Below the pieces are notes generated by a model that was not told the origin of the DNA, searched no databases, and saw only the letters and a program-made list of their open reading frames with translations. From an uncultured Acidobacteriota bacterium (GTDB taxonomy: Bacteria > Acidobacteriota > UBA6911 > RPQK01 > JAPXNP01): DNA of 64,000 nucleotides. Within the stretch, counting starts at the first letter, position 1. Each line of letters starts with the position of its first letter. A program made the translations under genes and the position numbers. The stretch spans positions 1 to 64,000 of the forward strand of contig CAVZRV010000015.1 in the NCBI GenBank assembly GCA_963777605.1, read 5' to 3'. Positions 1 through 64,000 of the stretch are shown here, piece by piece.

Positions 1-45
1 TATAATTCATAGGCTCCGGAATGATCTCAGGCAGGAGGGTTATAG

Positions 46-1326
46 ATGAAGACTAAAGTAGTTTTGGCTTATTCGGGTGGCCTGGATACGTCGGTCATCC
101 TGAAGTGGCTGTTGAACAAGGGCTACGACGTGATTTGCTTCCTGGCCAATGTTGGTCAGAGGGAGGACTTCGAAAAGGCAAAGGAAAAGGCGCTGCAGAT
201 CGGGGCCTCACGTGTCTACATCGAGGACCTCCAGGAAGAGTTTGTAACCGACTACATCTTCCAGGCCCTCAAGGCCAATGCCACATACGAGAACCGGTAC
301 CTCCTGGGCACGTCACTGGCGCGTCCGCTGATCGCAAAACACCAGGTCCTGACCGCACACAAGGAAGGTTCGAGCCACGTTGCCCATGGCGCAACCGGCA
401 AGGGGAACGATCAGGTCCGTTTCGAGTTGGCCTACTACGCTCTCGACCCGCGGATCGAGGTGATTTCCCCCTGGAAGGATCCCGAGTTCCTGAAACAGTT
501 CCGCGGCCGAACCGACATGCTGGCTTACGCTGAAGAACACAAGATCCCGGTTTCGGCTACGCTGCGCAAGCCGTACAGCGAAGACGAGAACCTCATGCAC
601 ATCAGCCACGAGGCCGGTGTTCTCGAAGACCCCACCTCGATCGCCGGCGAGGAGATCTACTCCAAGACCGTCTCACCAAGGGAAGCACCCGATCGCGAAA
701 CGATCATCGAGATCGAATTCAAGGACGGCCTCCCGGTTCGAGTCACCAACAAGAACACGAATCGGGTCGTAACCGGGGCGCTTCCGATGTTCGAATACCT
801 GAACCAGCTCGGCGGGGAGAATGGCATCGGACGAATGGACATGGTTGAGAACCGATTCGTCGGAATCAAGTCGAGGGGGGTATACGAAACACCGGGAGGG
901 ACCATCCTTTGGACGGCTCACCGTGATGTCGAGGGCATCGCCATGGACAAGGAGGTCATGCACCTCAAGCAGATGCTCGAGCCGAAGTTCTCGGAGTATC
1001 TCTACAACGGCTTCTGGTTTGCGCCTGAAATGGATTTCCTGATGGCCGCTTTCAACCAGTCTCAGGAGGCCATCGACGGCAAAGTCACTCTCTCGCTCTA
1101 CAAGGGGAACGTGCTGGCTGTCGGTCGGGAGTCTCCCAGTTCACTGTACAGCCGCGAACTGGGCAGCATGGACGTCGAGGGTGGCTTCGACCAGACGGAT
1201 GCGAAGGGTTTCATCAAGCTCAACGCCATTCGCCTCAAAGCCCACAACGTCATCCTGGACAAGAAAAAGATCGGCCTGTACCACGTGATCCAGCCCGCCG
1301 ACCTCGATGAGGAGGAAAGCAACTGA
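46..1326 (+). CDS. argG: Argininosuccinate synthase
   Basis: [26 protein letters not shown] and [19 protein letters not shown] motifs; RBS GGAGG upstream. Confidence 0.97.
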
Positions 1327-1806
1327 CCTTTTCGACCGTGTTCTGAATCGAGAGATGCCCTCTTCCGGCGCATCTTCCTCGGCCTCGGCCAACTCAATGC
1401 GTTCCCCCCGGCGCCCGGCTCGGGGGAAGCGCTCATGCAGGCCCGCTTTGGTCGCTTCCCGCCCGCCTTCCGATCGACCCAACTTCTTGGTCCCATGCGG
1501 TTTCGGTGATCCGGATCACAAGATTCCATCCCGTTCGCGACTAAGCTCAGGGCGACCAGTTGTGGCAACTCCGGGGAGCTGTGGTCCGATACTGCACTCC
1601 CGTCGAGGACTCAAGCACTTATGACGAAGATCAGCATTGCACGCCGCAGACTCGAACTCCAGGACCGCTCCCACTCGTCCTCTAATCGAGCTGATGCCCA
1701 TCACTCCAGGCCGCTGAACTTTGTGGGCAACGTACCCGTGACCGACGGAGACAGTCCTCCCGGAACCAGGACTCTGGCATTTCCGATTCCAGAAGGAGAT
1801 GCATAC

Positions 1807-2106
1807 ATGATTGAGAGTCTTTCTCGTGAAAACCACCACGGCCGGAGGGAGCTGTCGGCGACTCTTCAGCGGGAAGGGACCCTCCTTGTCATGCGTATCC
1901 AGGCCCCCTCGGTGAACCGCAAACTCATTTCATGCGAGGTTGTATCCGAGATGTTGGGAATGAGCCGGACATACGTATACCAACTGGCTCGTGAAGGCAA
2001 GATACCCACCTATCGAATCGGGAGAGCCCTTAGGTTCGATCCGTTGGACATTTTCGATTTCATGGCCAATTGCCTCGATCGATCAGGGAAACCGTCATGT
2101 ACCTAG
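1807..2106 (+). CDS. Excisionase-family (HTH_17-like) DNA-binding protein
   Basis: C-terminal EVVSEMLGMSRTYVYQLAREGKIPTYRIGRALRF; AAGGAG RBS before ATG 1807; overlaps the next gene. Confidence 0.75.
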   Translation: MIESLSRENHHGRRELSATLQREGTLLVMRIQAPSVNRKLISCEVVSEMLGMSRTYVYQLAREGKIPTYRIGRALRFDPLDIFDFMANCLDRSGKPSCT

Positions 2107-3611
2107 ATTACTGGGCCCTGAGCAGGAATCCGTTCGACAACGTGCCGGATCCAGGAATGTATTTTGACGATCACGACGCGGTTGAAGGAACGGTCGCCGA
2201 ATTGCTCTTTGCAATCGAAGAAGGCAACGAGTGTCTGGCTGTCGTCGTTGGTGAGGTCGGGCTGGGCAAGACGATGTCACTGCGGGTCGTTCTGAATGAG
2301 CTTGACCCCGAACGGTATCGCATTGCGTTCGTCACCAATCCGGACCTCACATTTGCCCAACTGCTTCGGGAGATCATCGGACAGCTGGTCGGCAAGACAT
2401 GTTCGATCCGCGGACGGGATCAACTGCTTGAAGAGTTCAACCGGGTTCTCTTCGAGACTGCCGACGCAGGACGGCGGGTTCTCGTCTTTATCGACGAGGG
2501 CAACGCACTCCGCAGTTCCAGCCTGGAAGGCCTCCGGCTGCTGACCAACATGCAGGAGGACGACCGCAACCTGCTGACGCTCATTGTCGCCGGGCAGCCC
2601 AAGTTGGGGAGAATGCTCGAAGATCCCCGCAGAACCAACCTCTTCCAGCGCGTAGGCGTCTACGCCAGGCTGTCTCCGCTTGACACGGTCGACAAGGTCC
2701 GATCCTACGTGAACTACCGTCTAAAACGGGCCGGGCAAGAGAAAGAGCTTTTTGACGAAAGAGCGGTCGAAGCTCTCTACCGGCACAGTAACGGAATCCC
2801 CCGACTCGTGAACCGCCTTTGCAAGCTAGCTCTCAAATCGGGCGAGACCAATCGACTCGACATCATCAACGGAGAACTGGTCGAGGCAATATCGGATCGT
2901 TTTGAGCCCAAGTTCAGGGCGAGTTCCAGGTCCCGCAGGGCAAAGAGCCGGCGTAAGCCGAAAGAGGCTGCCAGACGACGGAAGGCTCAAGCCCCAGTGA
3001 AAACCCCGGACGAAGTCTCCGCTGTCGCAACTGAAGCGGTAAGCGATCAAGTCCCCGCCACGGTGGAGTTCCCGAAGGCAGCCGCCCCTGATCCCCCCCA
3101 CGAAAGTCCGGCCGATGCCGAGATGGTCGCGGAAACTGAGCCAGACGAGGGGACACACTCCCCGCCCGCATTAAGGCAGTCCGTAACTCCAGAGGAAGTA
3201 CCCGAGGCTTCGGCGGCACCCGAACCGGAGGCTCTGCGAGTTGAGGCTCCCTGCCCGGCGAACGAGGTCTCCGAGCAGAGTGCCACCCCCGTGGAAGAGG
3301 CTCCCGTCTCAACGCCGAGTGAAGTGAGTCCGCCAAAGCCTCTGTCCGTGCCGTCCAACGGCAACGGCGCTGGTCCCAAACCAACCGCCGCCCCGGTCCA
3401 GAACAACGGGTCCCAGGATCCATTTCTGATTCCGGGCGAAGTCGTCGAGGCACTCAGGAATCTGACGGACGACCGTCAGCGACTCCGGCTGGCCGGCCAG
3501 CTTGCCGCAAGGCAGATCCAGGAGCACCCGGAGAGATATACCGGCGCGACCCTGGATCCAGTCAGGGCATGGGACCAGCTTCGCGAGGCAATCCTCAAGA
3601 AGGTCTCCTAG
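2097..3611 (+). CDS. ExeA/GspA-family AAA ATPase with long Pro/Ala/Glu-rich linker and small C-terminal domain
   Basis: MYLDYWAL..NPF..PDP N-terminus, Walker A GEVGLGKT, Walker B VFIDEG, LIVAGQP, GIPRLVNRLC. Confidence 0.88.
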   Translation: MYLDYWALSRNPFDNVPDPGMYFDDHDAVEGTVAELLFAIEEGNECLAVVVGEVGLGKTMSLRVVLNELDPERYRIAFVTNPDLTFAQLLREIIGQLVGKTCSIRGRDQLLEEFNRVLFETADAGRRVLVFIDEGNALRSSSLEGLRLLTNMQEDDRNLLTLIVAGQPKLGRMLEDPRRTNLFQRVGVYARLSPLDTVDKVRSYVNYRLKRAGQEKELFDERAVEALYRHSNGIPRLVNRLCKLALKSGETNRLDIINGELVEAISDRFEPKFRASSRSRRAKSRRKPKEAARRRKAQAPVKTPDEVSAVATEAVSDQVPATVEFPKAAAPDPPHESPADAEMVAETEPDEGTHSPPALRQSVTPEEVPEASAAPEPEALRVEAPCPANEVSEQSATPVEEAPVSTPSEVSPPKPLSVPSNGNGAGPKPTAAPVQNNGSQDPFLIPGEVVEALRNLTDDRQRLRLAGQLAARQIQEHPERYTGATLDPVRAWDQLREAILKKVS

Positions 3612-3632
3612 ACGACGGATTGACCGCCCCTG

Positions 3633-4262
3633 TTAACGGCTGCCGATGCAGGCCCAGTGCGGCTTGTATCCCCTTAGTTCGGCTTCCGCCCGGCCCTGGA
3701 GTTCCACCGTACAGTTGGGGCAGTCGTAGTACTCGCATCGATCCGAGTGATAGCTGTAACTGCGAGAGTTCCCGTGCAGAGGCCGCTTCCTTTCCGCCGG
3801 AGATAATCTTCCCCAGAGGCCCTTTCCCTCGATACGGGCCCGGTCCTCAGCTTCCAGGAATTCCTGGCGGAACCGGAACGGGAACTGGGTATAGGCATAG
3901 GCGAAGCCTTCCCGGACCAGGAGCAGGTTGAAGAACCGGCCGTCCTCAAGATAGAGGTACACCAACGCCCGACCATGACGGTCTTCCAGCTCATCTCCCC
4001 GTTCCACCCGGACCTGGCGCCCCTGAAGCATCTCTCGCGTGAAGTCGGCTGCCTCAGGCCCAAAGCGTTCCTGGGGGGAACCCGGTTTCACACTTTCCGG
4101 CGAATCCACTCCGATAAGCCTGGCTCTACCAAGCCCGCTCAAGATCACGGTGTCACCATCGACCACCCGCTTGACCGAGTCTCCGATCGTCACATACGCC
4201 GCCGCGCAACAAAGCGCACCGGCCAGAATCAAACCCAGGCTACGGCCTCGTAATGTAAACAA
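3633..4262 (-). CDS. Thermonuclease (SNase-like) with C-terminal Cys-containing (Ada-like) segment
   Basis: RVVDGDT, RLIGVDSPE, DRHGRALVY and GKGLWG motifs; N-terminal hydrophobic signal; tail GNSRSYSYHSDRC..C..C. Confidence 0.88.
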   Translation of the reverse strand: MFTLRGRSLGLILAGALCCAAAYVTIGDSVKRVVDGDTVILSGLGRARLIGVDSPESVKPGSPQERFGPEAADFTREMLQGRQVRVERGDELEDRHGRALVYLYLEDGRFFNLLLVREGFAYAYTQFPFRFRQEFLEAEDRARIEGKGLWGRLSPAERKRPLHGNSRSYSYHSDRCEYYDCPNCTVELQGRAEAELRGYKPHWACIGSR

Positions 4263-4390
4263 TCGCAGCGCTCCAGGAATCGCTGAGCAAGCTCAGACGT
4301 TCAGCCGACATGCCCCCGCAACCAACTCAGTCCATTCCAGAGCACCGAACCGTGCGGTTCTGGGGTTGGCACCGGGACCAGGTTCCGATT

Positions 4391-4813
4391 TCAGTCAGCC
4401 GGCCCCTCTTTCCGACCGGGAGCGAGTCGGGCTTCCGAGATGCGAACGAGGACGTAGGCAATCATCGCAAAGACGAAGAAAACGAGCAAAAGCCAGGCCA
4501 GCCCCTGCATCGTTCCCACGACAGTGCGATAGACTTCGAGCACCCATCGATCCGCGTTCAACACGAGTGGACCCTGTGTCGAATCCGGCAACCGCGTCGG
4601 GTCAATATACTTTTCCAGGTCCCAGATTCTCACCCCGCTGGAAATCCCGACGACGAAGATCGCGAACGTCAGGTAACGGACCCACGCACGGTAGATTTCG
4701 TCGGCAAAGATCCTTTTCAGGATTCTGGTCACCGCCGGGTGGAAGGCCGCCGCAATTCCCCCCGAGACACCAGTAGCGATCACAAACGTTGCTGCCAGAA
4801 GTGATAAGAACAT
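4391..4813 (-). CDS. Conserved-looking hypothetical membrane protein (3 TM)
   Basis: Three hydrophobic segments; RBS-like GGGGGAAG before ATG. Confidence 0.7.
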   Translation of the reverse strand: MFLSLLAATFVIATGVSGGIAAAFHPAVTRILKRIFADEIYRAWVRYLTFAIFVVGISSGVRIWDLEKYIDPTRLPDSTQGPLVLNADRWVLEVYRTVVGTMQGLAWLLLVFFVFAMIAYVLVRISEARLAPGRKEGPAD

Positions 4814-4905
4814 CTTCCCCCCCGATTTGCCTAAGCATCTCTTTCCGCGGCCAGGAAAGCAATCGAAGATTTCAGGTAGCTCCAGCGATGAGTATAATGG
4901 CGTCC

Positions 4906-5412
4906 ATGTTGCAACGCTTCGCCCTCCTGCTCATTGTGATCGCTTCTCTTGCGCCGTTCGCCTCGGCTCAGGCTTCCCAGGGAGATTTCGATCCTGCCGT
5001 CTCGGGAGGTCCGTTCCTGGGAGGAGGAGCCTTTTTCAACACGAGTAGGAATACCAGTGACTTGGCTCTTGAAATGGGAGGCATGGCCGACTTCCGGCTC
5101 AAAGAACGGTTGGGGCTTGCGCTGTCTGCCGGGTTTATGGCCAACGTTTCAGACAACGACGCGTACTCCGATCGAACCGGGCTTTACACCGCTGGATTGC
5201 GCTATTCCTTCTCATCCGAAAAACTGGCTCCGTTCGTCACCGGCGGATACGCTCTTTCGTCAGGTGAAGGCCAGACCCACCACTTCGGGTTTGCCGGCAC
5301 AGGAGTACGATACTGGTACGGAGAGAGGATTGGCGTGCAGTTCGAGGTGCGCGACTACCTCACCTCGGACATCAATTTCCTCCAGGGAAGAATCAGCGTC
5401 CTGCTCCGGTAA
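4906..5412 (+). CDS. Outer-membrane beta-barrel protein (OmpA-like 8-strand)
   Basis: Signal peptide ending ASA-Q; alternating beta-strand pattern (APFVTGGY, GTGVRYWY, VQFEVRDY). Confidence 0.7.
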   Translation: MLQRFALLLIVIASLAPFASAQASQGDFDPAVSGGPFLGGGAFFNTSRNTSDLALEMGGMADFRLKERLGLALSAGFMANVSDNDAYSDRTGLYTAGLRYSFSSEKLAPFVTGGYALSSGEGQTHHFGFAGTGVRYWYGERIGVQFEVRDYLTSDINFLQGRISVLLR

Positions 5413-5421
5413 CGAGCGGCG

Positions 5422-8400
5422 TCAGAACGTGACCGGCTCTGCGTTTCGAAGGATCTCGCGGGCATCCGTTTCCCATAGTGTCCCTCCGTCGAGTCGAGCC
5501 AGCTCAACCACCAAATGGCGGGCTTCGACTTCCGGATCGGTAAGCCGGCCGAGTCCCTGCAGACACGAAGGGCAGTTGGTAATCACCGGAGCATCCCGCC
5601 CAGCGGCCAAGCCGGCTTCCCGCACTGCGTCGGCTTTCTTTCTGAGCAGCGCATCGGATAACGCCGGTCGGCTCAATGCAAGAGTTCCAGCCTGGGAACA
5701 GCAGTGCGGGATTGATCGAACCGGCCGTCCAAACACCGATTCCAACAGGGAGAGCCCGTCACCCGAAAGAGAGTCGTGACAAGGCGCATGGTAGTAGACA
5801 CTCCTGCCGGAACTTCGCAGTTTCCGACGGGCCAGGACAATACGGGCCGTGTCTTCGAGCCGGGCTCCAAAGATCGTTTCAAGTTCCCTGAGAGCTTCCT
5901 TGCAGGTTCCACAGGAAACGGCGCAGTAGGAGAAATCGAGGTAGCCCAACATCTCTTTGAGCTGGCTGAAGATGATCGTGTTTTTGATCGCGATTCGCTC
6001 GAACTGCTCCGCCCTGGCGTTGGCCCGATGGGGGAATCCGCAACAAAGGTAACTCGGGGGGAGGACGACCTGGAAGCCGCTGCGAAAGAGGAGGTAGATC
6101 GACGCCAGGGCAATGTTGGAGAAGAGCCTCTCGGAACCGCATCCCGGAAAGTAGAAAACGGCAGGAGTCGAACGGTCTGCCTGGGGCAGGAGGAAGCCCT
6201 GGTTCCGGGCCGCATGGGGGAGCAGGTCCGGCAGCTCAGCCACTGAAGGAAGCGGCAGTGGGGAATGCAACAACTTCTGATGGCCGCCCCGCGAACCGTC
6301 ACTGCCGACCGAGTCGACCGTGGCAAGGACGCGGGAAGCAAACCGCTGAGCTCTCCCTCCCCAACGAAGGACGACCTTTCTGAACAACCGATTGGCGCTT
6401 TTCGATCGAGATTCCAGGTAACTGAGTGAAAGGCCGGTCAGCATGCCCGAGTGCTTGTACTGTCGCGCCTCGAGAATTTCACGCTCCAGCACGGAAACGT
6501 CCCCGGTATCGATATCCACCGGGCACGGCTCGAGGCACTTGTGACAAACCGTGCAATGGTCGGCGATCGATTCCAGGTACTTCAACGCGTCAAAGCGGGT
6601 TGAATGAGAGCGCTGTGCATCATAAAGCAGCGCTTCGATCACCGACCCGATCGCAAGGTTCTTGTTGCGGGGATGAAAGAAGAGATTTTCGGCGGGAATG
6701 AAGACACAACAGTTAGGCTTGCAGCGACCACATCGCACGCAGGCCGCGATCTTCTCGGACAACTGTTCCAGGGAACCGTACTGGAGAATCCTCGCTTCCA
6801 GCTCGAGCAGGTTGAACGAGGGAGTGAAAACCCGTTCGGGAACCGTCCGGTCCCTCAGTTTACCAGGATTGATCCACCCTTTCGGATCTACTTCCCGGCG
6901 ATACCGGTCGAGGTCGTCCAGCCTCTCCGGTTCGAGATACTTCAACTTGGTGAAACCGATTCCGTGCTCTCCGCTGACCACCCCTCCCAGGCGCACGGCT
7001 TCGGCCATTACCTCGTCCGCAACCGCCGCCGCGCGCCTCATCATCACCCGGTCGTTGGAAAAGACCGGAATGTTGACGTGGATGTTGCCGTCACCGGCGT
7101 GCATGTGGGTCGCAATGACAATAAGTCGAGACCGGCCGCGGGTTCGCATCTCCTCGATGCGTTCAAGGGCCTGCGCGTAACCACTGAAAACCCCTCTCAA
7201 GCCCCGGATTAGCGAGTTGAGAACGTTCATTCCCCTGAGTTGGTCCAGGCCGGCTGCGTCCAGCTGAGACTGGGCCTGCGTGCAGAGTTCGTGAGCCTGG
7301 GGCAGTTTGGCAACAAACCACTCCGACTCGTCGGCCGCCGACTCCTTCTCGAGAGCATGACGAACCTCGCTGATCAGCATCGACTGGTTGGCCCGTTCCT
7401 CCCGAAGATTGACGCGCTCGACAAATCGGGCGAAATCAGCCAGGGCCTTCAGGGGCAGAACGATGTCTTCGTTCAACTTGAACGCATTGGTTCTTCGGGC
7501 GATGGCGCCAAGCCGCTTGCGATCCCTCCAGAACCACTCACTTTCCTGCTCGGATCGGGCACGGAAACAGACCGTGTTGGAGTGCTCGCCCAAAAGGGTT
7601 TGCAGCCGATCAACTCCCCGGGAAAGTTCCGGTTCCGAATGCGCAACCATGTCGATTAACAACACGGCCTTGGGCCGCCCCACGCCCGAGGACTTGGACT
7701 TGTATCCGATGGCCCGGACATACTCTTCGTCAAAATGCTCGAGGGCCATCAACCGCGGGCCGCCCTGGTGGGGAAAAGACTCGGAAATCGAAGTAATTAC
7801 CCTTCCGGCTTCGTCCATGCTTTCGCCGAAGAATTCCAGGCAAAACGTCGCCTTCAACGGGTACGGCCGATAGAGGATGAAATCGGCTGAGGTGATCACC
7901 CCGTCGGTGCCCTCTTTCTGGATGCCGGGGAGGCCTCTGAGCGCCTTGTTGGTGATGTCCTTCCAGAGACCCGGCTTGCGGATTTCAGAAGCATCGAGAA
8001 CGATCGTCCGGACCTCGCCGCCCGGCGAACTGACCTCGTAACGGAGTTCATCGCCCGGAAGAATCTTTCGAATCGGATGGCCGATTCGCCTGACCGAATG
8101 CAACCGGCCGTCCGCCATGGCGATTCGAAACGAAAGCAGATTGTCGATGGCGGTTCCCCACAGGACCGCTGTCCGTCCACCCGCGTTTTCGGCGATGTTC
8201 CCTCCGATCGTGCAGGCCCACGAACTTGTTGGATCGGTGGCGAAGACATAGCCGTGGGCATCGGCGTAGGCCATGGCGTTTTCGGTAACTACGCCGCTCT
8301 CCAGTGAAATCGACGCGGCCTCCCCGCCTCCCGGCATTGCGACTGAAGCGATGCCCCGGATGGCATTGAGCTTTTCAGTATTTATGATGACGCAATTCGG

Positions 8401-9021
8401 CGCCACGGGAACGCACCCCCCGGTTAAGCCGGTTCCTGCCCCCCTCGGGATCACCCGGTAGCCAAGCCCCCCGATCCGCTCGAGCAATGGCGCGACCTGC
8501 CCTTCTTCGCTTGGGAATACGACCGCGAACGGCAGGTACAACCGCCAGTCGGTCGCGTCCGTCGCATGGCCGGTGACGGTGAAAGGGTCGAACGCAACGT
8601 TTCGGGGTCCGATCAATTCGCCAATGCGGCGGCGAAAGCGGGCTCTCTCGGACGGGGTTTTCCTGACCCTGCGTTCGAGTTCGTCAATCAAGCTCTGGCA
8701 ATCGGCCAGCAGGGCGAGGGCTTCCGGGTTGCCCTCAGCTCCTCGTGCGATCGTCTCCAGGTCGGACCGGCACATTCCGAAAAAGCGCTTCCGGCGCCCG
8801 GCAGACTCGACCAACTCTTCGAGGATGAACGGGTTGCGATGAACCACGAACAACTCGCCCACAACTCGCATGAACAGGCGCGCCGAACGTCCGGTAACCC
8901 GTTGCGAGCGCAATCGCTGAAGCCTGCCCCAAGCCACCTCTCCGAGGAGGTTCCGAACGACGACGGAATCGTCGGCCGACGTGTAGTTGAAGGGAATCTC
9001 TCGGTAACTTCGATCGCTCAT
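5422..9021 (-). CDS. FAD-binding oxidoreductase fused to 4Fe-4S and CCG domains (DUF3683-type, GlcD/GlcF-like)
   Basis: REIPFNYTS N-terminus, IPRGAGTGLTGG, TIGGNIAENAGG, HAGDGNIH, SGEHGIG, CVRCGRC..C, CTVCHKC..CP and CCG motifs. Confidence 0.9.
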   Translation of the reverse strand: MSDRSYREIPFNYTSADDSVVVRNLLGEVAWGRLQRLRSQRVTGRSARLFMRVVGELFVVHRNPFILEELVESAGRRKRFFGMCRSDLETIARGAEGNPEALALLADCQSLIDELERRVRKTPSERARFRRRIGELIGPRNVAFDPFTVTGHATDATDWRLYLPFAVVFPSEEGQVAPLLERIGGLGYRVIPRGAGTGLTGGCVPVAPNCVIINTEKLNAIRGIASVAMPGGGEAASISLESGVVTENAMAYADAHGYVFATDPTSSWACTIGGNIAENAGGRTAVLWGTAIDNLLSFRIAMADGRLHSVRRIGHPIRKILPGDELRYEVSSPGGEVRTIVLDASEIRKPGLWKDITNKALRGLPGIQKEGTDGVITSADFILYRPYPLKATFCLEFFGESMDEAGRVITSISESFPHQGGPRLMALEHFDEEYVRAIGYKSKSSGVGRPKAVLLIDMVAHSEPELSRGVDRLQTLLGEHSNTVCFRARSEQESEWFWRDRKRLGAIARRTNAFKLNEDIVLPLKALADFARFVERVNLREERANQSMLISEVRHALEKESAADESEWFVAKLPQAHELCTQAQSQLDAAGLDQLRGMNVLNSLIRGLRGVFSGYAQALERIEEMRTRGRSRLIVIATHMHAGDGNIHVNIPVFSNDRVMMRRAAAVADEVMAEAVRLGGVVSGEHGIGFTKLKYLEPERLDDLDRYRREVDPKGWINPGKLRDRTVPERVFTPSFNLLELEARILQYGSLEQLSEKIAACVRCGRCKPNCCVFIPAENLFFHPRNKNLAIGSVIEALLYDAQRSHSTRFDALKYLESIADHCTVCHKCLEPCPVDIDTGDVSVLEREILEARQYKHSGMLTGLSLSYLESRSKSANRLFRKVVLRWGGRAQRFASRVLATVDSVGSDGSRGGHQKLLHSPLPLPSVAELPDLLPHAARNQGFLLPQADRSTPAVFYFPGCGSERLFSNIALASIYLLFRSGFQVVLPPSYLCCGFPHRANARAEQFERIAIKNTIIFSQLKEMLGYLDFSYCAVSCGTCKEALRELETIFGARLEDTARIVLARRKLRSSGRSVYYHAPCHDSLSGDGLSLLESVFGRPVRSIPHCCSQAGTLALSRPALSDALLRKKADAVREAGLAAGRDAPVITNCPSCLQGLGRLTDPEVEARHLVVELARLDGGTLWETDAREILRNAEPVTF

Positions 9022-9263
9022 GCCTGAAACGGAGGCGGACTGTTTTGAGCACTCTCCGAGTCCGGCTCGTAGAAATGATAATGACCTTACCCACTGAGTG
9101 ACAAGCTCTGCCGGTCCCGAACGGGTTTACGCACGTTCGGCAGCAACCCACTTCACGAAAGGGCAGATTCGAGATCGAGAGTTGAAAAGTCATCCGGTTC
9201 ATGAAAAATTGGTTAAGCGGCACAATTGGTTGAATACTCAACTCAGGTTGAAAAGCTACGGTT

Positions 9264-9611
9264 ATGGGAAGAAGAATTCTGCTTGTCGAAGATGAGATGG
9301 TGTTGAGGGGCCTCGTGACCTCGGTGCTCGAGGCTGCGGGCCACAGCGTCGAGACAAGAGAGAGCGCTGAAGACGTACTGACCCTGATCGACGAGGGGGA
9401 CTTCCCATTCGACGCGGTCGTCACCGATCTGCAACTGGTCAGCATGAACGGAGCCGAACTCGCCGGCATCATCCGAAGTAAATTTCCCGAAGTCAAGTTG
9501 CTTCTGACAACCGGCTACGGCAGTGCGTTCACCGAGGAGTTTCCGATCCTTCCGAAGCCCTTCCGGCCTGCGGATCTCCTCAAAGCGATCGACCACCTTT
9601 TCCTTCAATGA
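9264..9611 (+). CDS. Single-domain response regulator (CheY-like)
   Basis: ILLVEDE, phospho-Asp in VVTDL, TGY, KPF. Confidence 0.9.
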   Translation: MGRRILLVEDEMVLRGLVTSVLEAAGHSVETRESAEDVLTLIDEGDFPFDAVVTDLQLVSMNGAELAGIIRSKFPEVKLLLTTGYGSAFTEEFPILPKPFRPADLLKAIDHLFLQ

Positions 9612-9705
9612 AATAAGTGTTGAAGCCCTGCGGGTGTGCTAACGTAGGACCAGCGCAGATCCATCTCAGTGTCAACACTTGTCTCCGCGAAAGGAGTTTA
9701 AGATT

Positions 9706-10053
9706 ATGCTCGATGCCATCAAGAAGACTTACCTCCTGGGGCTTGGTCTGGCGACCGTAACCCGAGAGAAAGTCGAGGAAGTGGTCGATGAACTGGTCCG
9801 CAGAGGAGAAGTTGCCGAGAAGGACCGATCTCATGTTGTCCAGGACTTCATGGACCGGGCTCGCGATGAACAACGCAAGCTCAGTTCCTCTGTAAAGGAA
9901 ACGGTCCAGAAAGTGATCGGGGAATTGGGGTTGCCGAAAAAGACCCAGTTCGAGGAACTCCTTCGCCGGGTCGAAGACCTGGAAAAGCAGACCCATTTTC
10001 ATGGAGCGAGTGCCGACAAGGCGGGCAATGATTCAACCGCTGAAGGCGATTAG
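9706..10053 (+). CDS. Phasin-like / PHA granule-associated family protein
   Basis: YLLGLGLATVTREKVEEVVDELVRRGEV ... FEELLRRVEDLEK; AAGGAG RBS. Confidence 0.75.
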   Translation: MLDAIKKTYLLGLGLATVTREKVEEVVDELVRRGEVAEKDRSHVVQDFMDRARDEQRKLSSSVKETVQKVIGELGLPKKTQFEELLRRVEDLEKQTHFHGASADKAGNDSTAEGD

Positions 10054-11699
10054 GACCTACCGGCGCTTCAAGCGCTATCGCCAGGTCACCTTCACACTCG
10101 TCAAGTTCGGGTTTGGGGACATTGCCGACCGGATCGGGGCCAATCCACTCTGGGGTCGGTTCAGGAGAGGTCAGTCCTCGTCCGAGATCCCGACCCCGCA
10201 ACGTCTCCGGATGGCCTTGGCCAACCTGGGGCCGACGTTTGTGAAGTTCGGCCAGTTGCTCAGCACCCGACCCGACATCCTCCCTGAAAAGTACCTTCTC
10301 GAATTGGAGAAACTTCAGGATCACGTGTCTCCCTTCCCTCTCAAGGAGGTGCGACGGATCTTCATCGAAGAACTCGGGAAAGACCCGGAATCCACCTTTG
10401 CCGAGTTCGAGACAGACCCAATTGCTTCGGGTTCGATCGCACAGGTACACCGCGCAGGTCTTTCCGACGGCACTAAGGTCGCCGTCAAGGTCCAGCGTCC
10501 CGGGATCGTCCGGTTGATCGAGACCGATGTCGAGATCCTGGAGGAACTGGCGGGACTCATGGAGAAACACATCCCGGAAAGCCGCCTCTTCCGGCCGTCT
10601 GAACTGGTCCGCCAGTTTGCGCGCACGATCCGGAGAGAACTCGATTTTGTCGCCGAAGCCCAGGCAGTCGAGCGATTCCGGAGAAACTTCTCAGACGACC
10701 CGACTCGCTTCGTCCCGGCCGTTCACTGGGAGGAAACGACCAGTCGAATCCTCGTGACGGATTATGTCGAAGGGGTCAAAGTCACGGACGTCGAGGGGCT
10801 GGAACGCCGGGGGCTCGATCCAAAGGTCGTTGCCCGCAACGGTGCCCGCTCAATCCTCAAGGAAGTATTTCAATTCCGCCTCTTCCACGCCGACCCCCAC
10901 CCCGGAAATTTCTTCGTCCTGGAGGGAAATGTCATCGCAGCCATCGACTACGGGATCGTCGGAAGGCTCGACAGCGCAACCGCTGAGCTCCTCGCTACGC
11001 TAATGGGAGCAATCGTCACCCAGGACATCGAAGGAATCGTCCGTGGCTTTCGGGAAATGGGCCTGCTTCACGACGAAGTGGACCAGCGTGTCCTCCGCTT
11101 TGACGTTCAGGAATTCATCGACCGCTACTACGGTCTCCCTCTCGACCAGATCGACACGGAACGGACCGTCCAGGACATACTTGTCCGTGGTGCGACGCCA
11201 CCGGATGATCCTGCCCGTCGACCTGGCACTGCTCGGGCGAATGCTGGCGGTCTCGGCCGGAGTGGGCCAGATGCTCGATCCCGAGTTCGACGTAATTCAG
11301 GTGGCTCGTCCCTACGTAAAGGAATTCCTCGCCCGCAGGATGGACCCGCGTCGCAAGGCCCGGGAAATAATCCGAACGGTCCGTGACTACCAGTCTGTCC
11401 TTCGGTCCTTGCCGGGGGATTTCGAAGAGATTATTGCCAAGGTCAAGAAAGGGCAGATGCTGGTCTCAATTCACCACGAGGGCCTCAACCGGTTCATTCT
11501 CGAGATGGACAGGAGTTCCAACCGGCTCTCATTCAGCTTGATCATCGCGGCCCTGGTCATCGGTTCATCCCTGATCATGCGCCTCGACACCGGACCCACC
11601 CTTATCGGCTTGCCGGTCTTCGGACTGGCGGGCTACGTGATCGCGGGAATCCTCGGGCTCTGGCTAGTCATCGCCATTCTACGCTCTGGAAGAATCTAA
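10028..11699 (+). CDS. ABC1/UbiB (AarF) family atypical kinase, split by a +1 frameshift near 11183
   Basis: LGPTFVKFGQLLSTRPD, ASGSIAQVH, VAVKVQRP, FHADPHPGN, IDYG; continues in ORF 11043..11699 with two C-terminal TM helices. Confidence 0.88.
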
Positions 11700-11860
11700 G
11701 TCCGCATTTCTCACCAGACTGCTACTGCGGCGACGAGCCCTGGGGAAAGATGCAGGCGAGCCTAATGCCCCGCCTCGTTGGTGCCGATGAAAAGCGGGGG
11801 GACACTGACCTCAACCTTTGGAATGGCAACGGGTGTAGATGAGGCAGGAAGACGGCCGGG

Positions 11861-12982
11861 ATGTTCTGGGGATCTGGTAGACGGAAAGATGCGTTCGAGA
11901 CGCGCGTCATTTTTAGGGATTGGAGCCGGCTGCGGACACCGGATGAATGCGATGATCCGCTGCTCGGCAGCTTGATTTTGCTGCTGCGGAATTTCGGCCG
12001 GTACTCATTTGACACGGAAGAGGTTCACCAGAAGGAAGTCCAGAGGCTGACCGAGGAGTGGATTTCCCACGTCACCGCCGGCGACCCTGCCCCAGGAAGC
12101 GGCAGGAACAGTAACGGTGGAACCCAGTGGAATGAACTTTGTTCCTTCCACGAGCGCCAGCGCAGAGCCGAGCAGTCGTACGTCGTAACCACGCTGAAGG
12201 GATTTCGATCGCTGGTCTGGGACTTCATCCAGGAAATCACTCGATCTATAAACGACGATCGAAGCTCCAACACCGGAATTCGCGACGGCCTTCATTCGCT
12301 GGAGACCTCAGTCGAAAGCGGCAGCCTGGTGGAGATTCGCCAGCGGGTCCTGCAAACCGTCCGGTCCATCCGGGACTCGATTGCGGAACGGGAAAAGAAG
12401 CAAGTCGAAAAGATGATGGAACTGGGGCAGAAGCTCCGCGAGATGCGTGCCGAACTTGTAGACGTGCGCAACCGAATGGCGACCGACTCCCTCACCGGCG
12501 TCTTCAATCGCCATTCACTCGACGAGCAACTCTCCAGGGTCGTGCAGTTCTCGACCTTCTCCGGAACCAGCCCCTGCATTTTCCTCGTGGATCTCGACGA
12601 TTTCAAGCAAATCAACGATCTGCATGGCCATCAGGCGGGAGATGCCGCACTGAAGCTGGCCGCTCGCGCCTGCGTGCGCAATTTCCCTCGAGACGCCGAC
12701 TACATCGCCCGCTTTGGCGGGGACGAATTCGTGATTATCGTAGAAGAGTGCCCACCCAAAGTCTGCGAGTCAATGGGTCGCCGCCTGATCGAAACGATCA
12801 GCAATTCTCCGCTCTCCTGGAAGGAGTCGGAAATCGAGCTGTCTGCGTCGATCGGCGTGGCGATCTTCCAGCCTTCGGACACTCCCGAGAGCTGGTTCAA
12901 CAGGAGTGACCACGCCCTGCTGGAAGCAAAGAGAAAAGGCAAGAACAACCTTTTGATGGCTCCCGTTGCCGTTCCGCAATGA
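11861..12982 (+). CDS. Diguanylate cyclase with N-terminal helical/coiled-coil region
   Basis: TDSLTGVFNR, DLDDFKQINDLHGHQAGD, ARFGGDEF, SIGVA. Confidence 0.93.
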   Translation: MFWGSGRRKDAFETRVIFRDWSRLRTPDECDDPLLGSLILLLRNFGRYSFDTEEVHQKEVQRLTEEWISHVTAGDPAPGSGRNSNGGTQWNELCSFHERQRRAEQSYVVTTLKGFRSLVWDFIQEITRSINDDRSSNTGIRDGLHSLETSVESGSLVEIRQRVLQTVRSIRDSIAEREKKQVEKMMELGQKLREMRAELVDVRNRMATDSLTGVFNRHSLDEQLSRVVQFSTFSGTSPCIFLVDLDDFKQINDLHGHQAGDAALKLAARACVRNFPRDADYIARFGGDEFVIIVEECPPKVCESMGRRLIETISNSPLSWKESEIELSASIGVAIFQPSDTPESWFNRSDHALLEAKRKGKNNLLMAPVAVPQ

Positions 12983-13037
12983 CGCCATTCGAGCGGCGGA
13001 CAAAGCGAGTAACCGGAAGGTACAAAAGTGGTGACCG

Positions 13038-13062
13038 TCCCCCGGGGTCTTCACCCGGGGGA
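13038..13062. terminator. GC-rich hairpin between convergent genes
   Basis: TCCCCCGGG ... CCCGGGGGA inverted repeat. Confidence 0.5.
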
Positions 13063-13100
13063 AACAGCAGAAGATTTCGACCGCGGCGGGCCGCCCAGTG

Positions 13101-14072
13101 TCACGACGCCTGCGGGTCGTCGTAAAGAGGCGTGCTCAGATAACGCTCGCCGTTACTCGGAGAGATGAAGACGATGACCTTCCCCGCGTTCTCAGGACGT
13201 CGGGCAACTTCGATCGCAGCCCAAGCCGCCGCTCCGGAGGAGATCCCGACCATGAGTCCTTCTTCGCGGGCAAGACGCCTCGCCGTCGCAAAGGCATCGT
13301 CATTGGCGACTTTCACAACTTCGTCGATGACGGAACTATTCAGGACGTCAGGGATGAATCCGGCGCCAATTCCCTGGATCTTGTGCGGTCCCGGAGATCC
13401 CCCCGAAAGAATCGGAGAGCCCTCGGGTTCTACCGCGACAACCCAGAACGAAGGTTTTTTAGCCTTGATGACTTCGGCAACTCCCGTCAGGGTTCCGCCG
13501 GTTCCGACTCCCGCCACCAAAATGTCGACTTCCCCTGCGGTATCACGCCAGATCTCCTCGGCGGTCGTCTTGCGATGGATCTCGGGATTCGCCGGGTTCT
13601 TGAACTGCTGGGGGACCCAACCGTTGGGGATGTCGGCGGCAACTTCCTCTGCCCTCCGAATCGCCCCCTTCATGCCTTCTGCTCCCGGGGTGAGGATCAA
13701 CTCAGCACCAAAGCCTTTGAGCAGCTTTCGGCGCTCGATACTCATCGTGTCAGGCATGGTGAGGATCAAACGATAGCCCTTGGCCGCTGCCACGAAAGCC
13801 AGGCCGATACCGGTGTTTCCGCTGGTCGGCTCAACGATCACCGTCCGGGAAGGTTCGATTCGGCCCTCCTCTTCAGCCGTTTCAACCATCGCCAGGGCGA
13901 TCCGGTCCTTGACGCTGCCGGCCGGATTGAAGAACTCCAGCTTGGCCAGAATCGTGGCTTTCGAATCGTTCAGTTTCCCCAACTTCACGAGTGGCGTGTT
14001 TCCCACCAATTCCGTGATCGATCCGTAGATCTTCTTCTCCGCCTTTTCACCGGAGACAGCCTGTGTAGTCAT
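13101..14072 (-). CDS. cysK: Cysteine synthase A
   Basis: [16 protein letters not shown] (PLP Lys), [33 protein letters not shown]. Confidence 0.96.
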
Positions 14073-14105
14073 CCTCCACCGTCCTTTCAAAATGAATGGA
14101 TAAGC

Positions 14106-14132
14106 TAAACCCTATAAAATCGGTATGTTTTA
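14106..14132. promoter_or_regulatory. Putative Rrf2-family (CymR/IscR-like) operator upstream of cysK
   Basis: AT-rich 27-bp imperfect palindrome TAAACCCTATAAAATCGGTATGTTTTA about 35 bp upstream of the cysK start. Confidence 0.55.
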
Positions 14133-14235
14133 GAAGTTTTCTGCATTGTATACATTCTCTCCAAACCGAGTCAAGCCGGGTGGAAAAGGCGTTCACTTTG
14201 AGATACTCTGCCAGTCCGTCAAAGGAGAAATCAAG

Positions 14236-14583
14236 ATGTTCAAATACCGAATCGCATTCCTTTTCGTTGCCCTGATGATGGGAAGTGTCTGGGCCGGAGT
14301 GGCTGGGGACTGGGATGTCACGGCAGAGACATCATGGGGGGAAACCCACTACCTCACCCTGACTCTCGCCGATGACGGCGGTAAGCTAACCGGTTCGCTC
14401 ATGACACCGGAAGGCAGAACCGACCTGGAGAATGTCAAGCTCGAAGGAAACACGCTCAGCTTTGAAGTCTGGGTGGCGGGTTCCTCATACACCGTCAAGG
14501 CCGAAGTTGCCGAGAACGAGATGACCGGGACCTGGTCAGGAGGTGGTGACAACGGTACGGTGAAAGCAAAACGCAAGTCCTGA
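14236..14583 (+). CDS. Small secreted beta-rich hypothetical protein
   Basis: AAGGAG RBS, signal peptide, GDWDV / GKLTG / EMTGTW beta-strand pattern. Confidence 0.75.
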   Translation: MFKYRIAFLFVALMMGSVWAGVAGDWDVTAETSWGETHYLTLTLADDGGKLTGSLMTPEGRTDLENVKLEGNTLSFEVWVAGSSYTVKAEVAENEMTGTWSGGGDNGTVKAKRKS

Positions 14584-14616
14584 CAGCGCCAGATTCCGAA
14601 AATTTGAAACTGAAGT

Positions 14617-14716
14617 CTCGAGGGGCCGGCCGAATTGACGCGTGCCGCCCCTCGAGCATCTTCGACCAACCCACCGATGCAGAAGGATTCTCTCTGCGCC
14701 ACTCAGGGAGAATCCT
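14617..14716. terminator. Two hairpins between convergent genes
   Basis: CTCGAGGGGC/GCCCCTCGAG (14617-14656) and AGGATTCTCTCTG/CAGGGAGAATCCT (14684-14716). Confidence 0.5.
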
Positions 14717-14740
14717 GATTGCCGGCATGGCAACTGAGCC

Positions 14741-15634
14741 TCACTCGACGACCTGGGGCGTCTCCATTTCTGGACCGGCAGTTCCCCCAGCCTGCGACAC
14801 ACCCAGGTTGCGCGTTCGCAGCGCCCAATCGTAGCGCTGCAGCGCGTCGTTCAATTCAGCCGGATCGACATCGGCTGCGGCGGGATCTTCCGCCAGCCGA
14901 ATCCATGGCGGATCCTGGTCGTAGTCATAGTGCCCAAAAATCACTACCGGGGTACCGTACTTCTTCGGGATCGCCCAACTCCCCCCGTCCGGCTCACCCG
15001 GATCGGCCCATCGATAGATCCAGACGGCGTCCTGTTTGAGCAGTCGGATACAGCCGTAGCTGGACGGCTTTCCCGGGAGTGCATACTGATGAAACGCAAT
15101 ACCCATGGAACTGTGAAGGTTGAAATACCAGGGCATCACCCAACTGCGGTTGATGGTGCTCACCTTGCGCCGTGCCTTCCAGTTGGTGTGATAGAGACCG
15201 GCCGGGGTTGCCTGCTTCAAGGTTCCGGTGCAGACAGGACCCCAGTAAACCTGCTTCCCCTCTTCGTAAGCGGCAAATGCCTGAATCCTCAAGGAAACCA
15301 GGATCGCCTTCTTCAAATCAGTCAAGGCAGCAACCGAATTCGGAAATGGGGAAAAATCGAGCAGTTCACGAGCTTGCTCAGGAACCTGGAGCGCCACACC
15401 TTTGCTCATATGCCGCAGATCACGGCGATTCACCTTCTGAAGGAGAGTTAGACCTTCCGCTCCCCACTCCCGCTTCAGCTTGTCCAGAGTCCCCGTCCCG
15501 GCAAGCCGCACGGCCCGGTAGGCCGGAGCCTGTTCGGTGTCCGAACGGGCCAAACCAATCCCGCAAAAGGACAGGAGAACGGCGGCCAGAAGGGCGGAAA
15601 ATTCTCGTCGGTGCAGAAATCCAATCACGGGCAA
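14741..15634 (-). CDS. L,D-transpeptidase (YkuD family)
   Basis: ILVSLRIQAFAAYEEG, TPAG, MPWY, AFHQ...SSYGCIRL; signal peptide. Confidence 0.85.
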   Translation of the reverse strand: MPVIGFLHRREFSALLAAVLLSFCGIGLARSDTEQAPAYRAVRLAGTGTLDKLKREWGAEGLTLLQKVNRRDLRHMSKGVALQVPEQARELLDFSPFPNSVAALTDLKKAILVSLRIQAFAAYEEGKQVYWGPVCTGTLKQATPAGLYHTNWKARRKVSTINRSWVMPWYFNLHSSMGIAFHQYALPGKPSSYGCIRLLKQDAVWIYRWADPGEPDGGSWAIPKKYGTPVVIFGHYDYDQDPPWIRLAEDPAAADVDPAELNDALQRYDWALRTRNLGVSQAGGTAGPEMETPQVVE

Positions 15635-15658
15635 TCGTTGAATATGGCGAACCAGCGG

Positions 15659-16387
15659 TCAGCGCCTGTCTGAACCGCTTCGTTCTTTCAGAAACCCCTC
15701 AATTGTCCGAATCACCGTGGGGAGGTAGCTGTACAGGGCACAGTCCCCTTCGTCCCTGGGAGGGCAATAGTCCTTGTCAACTCTTCCCTTGCAACCCGGA
15801 CAGATATCCCGGTACATCCGCTCGAAGTAGTCCTCCATCCAGGGGCGGTGGCCAAGCTCTTCTATAATCGCCACGAGACGATTCAGATAAAGGTCGATGG
15901 GACAGGTTTCAAAGGATTCCAGTCTGCACGTCCCGTCCAGCGCGAAGGAGACACAAATCGGGCAGACGTTGTCCTTGAGTCTCCTTTCCAGCTCGGCTCG
16001 CTCTTCGGGGCTGAGCGCCGGAGTCTTGTTACGACCGCTTTCAACCTCCCGAATTCGCTCCAGCCACTCGGCACTGGGCAAAACCGGCTGAAGTGAGGCG
16101 CGCACTTCCTTCCAAACGGCCTCGCAGGCAACAAGTGCTCCGTCCGGGGTCTCGGAATCTTCGATGGGCAAGCCAGAAAGAAGGCGCAGATAAAGAGCCT
16201 CCGCCTTGAGATCCTCGATTTCGGCCCGCATTCGGCGATTTGCCAGGGCCTTGTCTAGCACACCTTGGACACCAGAGATCAGGTCGTCACAGCCGGATTG
16301 CGTTTCAGAGGAAATCCGGTCCAATTCCTGCGTGATCTCGGACAAGCGTTGTTGAGCTTTGTTTAGAGACTCCCGGTCAGCCGACAC
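15659..16387 (-). CDS. Hypothetical protein: coiled-coil N-terminus plus Cys-rich metal-binding C-terminus
   Basis: GGAGG RBS before GTG 16387; CPIC..C..C and CPGC..C..C clusters. Confidence 0.7.
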   Translation of the reverse strand: MSADRESLNKAQQRLSEITQELDRISSETQSGCDDLISGVQGVLDKALANRRMRAEIEDLKAEALYLRLLSGLPIEDSETPDGALVACEAVWKEVRASLQPVLPSAEWLERIREVESGRNKTPALSPEERAELERRLKDNVCPICVSFALDGTCRLESFETCPIDLYLNRLVAIIEELGHRPWMEDYFERMYRDICPGCKGRVDKDYCPPRDEGDCALYSYLPTVIRTIEGFLKERSGSDRR

Positions 16388-16508
16388 TATGACTACCTCC
16401 TGAATCACGATTATTGACGAACTCCGTCTGAAATTCAAACGAGTAACGTACTTCCACAGCCCTTCCGAGGCATCGTCGAAAAGACTTCGCAGTCGGACCT
16501 CGGTGACT

Positions 16509-16521
16509 CAAGTCATTGATT
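16509..16521 (-). promoter_or_regulatory. IHF-consensus site
   Basis: Minus strand AATCAATGACTTG matches WATCAANNNNTTR, in a divergent promoter region. Confidence 0.4.
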
Positions 16522-16764
16522 CAAAGAAACTTCAATTTCAGGGCCCGAAGCCTCCCCACCGCAAAGCTGCGCTTTACTCCAGACTCGCCGTCTCCCTGGG
16601 TCAGGCGTGGTAAACGTGGCGTTGTATTCCCCGTAGAACTTTGGGGCGTCAAAATCCGTCTAAGTTAATATCCGTGGCCTTGGGGAGTTGTCTATCTCAC
16701 GGTATATTCTTCTGGGTTGTGCGCGAGACACGCGTCGGACCTTGCTCGTGTGAGTGGATGAGGC

Positions 16765-19728
16765 ATGAATCTGTCAGAGGGGAGCAGGATCGGTCATTAC
16801 GAAATCATCGGTGTGCTGGGCACCGGCGGAATGGGCGAAGTGTATCGGGCCCGCGATACCAAGCTCAAGCGGGAAGTTGCCCTCAAGCTGCTTCCCGAGC
16901 ACGTCGCCGGCCACCCTGATTCCCTGTCCCGGTTCGAACGGGAGGCGGTCGTCCTCGCGCAGTTGTCTCACCCGAATATCCTCGCCATCCACGACTTTGG
17001 AAATTTCGACGGACTCCCCGTCGCCGTAATGGAACTCCTGGAAGGGGAGACGCTGCGTGAAATGATTGCTCACGGGCAAATCCCGGCCCGCCGTTCGCTG
17101 GAAATCTCTGCCGAGGTCGCCGACGGACTCGCAGCCGCCCACTCCAAGGGGATTATTCACCGGGACCTGAAACCGGAGAACATCTTCATCACCCAGGATA
17201 ACCAGGTCAAGATCCTTGACTTCGGCTTGGCCCGCATTGACGGAAACGGCAGCGTGGGCGGTCGTTCCAACCAGGATCTGCCAACGGAAACGGAACCGGG
17301 AACCATCAAAGGCACGATCGGCTACATGTCTCCCGAGCAACTGCGAGGACAGCCGGTTGACGGCCGGAGCGATATCTTTTCTCTCGGCTGCGTGCTCTAC
17401 GAGATGCTGACGGGGCGGCGGGCATTCTCCAAGGCAACTGTCGCCGACACAATGACGGCGATTCTCCGCGAGGACCCTCCCGATTTCATCGAATCGGGCC
17501 GCCAGGTCCCCCCCGACGCAGAACGGGTTACGGAACACTGCCTGGAGAAAGACCCGGACCGCCGCTACCAGTCCGTCAAGGACTTGTCCATGCACCTCAG
17601 ATCACTCGCATCCAGCCCCCAACTCGACACGGCATCGCGGGCTCGCATTTCGGAGCGCCGCTTCCCCTGGGCCTGGATCTCGGCGCTTGCCGTCGCGGCA
17701 ATCATCGCGGCTGCGGGGTTCTTCTGGGTTTCGGACACGCCCACCAGGCCGGCCGCAGGCAGCCGTCCGTCAGTGGCGGTTCTCTACTTTGAGAACAACA
17801 CGGGAGACTCATCTCTCGACTGGATGCGAAGCGCACTGACCAACATGCTGGTAACTGACCTGTCGCAATCCATACAAATCGAGGTTCTCAGCACCGACCG
17901 GCTTTACCAGATCCTCAAGGAGCTCGACCAACTCGACGAGCCAACCGTCTCTTCAAGGATAGTCGACAAGGTCGCCGAAAAGGCGCAGGCAGGCACGGTC
18001 GTTCTGGGTAGCTTCATGCGGGCCGGCGAGACCTTTCGACTCGACACTCGAATCCAGGAGGCCAAGAGCGGAAGGATCCTTGCCACCGAGCGAGTTGAAG
18101 GCATCGGCGAGTCGAGCATCTTCAAGATGGTTGACGAATTGACGCGCCGCATCAAATCGGCGCTCGAAGTCTCCCCCTCCGAGTCTGGAATGGAGAGGGA
18201 ACTGGAATCAGTCTCGACTTCGTCGTTCGAGGCTTACAGGAACTACATAGAAGCGGCTGAACTTCACGCCAGGTCAAAGGAACGAGAGGCTATCCCCTAC
18301 CTGGAGAAGGCGATCAAATTGGACCCCAAGTTTGCCATGGCCTATGCCAAACTCTCGGTGGCTCACTGGAACATCGGCCACGTCCAGCAGGCACACGAGT
18401 ATGCTCGCCGAGCCCTGGACTACGTTGATCGCCTGCCCGCCCGGGAACGCTACTATATCGAGGGCCGCTTTTACAGCCTGACCCCCGAGACCCTGGACCG
18501 GGCGGTAGAAGCCTACGAAACCGCCATCAGCCTGTTTCCCGATCACTCTGCCGCGCGCCACAATCTGGCCAACCTCTACGCTGAGATGGAGCGTTACGAG
18601 GACGCGATCACCCAGTACGAGGTACTCAGAAAAGCCGGCAGCCCGTTTGCCGGGACCTACACCAACCTGGCCGCGGCCTACGCCGCCATCGGCAAGGAAC
18701 AAGAGGGCTACCGGGTGCTGAGTGAGTTCGTCGAGAAGTACCCGGAAAATGGTGCCGGGTACCGAGACCTGGCCGGGTACCTGATCAAGGGCGGCCATTT
18801 TGACGAAGCGCTCGGATATCTCAAGAAGGCGGAAGTGCGCTCCCCTGGCGATCTCGAGATCAAGCTGCTGGAGTGGAACGTCTATGTTTTCACTCGGAAG
18901 TGGGCCGATGCCGATCGGGTCGCCGATGCCGTCGCCTCCTCTTCGGATCTCTACTGGAGGTCCCGCTCGCTGGAGATGAAGGCAACCCGCCTGCTCTTTG
19001 AAGGCAGGCGCCAGGATGCTCGAGAACGATTCAACGAAGCGGCGAAGCTCTTTCCGGAGGACAGCCTTAACCGAGCCCAGTACCTGGCCCAATTGGGAAA
19101 GGTTGAACTGATCTCGGGCAATTACAAGAGCGCACTCAAAAATGCCGAACTCGCGTACCAGTCAGGTCGAGGCTTCCCCATTGAGACCGATATCCTCGCG
19201 CTGGCCGCCTTTTCCCAGTCCGGCCTTGGCCACTCCCAGCAGGCCCAGTCCACCTTTGAGGAGTTGCGGCCACACTACCAGAACCTTCCCGAGCGTATCG
19301 TCGATCGAACCGACAATTTCATCCTGGGAACCATGGCCCTGCTGAGCTCCCACCCTGCCGAAGCGGTGGCCCGATTCGACGAGGCCTGGGCAACGTTTCC
19401 GCCGAACGTCAGAACCCTCGAGCAGACCAATTACTACGTGACCGGTCTCGCCTTCTGGGAAACCGGCAGGCGTCCGGAAGGCGTCAAGTGGTTCGAACGG
19501 CTCCTAAACGAGAACTACACTGAACGGCTGGCCAACCCCATCGGGTACGTCCGGGCCCACTACTTCCTCGGGAAGTACTTCCTCGACGAGGGAGATAGGG
19601 GCCAGGCCCGTCGTTACTGGTCGGAGTTTGTCGATCTTTGGGGTGGCGGCTCAATGGACCGCGATCATGTCGCCGAAGCCCGGAAGTTCCTTCGCGAAGC
19701 CCCTGAACCAGCAGCAAAGACACCCTGA
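16765..19728 (+). CDS. Hanks-type Ser/Thr protein kinase with TM helix, TolB-N-like domain and TPR repeats
   Basis: LGTGGMGEVY, VALK, HRDLKPEN, DFGLA, GTIGYMSPE; PSVAVLYFEN; TPR-like helices. Confidence 0.95.
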   Translation: MNLSEGSRIGHYEIIGVLGTGGMGEVYRARDTKLKREVALKLLPEHVAGHPDSLSRFEREAVVLAQLSHPNILAIHDFGNFDGLPVAVMELLEGETLREMIAHGQIPARRSLEISAEVADGLAAAHSKGIIHRDLKPENIFITQDNQVKILDFGLARIDGNGSVGGRSNQDLPTETEPGTIKGTIGYMSPEQLRGQPVDGRSDIFSLGCVLYEMLTGRRAFSKATVADTMTAILREDPPDFIESGRQVPPDAERVTEHCLEKDPDRRYQSVKDLSMHLRSLASSPQLDTASRARISERRFPWAWISALAVAAIIAAAGFFWVSDTPTRPAAGSRPSVAVLYFENNTGDSSLDWMRSALTNMLVTDLSQSIQIEVLSTDRLYQILKELDQLDEPTVSSRIVDKVAEKAQAGTVVLGSFMRAGETFRLDTRIQEAKSGRILATERVEGIGESSIFKMVDELTRRIKSALEVSPSESGMERELESVSTSSFEAYRNYIEAAELHARSKEREAIPYLEKAIKLDPKFAMAYAKLSVAHWNIGHVQQAHEYARRALDYVDRLPARERYYIEGRFYSLTPETLDRAVEAYETAISLFPDHSAARHNLANLYAEMERYEDAITQYEVLRKAGSPFAGTYTNLAAAYAAIGKEQEGYRVLSEFVEKYPENGAGYRDLAGYLIKGGHFDEALGYLKKAEVRSPGDLEIKLLEWNVYVFTRKWADADRVADAVASSSDLYWRSRSLEMKATRLLFEGRRQDARERFNEAAKLFPEDSLNRAQYLAQLGKVELISGNYKSALKNAELAYQSGRGFPIETDILALAAFSQSGLGHSQQAQSTFEELRPHYQNLPERIVDRTDNFILGTMALLSSHPAEAVARFDEAWATFPPNVRTLEQTNYYVTGLAFWETGRRPEGVKWFERLLNENYTERLANPIGYVRAHYFLGKYFLDEGDRGQARRYWSEFVDLWGGGSMDRDHVAEARKFLREAPEPAAKTP

Positions 19729-19794
19729 AGACGGCACCTCGGAGTGCTAGCATACTCTGGAAAATTCAACATCCAAACGGGAAAGGAATATGTG

Positions 19795-21184
19795 ATGGAC
19801 TCATTCCGGCCATACGCGGAGAAGATGCGTTCCGCAGGAATGCCGGAACTTGCGATCGAGTCGTTCCGGTACTATTTCCAGCTCTTGCTGAAGGGAGAAA
19901 CGGGGCTGGTTCCCGAGGAGGTGATCGAGCCGGTCGCAGATCTCCCATCGGCTGACGAACTGAAGGAAGAGCTCTCCGAAATCGGCCGTGAAGCTCTCGG
20001 GACAACGATCACTCTGAAGCTGAACGGTGGCCTCGGGACGAGTATGGGGCTCGATCGGGCAAAGTCTCTCCTGCAAGTTCGCGGGCGGCTGACCTTCCTC
20101 GACATCATCGTTCGCCGGGCCCTGGCATCGAAGGTTCCGCTGGTCCTGATGAACAGCTTTGCAACCGATCAGGAGACGCTCGAACTGCTCCGAGAATATC
20201 CGGAACTCGACGGAGCCAAGGCGGTTACATTCCTTCAGCACCAGGTCCCGAAGATCGATCGTGAGACCCTCCAGCCAGCCCACTACCCCGAGGATCCCGG
20301 CCTGGAGTGGTGCCCCCCGGGTCATGGAGACATCTACAACTCTCTGGTCACGAGCGGCACTTTGTCCCGGCTTCTTGCGGCGGGCAAACGGTATGCATTC
20401 ATCTCCAACTCCGACAACCTGGGTGCCGAGCTCGACCTGAGGATCCTGGGCCAGTTCGTCGCCTCCCGAGCGCCGTTCATGATGGAGGTCGCGCTCCGAA
20501 CCAAAGCGGACCGAAAAGGAGGTCACCTGGCTCGCCAAGCCGGGGGATCGGGACCTCTCCTGCTCAGGGAGTCTGCCCAGTGCCCACCCGAGGATCTGGG
20601 CCACTTTCAGGACGTCGCCCGTCATCGCTTTTTCAACACCAACAATCTCTGGATCGACTTGAAAGCCCTTGAACAGAAAGTCAAGCGACGGAGAGACGTT
20701 CCTGGAATTGCCGATGATTCGCAATGCCAAAGCGGTGAATCCCCAGGATGCGTCCTCACGACCCGTTTACCAACTGGAAACCGCCATGGGAGCGGCGATC
20801 TCTCAGTTCGAAGGAGCAACGGCCCTGGTGGTTCCGAGAAGCCGTTTCTCCCCGGTCAAGACCTGCAGCGACTTGCTCGTTGCACGGTCTGATGCGATGG
20901 TCCTCGAGAAAGACTACCGGCTAATCCCGAATCCGGAAAGGTCTTTCAAAGACCTGCTCGTTGATCTCGATCAGCGCTACTATCGACATTTGGCGGATAT
21001 GGACGCACGCTTTCCGGGAGGCCCTCCGTCTCTGGTGCGTTGCTCGAGTCTTCAGATCAGCGGAGACTTCGTACTCGGCCCGCAGGTGCGCCTGTCGGGC
21101 GATGTGAGACTGGTAAACCGAACCGGCTCGCAAATCGTTCTGAACGGCACTCACCAATTTGAGGGACACAGGACGTTTGGATGA
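19795..21184 (+). CDS. UTP--glucose-1-phosphate uridylyltransferase (eukaryote-type UDPGP fold), frameshifted near 20690
   Basis: LKLNGGLGTSMG, EWCPPGHGD, SNSDNLGA, FNTNN; second frame carries QLETAMGAAI and VPRSRFSPVKTCSDL. Confidence 0.9.
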
Positions 21185-23181
21185 CCTTTCCATCCTTGGC
21201 TGGATTGATAGGCTTCTTTCTCGCGGCGATTCTGCACGGGATCCTGCTTTCCACGGTAAGGAAGCGGCAGTGTAGAGGACAGCTCGAAAGGTTGCTGACA
21301 CTGCTGCTGTCCGGTCTGGTCCTCTGGTACAGCGGTCTGTTTCTGGCCAGCATTCTGCGGCAAATGGATCCCGGGCGCGTCGGCTTCCTGCTGGCAGCCT
21401 CTGATGCTCTCGCCTTCTCAGCCCTGAGCTTTCTTCCTGCCCTGCTGCTCCACACTCACTGGGCTTATTACCGCCGGCACTTCCAGCCCAGCCGACTCGA
21501 ACGGTCAATCGTTCGGGCCGCGCTTTTCCTGCTTTACGGCGGTCTGGTGGTGCTCCCGGTTGCGATTGGTCAATTACTTTCCGAAATATCGGTCAATCCA
21601 CTGGCCAAGCTTGGCCCATTCCGGGCCCCGTTCCTTGCAGTTCTGGGACTTTCATACGTGATCTCCGCGGTGCTCCAGTGGAAGATCGTGAGACGCTCTA
21701 ACCGACAGGTCGAGCGGAGTCTATTCAAACGACTGATTGTCCTGTTCCTCGTAATCCCGGCTTACACCTTCTGGGTGTTCGAGTTGGCCGCCCCTCAGCA
21801 AGCCTGGTACCCCTTCCAGGTCAACCTCGCGTTTCTCGGGTCGGTCCTCCCTTCGCTCGTCGTCAGCTACTACATCTACCGCCACCAGTTCCTCCAATTC
21901 TCGGTCTATCGGGGATTCTCGAACGCCCTTCTGATCGTCGCAATCATGACTGTTTACCTGGTGGTAATCCGGAAGTTCGGAAATTACCTGGAGCACGAAC
22001 TGAAGACCCCTCCGGTGCTGCTGGAGGGGATTTTCGTCGTCGGCCTCCTGCTGATCTTTCCGCCCCTCAGCCAGTGGCTGAACGATCGCCTGTCCCGCTC
22101 ATTTTCCGAGGACATCGAGCGGTTCCGCAGGGTCGCCGGTCTGATCCGGTCAGGGTCGTTTCAGCTCACCTCCATCGAGGAATTGAGAGCCGAGATTGAG
22201 AGCCTGCTGAAGAACGAGTTTCCTGAGATCGAGGCTCGAATCGCGTTCGCAAACGATTCCGCGAGTATTGGAGAGTTCGTCACGATCCCCTTGTCCCGTG
22301 AGAAGGAAATCGGATACCTTCAGTTGATCCGGCCGGAAAACCCGACCGCCGGCCAACGCGAAGGCCTTCATATCCTCGCCCATGAAATTGCGAACTCACT
22401 CGAACGGTCGAGAATGCTCCAGGTCCAGTTGTCCCTGGAGCGCGAGGTCGCCCGCAAGAGCCGCATGGAAGAACTGGGACAAATGGCTGCCACCGTTGCC
22501 CACAACGTCAAGAATCCCCTGAGTTCGATCCGGACACTGCTGCAGCTTCAGCGAGAGGCGAACAACCTCACCGATGAACAGCAGTCTGAACTCGGGATGA
22601 TGATTGAGGAAGTTGACCGCCTCGCCCGGACCGTGACGTCCCTGCTGCGGTTTTCCAGGCTGGAGAATCTCGAGTCGGCGCCTTCCGTTGCGAAGGTCAA
22701 CCTGGACAGCCTGATTCAATCCGTCGCATCCGTCTACCGGGGCATGGTCGAATCGGGAGATCTGCGTTTGGAGACCGTCTGCTCCAGGACCCCACCGTGG
22801 ATCGCTACCAACCAGGAAAGTCTTCAGGAGATCCTCGGCAACCTGCTGTGGAACGCCGTCGAGGCGAGCCCGCCGGGTGGCCTGATTCGAGTCACGGTAC
22901 AGGGATCGCCCGACCAGGCGGAATTTACCATTGAAGACGACGGACCGGGAATTCCGGGCCACCTGATCAGCAAGATCTTCGAACCTTTTTTCACTACCAA
23001 GGCGGCCGGGACAGGCTTGGGCCTGGCCATTGTGAAGCGACGGGTCGAACAACTTGGCGGGTCGATCCAGATGGAGCGGGGTACTCGAACGGGCACAATC
23101 GTAAGACTTGCCATTCCGGATGCCAGGGAGAGTAGCGAGGGGGCATCCCAGGGAGTAAATAACAATGCCAAGCGCCATTAA
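21181..23181 (+). CDS. Membrane sensor histidine kinase (multi-TM N-terminus, GAF-like region)
   Basis: H-box VAHNVKNPL, N-box NLLWNA, DDGPGI, FEPFFTTK, GTGLGL; ATGA overlap with the upstream gene. Confidence 0.93.
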   Translation: MTFPSLAGLIGFFLAAILHGILLSTVRKRQCRGQLERLLTLLLSGLVLWYSGLFLASILRQMDPGRVGFLLAASDALAFSALSFLPALLLHTHWAYYRRHFQPSRLERSIVRAALFLLYGGLVVLPVAIGQLLSEISVNPLAKLGPFRAPFLAVLGLSYVISAVLQWKIVRRSNRQVERSLFKRLIVLFLVIPAYTFWVFELAAPQQAWYPFQVNLAFLGSVLPSLVVSYYIYRHQFLQFSVYRGFSNALLIVAIMTVYLVVIRKFGNYLEHELKTPPVLLEGIFVVGLLLIFPPLSQWLNDRLSRSFSEDIERFRRVAGLIRSGSFQLTSIEELRAEIESLLKNEFPEIEARIAFANDSASIGEFVTIPLSREKEIGYLQLIRPENPTAGQREGLHILAHEIANSLERSRMLQVQLSLEREVARKSRMEELGQMAATVAHNVKNPLSSIRTLLQLQREANNLTDEQQSELGMMIEEVDRLARTVTSLLRFSRLENLESAPSVAKVNLDSLIQSVASVYRGMVESGDLRLETVCSRTPPWIATNQESLQEILGNLLWNAVEASPPGGLIRVTVQGSPDQAEFTIEDDGPGIPGHLISKIFEPFFTTKAAGTGLGLAIVKRRVEQLGGSIQMERGTRTGTIVRLAIPDARESSEGASQGVNNNAKRH

Positions 23182-24574
23182 AGTACTCATTGTCGACGAC
23201 GAGCGCACCGCCCGCTACGGAATGCGCAAGGCACTCGATCTCCAGGTCGAAGTCCTCGAAGCCGATCAACTGTCAACGGCACAGCTAATCTTCGAAGAGA
23301 AAGCTCCCGAGATCGTACTCCTCGACCTCAACCTCGGAGGAGAGAGCGGATTCGAGTTTCTCGCGTTCACCCAGAAACAGGATCTCCGTCCCCATGTCAT
23401 CGTGATCACCGCACACGGCAACGAGCGGGTTGCGGTGGACGCCATGAAGCGAGGGGCCTACCACTACATCGCAAAACCCTTCGACGTGGACGAACTTCGC
23501 GCCGTGGTCCGCAACGCCGGCGAGTCCATTTTGCTCCAGCGCGAGAATCTTGAACTCCGGGACCGCCTGGATCGCGTCCGCGGATACGGGTCCATCATCG
23601 GACAGAGCAATTCCATGACGCGTGTCTACTCCATCATCGAAAAGGTGGCGGAAACCGACGTGACGGTCTTGATCACGGGAGAGAGCGGGTCCGGCAAAGA
23701 ACTAGTGTCCCACGCCATCCACCGGGCGAGCCCGAGGCGCCAGTACGAAATGGTGACGGTCAATTGCGCGGCGATCCCGGATAACCTGATCGAAAGCGAA
23801 CTATTCGGGCACGAGAAAGGTGCATTCACCGGCGCCACCCAGCGCCGAATCGGAAAGTTTGAGCAGGCCCGCCGGGGCACTCTCTTCCTCGATGAGATCG
23901 GAGACATGCCACTGGGGACCCAGGCCAAGATCTTACGGGCCCTCGAAGAAAAGAAGGTCGAGCGCCTGGGAAGTAACCAGCCTCTGGATGTAGACGTTCG
24001 AATCGTCAGCGCCACCAACCGGAGTCTGAAAGAGATGGTCGACGAGGGAACATTTCGCGCCGACCTCTACTACCGGCTGGAGGTGGTTCGCATCGAGTTG
24101 CCACCGCTCCGGAAAAGGAAAGACGACATCCCGCTCCTGACCGAGTTCTTCATCCGGCAGTTCGCAGATCGCCACGGGAGAAACATAACGGGAATATCTT
24201 CCGAAGCACTTTCCCAGCTGGTCCGCTACGATTTCCCGGGGAACGTCCGACAGTTGCGCAACCTCGTCGAACGGATCGTGGTTCTTTCGTCCGGCCGTCA
24301 GATTGAAATGGGCGATCTGCCGGACGAGGTTCGCCTTTTCGACTCGGAGACCGGCCAGGATGCCCGCATTCTCAGCCTGGAACCCTTCCTCGAGCTGCCG
24401 TTCAAAGAGGCGCGGGACAGCTTCGAACGCAATTTTCTCCTCTCCAGGCTCGCCGAGCACGAGAACAATATCACGCACACGGCTGCTGCGATCGGGCTGC
24501 ACCGGCAGAGCCTGCAGCAGAAAATCAAGGACCTGGATCTGAGGCCCCTGATAGCGCGCGACGACACTTTCTGA
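23165..24574 (+). CDS. Sigma-54-dependent response regulator (NtrC family)
   Basis: REC domain, GESGSGKE, ESELFGHEKGAFTGA, GTLFLDEIG, FPGNVRQL, Fis-type HTH. Confidence 0.95.
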   Translation: MPSAIKVLIVDDERTARYGMRKALDLQVEVLEADQLSTAQLIFEEKAPEIVLLDLNLGGESGFEFLAFTQKQDLRPHVIVITAHGNERVAVDAMKRGAYHYIAKPFDVDELRAVVRNAGESILLQRENLELRDRLDRVRGYGSIIGQSNSMTRVYSIIEKVAETDVTVLITGESGSGKELVSHAIHRASPRRQYEMVTVNCAAIPDNLIESELFGHEKGAFTGATQRRIGKFEQARRGTLFLDEIGDMPLGTQAKILRALEEKKVERLGSNQPLDVDVRIVSATNRSLKEMVDEGTFRADLYYRLEVVRIELPPLRKRKDDIPLLTEFFIRQFADRHGRNITGISSEALSQLVRYDFPGNVRQLRNLVERIVVLSSGRQIEMGDLPDEVRLFDSETGQDARILSLEPFLELPFKEARDSFERNFLLSRLAEHENNITHTAAAIGLHRQSLQQKIKDLDLRPLIARDDTF

Positions 24575-24579
24575 GTTGA

Positions 24580-24633
24580 TGGTGGAAAAACTGTGGGTAC
24601 TTGCCAGTAACCTGGTGTATAAATTGTGGGTAC
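24580..24633 (+). repeat. Imperfect 21-bp direct repeat, 33-bp period, DnaA-box-like
   Basis: TGGTGGAAAAACTGTGGGTAC (24580-24600) and TGGTGTATAAATTGTGGGTAC (24613-24633). Confidence 0.55.
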
Positions 24634-24755
24634 ACGGAGGAGTTGGCCTTGCCAGGAACGTCCTCGGAGATAAGGTTACCTCCAGGACTCCTGATCCAGG
24701 TTCATATCATTCGAAGAGTTTAGACCCCATCGGAATGCCCCGAGGAGAAATCCCC

Positions 24756-26594
24756 ATGAAAAGACTTATGATCGTCCTGTACTGCTTGTGGGCTCTAGTG
24801 GTTCATCTGTCTGCGCAGAACGTCGGCGACCAGGCAACCGCGGGAGGTTCCAGCAATCGCACCTACCTCAACGCAAACGCCGGGCCTATTTCACCTCCCT
24901 TCGAACGACTGCGAACTCTGATCCTGCCGGAGGGGGCCGATGCCCGGAGTCTCACGGTCTTCGACCAGTCAGCGTTGATCGGTTCGGCCGGAGATCCGGG
25001 CCAGTTCTGGCTGCTGAACAAGGACACCGGCGCTGTTCGATGGACCGCCGAGATTCCGGGCGGCGCGGCCTTGGACTATGTTCCGGCAATGAGCGGCGAC
25101 GTTGTGTTGCTGGGAGGCTCCGCAACAACGACGGTGGCTGCTGTCCAGGTATCCACCGGCGTGACACTTTGGTCGGAGGACCGCTTCGGCTCGTCGGTGG
25201 GCCGTTCTCCGATTCTCACAAATGACCTGGCGCTCTTTCACGGGCCGCTCGGCATCACCGCCGCAGAATCGGCCGGTGGAGCCGTATTCTGGCACTTTCC
25301 GGCAACATCCGAGCAGGATTCCGTCAGCCTGGGTGCCTCCCCCTCGTCGCTGTTTGGGAGCCGGGTCTACGTCGCCGGACAGCCGGCCGGCGTTACCGCC
25401 CTCAACCTGCTCGATGGTGTCCCGGTCTGGACAACACTGGTCGCAGGCGAAAACGGCTCGGACATCCTGGCCACCCAGAAATACATTTTCGTGACCGATC
25501 CCTCAGCCAACTCCGTGACCGCCCTGAGAGCATCGAGTGGCGCGCTGGCGTGGACGCTCCAACTGGACGGACCGTTCGGGACTCCGGGCATTGCCCTCGC
25601 CTACAACCAGCTCTTCGTCTTTTACTCCAGGGATGGCGAGGCCGTCGTGGCTGCACTCCAGCCGGAGAACGGCGACCTGATCTGGGAAAAGACCGACCCC
25701 TCAGAGGACTCGGGAGCTCCCCTCTACGCCACAGTCGCCAACAACTCGGTCTTCTTCTACAACAGTGGAAGTGAACGGCTGAGAGCTTTTGAAGCGTTCA
25801 CCGGCACCCTGACCTGGAGTCACCACGTGACTGATGTCCGGGCACTGTCCGTAGCCGGTGGAAACCTATACGCTCTCCTCGGCGGCAGCCTCGAGATCTA
25901 CCAGCCCGTCCACCAGGTTTACCTCCCCCAGATCGCGGATGGGGCCGGGGCCACGACACTCATCACCCTGGCCAACCTGTCGTCGGTGGTCAACTCGGGA
26001 TCGCTCGAGTTCCTGGACGAATCGGGCCAACCGCTCGCCCTGGAGGTTGTGGGCCTCACCGACCCGGTCTCCAGCGTGAATTTCTCGCTCCAGCCGAACG
26101 GAACCGTCAAGGTCCAGACCGCCGGCAACTCGCTCGACCTCTCTTCCGGTTGGGCCCGGGTGACGGGGATCCGCCCCTTGACGGCTACGTCGGTCTTCCA
26201 GTACTCGGACGACCAGGTGATCCTGTTCGAGGCTGGGGTTGGAGACTCGCCGGCAACGGGTGCAGCCAATCTCTTCGTGACCCGCATCGGACCTTCGGCT
26301 GCGAGCCAGATCAGCACCGGACTGGCTCTGGTCAACCCTTCGGATGAAACGGCCACAGTCGCCATCCAGTTCCGCAGAAGACTGCCGAGTTCGGCCACTT
26401 TCGACACGGAACGAACCCTCGAACCGGGACAGCACATTGCCGAGTTCGTGGAAGAACTCTTCCCCGGAGACACTGATTCCGAAGCCGAGGGATATCTGAT
26501 CCTTCGCTCAGACATTCCAATCGCGCTGACCGCGCTCAGGACTCAGAACGGGTACCAGATGTCGAGCTATCCTGTCGGGATCCCGGGAAACTGA
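24756..26594 (+). CDS. Secreted PQQ-like beta-propeller protein with C-terminal beta-sandwich domains
   Basis: GAGGAG RBS, signal peptide, repeated A.....G...W propeller motifs; C-terminal LPQIADG / TGLALVNPS pattern. Confidence 0.8.
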   Translation: MKRLMIVLYCLWALVVHLSAQNVGDQATAGGSSNRTYLNANAGPISPPFERLRTLILPEGADARSLTVFDQSALIGSAGDPGQFWLLNKDTGAVRWTAEIPGGAALDYVPAMSGDVVLLGGSATTTVAAVQVSTGVTLWSEDRFGSSVGRSPILTNDLALFHGPLGITAAESAGGAVFWHFPATSEQDSVSLGASPSSLFGSRVYVAGQPAGVTALNLLDGVPVWTTLVAGENGSDILATQKYIFVTDPSANSVTALRASSGALAWTLQLDGPFGTPGIALAYNQLFVFYSRDGEAVVAALQPENGDLIWEKTDPSEDSGAPLYATVANNSVFFYNSGSERLRAFEAFTGTLTWSHHVTDVRALSVAGGNLYALLGGSLEIYQPVHQVYLPQIADGAGATTLITLANLSSVVNSGSLEFLDESGQPLALEVVGLTDPVSSVNFSLQPNGTVKVQTAGNSLDLSSGWARVTGIRPLTATSVFQYSDDQVILFEAGVGDSPATGAANLFVTRIGPSAASQISTGLALVNPSDETATVAIQFRRRLPSSATFDTERTLEPGQHIAEFVEELFPGDTDSEAEGYLILRSDIPIALTALRTQNGYQMSSYPVGIPGN

Positions 26595-26619
26595 TCCACC
26601 TGAGGATCCAGGCAAATGC

Positions 26620-26656
26620 GGCGAAGGGGCCGTGACTCGATCCCGGTCCCTTCGCC
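26620..26656. terminator. Hairpin between convergent genes
   Basis: GGCGAAGGGGCCG ... CGGTCCCTTCGCC. Confidence 0.6.
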
Positions 26657-26672
26657 AATCTTCAGGGTGTGA

Positions 26673-26936
26673 CTACTTGGATTCGTACCAGTCGTAATTG
26701 ATTTCGATGTACTTCTGCCACTTCTCCGGGACTTCATCCTCGGGGAAAATGGCTTCTACCGGACATTCCGGAACGCAGGCGCCGCAATCGATACACTCCT
26801 CAGGATCGATGTACAGCTGCTGATTCTCCTCGAATTCATCCTCGTCACTCCGCGGATGAATGCAATCCACGGGACAGGAGTCTACACAGGCGGTGTCTTT
26901 TGTACCGATACACGGTTCTGTAATGATGAATGCCAT
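26673..26936 (-). CDS. Dicluster ferredoxin (FdxA-like)
   Basis: CIGTKDTACVDSCPVDCI and CIDCGACVPECP; GAGGTGA RBS. Confidence 0.93.
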   Translation of the reverse strand: MAFIITEPCIGTKDTACVDSCPVDCIHPRSDEDEFEENQQLYIDPEECIDCGACVPECPVEAIFPEDEVPEKWQKYIEINYDWYESK

Positions 26937-27201
26937 CCGAACTCACCTCTCTAAGCTCGCCGAAACGACCCGAACCCAGTTTCCGTCCTCCAAATCCGGG
27001 CCGACAATCTCGACTGTTCAATGTCCCAGAGAAAGTACCAGACATGGCCAATTTCATACAACAGCAAAACCGGCAAATCGACACCATTATAGGTTGCCCG
27101 GAAAGACTTCGCGGAAGCGGCCCCGAAACGCCGTGACGCTTGAGGTTTCCGGAAATCGGGCTTATTGATTCGCCCAAGATCTTTCCCATACACTTAGCCG
27201 A

Positions 27202-28173
27202 GTGAATCGCACCGAACGGCTTCTGGACCTCATCACGTACCTGCTCAACTCGAAGGAGCCTGTTTCGTGGCGGAAAATCAAGAATCACTTCCCCGACGAC
27301 TATGCACGCGGAGTCGAAGAGTCCAACCAGCGCAAGTTTGAACGGGACAAGGCGGAACTCATCTCCCTCGGGATTCCAATCGATTACCAGAGTGCTGCTG
27401 AAAGCCAGAAGGAGGGGTACCTGATCCGCAAGGAGCGGCTGTTTCTTTCGGAGATCCAATTTTCTCCCGAAGAATTCTCGTTGCTCATGCTCGCTGCCAA
27501 CGCCGTCCTGGGAAATGAAAGCTTTCCGTATCGGGATCAACTGGAATCGGCCCTCAACAAGATAATCAGTCTCCAGCCTAACTTCAGCCCGCCTCCTGAC
27601 GAAATCTCCATGACGCTCACGCCGATGCGCAACTCGGCTCCCTCGACCGTGATTCAACGCCTCCAGGATGCCCTCGACCGGCGCAAATCCGTCTTCATCC
27701 GCTATCACGCGTTCTCCACGCGGGAGGTCACGGAACGAAGAGTCGATCCGTACGGACTCCTGTTCAGCCGCGGCAAGTGGACCCTCGTCGGGCAGGATCA
27801 CCTCCGTGGCGAGCTTCGCAACTTTGTCCTTTCCCGAGTCAAGAAACTGGAAATCAACACCCGGCGACCCGGGACTCCCGACTTCAAGATCCCGGAAGAC
27901 TTCTCGCTTCACCGCTACCAGAACCGTCAACCCTGGGAGTTCGATCGCCACCAGCCGATCACCGTTGTGCTCGAAATTGCCCCCCACCGACTGGCCGAGC
28001 TCCTGCCCCAGCTTTCCAAGGCAGAGCAACTGGGAGAGGGCCGCTTCAGGTTAATTGTAACGAACTCTGCCCGGTTGATTTCCTGGGTTCTGGAGCAGAA
28101 GACAGACGTGCGGATCCTTGAGCCCCAGGAGTTGCGGGACCGTCTCATCAGTGCCCTCCGGAGACTGGCATGA
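27202..28173 (+). CDS. PafB-like HTH-WYL-WCX transcriptional regulator
   Basis: ERLLDLITYLL ... RKFERDKAELISLGIPI (PafB signature); WYL region RRVDPYGL...GKWTLVG..R.F..SR. Confidence 0.88.
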   Translation: MNRTERLLDLITYLLNSKEPVSWRKIKNHFPDDYARGVEESNQRKFERDKAELISLGIPIDYQSAAESQKEGYLIRKERLFLSEIQFSPEEFSLLMLAANAVLGNESFPYRDQLESALNKIISLQPNFSPPPDEISMTLTPMRNSAPSTVIQRLQDALDRRKSVFIRYHAFSTREVTERRVDPYGLLFSRGKWTLVGQDHLRGELRNFVLSRVKKLEINTRRPGTPDFKIPEDFSLHRYQNRQPWEFDRHQPITVVLEIAPHRLAELLPQLSKAEQLGEGRFRLIVTNSARLISWVLEQKTDVRILEPQELRDRLISALRRLA

Positions 28174-29129
28174 ACGTGACGGGAAGGATAAATCGCATCC
28201 TGTTTATTCTGAGTTATGTCTCTCAGAACCAGGGAATTACTGTTGAAGAACTGGCGGAGAAAGCGGGCATGCGCCCCAAAGCTCTCCTCAAGGAACTGGA
28301 GTTCATCAGCCTGATCGGAAAACCGCCTTTCAAGCCCGATGATTACGTCGACATCTACGTCGAAGAAGACCGGGTATTCATCGAATTCGATCAGAGTCTG
28401 AATCGCCCATTGCGGTTCACCCGTTCCGAGGCGGTTTCCCTGCTGGTTTCGCTGGAGCTTCTGGACCCTGAGCTGGACCCGGAGGGAGTCAGGTCGCTGC
28501 AGGCGAAAATCGAATCCGTCATCTCCGAATCGGTCGATGTGATCGGCCCGCTTCAGGAACTGGTCATCCTCGAGAAAACCGCCTTACCGGTCTCCGAGCA
28601 CTTCCGCCAGATCAAGGAAGCTGTCGAGAGCCACACAAAACTTGAAATCGAGTACTTCTCGATGGCCAGCAATTCGAAGACCCGGCGTGTGATCCGGCCG
28701 CTGCACCTCATGAATCGGCTTGGGTCCTGGTATGTCACCGGGTACTGTGAAAAGCGACAGGACCTCCGGACCTTTCGCTTCGAGCGGATCCTCGCGGTGA
28801 AAGGTCTCGAATCCACCTTCCAGCTTCCGGACGATTTTGACCTCGAAAAGTACCGGTCCGACTTCGGGGAACCCAAGGGCGAACAGACCGTCGAGATCCA
28901 GTTCGACAAAGAAGTCGCCCCATGGATCCGGGAACGCTGGGGGGATGCGACCCGGGACAGCAACGATGGCGGAACGATTTTGACTCTGCAAAGCTCGGGC
29001 CTGGAATTCCCGTCCCGGCTGGTTCTGAGTTACGCCCCGCACGCCAGGCCACTGCAACCGAAGCAACTGGTCGAGAAAGTCCGGCTGGACGCCAACGAGA
29101 TCATTCTGGCCCAGGGTGCGACGCATTGA
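28170..29129 (+). CDS. PafC-like HTH-WYL-WCX transcriptional regulator
   Basis: LIGKPPFKPDDYVDI...LNRPLRFTRSEA (PafC signature); SWYVTGYC...RTFRFERI; ATGA overlap. Confidence 0.88.
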   Translation: MNVTGRINRILFILSYVSQNQGITVEELAEKAGMRPKALLKELEFISLIGKPPFKPDDYVDIYVEEDRVFIEFDQSLNRPLRFTRSEAVSLLVSLELLDPELDPEGVRSLQAKIESVISESVDVIGPLQELVILEKTALPVSEHFRQIKEAVESHTKLEIEYFSMASNSKTRRVIRPLHLMNRLGSWYVTGYCEKRQDLRTFRFERILAVKGLESTFQLPDDFDLEKYRSDFGEPKGEQTVEIQFDKEVAPWIRERWGDATRDSNDGGTILTLQSSGLEFPSRLVLSYAPHARPLQPKQLVEKVRLDANEIILAQGATH

Positions 29130-29833
29130 ATAAACGGATTTTCTTCCTGCTTTGTCTCTGCACCTTCACCTGGTCTCAAGGCCTTGCCCAGGACGCATCG
29201 GCATCCCGGGAGAAGGAAAAGCCGAACTTCTTTTCCCAACTGCTTCAGGACGAAAAGGAGATCTGGTCAACCCCGATCCGGCCGGAGACCTGGAAATCGC
29301 CCAGAACCTACCTTTTCATCGGGCTGTCGGCGGTTTCGTTCTCACTCGACGACGAGCCGGCCAGGCGGCTTCGTGAAAACCCCAGCTTTCGGTGTTTCAA
29401 CGATGCCGTGGCCTCCACGCCGGGCGATCTCACGCTCGCTCTCTTTCCCGCCGCTGTCTGGGCGGCCGGGGCGGCAAGCGGAAACCGTTCGATCTCTGAC
29501 TTTGGGCAGAAGATCAGCCGTGCGGCGATCGCCGGCTTTGCGGTCTCGACTGTGATCAAGGGCGCCACCCTTCGCGATCGTCCCCACACCGGGAAAGTTT
29601 ACGGTTTCTGGGAGGGCGGCAATTCTTTCCCGTCGGGTCACGCGACAGTGGCCTGGGCAATCGCTGCCTCTTCGGTCAAGCATTTCGAAAAGCACAAGTG
29701 GGTCCCCTGGATCGCCTTCCCGGCAGCCGGCCTGGTGGCGTTCTCGCGAGTCAGTTCAGGAAACCACTTTCCTTCCGATGCGGTTACGGGATCGCTGATC
29801 GGCTTCGCAATCGGCTTCTGGGGGGTGAGGTGA
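29126..29833 (+). CDS. PAP2-family phosphatase with signal peptide
   Basis: K....R.RP, SFPSGH, SRVSSGNHFPSD; TTGA start/stop overlap with the pafC-like gene. Confidence 0.85.
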   Translation: MNKRIFFLLCLCTFTWSQGLAQDASASREKEKPNFFSQLLQDEKEIWSTPIRPETWKSPRTYLFIGLSAVSFSLDDEPARRLRENPSFRCFNDAVASTPGDLTLALFPAAVWAAGAASGNRSISDFGQKISRAAIAGFAVSTVIKGATLRDRPHTGKVYGFWEGGNSFPSGHATVAWAIAASSVKHFEKHKWVPWIAFPAAGLVAFSRVSSGNHFPSDAVTGSLIGFAIGFWGVR

Positions 29834-29918
29834 TTCCCTGTGGAGTTGAACTTTTTTGGGTTTGCGCAAATCTGGTAAAAGGGATCTGTCCCGATCTTCC
29901 ATCAAAGGAGGGCCTTCA

Positions 29919-30500
29919 ATGCGATACCCGGTCCTTGCCGCGCTGCTCACGCTGATTTTCTGTGTCCAAGTCCGGTCACAGGGCTACCTGCCCGCTGGAT
30001 CAGGCAGCTACTTCTTCCCTCCACCCCGGGGGCTCTACTTTTTCCGCCCGGACCTTTACGTCTACCAGATCCCGCGTCACTACTCGTCACGGAGCTACCC
30101 GAGAACCTTCCACCGATCCTGGTATCTCCCTCCATCAAGGCTCTATTATCCGGTCGGCGAAGCATTCCTCCAGCGCGCGCTCCAGCGCTATGACGGGGGC
30201 CGGGCCATCTACCGGGTGATTCTCTCACCGCCTCCGACTGGCGGGTTCTACCGGGTGAACATGGCGGACCTGATCTTCAACGTCACTCCTGCCCAGGCCC
30301 AGGTCTATGTGGACGGCCGTCTGATCGGCAGCGCCCGGGACTTTGCCACGGAAAGGGATCGCTATTCCCTGCTCGACGGAGAACACGACCTTCGAGTCGA
30401 GTATCCAGGATATCAGCCGTTTGAAGCCCAGCTCCAGGTCGTCGCCGACCGCACGTTACACATTGAGGTTTCGCTGGAAAAAGGTCCTGGGAAACCGTAG
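29919..30500 (+). CDS. PEGA-domain secreted protein with Tyr/Pro/Arg-rich N-terminus
   Basis: AGGAGG RBS, signal peptide, VTPAQAQVYVDG...GEHDLRVEYPGY. Confidence 0.8.
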   Translation: MRYPVLAALLTLIFCVQVRSQGYLPAGSGSYFFPPPRGLYFFRPDLYVYQIPRHYSSRSYPRTFHRSWYLPPSRLYYPVGEAFLQRALQRYDGGRAIYRVILSPPPTGGFYRVNMADLIFNVTPAQAQVYVDGRLIGSARDFATERDRYSLLDGEHDLRVEYPGYQPFEAQLQVVADRTLHIEVSLEKGPGKP

Positions 30501-30519
30501 GGAGTCGCGGCCTCCGTGG

Positions 30520-30820
30520 ATCATTCAAAGAGTGAAACTGGTGAAGCATCGCCAGATGAGGCGGCGCAGGGTCAATTTCAGACCCGGCGGCAACGCCCCG
30601 GGACTGGGAGCCAAGACGGCAATGCAGCACTGAAAGTGGCGATTCAGTCCCGGTGGCCGGGCTGGTTTCAGAAGAAACCGGAAATCAACAATCCTGGATT
30701 GTAAATAGGTTCCCTTCCGCCGGGCAGGCTGCCCGGCCTGCCATACCAGGCACGGCTGCCTGGATTACTCTCCCTCCAGGAACAGAAACCAGGAACTCAT
30801 CCCAAATGAAGTTTCAGGTC
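30520..30820 (+). repeat. Dispersed intergenic element, copy A (long, about 300 bp)
   Basis: Left end ATCATTCAAAGAGTGAAACT (30520), internal TGCAGCAC (30623), right end CCCAAATGAAGTTTCAGGTC (30801-30820). Confidence 0.75.
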
Positions 30821-31715
30821 AGTGTGCGAGGAGATCGCGAAGGGCGACTTTGAGTTCGGGGAACCGGAACTCGAAGGAAAGCTCGAGTGCCTTCTGGGGG
30901 ATGACTCTCTGCCCTTCCAGCAGGAGCGTTTCGGCCATTTCCCCCATCGCCATCCTCAGGGCAGGCCCGGGTACCGCGAACCAGGCCGGTCGATGGAGGC
31001 ACCTGGCAAGGACCTTGGTGAATTCTTTGTTGGTGACCGGAGTTGGAGCAGTTGCGTTGACAGGCCCCTCGAACCGGTCGTCAAAGAGGGCTTGTTCGGC
31101 CAATCGAACGTGATCCAGCATATGAATCCAGGACATGTACTGGCGGCCGCTTCCCAGCTTCCCGCCCACGCCCAGCCGAAACGGCGGTAACATTTTCTCG
31201 AGGGCTCCTCCATCGAGGGAGAGCACGATGCCGGTACGCAGCAATACGACCCGCGCGCCTGACCGCTTCGCCTCGACTGCCGCGTCTTCCCATTCACGGC
31301 AAATCTCCGGGAGGAAACCGGTCCCGGAGGGAGAGCTTTCGACAAGCTGCTCGTTCCCCCGGTCACCATAAAAGCCGATCGCCGAAGAACTGACGATTAC
31401 GCGGGGAGGTCGAGGAGAGGCCAGAAAAGACTGCACCAGGTTCCGGGTCCCCCGGACGCGACTGTCCCGGATCAACTTCTTTCGTTCATCGGTCCATCGA
31501 CCCGAAGCGATCGGTTCCCCGGCAAGGTGAACGAAGCCGTCCAAACCTGTCAGCGATTCGACGGAGGGCGGTCCGCCAAGGACGTCCCATTCGACAAAGT
31601 CCGTCTCTTTCAACGGCGTCCGGCCGAACACGGTGATCTGGTGCCCCTGGTGCAGCAGGTGATCGGACAAGGCACGGCCGATCAGCCCGGAGCCACCTGA
31701 AATACCGATCTTCAT
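30819..31715 (-). CDS. TIGR01777-family NAD-dependent epimerase-like oxidoreductase
   Basis: ISGGSGLIG, HLAGEPI..RW, SAIGFYG, LRTGIVL, GSGRQYMSWIH. Confidence 0.92.
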   Translation of the reverse strand: MKIGISGGSGLIGRALSDHLLHQGHQITVFGRTPLKETDFVEWDVLGGPPSVESLTGLDGFVHLAGEPIASGRWTDERKKLIRDSRVRGTRNLVQSFLASPRPPRVIVSSSAIGFYGDRGNEQLVESSPSGTGFLPEICREWEDAAVEAKRSGARVVLLRTGIVLSLDGGALEKMLPPFRLGVGGKLGSGRQYMSWIHMLDHVRLAEQALFDDRFEGPVNATAPTPVTNKEFTKVLARCLHRPAWFAVPGPALRMAMGEMAETLLLEGQRVIPQKALELSFEFRFPELKVALRDLLAH

Positions 31716-31870
31716 CAATCCACTCCCGGAAAGTGGGCCACCGGCCCGGACTTCCCGCTGCTGAACATTCAACTTCGGGCAACATCTCAAACGGAGCTAC
31801 GCCAAATCCAAAGGGATTCGTCCGCTTACAGCTAAAGAAGAGACGAAAGGGCAGGGAGTTTCAAAGAAGA

Positions 31871-31944
31871 TGGCTGGGGGACAGGGATTCGAACCCCGAT
31901 AGCGTGGTCCAGAGCCACGTGTGTTGCCATTACACCATCCCCCA
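31871..31944 (-). tRNA. tRNA-Gln (CTG)
   Basis: TGGGGGATGGTGTAATGGCAACAC..., anticodon arm CGTGG-CTCTGGA-CCACG, GGTTCGAATCC T-loop, encoded CCA. Confidence 0.96.
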
Positions 31945-32011
31945 CCAAATCGGGAAGGCTGCATTATAGCAGAATCTTAACGCACTGCCGCCGAGGTCAA
32001 ACGACCGGAAA

Positions 32012-32434
32012 TCAACGGGTCGGCATGTCCGCGACCTGGAGTCGAGCCACCGCCGACTCCCACATCTGGAGAGCCCGCCGATAGTGGTCCTCTTCCCCCT
32101 TTGCCCGCAAAAGCGCCTCGGCCTTCAGCTTCTCTTCCTGGGCCCGATTGACGTCAATCTCGCCCGGTCGTTCGGCAACCTCGGCCAGGATCGACACCTG
32201 GCCCGGAAGAACCTCAGCAAAACCCCAGCCGCAGTAGAACCGCTCTCGAGAGGCTCCTTTTCGGTAGGTGATCACGCCGATTTTGAGCTCGGTCAACAAC
32301 GCGGCATGCCCAGGCAGGACACCAAGATAGCCGTTCAGGCCAGGAATTGAGACCTCATCCACTTCGCCGTCAAAGATCTGGCGCGATGGGGTGACGATCT
32401 CCAGGTTCAGTTTCTCGGGCAACTTTTCCGCCAT
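32012..32434 (-). CDS. atpC: ATP synthase F1 epsilon subunit
   Basis: LEIVTP, GYLGVLPGHA, GFAEV; last gene of the operon. Confidence 0.95.
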   Translation of the reverse strand: MAEKLPEKLNLEIVTPSRQIFDGEVDEVSIPGLNGYLGVLPGHAALLTELKIGVITYRKGASRERFYCGWGFAEVLPGQVSILAEVAERPGEIDVNRAQEEKLKAEALLRAKGEEDHYRRALQMWESAVARLQVADMPTR

Positions 32435-32435
32435 C

Positions 32436-34736
<2,301 letters not shown>

Positions 34737-34754
34737 AACTGCATCTCCGCCGGC

Positions 34755-36287
34755 CTAGGAAGCCGCTGCAACTGCACGCTTTTCGGCATAGCGTTCCTTG
34801 AATTCCTTGAGCGCCTCGTTCAGCTTCTGTCGAATCTCGTCGGTGAACTGATGTTTCTCTCGGATCTCCTGGACCAGCCCGGCATGAGCCGATTCCATGT
34901 ACTCGTAGAGCTCGCCCTCGAAGACGCGGATCTCGGACACGTCGAGGTCGTCGAGATATCCCTCGGTTCCGGCGAAAATCGCGATGATCTGTCGTTCCAC
35001 CTCAAGGGGCTGATATTGGGGCTGCTTGAGTAACTCAGTCAGCCTGGCACCCCGAGCCAGCTGCCGCTGGGTGGCTTTGTCCAGATCGGAACCGAACTGC
35101 GCGAACGCCGCCAATTCGCGATACTGGGCCAATTCCAGCCTGAGCCGGCCCGCCACCTGTTTCATGGCCTTCACCTGGGCCGAACCTCCGACCCGGCTTA
35201 CTGAGTAACCGACGTTGATGGCAGGACGAATGCCGGAGTGAAAGAGATCGGTTTCAAGAAAGATCTGACCGTCCGTGATCGAAATGACGTTGGTCGGGAT
35301 GTAGGCGGAAATGTCTCCCGCCTGAGTTTCAATAATGGGAAGCGCCGTCAGGCTCCCGCCGCCCTTTTCGTCATTCAGCTTGGCCGCTCTTTCGAGAAGC
35401 CGGCTGTGCAGGTAGAAGACATCCCCCGGATAAGCCTCGCGCCCTGGCGGACGCCTCAGGAGCAGCGAGATCTCGCGGTACGCCGCTGCATGCTTGGAAA
35501 GATCGTCGTAAATGATCAGAGCATGCTGCCCGTTGTCGCGGAAATACTCACCAATGGCACACCCCGCATAGGGAGCCAGATACTGCATGGTCGCCGGGTC
35601 GGACGAAGCCGCCGATACCACAACGCAGCGATCCATGACGCCGTATTCCTCGAACGTCTTGACCACACGGGCGACGGTCGAGCGCTTCTGGCCGATTGCC
35701 ACGTAGATGCAGTAAACGTCGGTGTTCTTCTGGTTGATGATGGTATCAATGGCAATGGCACTCTTGCCGGTCTGCCGATCGCCGATAATCAACTCTCGCT
35801 GACCGCGTCCAATCGGGATCATCGAATCGACTGCCTTCAGCCCGGTCTGCAAGGGCTCTCGAACCGGCTGGCGGTCAACGACACCCGGAGCCAGCCGCTC
35901 GACCGAATAGTACTCTTCGGCCGCGATAGGTCCTTTTTCGTCCTGGGGTTTTCCGAGCGAATCCACCACTCGGCCAAGCAGCGCGGGTCCCACAGGAACC
36001 TGCATGATCCGCTTGGTCCTCTTAACCAGATCCCCTTCGCAGACTAAGTATATCTCTCCGAAAAGAACCGCTCCCACACTGTCTTCTTCCAGGTTCAGCG
36101 CCAAACCGTAAACGTTGTGAGGGAACTCGAGCAGCTCCAGTGCCATGGCCTTGTCCAGGCCATGGACACGGGCAACGCCGTCACCGGCCGAGATGACGGT
36201 TCCGACTTCGCTTACGACCAGCTCGCTCTTGTAGTCCTTGATCTGCTGCCTGATTATTTCACTGATTTCGTCTGCCTTAATCGCCAT
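34755..36287 (-). CDS. atpA: ATP synthase F1 alpha subunit
   Basis: [29 protein letters not shown]. Confidence 0.98.
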
Positions 36288-36314
36288 CGTTAAGCCTCTG
36301 CTCTCAGTAATCGT

Positions 36315-36851
36315 TTAGTAGGACAGCTCCTGCCGCAGCTGCTCCAGTTCAGTTCGAATCGAACCGTCGAAAACGGTAGAACCCATCTGCAATTTGAGTC
36401 CTCCGATCAATTCGCCATCTTGCTGATACTCGAGCCGAATTTCTTTGCCTGTCACGGCGGACAATGTGTCCATGAGCCGGGCTCGAATCTTTTCGGAAAG
36501 CCCAACCGCGGAAACAACGTCGACCCGAACCACTCCGGCGGAATCATCCATAATCTGTTGGTAAGCCTCGACGACCTCTCCCAATTGCCTCATGCGGCTG
36601 CGCTCAGTCAACAGCAGCAGAACGTTTACAACGATCGGAGTCAGGCTGAGCCGCGAAGAGACCTCCCTGACTACATTCTGCTTCAGCTGGAGGGGAAATG
36701 CCGGGTTGGCCAATGCCTGGAGCAACTCCGCGGATTTTGCGAGCGTCGTGGAGAACTTCTCCAGATCGCTACCCGCGGAACGAGCCACGCCCATCTCCTC
36801 GGCGACATCCGCAAGTGCTCGCGCGTATTTGACAGAAGTTGACGAGATCAT
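36315..36851 (-). CDS. atpH: ATP synthase delta subunit
   Basis: KYARAL, LIGGL...VFDGSIR; operon position. Confidence 0.92.
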   Translation of the reverse strand: MISSTSVKYARALADVAEEMGVARSAGSDLEKFSTTLAKSAELLQALANPAFPLQLKQNVVREVSSRLSLTPIVVNVLLLLTERSRMRQLGEVVEAYQQIMDDSAGVVRVDVVSAVGLSEKIRARLMDTLSAVTGKEIRLEYQQDGELIGGLKLQMGSTVFDGSIRTELEQLRQELSY

Positions 36852-37435
36852 CAGGATGGTTTCCTTTCGCTGTCAGTTCGGAGTTTCTCGAAGAAATTCT
36901 CGATGATCCGATCGTGGGAATCAGCGTCAAGCTGACGCCTGACCTGCTCCTCGGCCAACTTCACAGCCAGGTCTGCCGCGTAGGATCGCAACTCCTGGCG
37001 GGCAACTTTGCTCAGCCCTTCGATCTCCCGGCCGGCCGCCGCCAGGATCTTCTCCGCTTCCTGCTCGGCCATTCTCAGTATCCGGTTCTTTTCGGCTTCG
37101 GTATCGGCCCGCGCCTGTTTCCGAATCGACTCGATTTCTCCGTCAAGGTCCTTGAGACGAGCCTCGGCTTCGGCCAACTTGCGCTGGGCTTCCTCCCGAG
37201 CCTGGCGGGCGGCGTCCATTTCCCGCTTGATTTCGTCGCGGCGGGATCTGAAAAACCGGGCAATCGGCACACGGGTGAAATACACAATCGTGCCGAAAAG
37301 AACAAAAAGATTGAACCAGCGCCCCAGCGTTTGAACCCATCCCCAACCCTCGGGACCAGCCTCGGCAGCCAGGGCGGAGATTGGGATCACACAGGCCAGC
37401 GCCAACATCAGCAGAACGGTTATTGTTCGTCTCAC
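36851..37435 (-). CDS. atpF: ATP synthase F0 b subunit
   Basis: TM segment then Ala/Glu-rich coiled coil; LAVKLAEE. Confidence 0.88.
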   Translation of the reverse strand: MRRTITVLLMLALACVIPISALAAEAGPEGWGWVQTLGRWFNLFVLFGTIVYFTRVPIARFFRSRRDEIKREMDAARQAREEAQRKLAEAEARLKDLDGEIESIRKQARADTEAEKNRILRMAEQEAEKILAAAGREIEGLSKVARQELRSYAADLAVKLAEEQVRRQLDADSHDRIIENFFEKLRTDSERKPS

Positions 37436-37501
37436 CAGATCTTCCCGTTGTTCGGCAGTGGATGAACCCTTGGCCTCATCGAGCCACGGAATCGTTTCCA
37501 G

Positions 37502-37924
37502 TTAGGACTTTTTCAGGACTCGGGAAGCGATCATTCGGGCCACTTCTTCTGCAGTCGGTCCCAGTTCCTTCCTGACCGCCTCTACTTCGGCTTCAAGGTT
37601 GAGCCGAGCCTTCTTTAGTCGGGCTTCGGTCTCGTCGCGTGCCTGAGTCACTCGTTCCTGTCGGGCGGCAAGCGCCTCCTTGCGGATCTGCTCCGCCACT
37701 TGATATGCCTCCTGTCGGGCCTCTCTCGTCTTCGCGTCACAACTGGCTTCGAGAGCATCCCGCTGTTCGAGCGTACGCTCGGCACCAGCCAGCGTCCCAA
37801 CGCTCAAAACCTTGCGTTCGTCGAGTACGCGGAGGAGCGGTCGAAACAGCAACGAATTCAGGGCCCAAAGAGTTGCGAGGAAGATGAGCGAGGAAGCCAG
37901 CAGAGTCCAGTCGAGCGTCAGCAT
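37502..37924 (-). CDS. ATP synthase F0 b' subunit
   Basis: LDWTL...LNSLLFRPLLRVLDER then coiled coil. Confidence 0.85.
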   Translation of the reverse strand: MLTLDWTLLASSLIFLATLWALNSLLFRPLLRVLDERKVLSVGTLAGAERTLEQRDALEASCDAKTREARQEAYQVAEQIRKEALAARQERVTQARDETEARLKKARLNLEAEVEAVRKELGPTAEEVARMIASRVLKKS

Positions 37925-38099
37925 AAGAAGACTGAATTACTAGCAGATTTCCTCCAAGAGATCAAGAATTCGAGTTACCCTGGGGCAGCTATCAGGGTTC
38001 GAAATCCTCCGCACCCGGGCTGTGCTAAACTACGTTTTCTCATGTCCCGCAAGGGGTCGCCGGTCACGGCGTACTCCCGATAGAGAGGAATTTGGAAGC

Positions 38100-38567
38100 A
38101 TGGCAAAATCGGACAAGGCAACTGAGGTTGAGAACACGACTCCAACAGTGACCGAAAAGGTCCCTCTCGTTCCGTTCAAAGTTGTGGCGTCGGGAATTCC
38201 CTTCTTCTCGGACAAAGAATGCACGCAGCAGGTTCCGGACGCATCCATCGTCATCCTGCAGACGCTGGACCCGTCTGACGAAATCCAGGAACTTGACATC
38301 GTCCCGAGTACCAAGACATACCAGGTCGGCGACTACGTGACCCTCGCATTCGATAACAAGAAGATCTGGGAAGACTGCTACTACCGGGATCCGGAGAGCG
38401 GAGAAATCGCGAGAGCCTTTCGCATTCACGTAAATTTCATCGGTGAGCGGCTTTCCAGCCAGGCTGTCGAAGAGGACCGCGCCCGAATCACCGATCTGGA
38501 AAAGGGCGTGCAGGCCAAGATCGAAGAACTCGCACAACGCAGCGCCGGCAGCCCCCCGGTGAACTGA
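38100..38567 (+). CDS. Hypothetical protein
   Basis: Globular-looking ORF with GAGG RBS, divergent from the atp operon. Confidence 0.7.
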   Translation: MAKSDKATEVENTTPTVTEKVPLVPFKVVASGIPFFSDKECTQQVPDASIVILQTLDPSDEIQELDIVPSTKTYQVGDYVTLAFDNKKIWEDCYYRDPESGEIARAFRIHVNFIGERLSSQAVEEDRARITDLEKGVQAKIEELAQRSAGSPPVN

Positions 38568-38636
38568 TCCAGGGAAAACTGAACTGGGACGTCACTTCCA
38601 AGAGCGCTCATGCAGCGCGAAGTGACCAGGCGCCGG

Positions 38637-38770
38637 ATCATGCAGAGAATGAAACCTGGCTCAAATTGACCCTCTCTGCGTGCAGCACCAACCTCTTGAA
38701 CGCACCCCTCGCCAGGAACTTAACCCGTCCAGTTTTTCCAAGTCTTCGTTTATCCAACTGAGATTTCAGA
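38637..38770 (+). repeat. Dispersed intergenic element, copy C (diverged, about 134 bp)
   Basis: Left ATCATGCAGAGAATGAAAC, internal CTCTGCGTGCAGCAC, right ATCCAACTGAGATTTCAGA. Confidence 0.55.
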
Positions 38771-40022
38771 TTACCGTGTCCGAGGGAATCTGAGCGTTTT
38801 TCGGGATGATGACGATACCGTCTCGGACGTAATAGTTCTCGCCGTCGTAGTTCTTGAGTTGGCGTTTATTGACGATGCGGACGTTCGCCCCGATCCGGGC
38901 ATTCTTGTCGATAATGGCTCCATCGACAACACATCCGGAACCGATCCCGACCGCCGGGTTCCCCTGCGGTTCGTCTTCGTAGAAGTCCGCTCCCAGCATC
39001 AACGTCCGGCTCAACTCGACGTTCTCGCGAATCACGCTGCGGATGCCGATCACCGACTCCGTAATCCGGGAACCGAAGATCTCACAACCCTCAGAAATAA
39101 TTGTCCGACTCAGGAGACAGTTCTGTACGTGGCTCGCAGGAAGAAACCGGGGGTGCGAGTAAATCGGTGCGTCCGCCGAGTAGAAGCTGAACTTGGGATT
39201 GTCGGCAGTCAGGTCCAGATTGGCCCGATAGAAGGCATCGATGGTTCCGATGTCTTCCCAGTAACCATCGAAAACATAACCGTAGACATTGTACTTCGGC
39301 AGGGAGGACGGAATGATGTCCTTTCCGAAATCCATCTTCGGATCCTCGTCCAGCACCCTCACCAGGGCTTCAGTATTGAAAAGGTAGATCCCCATGGACG
39401 CCATCAGGCTGCGCTCCTCGGTCACGCCACGGTGCTTCCAGGATTCGACATCGATCTTGAGCGAATCCACCAGCTCGGGATCCTGAGGCTTTTCGCAGAA
39501 CCTCGTGATCCGCCCTGAGGTCTCCATCTTGAGGATGCCGAGTTCAGAGGACTGGCTGGCCGTAACCGGCAGGACACAAAGGCTGACGTCGGCACCGGTT
39601 TTCAGGTGGTCCTCGAGCAGTTTCCGGTAATCCATTCGATAAAGGTGATCACCCGAAAGGATCAGGATGTGCTTGGGCCGGTAGGTCAGGATGTGGCGCA
39701 GAGATTGCCGCACCGCATCAGCCGTCCCCTGGTACCACATGACACTCTCGGGAGTCTGTTCGGCCGCGAGGATGTCCACGAACCCCTGAGAGAACATGCC
39801 GAAGCGATACGTCTGGGTAATGTGCCGGTTGAGCGATTCTGAATTGTACTGAGTGAGAACGAAAATCCGGTTAATCTCCGAGTTGATGCAGTTGCTGATG
39901 GGGATATCCACCAACCGGTATTTCCCCCCCAGCGGCACCGCAGGCTTGGACCTGATCAGCGTAAGAGGAAACAATCGACTGCCTTTGCCGCCGCCCAATA
40001 CGATCCCAATGATCTCTTTCAC
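38766..40022 (-). CDS. glgC: Glucose-1-phosphate adenylyltransferase
   Basis: LGGGKGSRLFPLT..RSKPAVPLGGKYRL, WYQGTADAV, GYWEDIGT, MLGADFYE. Confidence 0.96.
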   Translation of the reverse strand: MKEIIGIVLGGGKGSRLFPLTLIRSKPAVPLGGKYRLVDIPISNCINSEINRIFVLTQYNSESLNRHITQTYRFGMFSQGFVDILAAEQTPESVMWYQGTADAVRQSLRHILTYRPKHILILSGDHLYRMDYRKLLEDHLKTGADVSLCVLPVTASQSSELGILKMETSGRITRFCEKPQDPELVDSLKIDVESWKHRGVTEERSLMASMGIYLFNTEALVRVLDEDPKMDFGKDIIPSSLPKYNVYGYVFDGYWEDIGTIDAFYRANLDLTADNPKFSFYSADAPIYSHPRFLPASHVQNCLLSRTIISEGCEIFGSRITESVIGIRSVIRENVELSRTLMLGADFYEDEPQGNPAVGIGSGCVVDGAIIDKNARIGANVRIVNKRQLKNYDGENYYVRDGIVIIPKNAQIPSDTVI

Positions 40023-40246
40023 GCGAACGATTCTAACAGCAAGTACCGGCTATTTCGACGACATTGCGGTAGGAAGGGGACGGCGTTTCGGGTTTCGCGT
40101 CTTGGGAATCGCGTCGAGGGCGCAGGCGCAATCAGGACATCGGCGAAGTCGGCCGGCGGCGTGGGGGTCGAAGATTGCGCCGGGCAGGAGCCGTCTAAAC
40201 CAAAGATCCGAAGCTCGTGCCTGTCCGCGGAACCCCTGTTTTCTAC

Positions 40247-41281
40247 TCAAGAAGGGACACAATTCCCGATCCGCCGCAGGGCCCAATCTGCGTGTTCTTC
40301 GACCTGTGTGTCTCCTGATTCGGACAGGACCTTGAGACGCGGGATGAACTCCGGCCGCCGGCTATTCCCCATGGCCACGGCAACATTTCGCAGGAACCCT
40401 TGCCACTTTGCACGCATCACCGGGGTCCCGCCGAAACGTGCCAGGAATCCGTCTGCATCGAGAAGGGAAAGGCTGTCGAGGTCGAACTCGGAACTTCGAG
40501 GCTTGAACTCGGGATCACCTTCGACGCCGAACTTCCGATTCCAGGGACAGACGTCCTGGCAAATGTCACAACCGAAGACGAGGTTTCCCATGCCGGCGCG
40601 AAGTTCCTCGGGGATCGCCGAGCGAAGTTCAATCGTCAGGTAGGAGATGCATCGGCGGGCATCGAGTTGGTAGGGGGCGACGATAGCCTGGGTAGGACAG
40701 GCGTCGATGCATCGCGTGCAGCTACCACAGAAATCAGGAACAGGAGCATCCGGCTCGATCTCTTTGTCAATCAACACTTCCCCGATAAAGAACCAAGAGC
40801 CGCGCTTTCTCGAAATCAGGTTGGTGTGCTTCCCAATCCAGCCCAAACCCGCCCTCTGAGCCCAGACCTTCTCCAAAACCGGTCCCGCGTCGGAGAATTT
40901 CCGGAAGCTGCTCCCGGGCACAGACGGCTGCAGCGACTCGATGAACCGGGCGAGCCGCTTTCGGAAGACCTTGTGATAGTCCCGGCCCTGGGCATACTTC
41001 GAAATCGCTCCCTGGGACGGCTCTCCGACCGGGGGCTCCATGCCGGGATAGTAGTCAATCGAAAGAGAGATGATCGACTGCGCACCCGGGAGCAATAGAT
41101 CGGGACGGAGTCGCTTGTCGGCGTTGCGCTCCATATACGCCATCTCGCCATGCCGCCCTTCGGCCAACCAGGAGAGGTAGCCCTCTCCGTCGAGGCTCTC
41201 GGCTCGGCTGACCCCGACATCACTAAAACCGAATCGGCGGGCAAGCCGCTGAATCAGCGCCTTCAGATCTCGCGACTCCAA
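40247..41281 (-). CDS. queG: Epoxyqueuosine reductase
   Basis: YAQGRDYH, GLGWIGKH, CGSCTRCIDACPT, CISYLTIE, FGCDICQDVCPWN. Confidence 0.95.
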   Translation of the reverse strand: MESRDLKALIQRLARRFGFSDVGVSRAESLDGEGYLSWLAEGRHGEMAYMERNADKRLRPDLLLPGAQSIISLSIDYYPGMEPPVGEPSQGAISKYAQGRDYHKVFRKRLARFIESLQPSVPGSSFRKFSDAGPVLEKVWAQRAGLGWIGKHTNLISRKRGSWFFIGEVLIDKEIEPDAPVPDFCGSCTRCIDACPTQAIVAPYQLDARRCISYLTIELRSAIPEELRAGMGNLVFGCDICQDVCPWNRKFGVEGDPEFKPRSSEFDLDSLSLLDADGFLARFGGTPVMRAKWQGFLRNVAVAMGNSRRPEFIPRLKVLSESGDTQVEEHADWALRRIGNCVPS

Positions 41282-41766
41282 TTCAGTCCTTCCATCCGCT
41301 TAACAATTCCCTCCAGGAACTGCTGGTCAACAGCATCAAAAGCTCCAGGCCGCTCGGAATCGAGGTCGAAAACAGCCTGCAGCCGGCCACCTTTATCGAA
41401 TACCGGGAGGACGATCTCGGACCGGGACCTGGTGTCACAGGCGATGTGACCGGGAAACTCGTGGACGTCTGGAACGAGTACAGTTTTCTCTTCCCGGGCA
41501 CATATTCCGCAGACGCCTCTCTCAAACGGAATCCTCAGGCAGCCGAGCGTCCCCTGGTAAGGCCCGATTACCAGCTCGCGGCCCTGCGCGCGATAGAACC
41601 CGACCCAGAGGAAGTCAAAGGCATGGTAGACAAGGCAGGACAGCGTCGCCATCCAGAGGACCGGCTCATCCTCCTCCGCAAGGACGGCATCGACCTCGCC
41701 GAGGAGCTCCTGATATCGCGCGGCCTTGTTGCTCGCCGGCACCGATTTTCTGTCATCCGAAACCAC
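41263..41766 (-). CDS. GAF-domain protein (free methionine-R-sulfoxide reductase-like)
   Basis: WVGFY, GPYQG..GC..I..GVCG, VPDVHEFPGHIACD, SEIVLP. Confidence 0.88.
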   Translation of the reverse strand: MVSDDRKSVPASNKAARYQELLGEVDAVLAEEDEPVLWMATLSCLVYHAFDFLWVGFYRAQGRELVIGPYQGTLGCLRIPFERGVCGICAREEKTVLVPDVHEFPGHIACDTRSRSEIVLPVFDKGGRLQAVFDLDSERPGAFDAVDQQFLEGIVKRMEGLNWSREI

Positions 41767-41769
41767 TTT

Positions 41770-42264
41770 CTAGTCCTCACTGGCCTGGGCGAGGCGATAC
41801 TCCCGGCGCTTCAGGGCAGCTTCGGACCTACGCTCTTCTTCAGGGTTCTTGGGAATCAAAGGAGGAACTGCGCTTGGCCTGCCAGCCGTGTCAATCGCCA
41901 CAAAGGTCAGGTAGGCCGAACAAGTCCGTTTCTGAACCCCGGTCAACGGGTTCTCCGAGCGAACTTCCACCTGCACCTCCATCGAAGTTCGGAATGCCCG
42001 CGTAATCACTGCTTCCAGGAGCATCAATTGCCCGACCTTGACCGGGTGGAGAAACCGGACGGAATCGACCGAGACCGTGACCACCGGCTTGCGACAGTGG
42101 CGAAATGCGGCGATCGCCCCGGTCAAGTCAATTTCGTGCATTACCTTGCCGCCGAGAACATTTCCATGAGTGTTGGCATCGTTCGGCAGAACCAGTTGAG
42201 TCATCGTTGTCCGGGACTCTCCGACCGTCTTTCCTTCCAAGGCATCCCTCCTGTCAACCGGCAC
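41770..42264 (-). CDS. Acyl-CoA thioesterase (hotdog fold)
   Basis: VLPNDANTHGNVLGG, VVTVSVD, TSMEV, AYLTFVAID. Confidence 0.92.
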   Translation of the reverse strand: MPVDRRDALEGKTVGESRTTMTQLVLPNDANTHGNVLGGKVMHEIDLTGAIAAFRHCRKPVVTVSVDSVRFLHPVKVGQLMLLEAVITRAFRTSMEVQVEVRSENPLTGVQKRTCSAYLTFVAIDTAGRPSAVPPLIPKNPEEERRSEAALKRREYRLAQASED

Positions 42265-42418
42265 CAGTCACCTGTCGGCCCTTCCAGCTGTGAGCTCTCA
42301 TCACCCCGGATTCCTCATTATAACGATCACTTCTCTCATCGGCCGACTATCATTGAGCCTTCGGGAACAACTACCTGCTCTTAACACCCTCGCATGGGTG
42401 TGGTACCTTCGCAGTACG

Positions 42419-42934
42419 ATGACGATCGGCGATCCCAACGTAATGACGGCCATGGTGTTTTGCATGATCGGGTTTCTGGTGCTCCAGACGATTGCGCTAC
42501 TTGTCGCGTTGATCCGCGTCACCAGCAGAGTGCGCCAGACAGAAGCAGCGGTCGTGCGGATGGCCGAGATCGTTCGCGATCGGCTGAAGAAAACCCATCA
42601 GACCCTGGAACGACTTGCCTGGATGAACGAGCGGATGCCGATCATTGAAGAGCGCTCGAACGCCTTCCTGGATGCTGGCGGTAATCGCCTCAACCAGTTC
42701 GATGCCAAGGTCGGAGAGACGATCCAGAAAGCCACAGCGCGGGTCGAGGACTCTGGCCGAAAGTTGGAATACGGTCTGGCCCAATTCAACCGGCAAACCA
42801 CTCAACTCATCCGGGATTTCCACTACCCGGCGAGGCACGCCTCCGCGGTCCTGAAGGGCATCAGCGCCGGGATCAAAGCCTGGCGGCAGAAAGGGTCGGA
42901 GATTCCGCTCCAAGACGAAGAGGAATTCATTTGA
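42419..42934 (+). CDS. Hypothetical single-TM coiled-coil protein
   Basis: N-terminal TM then helical region; start uncertain. Confidence 0.6.
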   Translation: MTIGDPNVMTAMVFCMIGFLVLQTIALLVALIRVTSRVRQTEAAVVRMAEIVRDRLKKTHQTLERLAWMNERMPIIEERSNAFLDAGGNRLNQFDAKVGETIQKATARVEDSGRKLEYGLAQFNRQTTQLIRDFHYPARHASAVLKGISAGIKAWRQKGSEIPLQDEEEFI

Positions 42935-43634
42935 TCCCGCGGATTCGTTTCGAGGTTGAGTCTGTCAGCAGCAAGAGTGCATCCACGAGGGTATTGATCG
43001 ATGACGACTGAAACTGCTTCAGGCTGATCGCTTCAGGAGCAGGGTTCAAAAAGTAATCGAGAAGCCGAAGATTCAACTCCCGGCAGATTTTGCGGGATTC
43101 CAGAAGAAAGAGAGACCACTGAATCGCCGGATCGCGACTGGCGGAGAGTTTCAGAATGTAGGTCGATGAGTAGCCTTCAACGAAGTAGCTGTTGAAGACA
43201 TCCTTCAGGTCCTTGGTCGAGATTCGAAGCTCCCGGACGAATTCCCGCGACGACTCCGACTCCCCCTCGGGACCCATTGCCGGCCCATTCATAACGAGTT
43301 CATTGAGCCTTCGGATCGCCTCCAGTATGTAGCCCATCCGATCGACGACGGCCTGAGGATCGGGGGCGACGAGAAAACGATCCCGATTCAGCTTGTTGTG
43401 GTAAATAAAAGTGAGATTGTGCCGAACGATCGATTGGAATTGCGCGTCTGTGAAGGTTTCAAGGCGGTCCGGCTTGAAAGGCTGAAGCGATGCGGTATCG
43501 AGCGACTCAAAGGAAATGGAAAGAATACTCTCCTCGAAAGCGGCGTCTGAACCAGGCCGTGCTTCAACAGCCCAGAGCATGCAACCGGCCAGAAGAAAAC
43601 TCAATGAGGAAAGGACCAGCCTCTTGAGAAGCAA
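42927..43634 (-). CDS. Hypothetical exported helical protein
   Basis: Signal-like N-terminus; long ORF. Confidence 0.6.
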   Translation of the reverse strand: MLLKRLVLSSLSFLLAGCMLWAVEARPGSDAAFEESILSISFESLDTASLQPFKPDRLETFTDAQFQSIVRHNLTFIYHNKLNRDRFLVAPDPQAVVDRMGYILEAIRRLNELVMNGPAMGPEGESESSREFVRELRISTKDLKDVFNSYFVEGYSSTYILKLSASRDPAIQWSLFLLESRKICRELNLRLLDYFLNPAPEAISLKQFQSSSINTLVDALLLLTDSTSKRIRGIK

Positions 43635-43752
43635 TGTGTCTGAAGTCTAAGAGAACCTCCGGTCAGCTGTCAAGGAAGAGACTGGCTCAGACGACCTCGA
43701 CTGGACGGCCCGATTGGTTCTGAACTGGGGTGAGAACCGGAGTCCGAAAACT

Positions 43753-44277
43753 ATGACTGAAATACTTAAGGCAGTGAAATTCCGCAACCTCGACGAGGCC
43801 AGGCAAGTCCTCGCTCAGGTGATCAGTCCCGCCCCTGAGATATTTGATGATGAAGGTGAGGAGCCGGGAGGACTGCTTTCGATCATCCCTGCAGACCGCA
43901 TCGGGGAAGAGGAGTTCCTCAAGCTCTTTGACGTAGGCAAGGGAGTCCTGGTTGAAGTAGAGAAGATCCCCTACTCCGGCTTGGGACCCCCAGCCGACGA
44001 ACGCGACTACATGGGTTTCGTCCACGAACGGTTGGCTTACGTCCTGAAAGGCCGGAGGCTACCCATCGAGATTGAGTCTTGCAGTTTTGGTGCGGTCGAT
44101 TTCCACCACCTCGACCTGCTCGTTCTGGATGGTGCTCACCCCATCGACAGGGAGAAGGTCGGAGTTCACTTCGGACTGGCACCCGACTGGACGTTCGACG
44201 ACCTCTTCGAACTGATCCAGGACAGAGCGGCGACGGCCCAGGAGATCGACAACGTGATCCACCGGGGCATTCACTAG
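43753..44277 (+). CDS. Hypothetical acidic protein
   Basis: Codon usage typical of real genes here; no motif recognised. Confidence 0.6.
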   Translation: MTEILKAVKFRNLDEARQVLAQVISPAPEIFDDEGEEPGGLLSIIPADRIGEEEFLKLFDVGKGVLVEVEKIPYSGLGPPADERDYMGFVHERLAYVLKGRRLPIEIESCSFGAVDFHHLDLLVLDGAHPIDREKVGVHFGLAPDWTFDDLFELIQDRAATAQEIDNVIHRGIH

Positions 44278-44514
44278 CGATCACTGTCCAAGGCCCAACC
44301 ATGGGCGACGGGTAGTAGAATGTCCTTTAACGAGGCGAGTCCTTATACTCAAGCCACTCAGTGAGGAACGACTATGAGAAAAGCGGATGGAGACGCGAAA
44401 CTCCTCCTGGCCGGTGCCTCTCCTCTGGTACGGGCAAGCCCGCCTGATCCCCATGCCGGATACCACATTCAATTCCGACCAGCATCGACTGCCAGAACCT
44501 GAAACGGTCCGGGC

Positions 44515-44675
44515 CCCCCCCCTTTCCTCGACTCCCTAAAAAGGTGGGCCCCTTCAATCTCTCCTTCCAATCCTCCCCCCCCTCTCCCCCCTTCTCCCCC
44601 CCCCCCCCCTTCTCTCTCTCCTCCTCTCCCCCCCCCCCCCTCCCTTTTTCTCTCTCCTCTCACCCCCCCCCCTTT
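44515..44675. other. Low-complexity C/T tract, probable sequencing or assembly artefact
   Basis: Long C runs interspersed with CT; unlike anything else in the window. Confidence 0.7.
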
Positions 44676-44717
44676 GAAGCTCTTGAAGCGTTTCTTGGCA
44701 CTCTATAGCGAATCTTA

Positions 44718-45638
44718 TTACTTGCCCTCCTTGACGAGCCGGCTGAATCTGCGTGGCATCAGGGTCGATCCCTTCAGGCGGGTGTAGACTTGCCCCACCT
44801 CCGCACCGAAGAGGACGATCAGGCTCGTGTAGTAAATCCAGAACAGCATCACGACCAGGGAACCCGCCGCCCCGAAGATCGAGGTCAGGGACGTCCGGCC
44901 GAGATACTGGCTGATGAAGATTTTCCCCACCGTGAAGAGCAGGCCTGTGATCGTCGCCCCAACCAGGATGTCTTCCCAGGCGATCCGAACGTCCGGGATG
45001 TATCGGAACAGAAGAAGGAACAGCAGCGTCGAGAAAAAGAGCGTCATTCCGAGGTCGACAAATTCCCAGAAACGAAACCCAAGAGGAATCTGGATGGCGA
45101 GATGTCCCGAAATTGTGGCGATCGCCGCCGACACGACGACCGAAATAAGGAGCAAAAAGCCGACGGCCAGTACCATCCCGAACGCCACGATGCGAGCCGC
45201 CAGAAAACTCCAAATGTAGAGACCCGGGCGGGTTTCCACGCCCCAGACCTGGTTGAGGGCGGCTTGGAGTTGGGCGAAGACCGCCGTCGCGCCGAGCAGA
45301 AGAAGGGCTACGCCGAGGATCGTTCTCCCCCGTCCGGGGCGCGCGCTTTCGACATTGTCGATAACCGCCGCGACCACCCTGGCCCCTTCCTTTCCCGCGA
45401 TGCTTTCAACCTGGCTCACCAGTTCCGATTTCACCGCCTGGGTCTCGACAAAAGTAGTCGTCAGGCTGAGCAGAATGACCAAAAGTGGGGCCAGCGACAA
45501 CATCGTATAGAAGGCAATTGCGGCGCTGTAGCAGAATGCACTGTCCGCCATAAACTGGAAGATCGACTCTTTGGGAATCGTCCACAGCCAACTGCCAAGT
45601 CTAACGCGCTTTGCCACTGTTCCGTACCGATGTCGCAA
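44718..45638 (-). CDS. YihY/virulence factor BrkB family membrane protein
   Basis: SAAIAFYTMLSLAPLL, FAQLQAALNQVW, FGAAGSLVVMLFWIYY...LFGAE. Confidence 0.92.
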   Translation of the reverse strand: MRHRYGTVAKRVRLGSWLWTIPKESIFQFMADSAFCYSAAIAFYTMLSLAPLLVILLSLTTTFVETQAVKSELVSQVESIAGKEGARVVAAVIDNVESARPGRGRTILGVALLLLGATAVFAQLQAALNQVWGVETRPGLYIWSFLAARIVAFGMVLAVGFLLLISVVVSAAIATISGHLAIQIPLGFRFWEFVDLGMTLFFSTLLFLLLFRYIPDVRIAWEDILVGATITGLLFTVGKIFISQYLGRTSLTSIFGAAGSLVVMLFWIYYTSLIVLFGAEVGQVYTRLKGSTLMPRRFSRLVKEGK

Positions 45639-45821
45639 TGCGACAAGTTTGTGCTCTGATGGAAAGTCATTGACCGGGACTCCGATCCACCGGCCATCCC
45701 TTCGTACGAACTTCTATCACACGACGCCCACTATTGCTGCAGCGAAGTAGCTGCGATCTTCGGTTCAGCCCCTCGCCGCCAGAACGTATACTGCACGTAA
45801 AGAAAGGACAGGGGGTCAACC

Positions 45822-46505
45822 ATGAGCCAGGACGAGAGCCGCACCAAACTTCTTTACACCGAATTTGTCACCCACGACGTCAAATCATTCATTGTCGAAC
45901 GACCTTCAGACTACTCGTTCGAACCAGGACAGGCTGCTGAACTGGCTATCGACTCGCCTGAATGGGCGGAGGAGAAGCGTCCCTTCACCTTCACATCAGA
46001 CGCACACGCACCGGCCCTTCAGTTCATTCTCAAGGGTTACCCCCAGCACCAGGGTGTAACCCAGGCACTGCACGAACTGGAACCGGGGGCGGAGTTGCTG
46101 CTCGGTCCCTCCTGGGGGACCATCACCTACCGGGGACCGGGCGTGTTCATTGCCGGTGGCGCCGGGGTCACACCGTTCATCGCCATCCTCAGAGACCTGC
46201 ACCGTCGCAATGATATTGCAGGCAATGCCCTGTTCTTTTCCAACAAGACCGCGGCAGACATCATCTTGGAGCAGGAGTTCCAGTGGATATTTCGGAAGAG
46301 CCCGGACCAACTGGTTTTCACCCTCACCCGCGATAAGAGGGCAGGCTGCACCGAGGGCCGAATCGACCGCGATTTCATTGCCGACCGGGTTAACGACTTC
46401 TCGCGGCCATTCTATGTGTGCGGTCCGCCCGAGTTCGTGGAATCGATCAAGGATGACCTCAGATCGCTCGGAGCTTCCGCGGACAGCCTGGTCTTCGAGG
46501 AGTGA
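45822..46505 (+). CDS. FAD/NAD(P)-binding ferredoxin-reductase-like oxidoreductase
   Basis: RPFTFTS, FIAGGAGVTPF, YVCGPP, C-terminal FE. Confidence 0.92.
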   Translation: MSQDESRTKLLYTEFVTHDVKSFIVERPSDYSFEPGQAAELAIDSPEWAEEKRPFTFTSDAHAPALQFILKGYPQHQGVTQALHELEPGAELLLGPSWGTITYRGPGVFIAGGAGVTPFIAILRDLHRRNDIAGNALFFSNKTAADIILEQEFQWIFRKSPDQLVFTLTRDKRAGCTEGRIDRDFIADRVNDFSRPFYVCGPPEFVESIKDDLRSLGASADSLVFEE

Positions 46506-46524
46506 GAGGGCCTAGCGGGGCGCG

Positions 46525-46660
46525 GACCTGAAACTTCATTTGGGAGACTTCGAGTTGGAACGCCAAGTCGCCAACCAAGGGCTCTTGGGTTGAAAACAAA
46601 GAAGATCCTTGCGCCTTTGCGGTTCAATCCAGCCGCAGCAAGTTTCACTCTCTGAATGAT
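46525..46660 (-). repeat. Dispersed intergenic element, copy D (about 136 bp)
   Basis: Minus-strand left end ATCATTCAGAGAGTGAAACT (46660-46641) and right end TCCCAAATGAAGTTTCAGGTC (46545-46525). Confidence 0.75.
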
Positions 46661-46821
46661 TCGCGCCGGCCGCCGGGCTACGGCGATCCGGATTCCACCG
46701 TAAAGAGCCTGTTCCAAGCTGAGTCTTCTCCGGCGATCCGGAGGATTCTGTCAGAATTCCGTTGAGCAGAAATGTAGTATTTTTCGCCACAGACCCCACA
46801 CAAGGAAGCAAAGGACTGGAG

Positions 46822-47059
46822 ATGGACAGAACGCGCCGTCGACCGCATTCACGACCGGGCGCAGGATCTTGCCGGTGAACTCGACAGCGCCATCCAGCGA
46901 CTCGATGCCCTGCGAAGTTCGACCAAACTCATGCTCGACAAGCAATACCAGGCCAACATCGCTGCAATGAGCCGATTTTCCGAAAGCCTTGATAAGACGC
47001 TCGACTACATGCAGTCCAGGCTCAACCTTGAGTCTGAAGCCGTTAACGACATGAGCTGA
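46822..47059 (+). CDS. Small amphipathic helical protein, apparently frameshifted just after ATG
   Basis: Frame 46829-47059 reads ERAVDRIHDRAQDLAGELDSAIQRLDALRSSTKLMLDKQYQ...; ATG 46822 with AAGGA RBS is one base out of frame. Confidence 0.45.
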
Positions 47060-47110
47060 TCTTCATCCAGCTGAATACACTCGACAGGCCAAGTAAGAAC
47101 CTCAAGAAAG

Positions 47111-47132
47111 TGGCCGGCCTCAAGGCCGGCCA
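47111..47132. terminator. Hairpin between convergent ORFs
   Basis: TGGCCGGCC-TCAA-GGCCGGCCA. Confidence 0.5.
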
Positions 47133-47218
47133 TCATTCCCCCGGCGCCCCCTGACTGCCACGCCAGGGCTGTCGCTTCCTGGCAGAGTAATCTCAAAGGG
47201 GAACTTGAAAGACGGATT

Positions 47219-48452
47219 CTACCGCTTCCCCTCGTTGAGCCAGATGTCGATTCGCGGCGTCTCCCAGGTGTAGGGCTTGTTCAGGATATCCAGGTCTCCG
47301 TCGCCATCCAGGTCTGCCAACCTGGCTTCGTGCCAGCCGTTGCCCTTCACCAGGATTGTCCTCCGGAAATTACCTTTGCCGTCGCCATAGAGAATCCAGG
47401 CCGTGGCATTCGGGTTGTCCGGTTCTGCCTGCTGCTCGTGCCACTTGGCCATCTCAGCGACGAAGATGTCCATGTTCCCGTCGCCGTCGATGTCACCGAG
47501 TTGAAGACTGTGCCCGTGAACCACGTCACGATCCAGCAGATTCCGCCCCACCCACGCATTGGGGTCAGCGGGGTCACCCCTGCACTCGTGGATCTGAACG
47601 GGGCCTCCGCCGTCTCCCGGAGAAGTGACAATCTGTGGATAGGGAGACGGATTGAACTTGCCGGAAAAAATCAACCCGCCCACCTGGGCGACCTTAATGC
47701 GCTCGAAAGAGCCGTTCGACCGGGCCCGGAACCAGGAGTCATAGGCCAGCAGATCCACTCTTCCGTCGCCATTCACGTCAGCGGCGGACATCCCCTCGGT
47801 GTAAGGCGAAGAAGCGGCCGCCGCACCCGATACCACAGTGCTCAGGGACCAGGTCGCAGCGAATCCCGGATCTTCCGGGATCTGTGCCAGGAAAATAGTC
47901 TTGGCCTGCTGGTTCCAGAATGCCAGTTGAGCTTGCCCTGTACCCAGGAAGTCGCCGAACACCTGGTCGTGATGCTGCTTTTCGCCACCCGACTTGATGA
48001 GACGGCGTTGCCACCGTCGGGCCGGATCAAATGATGGGCTCGGGTTCTCCCACCACCAGACGTCGGGACTCTGCCAGTCTCCTCCGAAAACCACGTCGAG
48101 GTCCCCGTCTCCGTCGATGTCGTACACCGCGCCGCCCGCCTCAACAGTCAGGTAGTCGGGTTCGACGATGTACTGGTTCCATCGAGTACCTTCGCGTCGA
48201 TACCAGACCAGGGCCGGCGGCTTCTGCCGGAAACTGACGATGAACCCGTTGGTTCCATCGCCGTCGAAATCCCCGATCACAACGCCTGTCTGCTGCTTCG
48301 AACCTCCCGGAGGCGCCGGCAGATCTCCCGTAGCACTGGAGAGATGCCGCCATGCCACTTCTGCACCGAAGGCGAGTCGTTATGGGCCCGACGACCAGGC
48401 ACAGAACCAGGCACAAGAAACAACGCCTTGTGGGCTCATCATCGAATAACAT
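47219..48452 (-). CDS. Secreted FG-GAP/VCBS-repeat protein; signal peptide separated by a frameshift near 48375
   Basis: Repeated D.DGDG..D motifs; upstream frame carries MLFDDEPTRRCFLCLVLCLVVG. Confidence 0.82.
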
Positions 48453-48523
48453 CACGCAATTGAGCCGTAGAAGGGACATTCGCAAACGGGCAATTCCCGG
48501 CCACGAATGCACCAACCCAAGTT

Positions 48524-49940
48524 CTAGTATTCGCGGTCAATCTTGATCCCCGGTTCGGGGATGGGATACTTCCCGTCCTTGCCGGCCTGCAGGGGAGCCG
48601 CAGACTTGGCGGTAAGCTGATCCAGTCCTGGAGCAAACTCGTGGTCCGAGTTCAGGATCTGGTCAAACGTGATCAATTGTCCCGTGTGAACAGCCATGCG
48701 CCCCATGGAGGTGACCAGGCTGGCCTCGGCGCCCCGCTTGACTTCGTTGTAGGGCCGGTCTTCACGGATCGCGGCAATCAGGTCCTGCCATTCCAACCGG
48801 TAGGGGTTTCGCTCCGGCTGCGGGAATGCCCAGGTCAGGTCCTGCTCCTTCTTCATGTTCTGCCATTTGTAGGTCCGGCACTTCGCGGGAGTGTGGGACG
48901 AAGTCGAGATCACCGCGGAACCCTTGGTTCCGTGAGCGTAGCTTGCAAACTCGTTGTAGCAACCGTCGATGCACCGACCATGCAGGACCAGAGTCGCATC
49001 GTCGGGAAAGGTGTACTCCACGATGTAGTTGTCGAAATTCTGGTCAATGGCATCGCCCCGGTTAAAACGTCCGCCCAGTCCCTGAGCTTTGACCGGCCAG
49101 GCGCCCTTCATCCAGCAGCACTCGTCGATGTTGTGGATGTAGAAATCGCTGTAGCAACCGCCGCTGGCCCAGAGGAAACTGTGAAACCGCTGGATCTGAT
49201 ACATCAACTCGTTGATTCCGTCCGGCTTCGGGCGGAGACGTGAAGTACCCCACCGGCCCGTGCATCCGGTAGGCACGCAGACTCTCGATGTCACCAATCT
49301 CGCCGTTCTGGATCCGGTCGAGCAGTTCCTTTCGAGCTTCGCAGTGCCGGCACATCAGGCCGACTCCAACCTTCATGTTCTTGGCTTCCGAGATCTCTCC
49401 AAGCTTGAGCATCCGGCGGGTCGTCGGTCCGTCAACCGTGACCGGCTTCTCCATGAAGACGTTGAGTCCCTTTTCGATCGCATAGGTGAAATGGACCCAG
49501 CGAAAGGCGGGAGGGGTAGCCAGGATGACGACATCACCCGGCTTGAGTAAGTCCATGGCGTGCTTGTAAGCGTCGAATCCGAGGAACTTGCGGTCTTCCG
49601 AGACATCGATCTGATCCGGCCCTACAACCGGAGCGTTGGTCTCCAGGTCTTTCTCGTTAGCCTGGACGTCCTTGATTGCCTCATAGCTGTGCTTGAGGCG
49701 CTGTTCGAAAACGTCCGCCATGGCAACCAGCTTGATCGGCCCGTTCTTCACGGCCAGCGCATCCACGGCCGCACCCGAACCGCGGCCGCCACACCCTACC
49801 AGGGCAATCTGGATTGTGTTGTTTTCCGCCGCATAGGCACCGGCAAACAACCCCGAAGCTGCAGCAACACTCGAGGCAACTTTCCCGGTCTCCTTTAAGA
49901 AACCTCTCCGCGAATTCCCCGTTTTCGTGATTTCGCTCAT
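48524..49940 (-). CDS. Tat-exported Gfo/Idh/MocA oxidoreductase, frameshifted near 49232
   Basis: SRRGFLK Tat motif, ALVGCGGRGSG, ATPPAF, FMEKP; second frame continues YIHNID. Confidence 0.88.
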
Positions 49941-50085
49941 TTCCGTCCCTTCCTCATTCACTCCTGGTAAATCGAACCGCCGCGCGATTCGCACACAGAC
50001 TCTCCCCTTCGATTCCCTCAAGTCATCCGGCGGACAACCTGATCATTATAGTCACCCCACTACGCCACACAAGGCCTCATTCTCA

Positions 50086-51496
50086 CTACACCATTCCGGT
50101 CCGGACGGTCTCTTCAGAGATGAAGACACTTCGGCAACCACTCCACCCGGACTCAGCAATCAGGTTCATCGCTGCACGCATCAAGGCATCCCATTCCTCC
50201 GGGTTCTCTTGAAGCAGGAGCGGGACGACTCCTCGAACCAGAGCCAGCCGGCGGAAGGTCGCCTCCACCGGGGTCACGGCAAGGATCGGCTGGCGAGGAC
50301 GATACTTGGAAACGAAGCGGGCCATCTGTCCGGACCGCGTAATGGTCGTGATCTCGTCTACTTTCAACTGCCCGGCCAACCGACACCCCGTCTCAGCAAG
50401 GTGCTCCTTCTGGCATCGTGACGAATTCCGTTCCCGGGCGGGCTCGAGCTCTTCCCAGCCGAATTGCAGCCCGGAATCTTCGGCGGCGCGCACGATCGCG
50501 TCCATGGTTTTCACCGCAGCAACCGGGAAGTTGCCCACCGCCGTTTCCTCTGAAAGCATGACGGCGTCGGTTCCATCCATCACGGCGTTGGCGACATCGG
50601 CTACCTCGGCCCGGGTCGGACGCGGCGAATTCACCATCGACCAAAGCATCTGGGTGGCGGTGATCACCGGTTTTGCAAGGCGGTTGGCCGAGCCGATGAT
50701 CCGTTTCTGGAGGGCCGGGACCCGGGTAAACGGCGTCTCGATGCTCAGGTCACCCCGGGCGATCATGACCCCGTCGGCCTCGCTGAGAATGGCATCGATA
50801 TTCTCAACGGCTGCCTGGGTCTCGATCTTGGCGATCAACGGGGTCGAACCACCCCGATTTTCGATTTCGCGCCTCGCCGTCCGCACGTCATCCGGGCTCC
50901 GCACGAAAGACAGGCCCACGTAGTCTACCCCTTCGGTCAGCCCAAACGCCAAGTCCTCGAGGTCCTTGCTCGAGAGGATCGGAAGTCCGAGCAGGCCGGA
51001 CGGACAATTCACTCCCTTGCGCGAGCTCAGCCTTCCCCCGATACTGACTCGACAGTGAATGTTGGGGCCGTGCTACCTCTTCGACCTCCAGTTCGATCCA
51101 CCCGTCGTTGAGCAGGAGCCGGTCACCCGGCTGGACTTCCTCGGGGAGTTTCCCGTAGGAGACGGAGACGATCGACGCATCACCGCGAACCTTCTGCGTC
51201 GTCAAGACGAAATTCTGTCCCTGCTGCAAATTTACGCTGCCCTCTTCAAAGTCCCCTATCCGGACCTTCGGTCCCGCGAGGTCCTGCAGGATCGCGACCG
51301 AAAGGTTCAGTTCAGCCGACTGGCGGCGTACAGCGCGAATCACGTTGCGATGGCTGTCGTGAGTACCGTGGGAGAAATTGAGTCGCGCGACGTTCATTCC
51401 GGCCTGGATCAGGTCCCGGATCACGGACTCCGATTCGGTCGCCGGTCCGATCGTGCAAACGATCTTGGCTTTTCGGTCTTTCGTGGGGATAGTCAT
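50086..51496 (-). CDS. pyk: Pyruvate kinase, frameshifted near 51066
   Basis: KIVCTIGPA, ARLNFSHG, DLAGPK; IAKIE, MIARGDL, TATQML, DAVMLSEETA. Confidence 0.93.
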
Positions 51497-51672
51497 TTTG
51501 AATCCTCTTCAACGGCGGTGTCGAGAAGATATTGACAAGCCACAGGGCTCAAGTCCAGTGTCTTGCACAGAGAGGACTGCCAGTCTTCCGGCACCCGCTC
51601 GGCGGACCATCAGAGCCCGGAAGAACTCCGTCCGTCCCGTCCCCGGCTGATATGATCAGGGCTTCCTGAGCC

Positions 51673-53144
51673 ATGGCAGCACACGACGAATTCGCCCAAA
51701 AGACAATCAGCGGCCTGGGCTGGAGCATGACCAGCCAGCTCGGCCGCCAGGGACTCGGCCTTATTCTGGGGATTGTCCTGGCCCGGCTTCTCTCCCCCGC
51801 GAGTTCGGCCTGATCGCCATGGTGCTGGTCTTCTCGGGATTTGCTGCCCTCATCACCGAGTTCGGGTTCGTCAGCACACTGGTACAGAAACGGGACGTCC
51901 GCGACGAGCATCTGAACTCCGTCTTCTGGTTCAACTGCAGCCTGGGGATTCTGCTGGCCGGCCTTTTCGTGATCCTCGCGCCACTGGTCGCAGACTTCTA
52001 CGACGAACCCGCACTCACGGCGCCGGCACGAGCCATGGCCGCCGCGTTTCCACTCTGGACCGTCAGCACGGTACAACGGGCCCTGCTCTCCCGAGGAATG
52101 GATTTCAGGCGACTGGCGATAGGTGAGATCGCAGGAGTGGGGCTGGGAGGGATTGCCGCGGTCGTCGCGGCGGTCTCTAACATGGGGGTCTGGAGCCTGG
52201 TCATTCAACAACTTCTCCAGCCGGCGATCTCTTCACTGGTGCTCTGGATCCTGTGCCGGTGGAGGCCACACTTGCAATTCCGCTGGTCGGCACTGCGTGA
52301 CCTGATGGGTTTCGGCCTCAACGTCCTCGGCTACCGCGGCCTCAGCCACTGGAGCCACAATCTCGATTCCCTGCTTGTAGGCCGCTTCCTTGGCAGCAGT
52401 CCGCTCGGGATTTACGATCTCGCGTACCGGATCATGCAGTTCCCGGTCTGGAACGTCTCGCGCTCTCTCCACCGGGTTATGTTCTCTTCGTTCTCAAAGA
52501 TCCAGGATCAACGGGATCGCATCCGGGAGGTGTTCCTTAGAGCCGTGAGTGTTGTGGCGCTGGCCGTCTTCCCGCTTATGCTCGGCACCCTCGCGACCGC
52601 GCCGTACCTGGTGGAAACCGTCTTCGGACGGGACTGGATCGCGATGGTTCCCGTTCTTCAGATTTTCTGCATCGCCTCGATCTTCGAATCCGTCGCCGGG
52701 CTGACGAGCATGCTCTTTCTGTCACAGGGTCGTGCCGATCTCCAGTTCCGGGTGGGCATTTTTCTGAAGATCAACACCCTTGCAGGCATCGTGATCGGGC
52801 TTCGCTGGGGTGTCACCGGGGTTGCTGCGGGATACACGGTGGCCTCGATCATCAATTTCTTCCCCGCCTTCCACTTCTCGGGACGACTCGTCTCGATGCC
52901 GTTTCGGAGACTGGTCAGCACCTCGCTGCCGATGCTGGCGGCCGCGACCGTCATGTCTCTGGCGGTCCACGCAACAAGCCTCACTCTCCCCCCGGGATGG
53001 CCCGCACCTGTCAAACTCATTCTCCTGATCTGTGTCGGCGTTATGGTCTACGGAGCCATAGTCTTCGGTTTTCGGTTGCGCGCCTGGGAAGAGAGTCGCA
53101 ATTTCATCCGCACACAGATGATCGCTCGCAGAACTGGGCAGTGA
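51673..53144 (+). CDS. Wzx-type polysaccharide flippase, frameshifted near 51795
   Basis: GLGWS...LARLLSP(R)EFGL restored by one extra C in a C run; LLVGRFLGSSPLGIYDLAY; many TM helices. Confidence 0.88.
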
Positions 53145-53274
53145 ACTCCGCTGGCGAAACCGAAGACGGCACCGATCGTCAACACGTCCGGGGAGCGGAT
53201 GCCCTCCAGAAGACTTGACTCTCCCTAAAAGCTCGAATAACAAGGAATCAGGAATTGGGTCCTGAGGAGGTGCT

Positions 53275-55011
53275 ATGAAGTCGTTCCCGTTGTTTAGGCT
53301 GGTGGCCGCGGTTGTGGCGATCTCGCTGGTTCACATCTTCTGTTCGTCGGGGCCACCTTCCAGGTCCTTTCTGATCTCACTCCCGGAAGGTGTCTCAGAC
53401 AAACCTCTCGATGGTCGGCTCCTGTTGATGATCTCGACCGACGATTCGGCCGAGCCCCGGTTTCAAATCGGCGACGGCATTGAGACGCAACAGATCTTCG
53501 GAGTGGATGTGGAGGGGATGACCGCAGGTCAACCCGTAGCCATCGACGAAACAGTATTTGGGTACCCCCTGCCAGGACTCTCCGAGGTTCAGCCCGGCGA
53601 GTACACCGTTCAGGCACTGCTCCACGTCTATGAGACTTTTCATCGAGCCGACGGACATACCGTGAAACTCCCGATGGACCGCGGTGAGGGCCAGCACTGG
53701 AACATCGCTCCCGGCAACCTTTACAGCTCACCGAAGCGGATCAGGATCGGCCAGGGCGACCAGCAGACCGAACTAGTACTGAGCGAGGTCATTCCTCCTA
53801 TTCCCGACCCGAAAGACACCCACTACATCCGTCACGTCAAACTGCAGAGCGACCTGCTGTCCGCGTTTTGGGGCCGCCCGATGTTCCTGGGGGCCACCGT
53901 CCTCCTGCCCGAGGGCTTCGACGAACATCCCGATGCGCACTACCCTCTGGTCATCAACCACGGGCATTTCTCCCGGACGATCAGTGACTTCCGGGAAGAG
54001 CCCCCCGATCCCAACCTGAAACCCGAGTACAGCGAGCGGTTCAAGATCGAAGGCTACAACCGGATCGTGCAGGAGTATGCATACCAGTTCTACAAGGATT
54101 GGACGGGCCCCGATTTTCCAAGGGTGATCCTGATCGAAATCCAGCACGCCAACCCCTACTACGACGATTCCTATGCCGTAAACTCTGCCAACCTGGGCCC
54201 GTACGGGGATGCCATTACCCACGAACTCATTCCCTACATCGAGGAGAAGTTTCGGGGAATCGGCGAAGGCTGGGCACGGTTTCTCTACGGCGGCTCAACG
54301 GGAGGATGGGAGGCCCTGGCCGCACAAATCTTCTATCCCGCCGATTACAACGGCTGCTGGGCGGCGTGTCCTGATCCCATCGACTTTCGAGCCTACACCG
54401 TCGTGAACATCTACGAGGATTCAAACGCCTACTACGAAATCGGCCCCTGGAAAAAGGTCCCCCGACCAGGAATGAGAAACTACCTCGGGCAGATCGGCGC
54501 AACGCTGGAGCAGATGAATCACCGAGAGCTGGTTCAAGGAAGCCGTGGACGATCGGGAGACCAGTGGGATATTTGGGAGGCGGTCTACAGTCCGGTCGAC
54601 AGGGACGGCTATCCGCTTCGACTCTGGGACAAGATGACTGGTCAGATCAACCACGAAGTCGCCAGGTACTGGCAGGAGAATTACGACCTTCGCTACATCC
54701 TGGAACGGGACTGGGACATCCTGGGGCCCCAGCTGGAAGGCAAGATCCACATCTACTGCGGGGACATGGACACCTACTATCTCAACGACGCCGTCTACCT
54801 GATGGAGGACTTCCTCGAAAAGACCACCAATCCCTACTACGCGGGTGAGGTGGACTACGGGGACCGGGCCGAGCACTGCTGGAACGGGGATCACACCCGG
54901 CCGAATGCGATCTCCCGGCTCCGCTACCACCAGATGTACATCCCGAAAATCGCAGAAAGGATCCTCAAGTCGGCGCCTCCCGGGGCCGACCTCAAGAGTT
55001 GGAGTTATTAG
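53275..55011 (+). CDS. Exported alpha/beta-hydrolase (esterase-like)
   Basis: Signal peptide, GGSTGGW nucleophile elbow, GDMD, EHCW; GAGGAGG RBS. Confidence 0.8.
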   Translation: MKSFPLFRLVAAVVAISLVHIFCSSGPPSRSFLISLPEGVSDKPLDGRLLLMISTDDSAEPRFQIGDGIETQQIFGVDVEGMTAGQPVAIDETVFGYPLPGLSEVQPGEYTVQALLHVYETFHRADGHTVKLPMDRGEGQHWNIAPGNLYSSPKRIRIGQGDQQTELVLSEVIPPIPDPKDTHYIRHVKLQSDLLSAFWGRPMFLGATVLLPEGFDEHPDAHYPLVINHGHFSRTISDFREEPPDPNLKPEYSERFKIEGYNRIVQEYAYQFYKDWTGPDFPRVILIEIQHANPYYDDSYAVNSANLGPYGDAITHELIPYIEEKFRGIGEGWARFLYGGSTGGWEALAAQIFYPADYNGCWAACPDPIDFRAYTVVNIYEDSNAYYEIGPWKKVPRPGMRNYLGQIGATLEQMNHRELVQGSRGRSGDQWDIWEAVYSPVDRDGYPLRLWDKMTGQINHEVARYWQENYDLRYILERDWDILGPQLEGKIHIYCGDMDTYYLNDAVYLMEDFLEKTTNPYYAGEVDYGDRAEHCWNGDHTRPNAISRLRYHQMYIPKIAERILKSAPPGADLKSWSY

Positions 55012-55157
55012 CGGAACCTTTCGGTTCGCGCACTCCAAATGAATCCTGCAGCCATGCCGGACTCGAGAGGAAACCCGCGGCGGTAGGCATCCTCGGATTT
55101 GGGCAGGCCAAAATGCTCTAACGAACCGGTGCAAAAGTGCTGTGTTAGGATGACCAC

Positions 55158-55382
55158 ATGAGCGATCGCGTCATCATTTACGGAAAACCTGGTTGACCCC
55201 ACACCGAGGCCGCCCGTGAGGAACTTGGCCGACAACACCCTGCCGTCGAGTACGTGGACGTCAAGCGCGACCCGGAAGGGTTGGAGCGCATGTTGCGGGA
55301 GAACGGCGGCATCCGAAAAGTGCCGACGATCCTGCTGGACGGGAATGTGAAGATCGGGTACGGGGGGACCTGAGGAGTCTGA
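55158..55382 (+). CDS. Glutaredoxin-like selenoprotein with two Sec (UXX-star type)
   Basis: MSDRVIIYGKPG-U-PHT...RKVPTI...KIGYGGT-U-GV-stop; in-frame TGA at 55194 and 55371; terminal TGATAA. Confidence 0.85.
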
Positions 55383-55387
55383 TAACC

Positions 55388-55404
55388 GCCGGCGGTCGGC
55401 CGGC
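55388..55404 (+). promoter_or_regulatory. Putative bacterial SECIS hairpin for the second UGA
   Basis: GCCGGC-GGTCG-GCCGGC starting 14 nt after TGA 55371-55373; G-containing apical loop. Confidence 0.55.
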
Positions 55405-55447
55405 AGAATCGTGCGACTCGAATTGATCTTCGCCTGCTTTTCCGCTT

Positions 55448-56743
55448 TTACCGGCTGCGGAGAAAGCGGGCGAGCAGAATGACGGCGGAGACGTTTACGA
55501 GAACCGTTCCGGCGTTGAGCAGGTCGCCCAAACTCCAAAGCAACTCCGTTTCGAAGAACCCGAAGAGCACCGCCGCGGAGAACGTCCAGCGGTACGCCTT
55601 CCGAACCTTGGTTCCCCAAATGTAGGCGAAGCACTGCTCTCCGTAGAAGCACCACGCAACGAGCGTGGAATACCCGAACAGGAGGGAGCAGACGAAAACC
55701 AGAATTGCGCCAGCGGATCCGAAGTGGCTCTCGAAAGCGGCGCTGGTCAGCGCCGTACTGGTCGCCCCGCTCAACCAGGTTCCCGTCGACAAAATCACAA
55801 GGGCTGTCAGGGTTCCCACCGCGGTGTCGATGACGACCCCGAACATCCCTATCAGAGCCAGCTTCCTCGGGTCATCTGCGCGGGCGGTACTGTACATGAT
55901 CGGGGCACTCCCGGTTCCGGCTTCGTTGGAGTAGAATCCCCGAGCCACGCCATAGCGCATCGCCATCAAGACCCCCGCGCCGGCAAATCCTCCCGTTGCG
56001 CTCGCCGGCGCGAACGCGTTTTCCAGAACGAGTGCCAGCGCCTTCGGAAGTTGATCGAGAGTCAGGACCAGGATCACCGACGACATCACGAGGTAGAACA
56101 GAACCATGGCGGGAGTGATCCGCTCAAGGGCGCCGACGACACTCCTCAACCCACCGATGGTGGCGACCCAGGTTAGTGCGGCTACCGCCACGCAGGCCCA
56201 GACGGCCGGCTTCCCCGACAGCGCCTGAAACGCGATCGCAATCGAGTTGGACTGGATCGTGGCCGTCGCCATCAAGGTCTTGGTTCCCATGGCGAGGGCA
56301 AACAGGATCGCCAGCCAGCGCATCCCCAATACCGACTCGATGTAGTACATCGGGCCGCCCGAGTAGGTCCCGTCTGCCGTCTGGCGCCGGCAGGAGACCG
56401 CCAGGTAGGTTTCGGCATAGACAATGATCATCGCGATCAGGGCAGCCGCCCAGAACCAGAACACGGCTCCCGGTCCACCTATGGCAATGGCGGTGGCCAC
56501 TCCCGCCAGGTTGCCGTTGCCGATGAGTCCCCCCAGGGCCGAAAACAGAGACTGCAGGGGCGAGATGTTCCCTTCCCCACTTCCGGCACGATAATTGATC
56601 GTCAGGCGAGCCGACGTGACGAGCTGTCGAAACTGGAGGCCCCGCAGGCGCCAGGTCAGGTAGAGACCGACCGCGGAAAGAAAAAGCAGCATCGGCGGGC
56701 CCCAGAGCCAGCCGGCCGCCGCACGTATCAATTCACCAACCAT
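55448..56743 (-). CDS. Alanine/glycine:cation symporter (AgcS family)
   Basis: GNLAGVATAIAIGGPGAVFW, GGPMYYI, RGFYSNEAGTGS, YGEQC. Confidence 0.93.
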   Translation of the reverse strand: MVGELIRAAAGWLWGPPMLLFLSAVGLYLTWRLRGLQFRQLVTSARLTINYRAGSGEGNISPLQSLFSALGGLIGNGNLAGVATAIAIGGPGAVFWFWAAALIAMIIVYAETYLAVSCRRQTADGTYSGGPMYYIESVLGMRWLAILFALAMGTKTLMATATIQSNSIAIAFQALSGKPAVWACVAVAALTWVATIGGLRSVVGALERITPAMVLFYLVMSSVILVLTLDQLPKALALVLENAFAPASATGGFAGAGVLMAMRYGVARGFYSNEAGTGSAPIMYSTARADDPRKLALIGMFGVVIDTAVGTLTALVILSTGTWLSGATSTALTSAAFESHFGSAGAILVFVCSLLFGYSTLVAWCFYGEQCFAYIWGTKVRKAYRWTFSAAVLFGFFETELLWSLGDLLNAGTVLVNVSAVILLARFLRSR

Positions 56744-56833
56744 CTAGTCTGCCCATCTGATGCCCGACCCGACGGCGGGTCACCGGTGTGCAGACGGGTA
56801 TATCATCAAGGAATAAATGAAAGGAAGGCGGAA

Positions 56834-57190
56834 TTGCAGTTGAAGGACTCGGGGCGGCTCCTCGGATTACTCGGGCTGGCGAGAAGAGCCGGGAAACTCA
56901 CGCTTGGAACTTTAGCCACCCGGCAGGCGATCCGATCCCGGAAAGTCTGCCTCCTGCTAATGGCGCAGGATCTCTCAGAATCGTCCGCGACCAAGGCGAG
57001 TCAACTCGCCCGAGCCATGAAGATTCCGGTCTTCAGGCCCTGTACCAAAGCTGATTTGAGCGGGGCGCTCGGTCGTGAAAACCTGGGTGTCGTCGGTGTC
57101 ACCGATCCCAATCTCGCCGAATCGATCATGGGAATCATCGACCCGGCTGGGGCACCCAAGGGTCTTCAGCCGGGCGATCAGGAGTCCTGA
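56834..57190 (+). CDS. L7Ae/YlxQ-family RNA-binding protein
   Basis: LLGLARRAGKL..G, A.D.S, TKADLSGALGR..GVVGVTD..LA. Confidence 0.85.
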   Translation: MQLKDSGRLLGLLGLARRAGKLTLGTLATRQAIRSRKVCLLLMAQDLSESSATKASQLARAMKIPVFRPCTKADLSGALGRENLGVVGVTDPNLAESIMGIIDPAGAPKGLQPGDQES

Positions 57191-57423
57191 CAGATGCGTT
57201 CCCGAGCCACGGTAACGGACCCGTTCTCGCGCAGCAACTTCCCCTTATCAAAGAGAAACGCCAGCAGGTCGTCGAGAGTCAGGTTCGACAACGAACAAGT
57301 GTGAAACCGGGGGGAGTCACCGAAGTGAACCCGGGAGAGCTCGCGAATCTGCGCCTCGGAAACTGGATCTGCTGAAGCGCCGATCAGGCGGAGAAGTTCA
57401 TGACCGTGAAAAGACTGGTACAT
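57178..57423 (-). CDS. YecH-family metal-binding protein
   Basis: HGHELL, FG...RFHTCS, L..KGK, C-terminal IC. Confidence 0.85.
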   Translation of the reverse strand: MYQSFHGHELLRLIGASADPVSEAQIRELSRVHFGDSPRFHTCSLSNLTLDDLLAFLFDKGKLLRENGSVTVARERICQDS

Positions 57424-57560
57424 CGTGAAATTCCTTCGGGGTCGCTGAGGCAAAAGAATAACACGCTCAGGCATCGACTGTTCAAAGGTTGGCAAATCTG
57501 ATATCTATCGCCGTGGCAACCCCGGCAGGAGGGGGGCATAGGAGAGGAATCGAACAGACA

Positions 57561-58619
57561 ATGGATCAGAACAATACAGCTTCACCTTCATCAGGTGCGC
57601 GTGACCGCGACGGACTGATCGTCGTTGCGGGTGCCGGAGGCTTTATCGGTGGCGCCCTGACTCGTTACTTTCACGACGCCGGCTGCTCCAGGATTCGGGC
57701 GATCGACAAGAAGCCCCTGCCCAACTGGTGCCAGAGAGTGCCGGGCGTGGAATCCCTCTGCCTCGATCTGAGCCGCGAGCAGAACTGCCGCCAGGCCTGC
57801 GAGGGCGCCCGCGAGGTCTACAACCTCGCCGCAGACATGGGCGGGATGGGATTTATCGAACGGTTTCGGGTGGAGTGCCTGCGGAGTGTCCTGATCAACA
57901 CTCACATGACGGAGGCCGCTTATCGGGCGGGCGTGGAACGCTATTTCTTCTCCTCGTCGGCATGTGCCTACAACGTGGACCTGCAGCGGGATCCCAACGT
58001 GACGGCCTTGAAGGAGTCGGACGCCTATCCCGCGATGGCCGAGAGGGGTTACGGCTGGGAGAAGCTGATTTCTGAAATGTTCTGCCAGGAATACTGGGCC
58101 GAGCGGGGAATGAAGACCTTCATTGCCCGTTTCCACAACGTCTACGGGCCTTGGGGGACCTGGGACGGTGGTCGCGAGAAGGCGCCCGCCGCCATCTGCC
58201 GGAAGGTCATCGAAGCCAGAGACACGGGCAGGCACGAGATTGAGATCTGGGGGGACGGTTATCAAACCCGCAGTTTCATGTACATCGATGACTGTCTGAC
58301 CGGCATCGACAAGATCACCCATTGTGAAGAATTGATTGCGACACCGATCAACCTCGGGTCGAGCGAACTGATCTCGATCAATGACCTGGTCAGCCTGGCC
58401 GAAGAACTCGGTGGCATCCGGCTCAACCGGTCCTACGACATGAATGCCCCCCGGGGGGTCGCCGGTCGGAACAGTGACAATACCTTCATCAAGAAGGTTC
58501 TCAAATGGGAACCTTCGACCCCGATCCGGGAAGGGTTGCAGCCGACTTATCGCTGGATCGATAAACAGTACAACGACCGGAAAGCCGGGAGGCGGGCGGT
58601 TGTGAATGAAGGTCACTGA
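57561..58619 (+). CDS. GDP-mannose 3,5-epimerase-like NAD-dependent epimerase
   Basis: GAGGFIG, NLAADMGGMGFI, SSSAC, YGWEK, RFHNVYGPWGTWDGGREKAPAAICRK. Confidence 0.85.
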   Translation: MDQNNTASPSSGARDRDGLIVVAGAGGFIGGALTRYFHDAGCSRIRAIDKKPLPNWCQRVPGVESLCLDLSREQNCRQACEGAREVYNLAADMGGMGFIERFRVECLRSVLINTHMTEAAYRAGVERYFFSSSACAYNVDLQRDPNVTALKESDAYPAMAERGYGWEKLISEMFCQEYWAERGMKTFIARFHNVYGPWGTWDGGREKAPAAICRKVIEARDTGRHEIEIWGDGYQTRSFMYIDDCLTGIDKITHCEELIATPINLGSSELISINDLVSLAEELGGIRLNRSYDMNAPRGVAGRNSDNTFIKKVLKWEPSTPIREGLQPTYRWIDKQYNDRKAGRRAVVNEGH

Positions 58620-59444
58620 CCTCTCGGAAGAGGCGGGTGAAAGGGATCGTCATGGCATGGAACTTTCCAGCGTAATCGGAGCGATTCCGTATCGAATGGC
58701 GCTGGCGGGCGGCTGGATCGACCAACCGTTCGTCTCTCGGCACAATCCCTCTCCGCCCGGTTCAATGGTGGTCATTTCGTTGGTTCCGAGCGTGCGTTAC
58801 ATGAACCGTTCCGGAATGGCGACCGGCACCCGCAAAGTGGCCGACCGGCTGTGGTCCGGCAGGCTACCTTCGGGTTTCCCTCTCGATTTGACGAGGAACC
58901 TGTACCGGGAAGAGAACCGGAACAAACCGGATCCGTCGGGCTCGCAGGACATGATCGGAATCCTTTTCCCCGGAGTCAGCCGGCTGGACTACGACTATCA
59001 CCATGAAGAGGGGATATTCCCGATCCACATCGAGTCTACCTGCGACCCGGAAATCGCCCGTTGGATCGAAAAGGTCATTCACGTTATTCCGGTCGCCCCC
59101 CGTCCCGACGGATACAACCCGCTCGGTGAGCAAAACCTCGATCCCGCCTGGATCGAAAGGCTCGGGCGGACCGGTAGCCGACTGTTACGAGGCGATTGTA
59201 GCGCGTGACCTGGCCGCCCTGGGACGCTCCATGAATGAGTGCATGGATTGCTGGGAAACGATCCTCCCGCAGACCGTCCACCACCCGCTATTGCAGGCTA
59301 GACCTGGCGAACCTGCTGCGCTGCTACCAGGATCGCTATCCCGGTGCAATGTATTCCGGATGCGGAGGAGGGTATCTCTACGTTGTGGCGGACGAGCCGG
59401 TGCCCGGCTCCTTCCATGTCGAGGTCAGGACCGACCGACTATGA
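58606..59444 (+). CDS. Divergent GHMP-kinase-like protein, two frameshifts (near 59176 and 59297)
   Basis: PYRMALAGGWID, SGMATGT, SGSQD, DLAALGRSMNE, GAMYSGCGGGY across three frames. Confidence 0.7.
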
Positions 59445-60280
59445 AACGGGTGGTTGTTTCCGGCAGCTTCGACAACGTCCAGGCCCGAGACCTTCGCCTG
59501 CTCGAAGAAGCAAGTCAACTCGGTGCGGTAACGGTTCTGCTCTGGTCCGACGAGTCGGTTTCGGCGATCAAGGGCGAGGCGCCCCAGTTTCCGCTCGCGG
59601 AACGGTCTTACCTGATCTCGTCGGTTCGCTACGTCGAGCGCGTGGTCGTGGCCGAAGGACTTTCGTCCGGCGATCAATTGGCTCGATCCGAACAAACCCG
59701 GGCGGATGTCTGGGCCGTCGAAGAAGCGGGTCGGTCGGAAGCCAAAGCGGCCTATTGTCGAGCCAACGGAATCGAATTGCACCCGGTCAGCAGGACCTGC
59801 CTGGAACGATTTCCTTCATCAGAGGCTTACCCAACATTCGCTGGGGCTCTTCCGGAGCGGGCTGTTGGGGACAAACGGGTGCTGGTGACCGGCTGTTTCG
59901 ACTGGCTGCATTCCGGACACGTCCGGTTCTTCGAGGAGGTGTCGCAACTGGGTGACCTCTATGCGGTTGTCGGGCATGATGCCAACATCCGTCATCTGAA
60001 AGGAGACGGCCACCCGTTACTGTGCCAGGACGAACGCCGCTACTCGGTCGGCGCCATTCGATTTGTCACTCGGGCCTTGATTTCATCAGGACGGGGCTGG
60101 ATGGATGCAGAACCGGAGATCGCTTTGATTCATCCTGACATTTACGCGGTCAACGAGGACGGGGACCGCCCCGAGAAAAAGAACTTTTGCAGAAGTCATG
60201 GAATCGAGTACGTGGTTCTGAGCCGAGACCCGAAGCCCGGCCTGCCGGCTCGGTCGAGTACCGATCTTCGGGGATACTGA
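59441..60280 (+). CDS. Tandem cytidylyltransferase-like (HxGH) nucleotidyltransferase
   Basis: Domain 1 SGSFDNVQARD (degenerate); domain 2 TGCFDWLHSGH; C-terminal RSST; ATGA overlap. Confidence 0.85.
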   Translation: MKRVVVSGSFDNVQARDLRLLEEASQLGAVTVLLWSDESVSAIKGEAPQFPLAERSYLISSVRYVERVVVAEGLSSGDQLARSEQTRADVWAVEEAGRSEAKAAYCRANGIELHPVSRTCLERFPSSEAYPTFAGALPERAVGDKRVLVTGCFDWLHSGHVRFFEEVSQLGDLYAVVGHDANIRHLKGDGHPLLCQDERRYSVGAIRFVTRALISSGRGWMDAEPEIALIHPDIYAVNEDGDRPEKKNFCRSHGIEYVVLSRDPKPGLPARSSTDLRGY

Positions 60281-60326
60281 ACCTTAGTACTCCGGTCTGG
60301 ACAGAATGCTGTTGGAGGAGGATGCG

Positions 60327-63071
60327 ATGTCATTTCGGCGCAACGTTTCGTTGGTTTTTTGCTTGATTTTGTTCCTGGCCGGAACTTTGCTGTCAGCCCA
60401 GGATATACCCGAATTGCAGTACCAGGAATTCGTTCTGCCGAACGGTCTCCAGGTGATTCTCCACGAGGACCACTCTATCCCCATCGCGACGGTCAACATC
60501 TGGTACCACGTCGGGTCGAAGAACGAGAAGAAGGGTCGCACCGGGTTCGCCCACCTCTTCGAACACCTGATGTTCGAGGGGTCCGCGAACGTGCCGGAAG
60601 GCAAGTTCGACCAGTGGCTGGAAGCGGCCGGTGGAGACAACAACGGATCGACGACCGAAGATCGGACCAACTACTACGAGAATATTCCAAGCAACGCAGT
60701 GGAGCTGGCTCTTTACCTTGAATCGGACCGAATGGCCAATCTTCTCCAGACCATAGACCAGAAGAAACTCGACACCCAGCGTGACGTGGTCAAGAATGAG
60801 CGCCGGCAGGGAGTAGACAACCAGCCCTACGGAAGAGTCAGCGAGGTGATCCTCTCGGCGCTCTACCCCTCCGATCACCCTTATTCCTGGCCGGTCATCG
60901 GAAGCATGCAGGACCTGTCGGCCGCCTCTCTCGAAGACGTGAAGGACTTCTTTCGAAGTTACTATGCGCCCAACAACGCGAGCCTTTGTGTCGCGGGAGA
61001 CATTGATCCCAAGCAGGTCCGCGAGCTGGTCGAAAAGTACTTTTCCCCGATTCCCCCGGGACCTCCTGTAGAGCGGTTCGAGACCTGGGTCCCCGAACTC
61101 AAGAGTCCACGGGTGATCGAAATGAAGGACAACGTCTCCCTTCCGCGCCTGTACATGGTCTGGCACACCCCACCGATCTACAAATCGGGCGACGCCGAGT
61201 TCGACATCCTCGCCAGCATCCTTACCGACGGGAAGAACTCCCGCCTCTACAAACGCCTCGTCTATGACACCCAGATTGCCCAGGACGTGCGCTCGTTTCA
61301 GGGCTCCAAGGAGATCGCCAGCGACTTCTACATCGTCGCCACGGCGAAACCGGGACAGTCCCTGGACGCCATTCGGGTCATCATCGAAGAGGAACTGGAG
61401 AAGATCCGCAAGAACGGCGTAACCGACCAGGAAGTCCTGACCGCGCTGAATTCCTGGGAGTCTTCTTTCCTCCGGCGTCTGGAATCGGTCGGGGGCTTCC
61501 GGGGCAAAGCCAACCTGCTCAATGAATACAACACATTCACCGGGAGTCCCGGCTTCCTGAAGGAGGACATGGAACGCTACTACTCGCTGACTCCCGCCAG
61601 GATCCAGAAGGCGGTCGATCGCTACCTGCGGGCCGGTGAGAATGTGATGGTCGACGTGGACCCGGCCGGCGACCTGAAGGCCGACGATTCGATCCCGCTC
61701 GATCGCGCCCAAAAACCGGAGAACGGCCCGGCCCCGTCCTTGACCCTTCCCAAACTCCAGGAAGCCCGTCTCTCCAATGGGCTGAAGGTGATGCTGATCG
61801 AACAGCACGAACTTCCGATCGTTCAGCTCAATCTTATGATCAACGGCGGCTGGTCGGCCGATCCCGAACACACGCCCGGAGTCGCCCGGCTCACTTCCGA
61901 CCTGCAGGACGAAGGGACCCGAACCCGCTCGGCACTCGAGATTTCTGATCAGCTCAAGGAAATTGGCGCCGATCTGAGAACCTCGTCCAACTTCGATTTC
62001 AGCGCTGTTTCCCTGAATACCCTGAAAAAGCACATGGACAAGGCCCTGGCGCTCTTCTCGGACGTCCTCACCAACCCGGTCTTCCCGGAAGAGGAACTGC
62101 AGCGCAAGAAGAAAGAATACCTGGCCCGCATTCTCATGGAGCAGAAGCAACCCACCACGGTGGCACTGAAAAGTTTCTTCAGAACTCTCTACGGGCCCGA
62201 CCACCCCTACGGCCAGCCCTACACCGGATCGGGCACCGAGGAGTCCATTGCGGCGATCCAGCGGGACGACCTGGTTCACTACTACGACACCTATTACAGC
62301 CCTGGAAATGCCACACTGATCGCCGTCGGCGACACGTCGCTCTCCGAACTGACTCCGCTTCTCGAGGATGCCCTGAGTAGCTGGAAGGAGGAAACGGTTC
62401 CCGCGCTCGAACTGCCGCCGGTGCATCCGGTTCAGGAAACGCAGGTTTACCTGGTCGACAAGCCGGGTGCTGCCCAGTCAGTCATCGTTGCCGGCCATCT
62501 CGGGATCCCTCACAATTCGAAGGACTACTTCAGCGTCGAAATCCTCAATACGGTTCTTGGCGGCAAGTTCACGAGCCGGCTGAACATGAATCTCCGGGAA
62601 GACAAAGCCTACACCTACGGTGCTTTCTCCCAGTTCGTGTTTCGAAAGGAAGTGGGGCCCTTTTTCGCCTTCACTCAGGTCCATACCGAGGTCACCAAAG
62701 AAAGCCTGTTTGAAATCATGAAAGAGTTCAGAGGGCTCCGGGGCGAAAACCCGGTCACTCCCCAGGAACTGGACTCGACCAAGAACTATGTGGCCCTGCG
62801 ATTTCCGAGCGAATTCGAGACCGTTTCGGAACTGGCCCGAAAGCTGCAAGAACTGGCTGAGTTCAATCTTCCGAACAACTACTACGATTCTTACGTGCCC
62901 AACCTCGAGAAGGTGACTGTCGCAGACGTCACTGAGGCCGCCAGGGAACACATTCATCCGGACCGGATGCTGATCGTGGTCGTCGGTGATATCGGCAAGA
63001 TCGAGCCGGGAATCCGGGAACTGAACTTGGGCCCAGTCCACGTGATCGACGCCCAGGGCAACCCACGGTGA
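60327..63071 (+). CDS. M16 (pitrilysin-family) zinc peptidase, two-module exported protein
   Basis: HLFEHLMF (HxxEH), VVKNERRQ, LREDKAYTYG; signal peptide. Confidence 0.94.
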   Translation: MSFRRNVSLVFCLILFLAGTLLSAQDIPELQYQEFVLPNGLQVILHEDHSIPIATVNIWYHVGSKNEKKGRTGFAHLFEHLMFEGSANVPEGKFDQWLEAAGGDNNGSTTEDRTNYYENIPSNAVELALYLESDRMANLLQTIDQKKLDTQRDVVKNERRQGVDNQPYGRVSEVILSALYPSDHPYSWPVIGSMQDLSAASLEDVKDFFRSYYAPNNASLCVAGDIDPKQVRELVEKYFSPIPPGPPVERFETWVPELKSPRVIEMKDNVSLPRLYMVWHTPPIYKSGDAEFDILASILTDGKNSRLYKRLVYDTQIAQDVRSFQGSKEIASDFYIVATAKPGQSLDAIRVIIEEELEKIRKNGVTDQEVLTALNSWESSFLRRLESVGGFRGKANLLNEYNTFTGSPGFLKEDMERYYSLTPARIQKAVDRYLRAGENVMVDVDPAGDLKADDSIPLDRAQKPENGPAPSLTLPKLQEARLSNGLKVMLIEQHELPIVQLNLMINGGWSADPEHTPGVARLTSDLQDEGTRTRSALEISDQLKEIGADLRTSSNFDFSAVSLNTLKKHMDKALALFSDVLTNPVFPEEELQRKKKEYLARILMEQKQPTTVALKSFFRTLYGPDHPYGQPYTGSGTEESIAAIQRDDLVHYYDTYYSPGNATLIAVGDTSLSELTPLLEDALSSWKEETVPALELPPVHPVQETQVYLVDKPGAAQSVIVAGHLGIPHNSKDYFSVEILNTVLGGKFTSRLNMNLREDKAYTYGAFSQFVFRKEVGPFFAFTQVHTEVTKESLFEIMKEFRGLRGENPVTPQELDSTKNYVALRFPSEFETVSELARKLQELAEFNLPNNYYDSYVPNLEKVTVADVTEAAREHIHPDRMLIVVVGDIGKIEPGIRELNLGPVHVIDAQGNPR

Positions 63072-63325
63072 CACGCACTTACTGGCGCCGCAACTGCTGA
63101 TGTAATAAGACTTTTTCCAGAGGTCTGGCACCGATTAGCGTTGCGGCGCGGGCCGTTTTCCCTGCAAGCGCTAGCCTCACTCAAATTGGTACCAGAGCAA
63201 GAAGAAAATCCTTATTCGTAAGCACTTAGCAACCGTTTTGGTGCGTGTCACCGATTTATGAGGAGTTGAGAGTGCGCAGGGTCACAACGCCGGCGGGGTT
63301 CACTTGATATAAATTCCGGGACGTT

Positions 63326-63826
63326 ATGAAGAACCAGAAAACGACCTGCAGATGCCCGGTATGTGGCCAGTGGTTTACAGGAGATATTCCCCTCGAGCCT
63401 GTCAAGATCTGGAAGAACCTGGTCAAGGATAAACACATAACGATTCTGCAGGCTCGGTGCAGGCGTTGTGGTTCTGTCTTCGAGGTGGGTGTAAAGGCAG
63501 CTGTAACAGGCTTTCAGGGAAGTCCCTACTTGCTCCTTCTGGCAACTGTCACCCTGCTGGCGTCATTGATGGACGGATTTCTGAGCCTTCAACTCTTCCA
63601 GCAGGGCGCAGTAGAGTTGAATCCGCTCCTCGGGTTGATTTTGGCGAAGAGTCCCGTTCACTTCGTCATCACCAAGTATCTGCTGACGAGTTTCGGCGTC
63701 ATTGTTCTGGTGTTGTTGAGTGAACGAAGGGTACTGACCAGGTGGCTCACCGGTCGGCACCTCCTGCTGGCGTCCCAGGTTCTGTTCGCGGGATTGATCG
63801 CCTACCAGTCAATGCTGCTCAGTTGA
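63326..63826 (+). CDS. DUF5658-like membrane protein with N-terminal zinc ribbon
   Basis: CPVC...CRRC, then D..L....GA.ELNPL....F...K TM motif. Confidence 0.7.
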   Translation: MKNQKTTCRCPVCGQWFTGDIPLEPVKIWKNLVKDKHITILQARCRRCGSVFEVGVKAAVTGFQGSPYLLLLATVTLLASLMDGFLSLQLFQQGAVELNPLLGLILAKSPVHFVITKYLLTSFGVIVLVLLSERRVLTRWLTGRHLLLASQVLFAGLIAYQSMLLS

Positions 63827-63891
63827 CGATCCCCGGTCCACTCCCGGTGCCTGCGGAATCCAGGTCAGCCCGGCCCCCGCGCGCTCCGCGC

Positions 63892-64000
63892 ATCATTCAG
63901 AGAGTGAAACTGGGCCAGGCGGACGGCCAACGCGCAGACTCATTTCGAGCTCCGGGCAACCCGCCCCGGGACAATCGTGCTCCCTCTGCATTGCAGCACT
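63892..64000 (+). repeat. Dispersed intergenic element, copy B (cut by the window end)
   Basis: ATCATTCAGAGAGTGAAACTGG...GCGCAG...GGCAAC..GCCCCGGGAC...TGCAGCACT, colinear with copy A. Confidence 0.75.

Follow-up and report, generated by a model that had tools for sequence, protein, structure and literature searches.

Introduction

The REP and BIME repeats, which are linked with RAYT, are extragenic, i.e., placed at gene 3' ends or between convergent genes. They are mosaics of short motifs and hairpins and show no target duplication, and the REP unit is a GC-rich imperfect palindrome of 20-35 nt. BOX elements are composed of boxA, boxB repeats and boxC, and SPRITE elements have hairpin-plus-tail ends. 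Old copies of MITEs can lose their flanking direct repeats. The IS1111 group of IS110 has a subterminal inverted core and makes no target duplication. In a review, MITE families were described as having large size and sequence variation with ends better conserved than the core, and modular (BOX) and terminator-like (SPRITE) repeats were also described (PMC10969869).

The window, i.e., the whole stretch of DNA analysed here, is 64,000 nt from an uncultured Acidobacteriota bacterium. Acidobacteriota are abundant and poorly studied, and no description of their intergenic repeat families was found; a term search of the literature on Acidobacteria intergenic repeats and MITEs gave nothing specific, and four exact 16-17-mers were not found in literature text. 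Four copies of a short element are known from the window, named A (30520), B (63892), C (38637) and D (46660, minus strand). The family looks like a new relative of the REP, BOX and MITE kind. It is best explained, tentatively and with a probability of about 0.45, as a lineage-specific repeat of the REP/BIME/BOX/MITE class in 3' untranslated regions, the two conserved ends (L and R) of which would be recognition sites for an unseen factor. The case for such a family, drawn from four copies in one 64-kb window, is suggestive rather than strong.

Conserved ends and copies

The L block ATCATKCARAGARTGAAAC was found four times in the window with up to three mismatches, against 0.02 expected, and none of 100 shuffles reached four. 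Its sequence ATCATTCARAGAGTGAAAC was matched without mismatch in A, B and D and with two mismatches in C (Table 1). When up to five mismatches were allowed, the additional matches were four with five mismatches, each within an ORF. The R block CCCAAATGAAGTTTCAGGTC was exact in A and D (0 expected), where the identity extends over 21 nt. A third R, in copy C, had mismatches at 6 of 20 positions. L is followed by R on the same strand in all three complete copies. These occurrences far beyond chance and the constant order argue for a repeat family. The first-pass annotation had reported the same four left ends and the same identical and diverged right ends, and both reports were confirmed, the R of C being now placed as in Table 1.

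The blocks measure 19-25 nt (L) and 21-28 nt (R). The modules TCATT and TGAAACT are common to L and R, but permuted and inverted, so the ends are related, yet they are not terminal inverted repeats. The same had been said earlier of the shared TGAAACT/AGTTTCA core, and this description holds, since the inverted core is 7 nt long and subterminal, placed 13 nt inside the left end and 4 nt inside the right end. A search for terminal inverted repeats with gaps allowed found nothing beyond this 7-mer. L contains the dyad TTCA, 5 nt, TGAA; R has the same half-sites with another spacing, and TTCAG is common to L and R in direct orientation.

The unit is built as fixed L, copy-specific hairpin, variable interior and fixed R. 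The hairpin lies directly 3' of L in all four copies and differs in sequence each time. This hairpin and the inverted core support the interpretation as a repeat, whereas the shortness and subterminal position of the core weaken it. Copy C has decayed at both ends, which is expected of an old copy and is in line with the same interpretation. The likeness of A and B starts 14 nt upstream of L, i.e., at 30506, where 36 nt have 86% identity to 63878-63913.

Table 1. Positions of the four copies and their parts in the window (kcal/mol, predicted folding energy).
Feature	Position	Strand	Description
Copy A	30520..30820	+	Long form, 301 nt, complete from L to R
L of A	30520..30538	+	Motif match
Hairpin HP1 of A	30538..30555	+	Copy-specific, directly after L; -8.5 kcal/mol in sense, -5.9 in reverse complement
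Internal hairpin of A	30664..30679	+	Perfect; R core (GTTTCAG), then L core (GAAAC)
R of A	30801..30820	+	Exact match
Hairpin upstream of C	38590..38628		Strong; between upstream stop (38567) and L of C; T-rich tail on minus strand
Copy C	38637..38772	+	Short form, 136 nt, diverged; L 38637-38655 (2 mismatches), R 38753-38772
Copy D	46525..46660	-	Short form, 136 nt; L 46660-46642, R 46544-46525
Hairpin after L in D	46642-46608	-	Followed by T-rich run on the element sense strand
GC hairpin at B	63879-63891		Ends directly at L
Copy B	63892..64000	+	109 nt up to the window end; L 63892-63910; interior colinear with A

Genomic context

All four copies are intergenic, and R overlaps an opposite-strand stop codon or lies at most 19 nt from it in the three copies with R (3/3). 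Both observations favour an intergenic repeat. Copy A is flanked by a PEGA-domain ORF (29856-30500, plus strand) and a TIGR01777/DUF1731 ORF (30819-31790, minus strand), and the last 2 nt of its R lie within the opposite-strand stop codon (30819-30821). The stop codon of glgC (38766-38768) falls inside R of C; the GlgC protein encoded there has 418 aa, equal in length to its three best homologues, and GlgC homologues with 88-92% identity were found. R of D is 19 nt from the stop of an ORF at 45822-46505 (plus strand).

On the L side, a same-strand stop is placed 19, 65 and 69 nt before L in A, B and C, respectively, and the nearest supported same-strand gene end of D is 558 nt away. The earlier claim that each copy directly follows the 3' end of a gene is thus true of A, B and C, but not of D, and the placement is more regular on the R side. 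The position of the copies agrees with that of REP/BIME, which are extragenic and lie 3' of genes or between convergent ones. The copies are not arrayed but lie 8-17 kb from one another, with ATP synthase, glgC and other core genes around them. The strong hairpin upstream of C, with its minus-strand T-rich tail, is a candidate terminator of glgC situated past the whole element, and from its sequence this role is likely.

Interior sequences

The interiors of A and B are colinear for about 110 nt. The score of their local alignment was 32, whereas shuffles averaged 16.5 (z = 6.4) and none of 300 reached 32. The segment TGCAGCAC was found at 30623, 38681 and 63992, i.e., in A, C and B, and copy C also retains CCAGGAAC (38712). 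The interior of D showed no likeness to A, B or C on either strand (p 0.22-0.91). The first description of the interiors, with A and B colinear, TGCAGCAC kept in C and D unrelated, was therefore upheld. Near-identical ends around interiors that range from homologous (A and B) to unrelated (D) argue for a repeat, as do the size-variant, end-conserved MITE families reported in the review (PMC10969869). The perfect ends of D, with an interior that shares nothing with the others, weaken the repeat interpretation.

Lengths of about 300, 134 and 136 bp had been proposed; A has 301 nt, and C and D both have exactly 136 nt between equivalent positions, so that the value of 134 did not stand. Copy A is 165 nt longer than either. 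The gapless identity of C and D is 26/96, which is the chance level. The equal length of C and D, observed in two copies only, hints at a length constraint that is not predicted by selfish decay. Near-invariant ends with saturated interiors indicate selection in place, and an RNA or protein-binding function suits this at least equally well. Both features weaken the case for a repeat.

RNA structure

The copies could also be a cis-acting RNA element or a small-RNA family that is not mobile, with L and R as functional RNA segments, e.g., a seed or hairpin on the 5' side and a second segment on the 3' side. In one variant, a 3'-UTR clamp would be formed by the pairs TGAAACT-AGTTTCA and TCATT-AATGA, with the variable hairpins as spacers. 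This explanation is considered rather unlikely. It would account for the strand-specific hairpin of L, which has 6 bp and reaches -3.8 kcal/mol in sense but -0.2 kcal/mol in the complement (U.G pair), and for ends that are much better conserved than interiors. The U-rich sense-strand run after the hairpin of D is agreeable with it, and so is the location of R at a stop codon, since ribosomes that terminate there would melt R. In the colinear blocks of A and B, the loop sequences ATTTC and GCAAC are retained and the stems differ. Copy A is packed with hairpins and folds at -125.4 kcal/mol (z = -4.3 against shuffles).

However, folding of B, C and D was on a par with shuffles on either strand (z -0.4 to +0.3). 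Copy A alone beats the shuffles, and folding does not support a structured RNA nature of the family. The A-B consensus fold holds one compensatory pair in 21. The R-core change in C breaks the L-R pairing without compensation. The unrelated interior of D also stands against an RNA family. A comparison with Rfam, as proposed in the first-pass annotation, gave no family match for any of the four copies at E<=10 (best E = 0.3-7, far below cut-offs), and at gathering score tRNA-Gln alone was matched in the whole window.

No promoter-like site was found upstream of L in A, C and D by a consensus scan, and the flanks upstream of L are GC-rich and unlike one another. An ECF or sigma-70 promoter at TGAAAC was rejected, as the four copies have no conserved -10 at the correct spacing. 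R itself does not form a terminator. In reverse complement, every copy shows a hairpin of -5 to -13 kcal/mol and then TTTCAYTCTYTG, of which 4 of the first 8 nt are T; the threshold of the terminator consensus scan was 5/8 T, and none of the four copies was listed. A terminator-like end below the scan criterion in four copies also weakens the interpretation as a 3' untranslated repeat. If the copies were functional RNA, they would represent a new 3'-UTR element common to unrelated housekeeping genes, namely glgC, a yfcH-family oxidoreductase gene and a flavin reductase-like gene.

Recombination sites and mobile elements

Transposase, recombinase, integrase and reverse transcriptase families were found neither in the 59 window ORFs compared with Pfam nor in the 19 compared with NCBIfam. 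The earlier statement that the window has no transposase or recombinase holds for these ORFs, the one noteworthy exception being an excisionase-family HTH domain at 1621-2106. At the boundaries of A, C and D, the flanks share no direct repeat that would mark a target-site duplication, and a conserved target flank is likewise absent. The lack of an enzyme match and of these flank features weakens the interpretation as a repeat. Of the mobile cassette or ncRNA family suggested at first, a non-coding multi-copy element with asymmetric conserved ends was retained, which is either a repeat of the mobile or REP kind or an RNA family, but its specifics were not: no target duplication, conserved target or enzyme was found, and only A folds beyond shuffles.

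The exact L 19-mer was also searched in 185,579 species genomes, among which the source genome is absent, and 30 loci were obtained with one match each. By arithmetic, about 35 chance matches are expected, so the search for relatives gave only a chance-level result. The loci belong to unrelated, mostly low-GC taxa; TGCAGCAC was downstream in 0/30 and an R-core-like 7-mer was within 600 nt in 1/30. The sole Acidobacteriota locus (L014) lies within an ORF. Distant blastn of A and D against a plasmid collection gave only matches at E>=1, all of them in unrelated genes, and neither L nor R was matched. Having four known copies, with L at chance level elsewhere, weakens the repeat interpretation.

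L and R may instead be paired DNA sites for a protein, i.e., junctions of an insertion or inversion cassette or binding sites, the interior being a spacer of set length. In the cassette version, the enzyme would be a tyrosine or serine recombinase or of the IS110 type; in the binding version, the sites would organise DNA between convergent genes, e.g., as a topological or roadblock site. This is improbable. It would explain why C and D are of exactly one length with unrelated interiors, and the half-sites of the L dyad, present in R at different spacing, are consistent with it. L and R joined at TTCAG would give 7-nt inverted arms with a 5-nt spacer, a junction that the internal hairpin of A resembles, and a subterminal core combined with a lack of target duplication is reminiscent of the IS1111 group of IS110. 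However, the spacer next to the core is GAGAG in L and GGTCN in R, so L and R do not match as crossover sites. At R, the outer arm is unconserved and differs among the three copies, 7-nt inverted arms are short for known sites, and the window has no recombinase gene. The equal length comes from two copies, and the sequence shared by the interiors of A and B would be needless for a pure spacer.

In a more specific form, likewise improbable, L and R would be the hybrid junctions that arise when small non-coding cassettes, each unit having a set length of 136 nt, are inserted site-specifically. Joining of R to L at TTCAG would rebuild the site, and the internal hairpin of A may be the relic of a junction between two tandem units. 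Such a system would be unlike integrons, i.e., dispersed at stop codons and carrying RNA structure as cargo instead of genes. The long, hairpin-packed copy A with its core-to-core hairpin is like nested or tandem repeats as well and in this respect supports the repeat interpretation.

Several known sites were compared and rejected. The first-pass annotation had likened the ends to integron attC and a string in copy B to a XerC arm, and neither likeness was sustained. The attC consensus is RYYYAAC for R'' and GTTRRRY for R', and the cores GTGAAAC and GTTTCAG have purines and pyrimidines at wrong positions. In addition, the L-R pair has 7 nt without a long bulged hairpin with extrahelical bases, a further complementary pair (TCATT/AATGA) runs across it, and the copies are dispersed among housekeeping genes with no cassette array and no integrase in the window. 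Xer/dif sites have two 11-nt arms around a 6-nt spacer; the XerC-like string was found in the flank of B only, and the flanks of A, C and D differ. In PATE elements derived from IS200/IS605, a conserved target of 4-5 nt precedes the left end, and both ends carry similar hairpins on a single strand. Here, the left flanks end in TGG, CGC, CGG and CGA, and no L-like hairpin is found at R. By eye, none of the consensus features of hammerhead, parS, IHF, Fur, DnaA-box and sigma-54 sites fits.

Protein-coding potential

Six-frame reading gave no consistent open or conserved frame across the copies, which argues for a non-coding repeat. Seven small ORFs within A and D or close to them had no Pfam match, and a 101-aa frame through D had 45 word-sharing candidates and no homologue at E<=10. 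Readthrough via a PETSFG frame after the stop of the neighbouring gene was rejected because this frame, in frame in A and D, is out of frame in C. It is hardly credible that the copies are small protein genes starting at the GTG or ATG within L (AGA-GTG-AAA): the GTG of A, B and D is replaced in C by ATG, also a start codon, A and B read MKL... and end in ...AMQH and ...ALQH in the same frame, and the start codon and R are in one frame in A, C and D, but C stops after 6 codons and A after 33, the frame of D continues into the antisense of the neighbouring gene, the A-B blocks align far better with gaps of 1-2 nt than by codon, and neither a Pfam match nor a homologue of the D frame was obtained.

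Proposed mechanism

As an intergenic repeat, the units would fill the spacers after genes, with R set at the stop codon of the opposite-strand gene. From this arrangement, the units are most likely transcribed as the 3' untranslated region of that gene. Read in this direction, a unit would end in a hairpin followed by the pyrimidine- or U-rich complement of L, i.e., a weak terminator-like end. L and R would be sequence-specific sites of a putative trans-acting factor encoded elsewhere in the genome, and this factor may have copied or inserted the units without making a target duplication. The units may persist because gene-end spacers tolerate them, and perhaps also because they supply 3'-end structure. 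If the units are mobile, their ends would be recognised without inverted termini or target duplication.

Relation to described repeats

The BOX and SPRITE elements of Streptococcus pneumoniae are, like the element here, short, non-coding, multi-copy and intergenic according to the review (PMC10969869). In the same review they are transcribed with neighbouring genes (PMC10969869), as the units here would be. The element resembles BOX in its distinct conserved end modules around a variable middle, and its hairpin-plus-tail ends may be likened to those of SPRITE. However, there is no sequence relation and the phylum is another one. The middle here is unrelated sequence instead of a countable module, and the ends are permuted copies of two modules.

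MITEs such as Correia, ERIC, QMITE1/2 and Chunjie are likewise below 500 bp, without ORF, intergenic and present in size variants, and in the review they also have hairpin-rich transcripts and ends kept better than the core (PMC10969869). With 136-301 nt, the multi-copy, intergenic units without a transposase ORF are within the MITE size range (< ~500 bp). In contrast to MITEs, they have neither terminal inverted repeats, only the 7-nt subterminal core, nor flanking direct repeats. They are GC-rich instead of AT-rich, and one copy has a wholly unrelated core.

The likeness to REP/BIME is found in the extragenic site, either 3' of genes or in the space between convergent ones, in the mosaics of short motifs and hairpins, and in the lack of target duplication. 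Unlike REP, the hairpin of L is short, AT-rich and of 6 bp, and the element lacks a REP doublet. The IS1111 group of IS110 and integron attC share with the element asymmetric ends, a subterminal inverted core, no target duplication and the AAC...GTT geometry, whereas the window here has no recombinase, conserved target flank or array. With two ends that are permutations of one pair of modules, the repeat is placed outside the usual definitions of MITE and REP.

Copies and end blocks

The element is a non-coding intergenic repeat with unlike left (L) and right (R) end blocks. Its copies, A to D, are listed with other features of the window in the table. All family-level statements are based on these four copies, one of which, copy B, is truncated, i.e., 109 nt are visible before the window ends. 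The L block, ATCATKCARAGARTGAAAC, gave four matches in the 64-kb window at three or fewer mismatches, against a mean of 0.02 in shuffles. At five or fewer mismatches, only four poor matches were added, all within ORFs. The R block was identical over 21 nt between A and D, and diverged but still recognizable in C (6/20 mismatches). The left and right ends claimed in the first-pass annotation were thereby confirmed. In all three complete copies (A, C, and D), L was followed by R on the same strand. Similarity continued 14 nt upstream of L between A and B (36 nt at 86%), spanned 37 nt at 84% around L between B and D, and extended R inward by about 8 nt in A and D.

Coordinates of the repeat copies and other features in the window
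Feature	Position	Strand	Description
HTH protein and ATPase genes	1621-3611	+	small excisionase-family HTH protein gene (domain 1621-2106) overlapping a 513-aa AAA_22 ATPase gene
Convergent gap	14605-14660	+	extra TGAAACT 7 nt before a strong hairpin (14619-14658), 10-bp stem
WYL/WCX genes	27202-29129	+	two adjacent genes, one with PafC-type HTH; 1.4 kb upstream of A
Copy A	L 30520; R 30800-30820	+	301 nt
Hairpin in A	30664-30679		perfect; R core then L core
Hairpins in A	30719-30737; 30746-30763	+	adjacent, perfect; GCCGGGCAGGCTGCCCGGC; CCAGGCACGGCTGCCTGG
Hairpin beyond L of C	38590-38628		strong; T-rich tail on minus strand
Copy C	L 38637; R 38753-38772	+	136 nt
Copy D	L 46660; R 46545-46525	-	136 nt
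Gap between D and FG-GAP terminator	46660-47110		about 450 nt, no supported gene
Hairpin after FG-GAP gene	47111-47132		9-bp GC stem, terminator-like on minus strand
Glutaredoxin-like ORF	55158-55373	+	71 codons, in-frame TGA at codon 13
Copy B	L 63892	+	truncated

Interiors and folding

Of the lengths proposed earlier, about 300 and 136 bp held for A and D, and 134 bp for C was corrected to exactly the length of D. The interiors of A and B were homologous (local alignment z = 6.4, reached by 0/300 shuffles). The C and D interiors were unrelated, i.e., ungapped identity of 26/96 against a shuffle mean of 24.3, and the D interior matched none of A, B, or C. The string CTCTGC(A/G)T(T)GCAGCAC is common to B and C (p = 0.02), and CCAGGAACT is present in both A and C.

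Inverted symmetry between the ends was confined to the 7-mer TGAAACT/AGTTTCA, which is subterminal (13 nt inward at the left end, 4 nt at the right). The modules TCATT and TGAAACT occur in both blocks in permuted arrangement, 7 nt apart in L and with adjacent complements in R, and the L-R pairings would cross if both formed. Neither a target duplication nor a conserved flank was found beside the copies.

L folds into a 6-bp hairpin, TCATTC-ARA-GAGTGA, whose loop holds the variable A/G base. The energy was -3.8 kcal/mol on the sense strand versus -0.2 on the complement because of a U.G pair. The hairpin directly 3' of L has a different sequence in each copy (-1.1 to -10.6 kcal/mol, sense strand), and a GC-rich hairpin or stretch precedes each L. 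The two adjacent hairpins of A look like duplicates differing by one compensated pair, G-C to A-T.

The complement strand of each copy ends in a hairpin and TTTCAYTCTYTGMATGAT, resembling other terminator tails of the window, e.g., the minus-strand tails beside the hairpins at 14619-14658 and 38590-38628. The T-runs of these ends fell short of the threshold of the terminator scan. On the minus strand, the convergent gap reads as an ordinary terminator, i.e., hairpin and CAGTTTCAAATTTTC, which shows that the AGTTTCA core is also present in plain terminator tails of the genome. On the plus strand, TCATTC comes after the hairpin that follows the FG-GAP gene and matches the six bases with which the L hairpin begins, perhaps by chance.

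Position and genomic setting

R and the opposite-strand stop codon share 2 nt in A. In C, the glgC stop falls within R, and in D, R is 19 nt away from the opposite-strand stop. GlgC has 418 aa, equal to its three best homologues. On the L side, the claim that every copy sits just after a gene 3' end was true for A, B, and C (same-strand stops 19, 65, and 69 nt away) and failed for D, where the closest end of a supported gene is 558 nt off and five intervening small ORFs (38-64 aa) had no Pfam match. The strong hairpin of C is located past L, so that transcription from glgC would have to run through the whole element to reach it.

The window is core chromosome, with argG, the ATP synthase operon, glgC, a pyruvate kinase fragment, and tRNA-Gln. 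Some GlgC relatives showed 88-92% identity, and the best ones with a name, from "MAG: Acidobacteriota bacterium", 71%. Among 59 window ORFs scanned with Pfam and 19 with NCBIfam, none matched a family of transposases, integrases, or reverse transcriptases, in agreement with the earlier report of no transposase or recombinase. The excisionase-family HTH domain is 28 kb from the nearest copy. The ATPase whose gene it overlaps is similar to the PEP-CTERM system-associated ATPase, with a match (E = 1e-50) that falls short of the curated cut-off, and a staphylococcal-nuclease-like gene follows on the opposite strand. The WYL/WCX genes form a PafBC-like regulator pair. The glutaredoxin-like ORF, where plain ORF lists show a gap, is a candidate selenoprotein. 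It matched Pfam Glutaredoxin (E = 7e-11) with TGA translated as U, and when aligned to PDB chain 3zit_A, this codon falls on the first Cys of CPPC. The hairpin starting 10 nt after the TGA was weak (z = +0.3).

Identity of the repeat

The element is tentatively read, at a probability of about 0.45, as a REP/BOX/MITE-class intergenic repeat that is specific to its lineage and lies in 3' untranslated regions, where an unseen factor would recognize L and R. The chief problem with this reading is that near-invariant ends against saturated interiors, with one length common to two copies, suggest selection in place. These signs keep two other readings alive. An RNA element would account for them, but it is the less probable choice. 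B, C, and D folded no better than shuffles on either strand (A alone beat its own), and Rfam gave no match for any of the four copies at E ≤ 10, which also rejects a catalogued RNA. The element is not clearly a structured RNA. Paired DNA sites or a cassette would fit the same signs and are more doubtful still. A protein-coding reading was rejected, as the copies share no open frame, A-B blocks fit better with 1-2 nt gaps than codon-wise, and the element ORFs had no Pfam match or homologue.

The exact L 19-mer was found at 30 loci in 185,579 species genomes, all single matches at chance level (about 35 expected by our own arithmetic). The attC and Xer likenesses noted in the first-pass annotation, like PATE and classical MITE identities, were rejected on membership criteria. 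Passages of a MITE review (PMC10969869) show precedents for families that vary in size and sequence but conserve their ends better, and for repeats of modular (BOX) and terminator-like (SPRITE) build.
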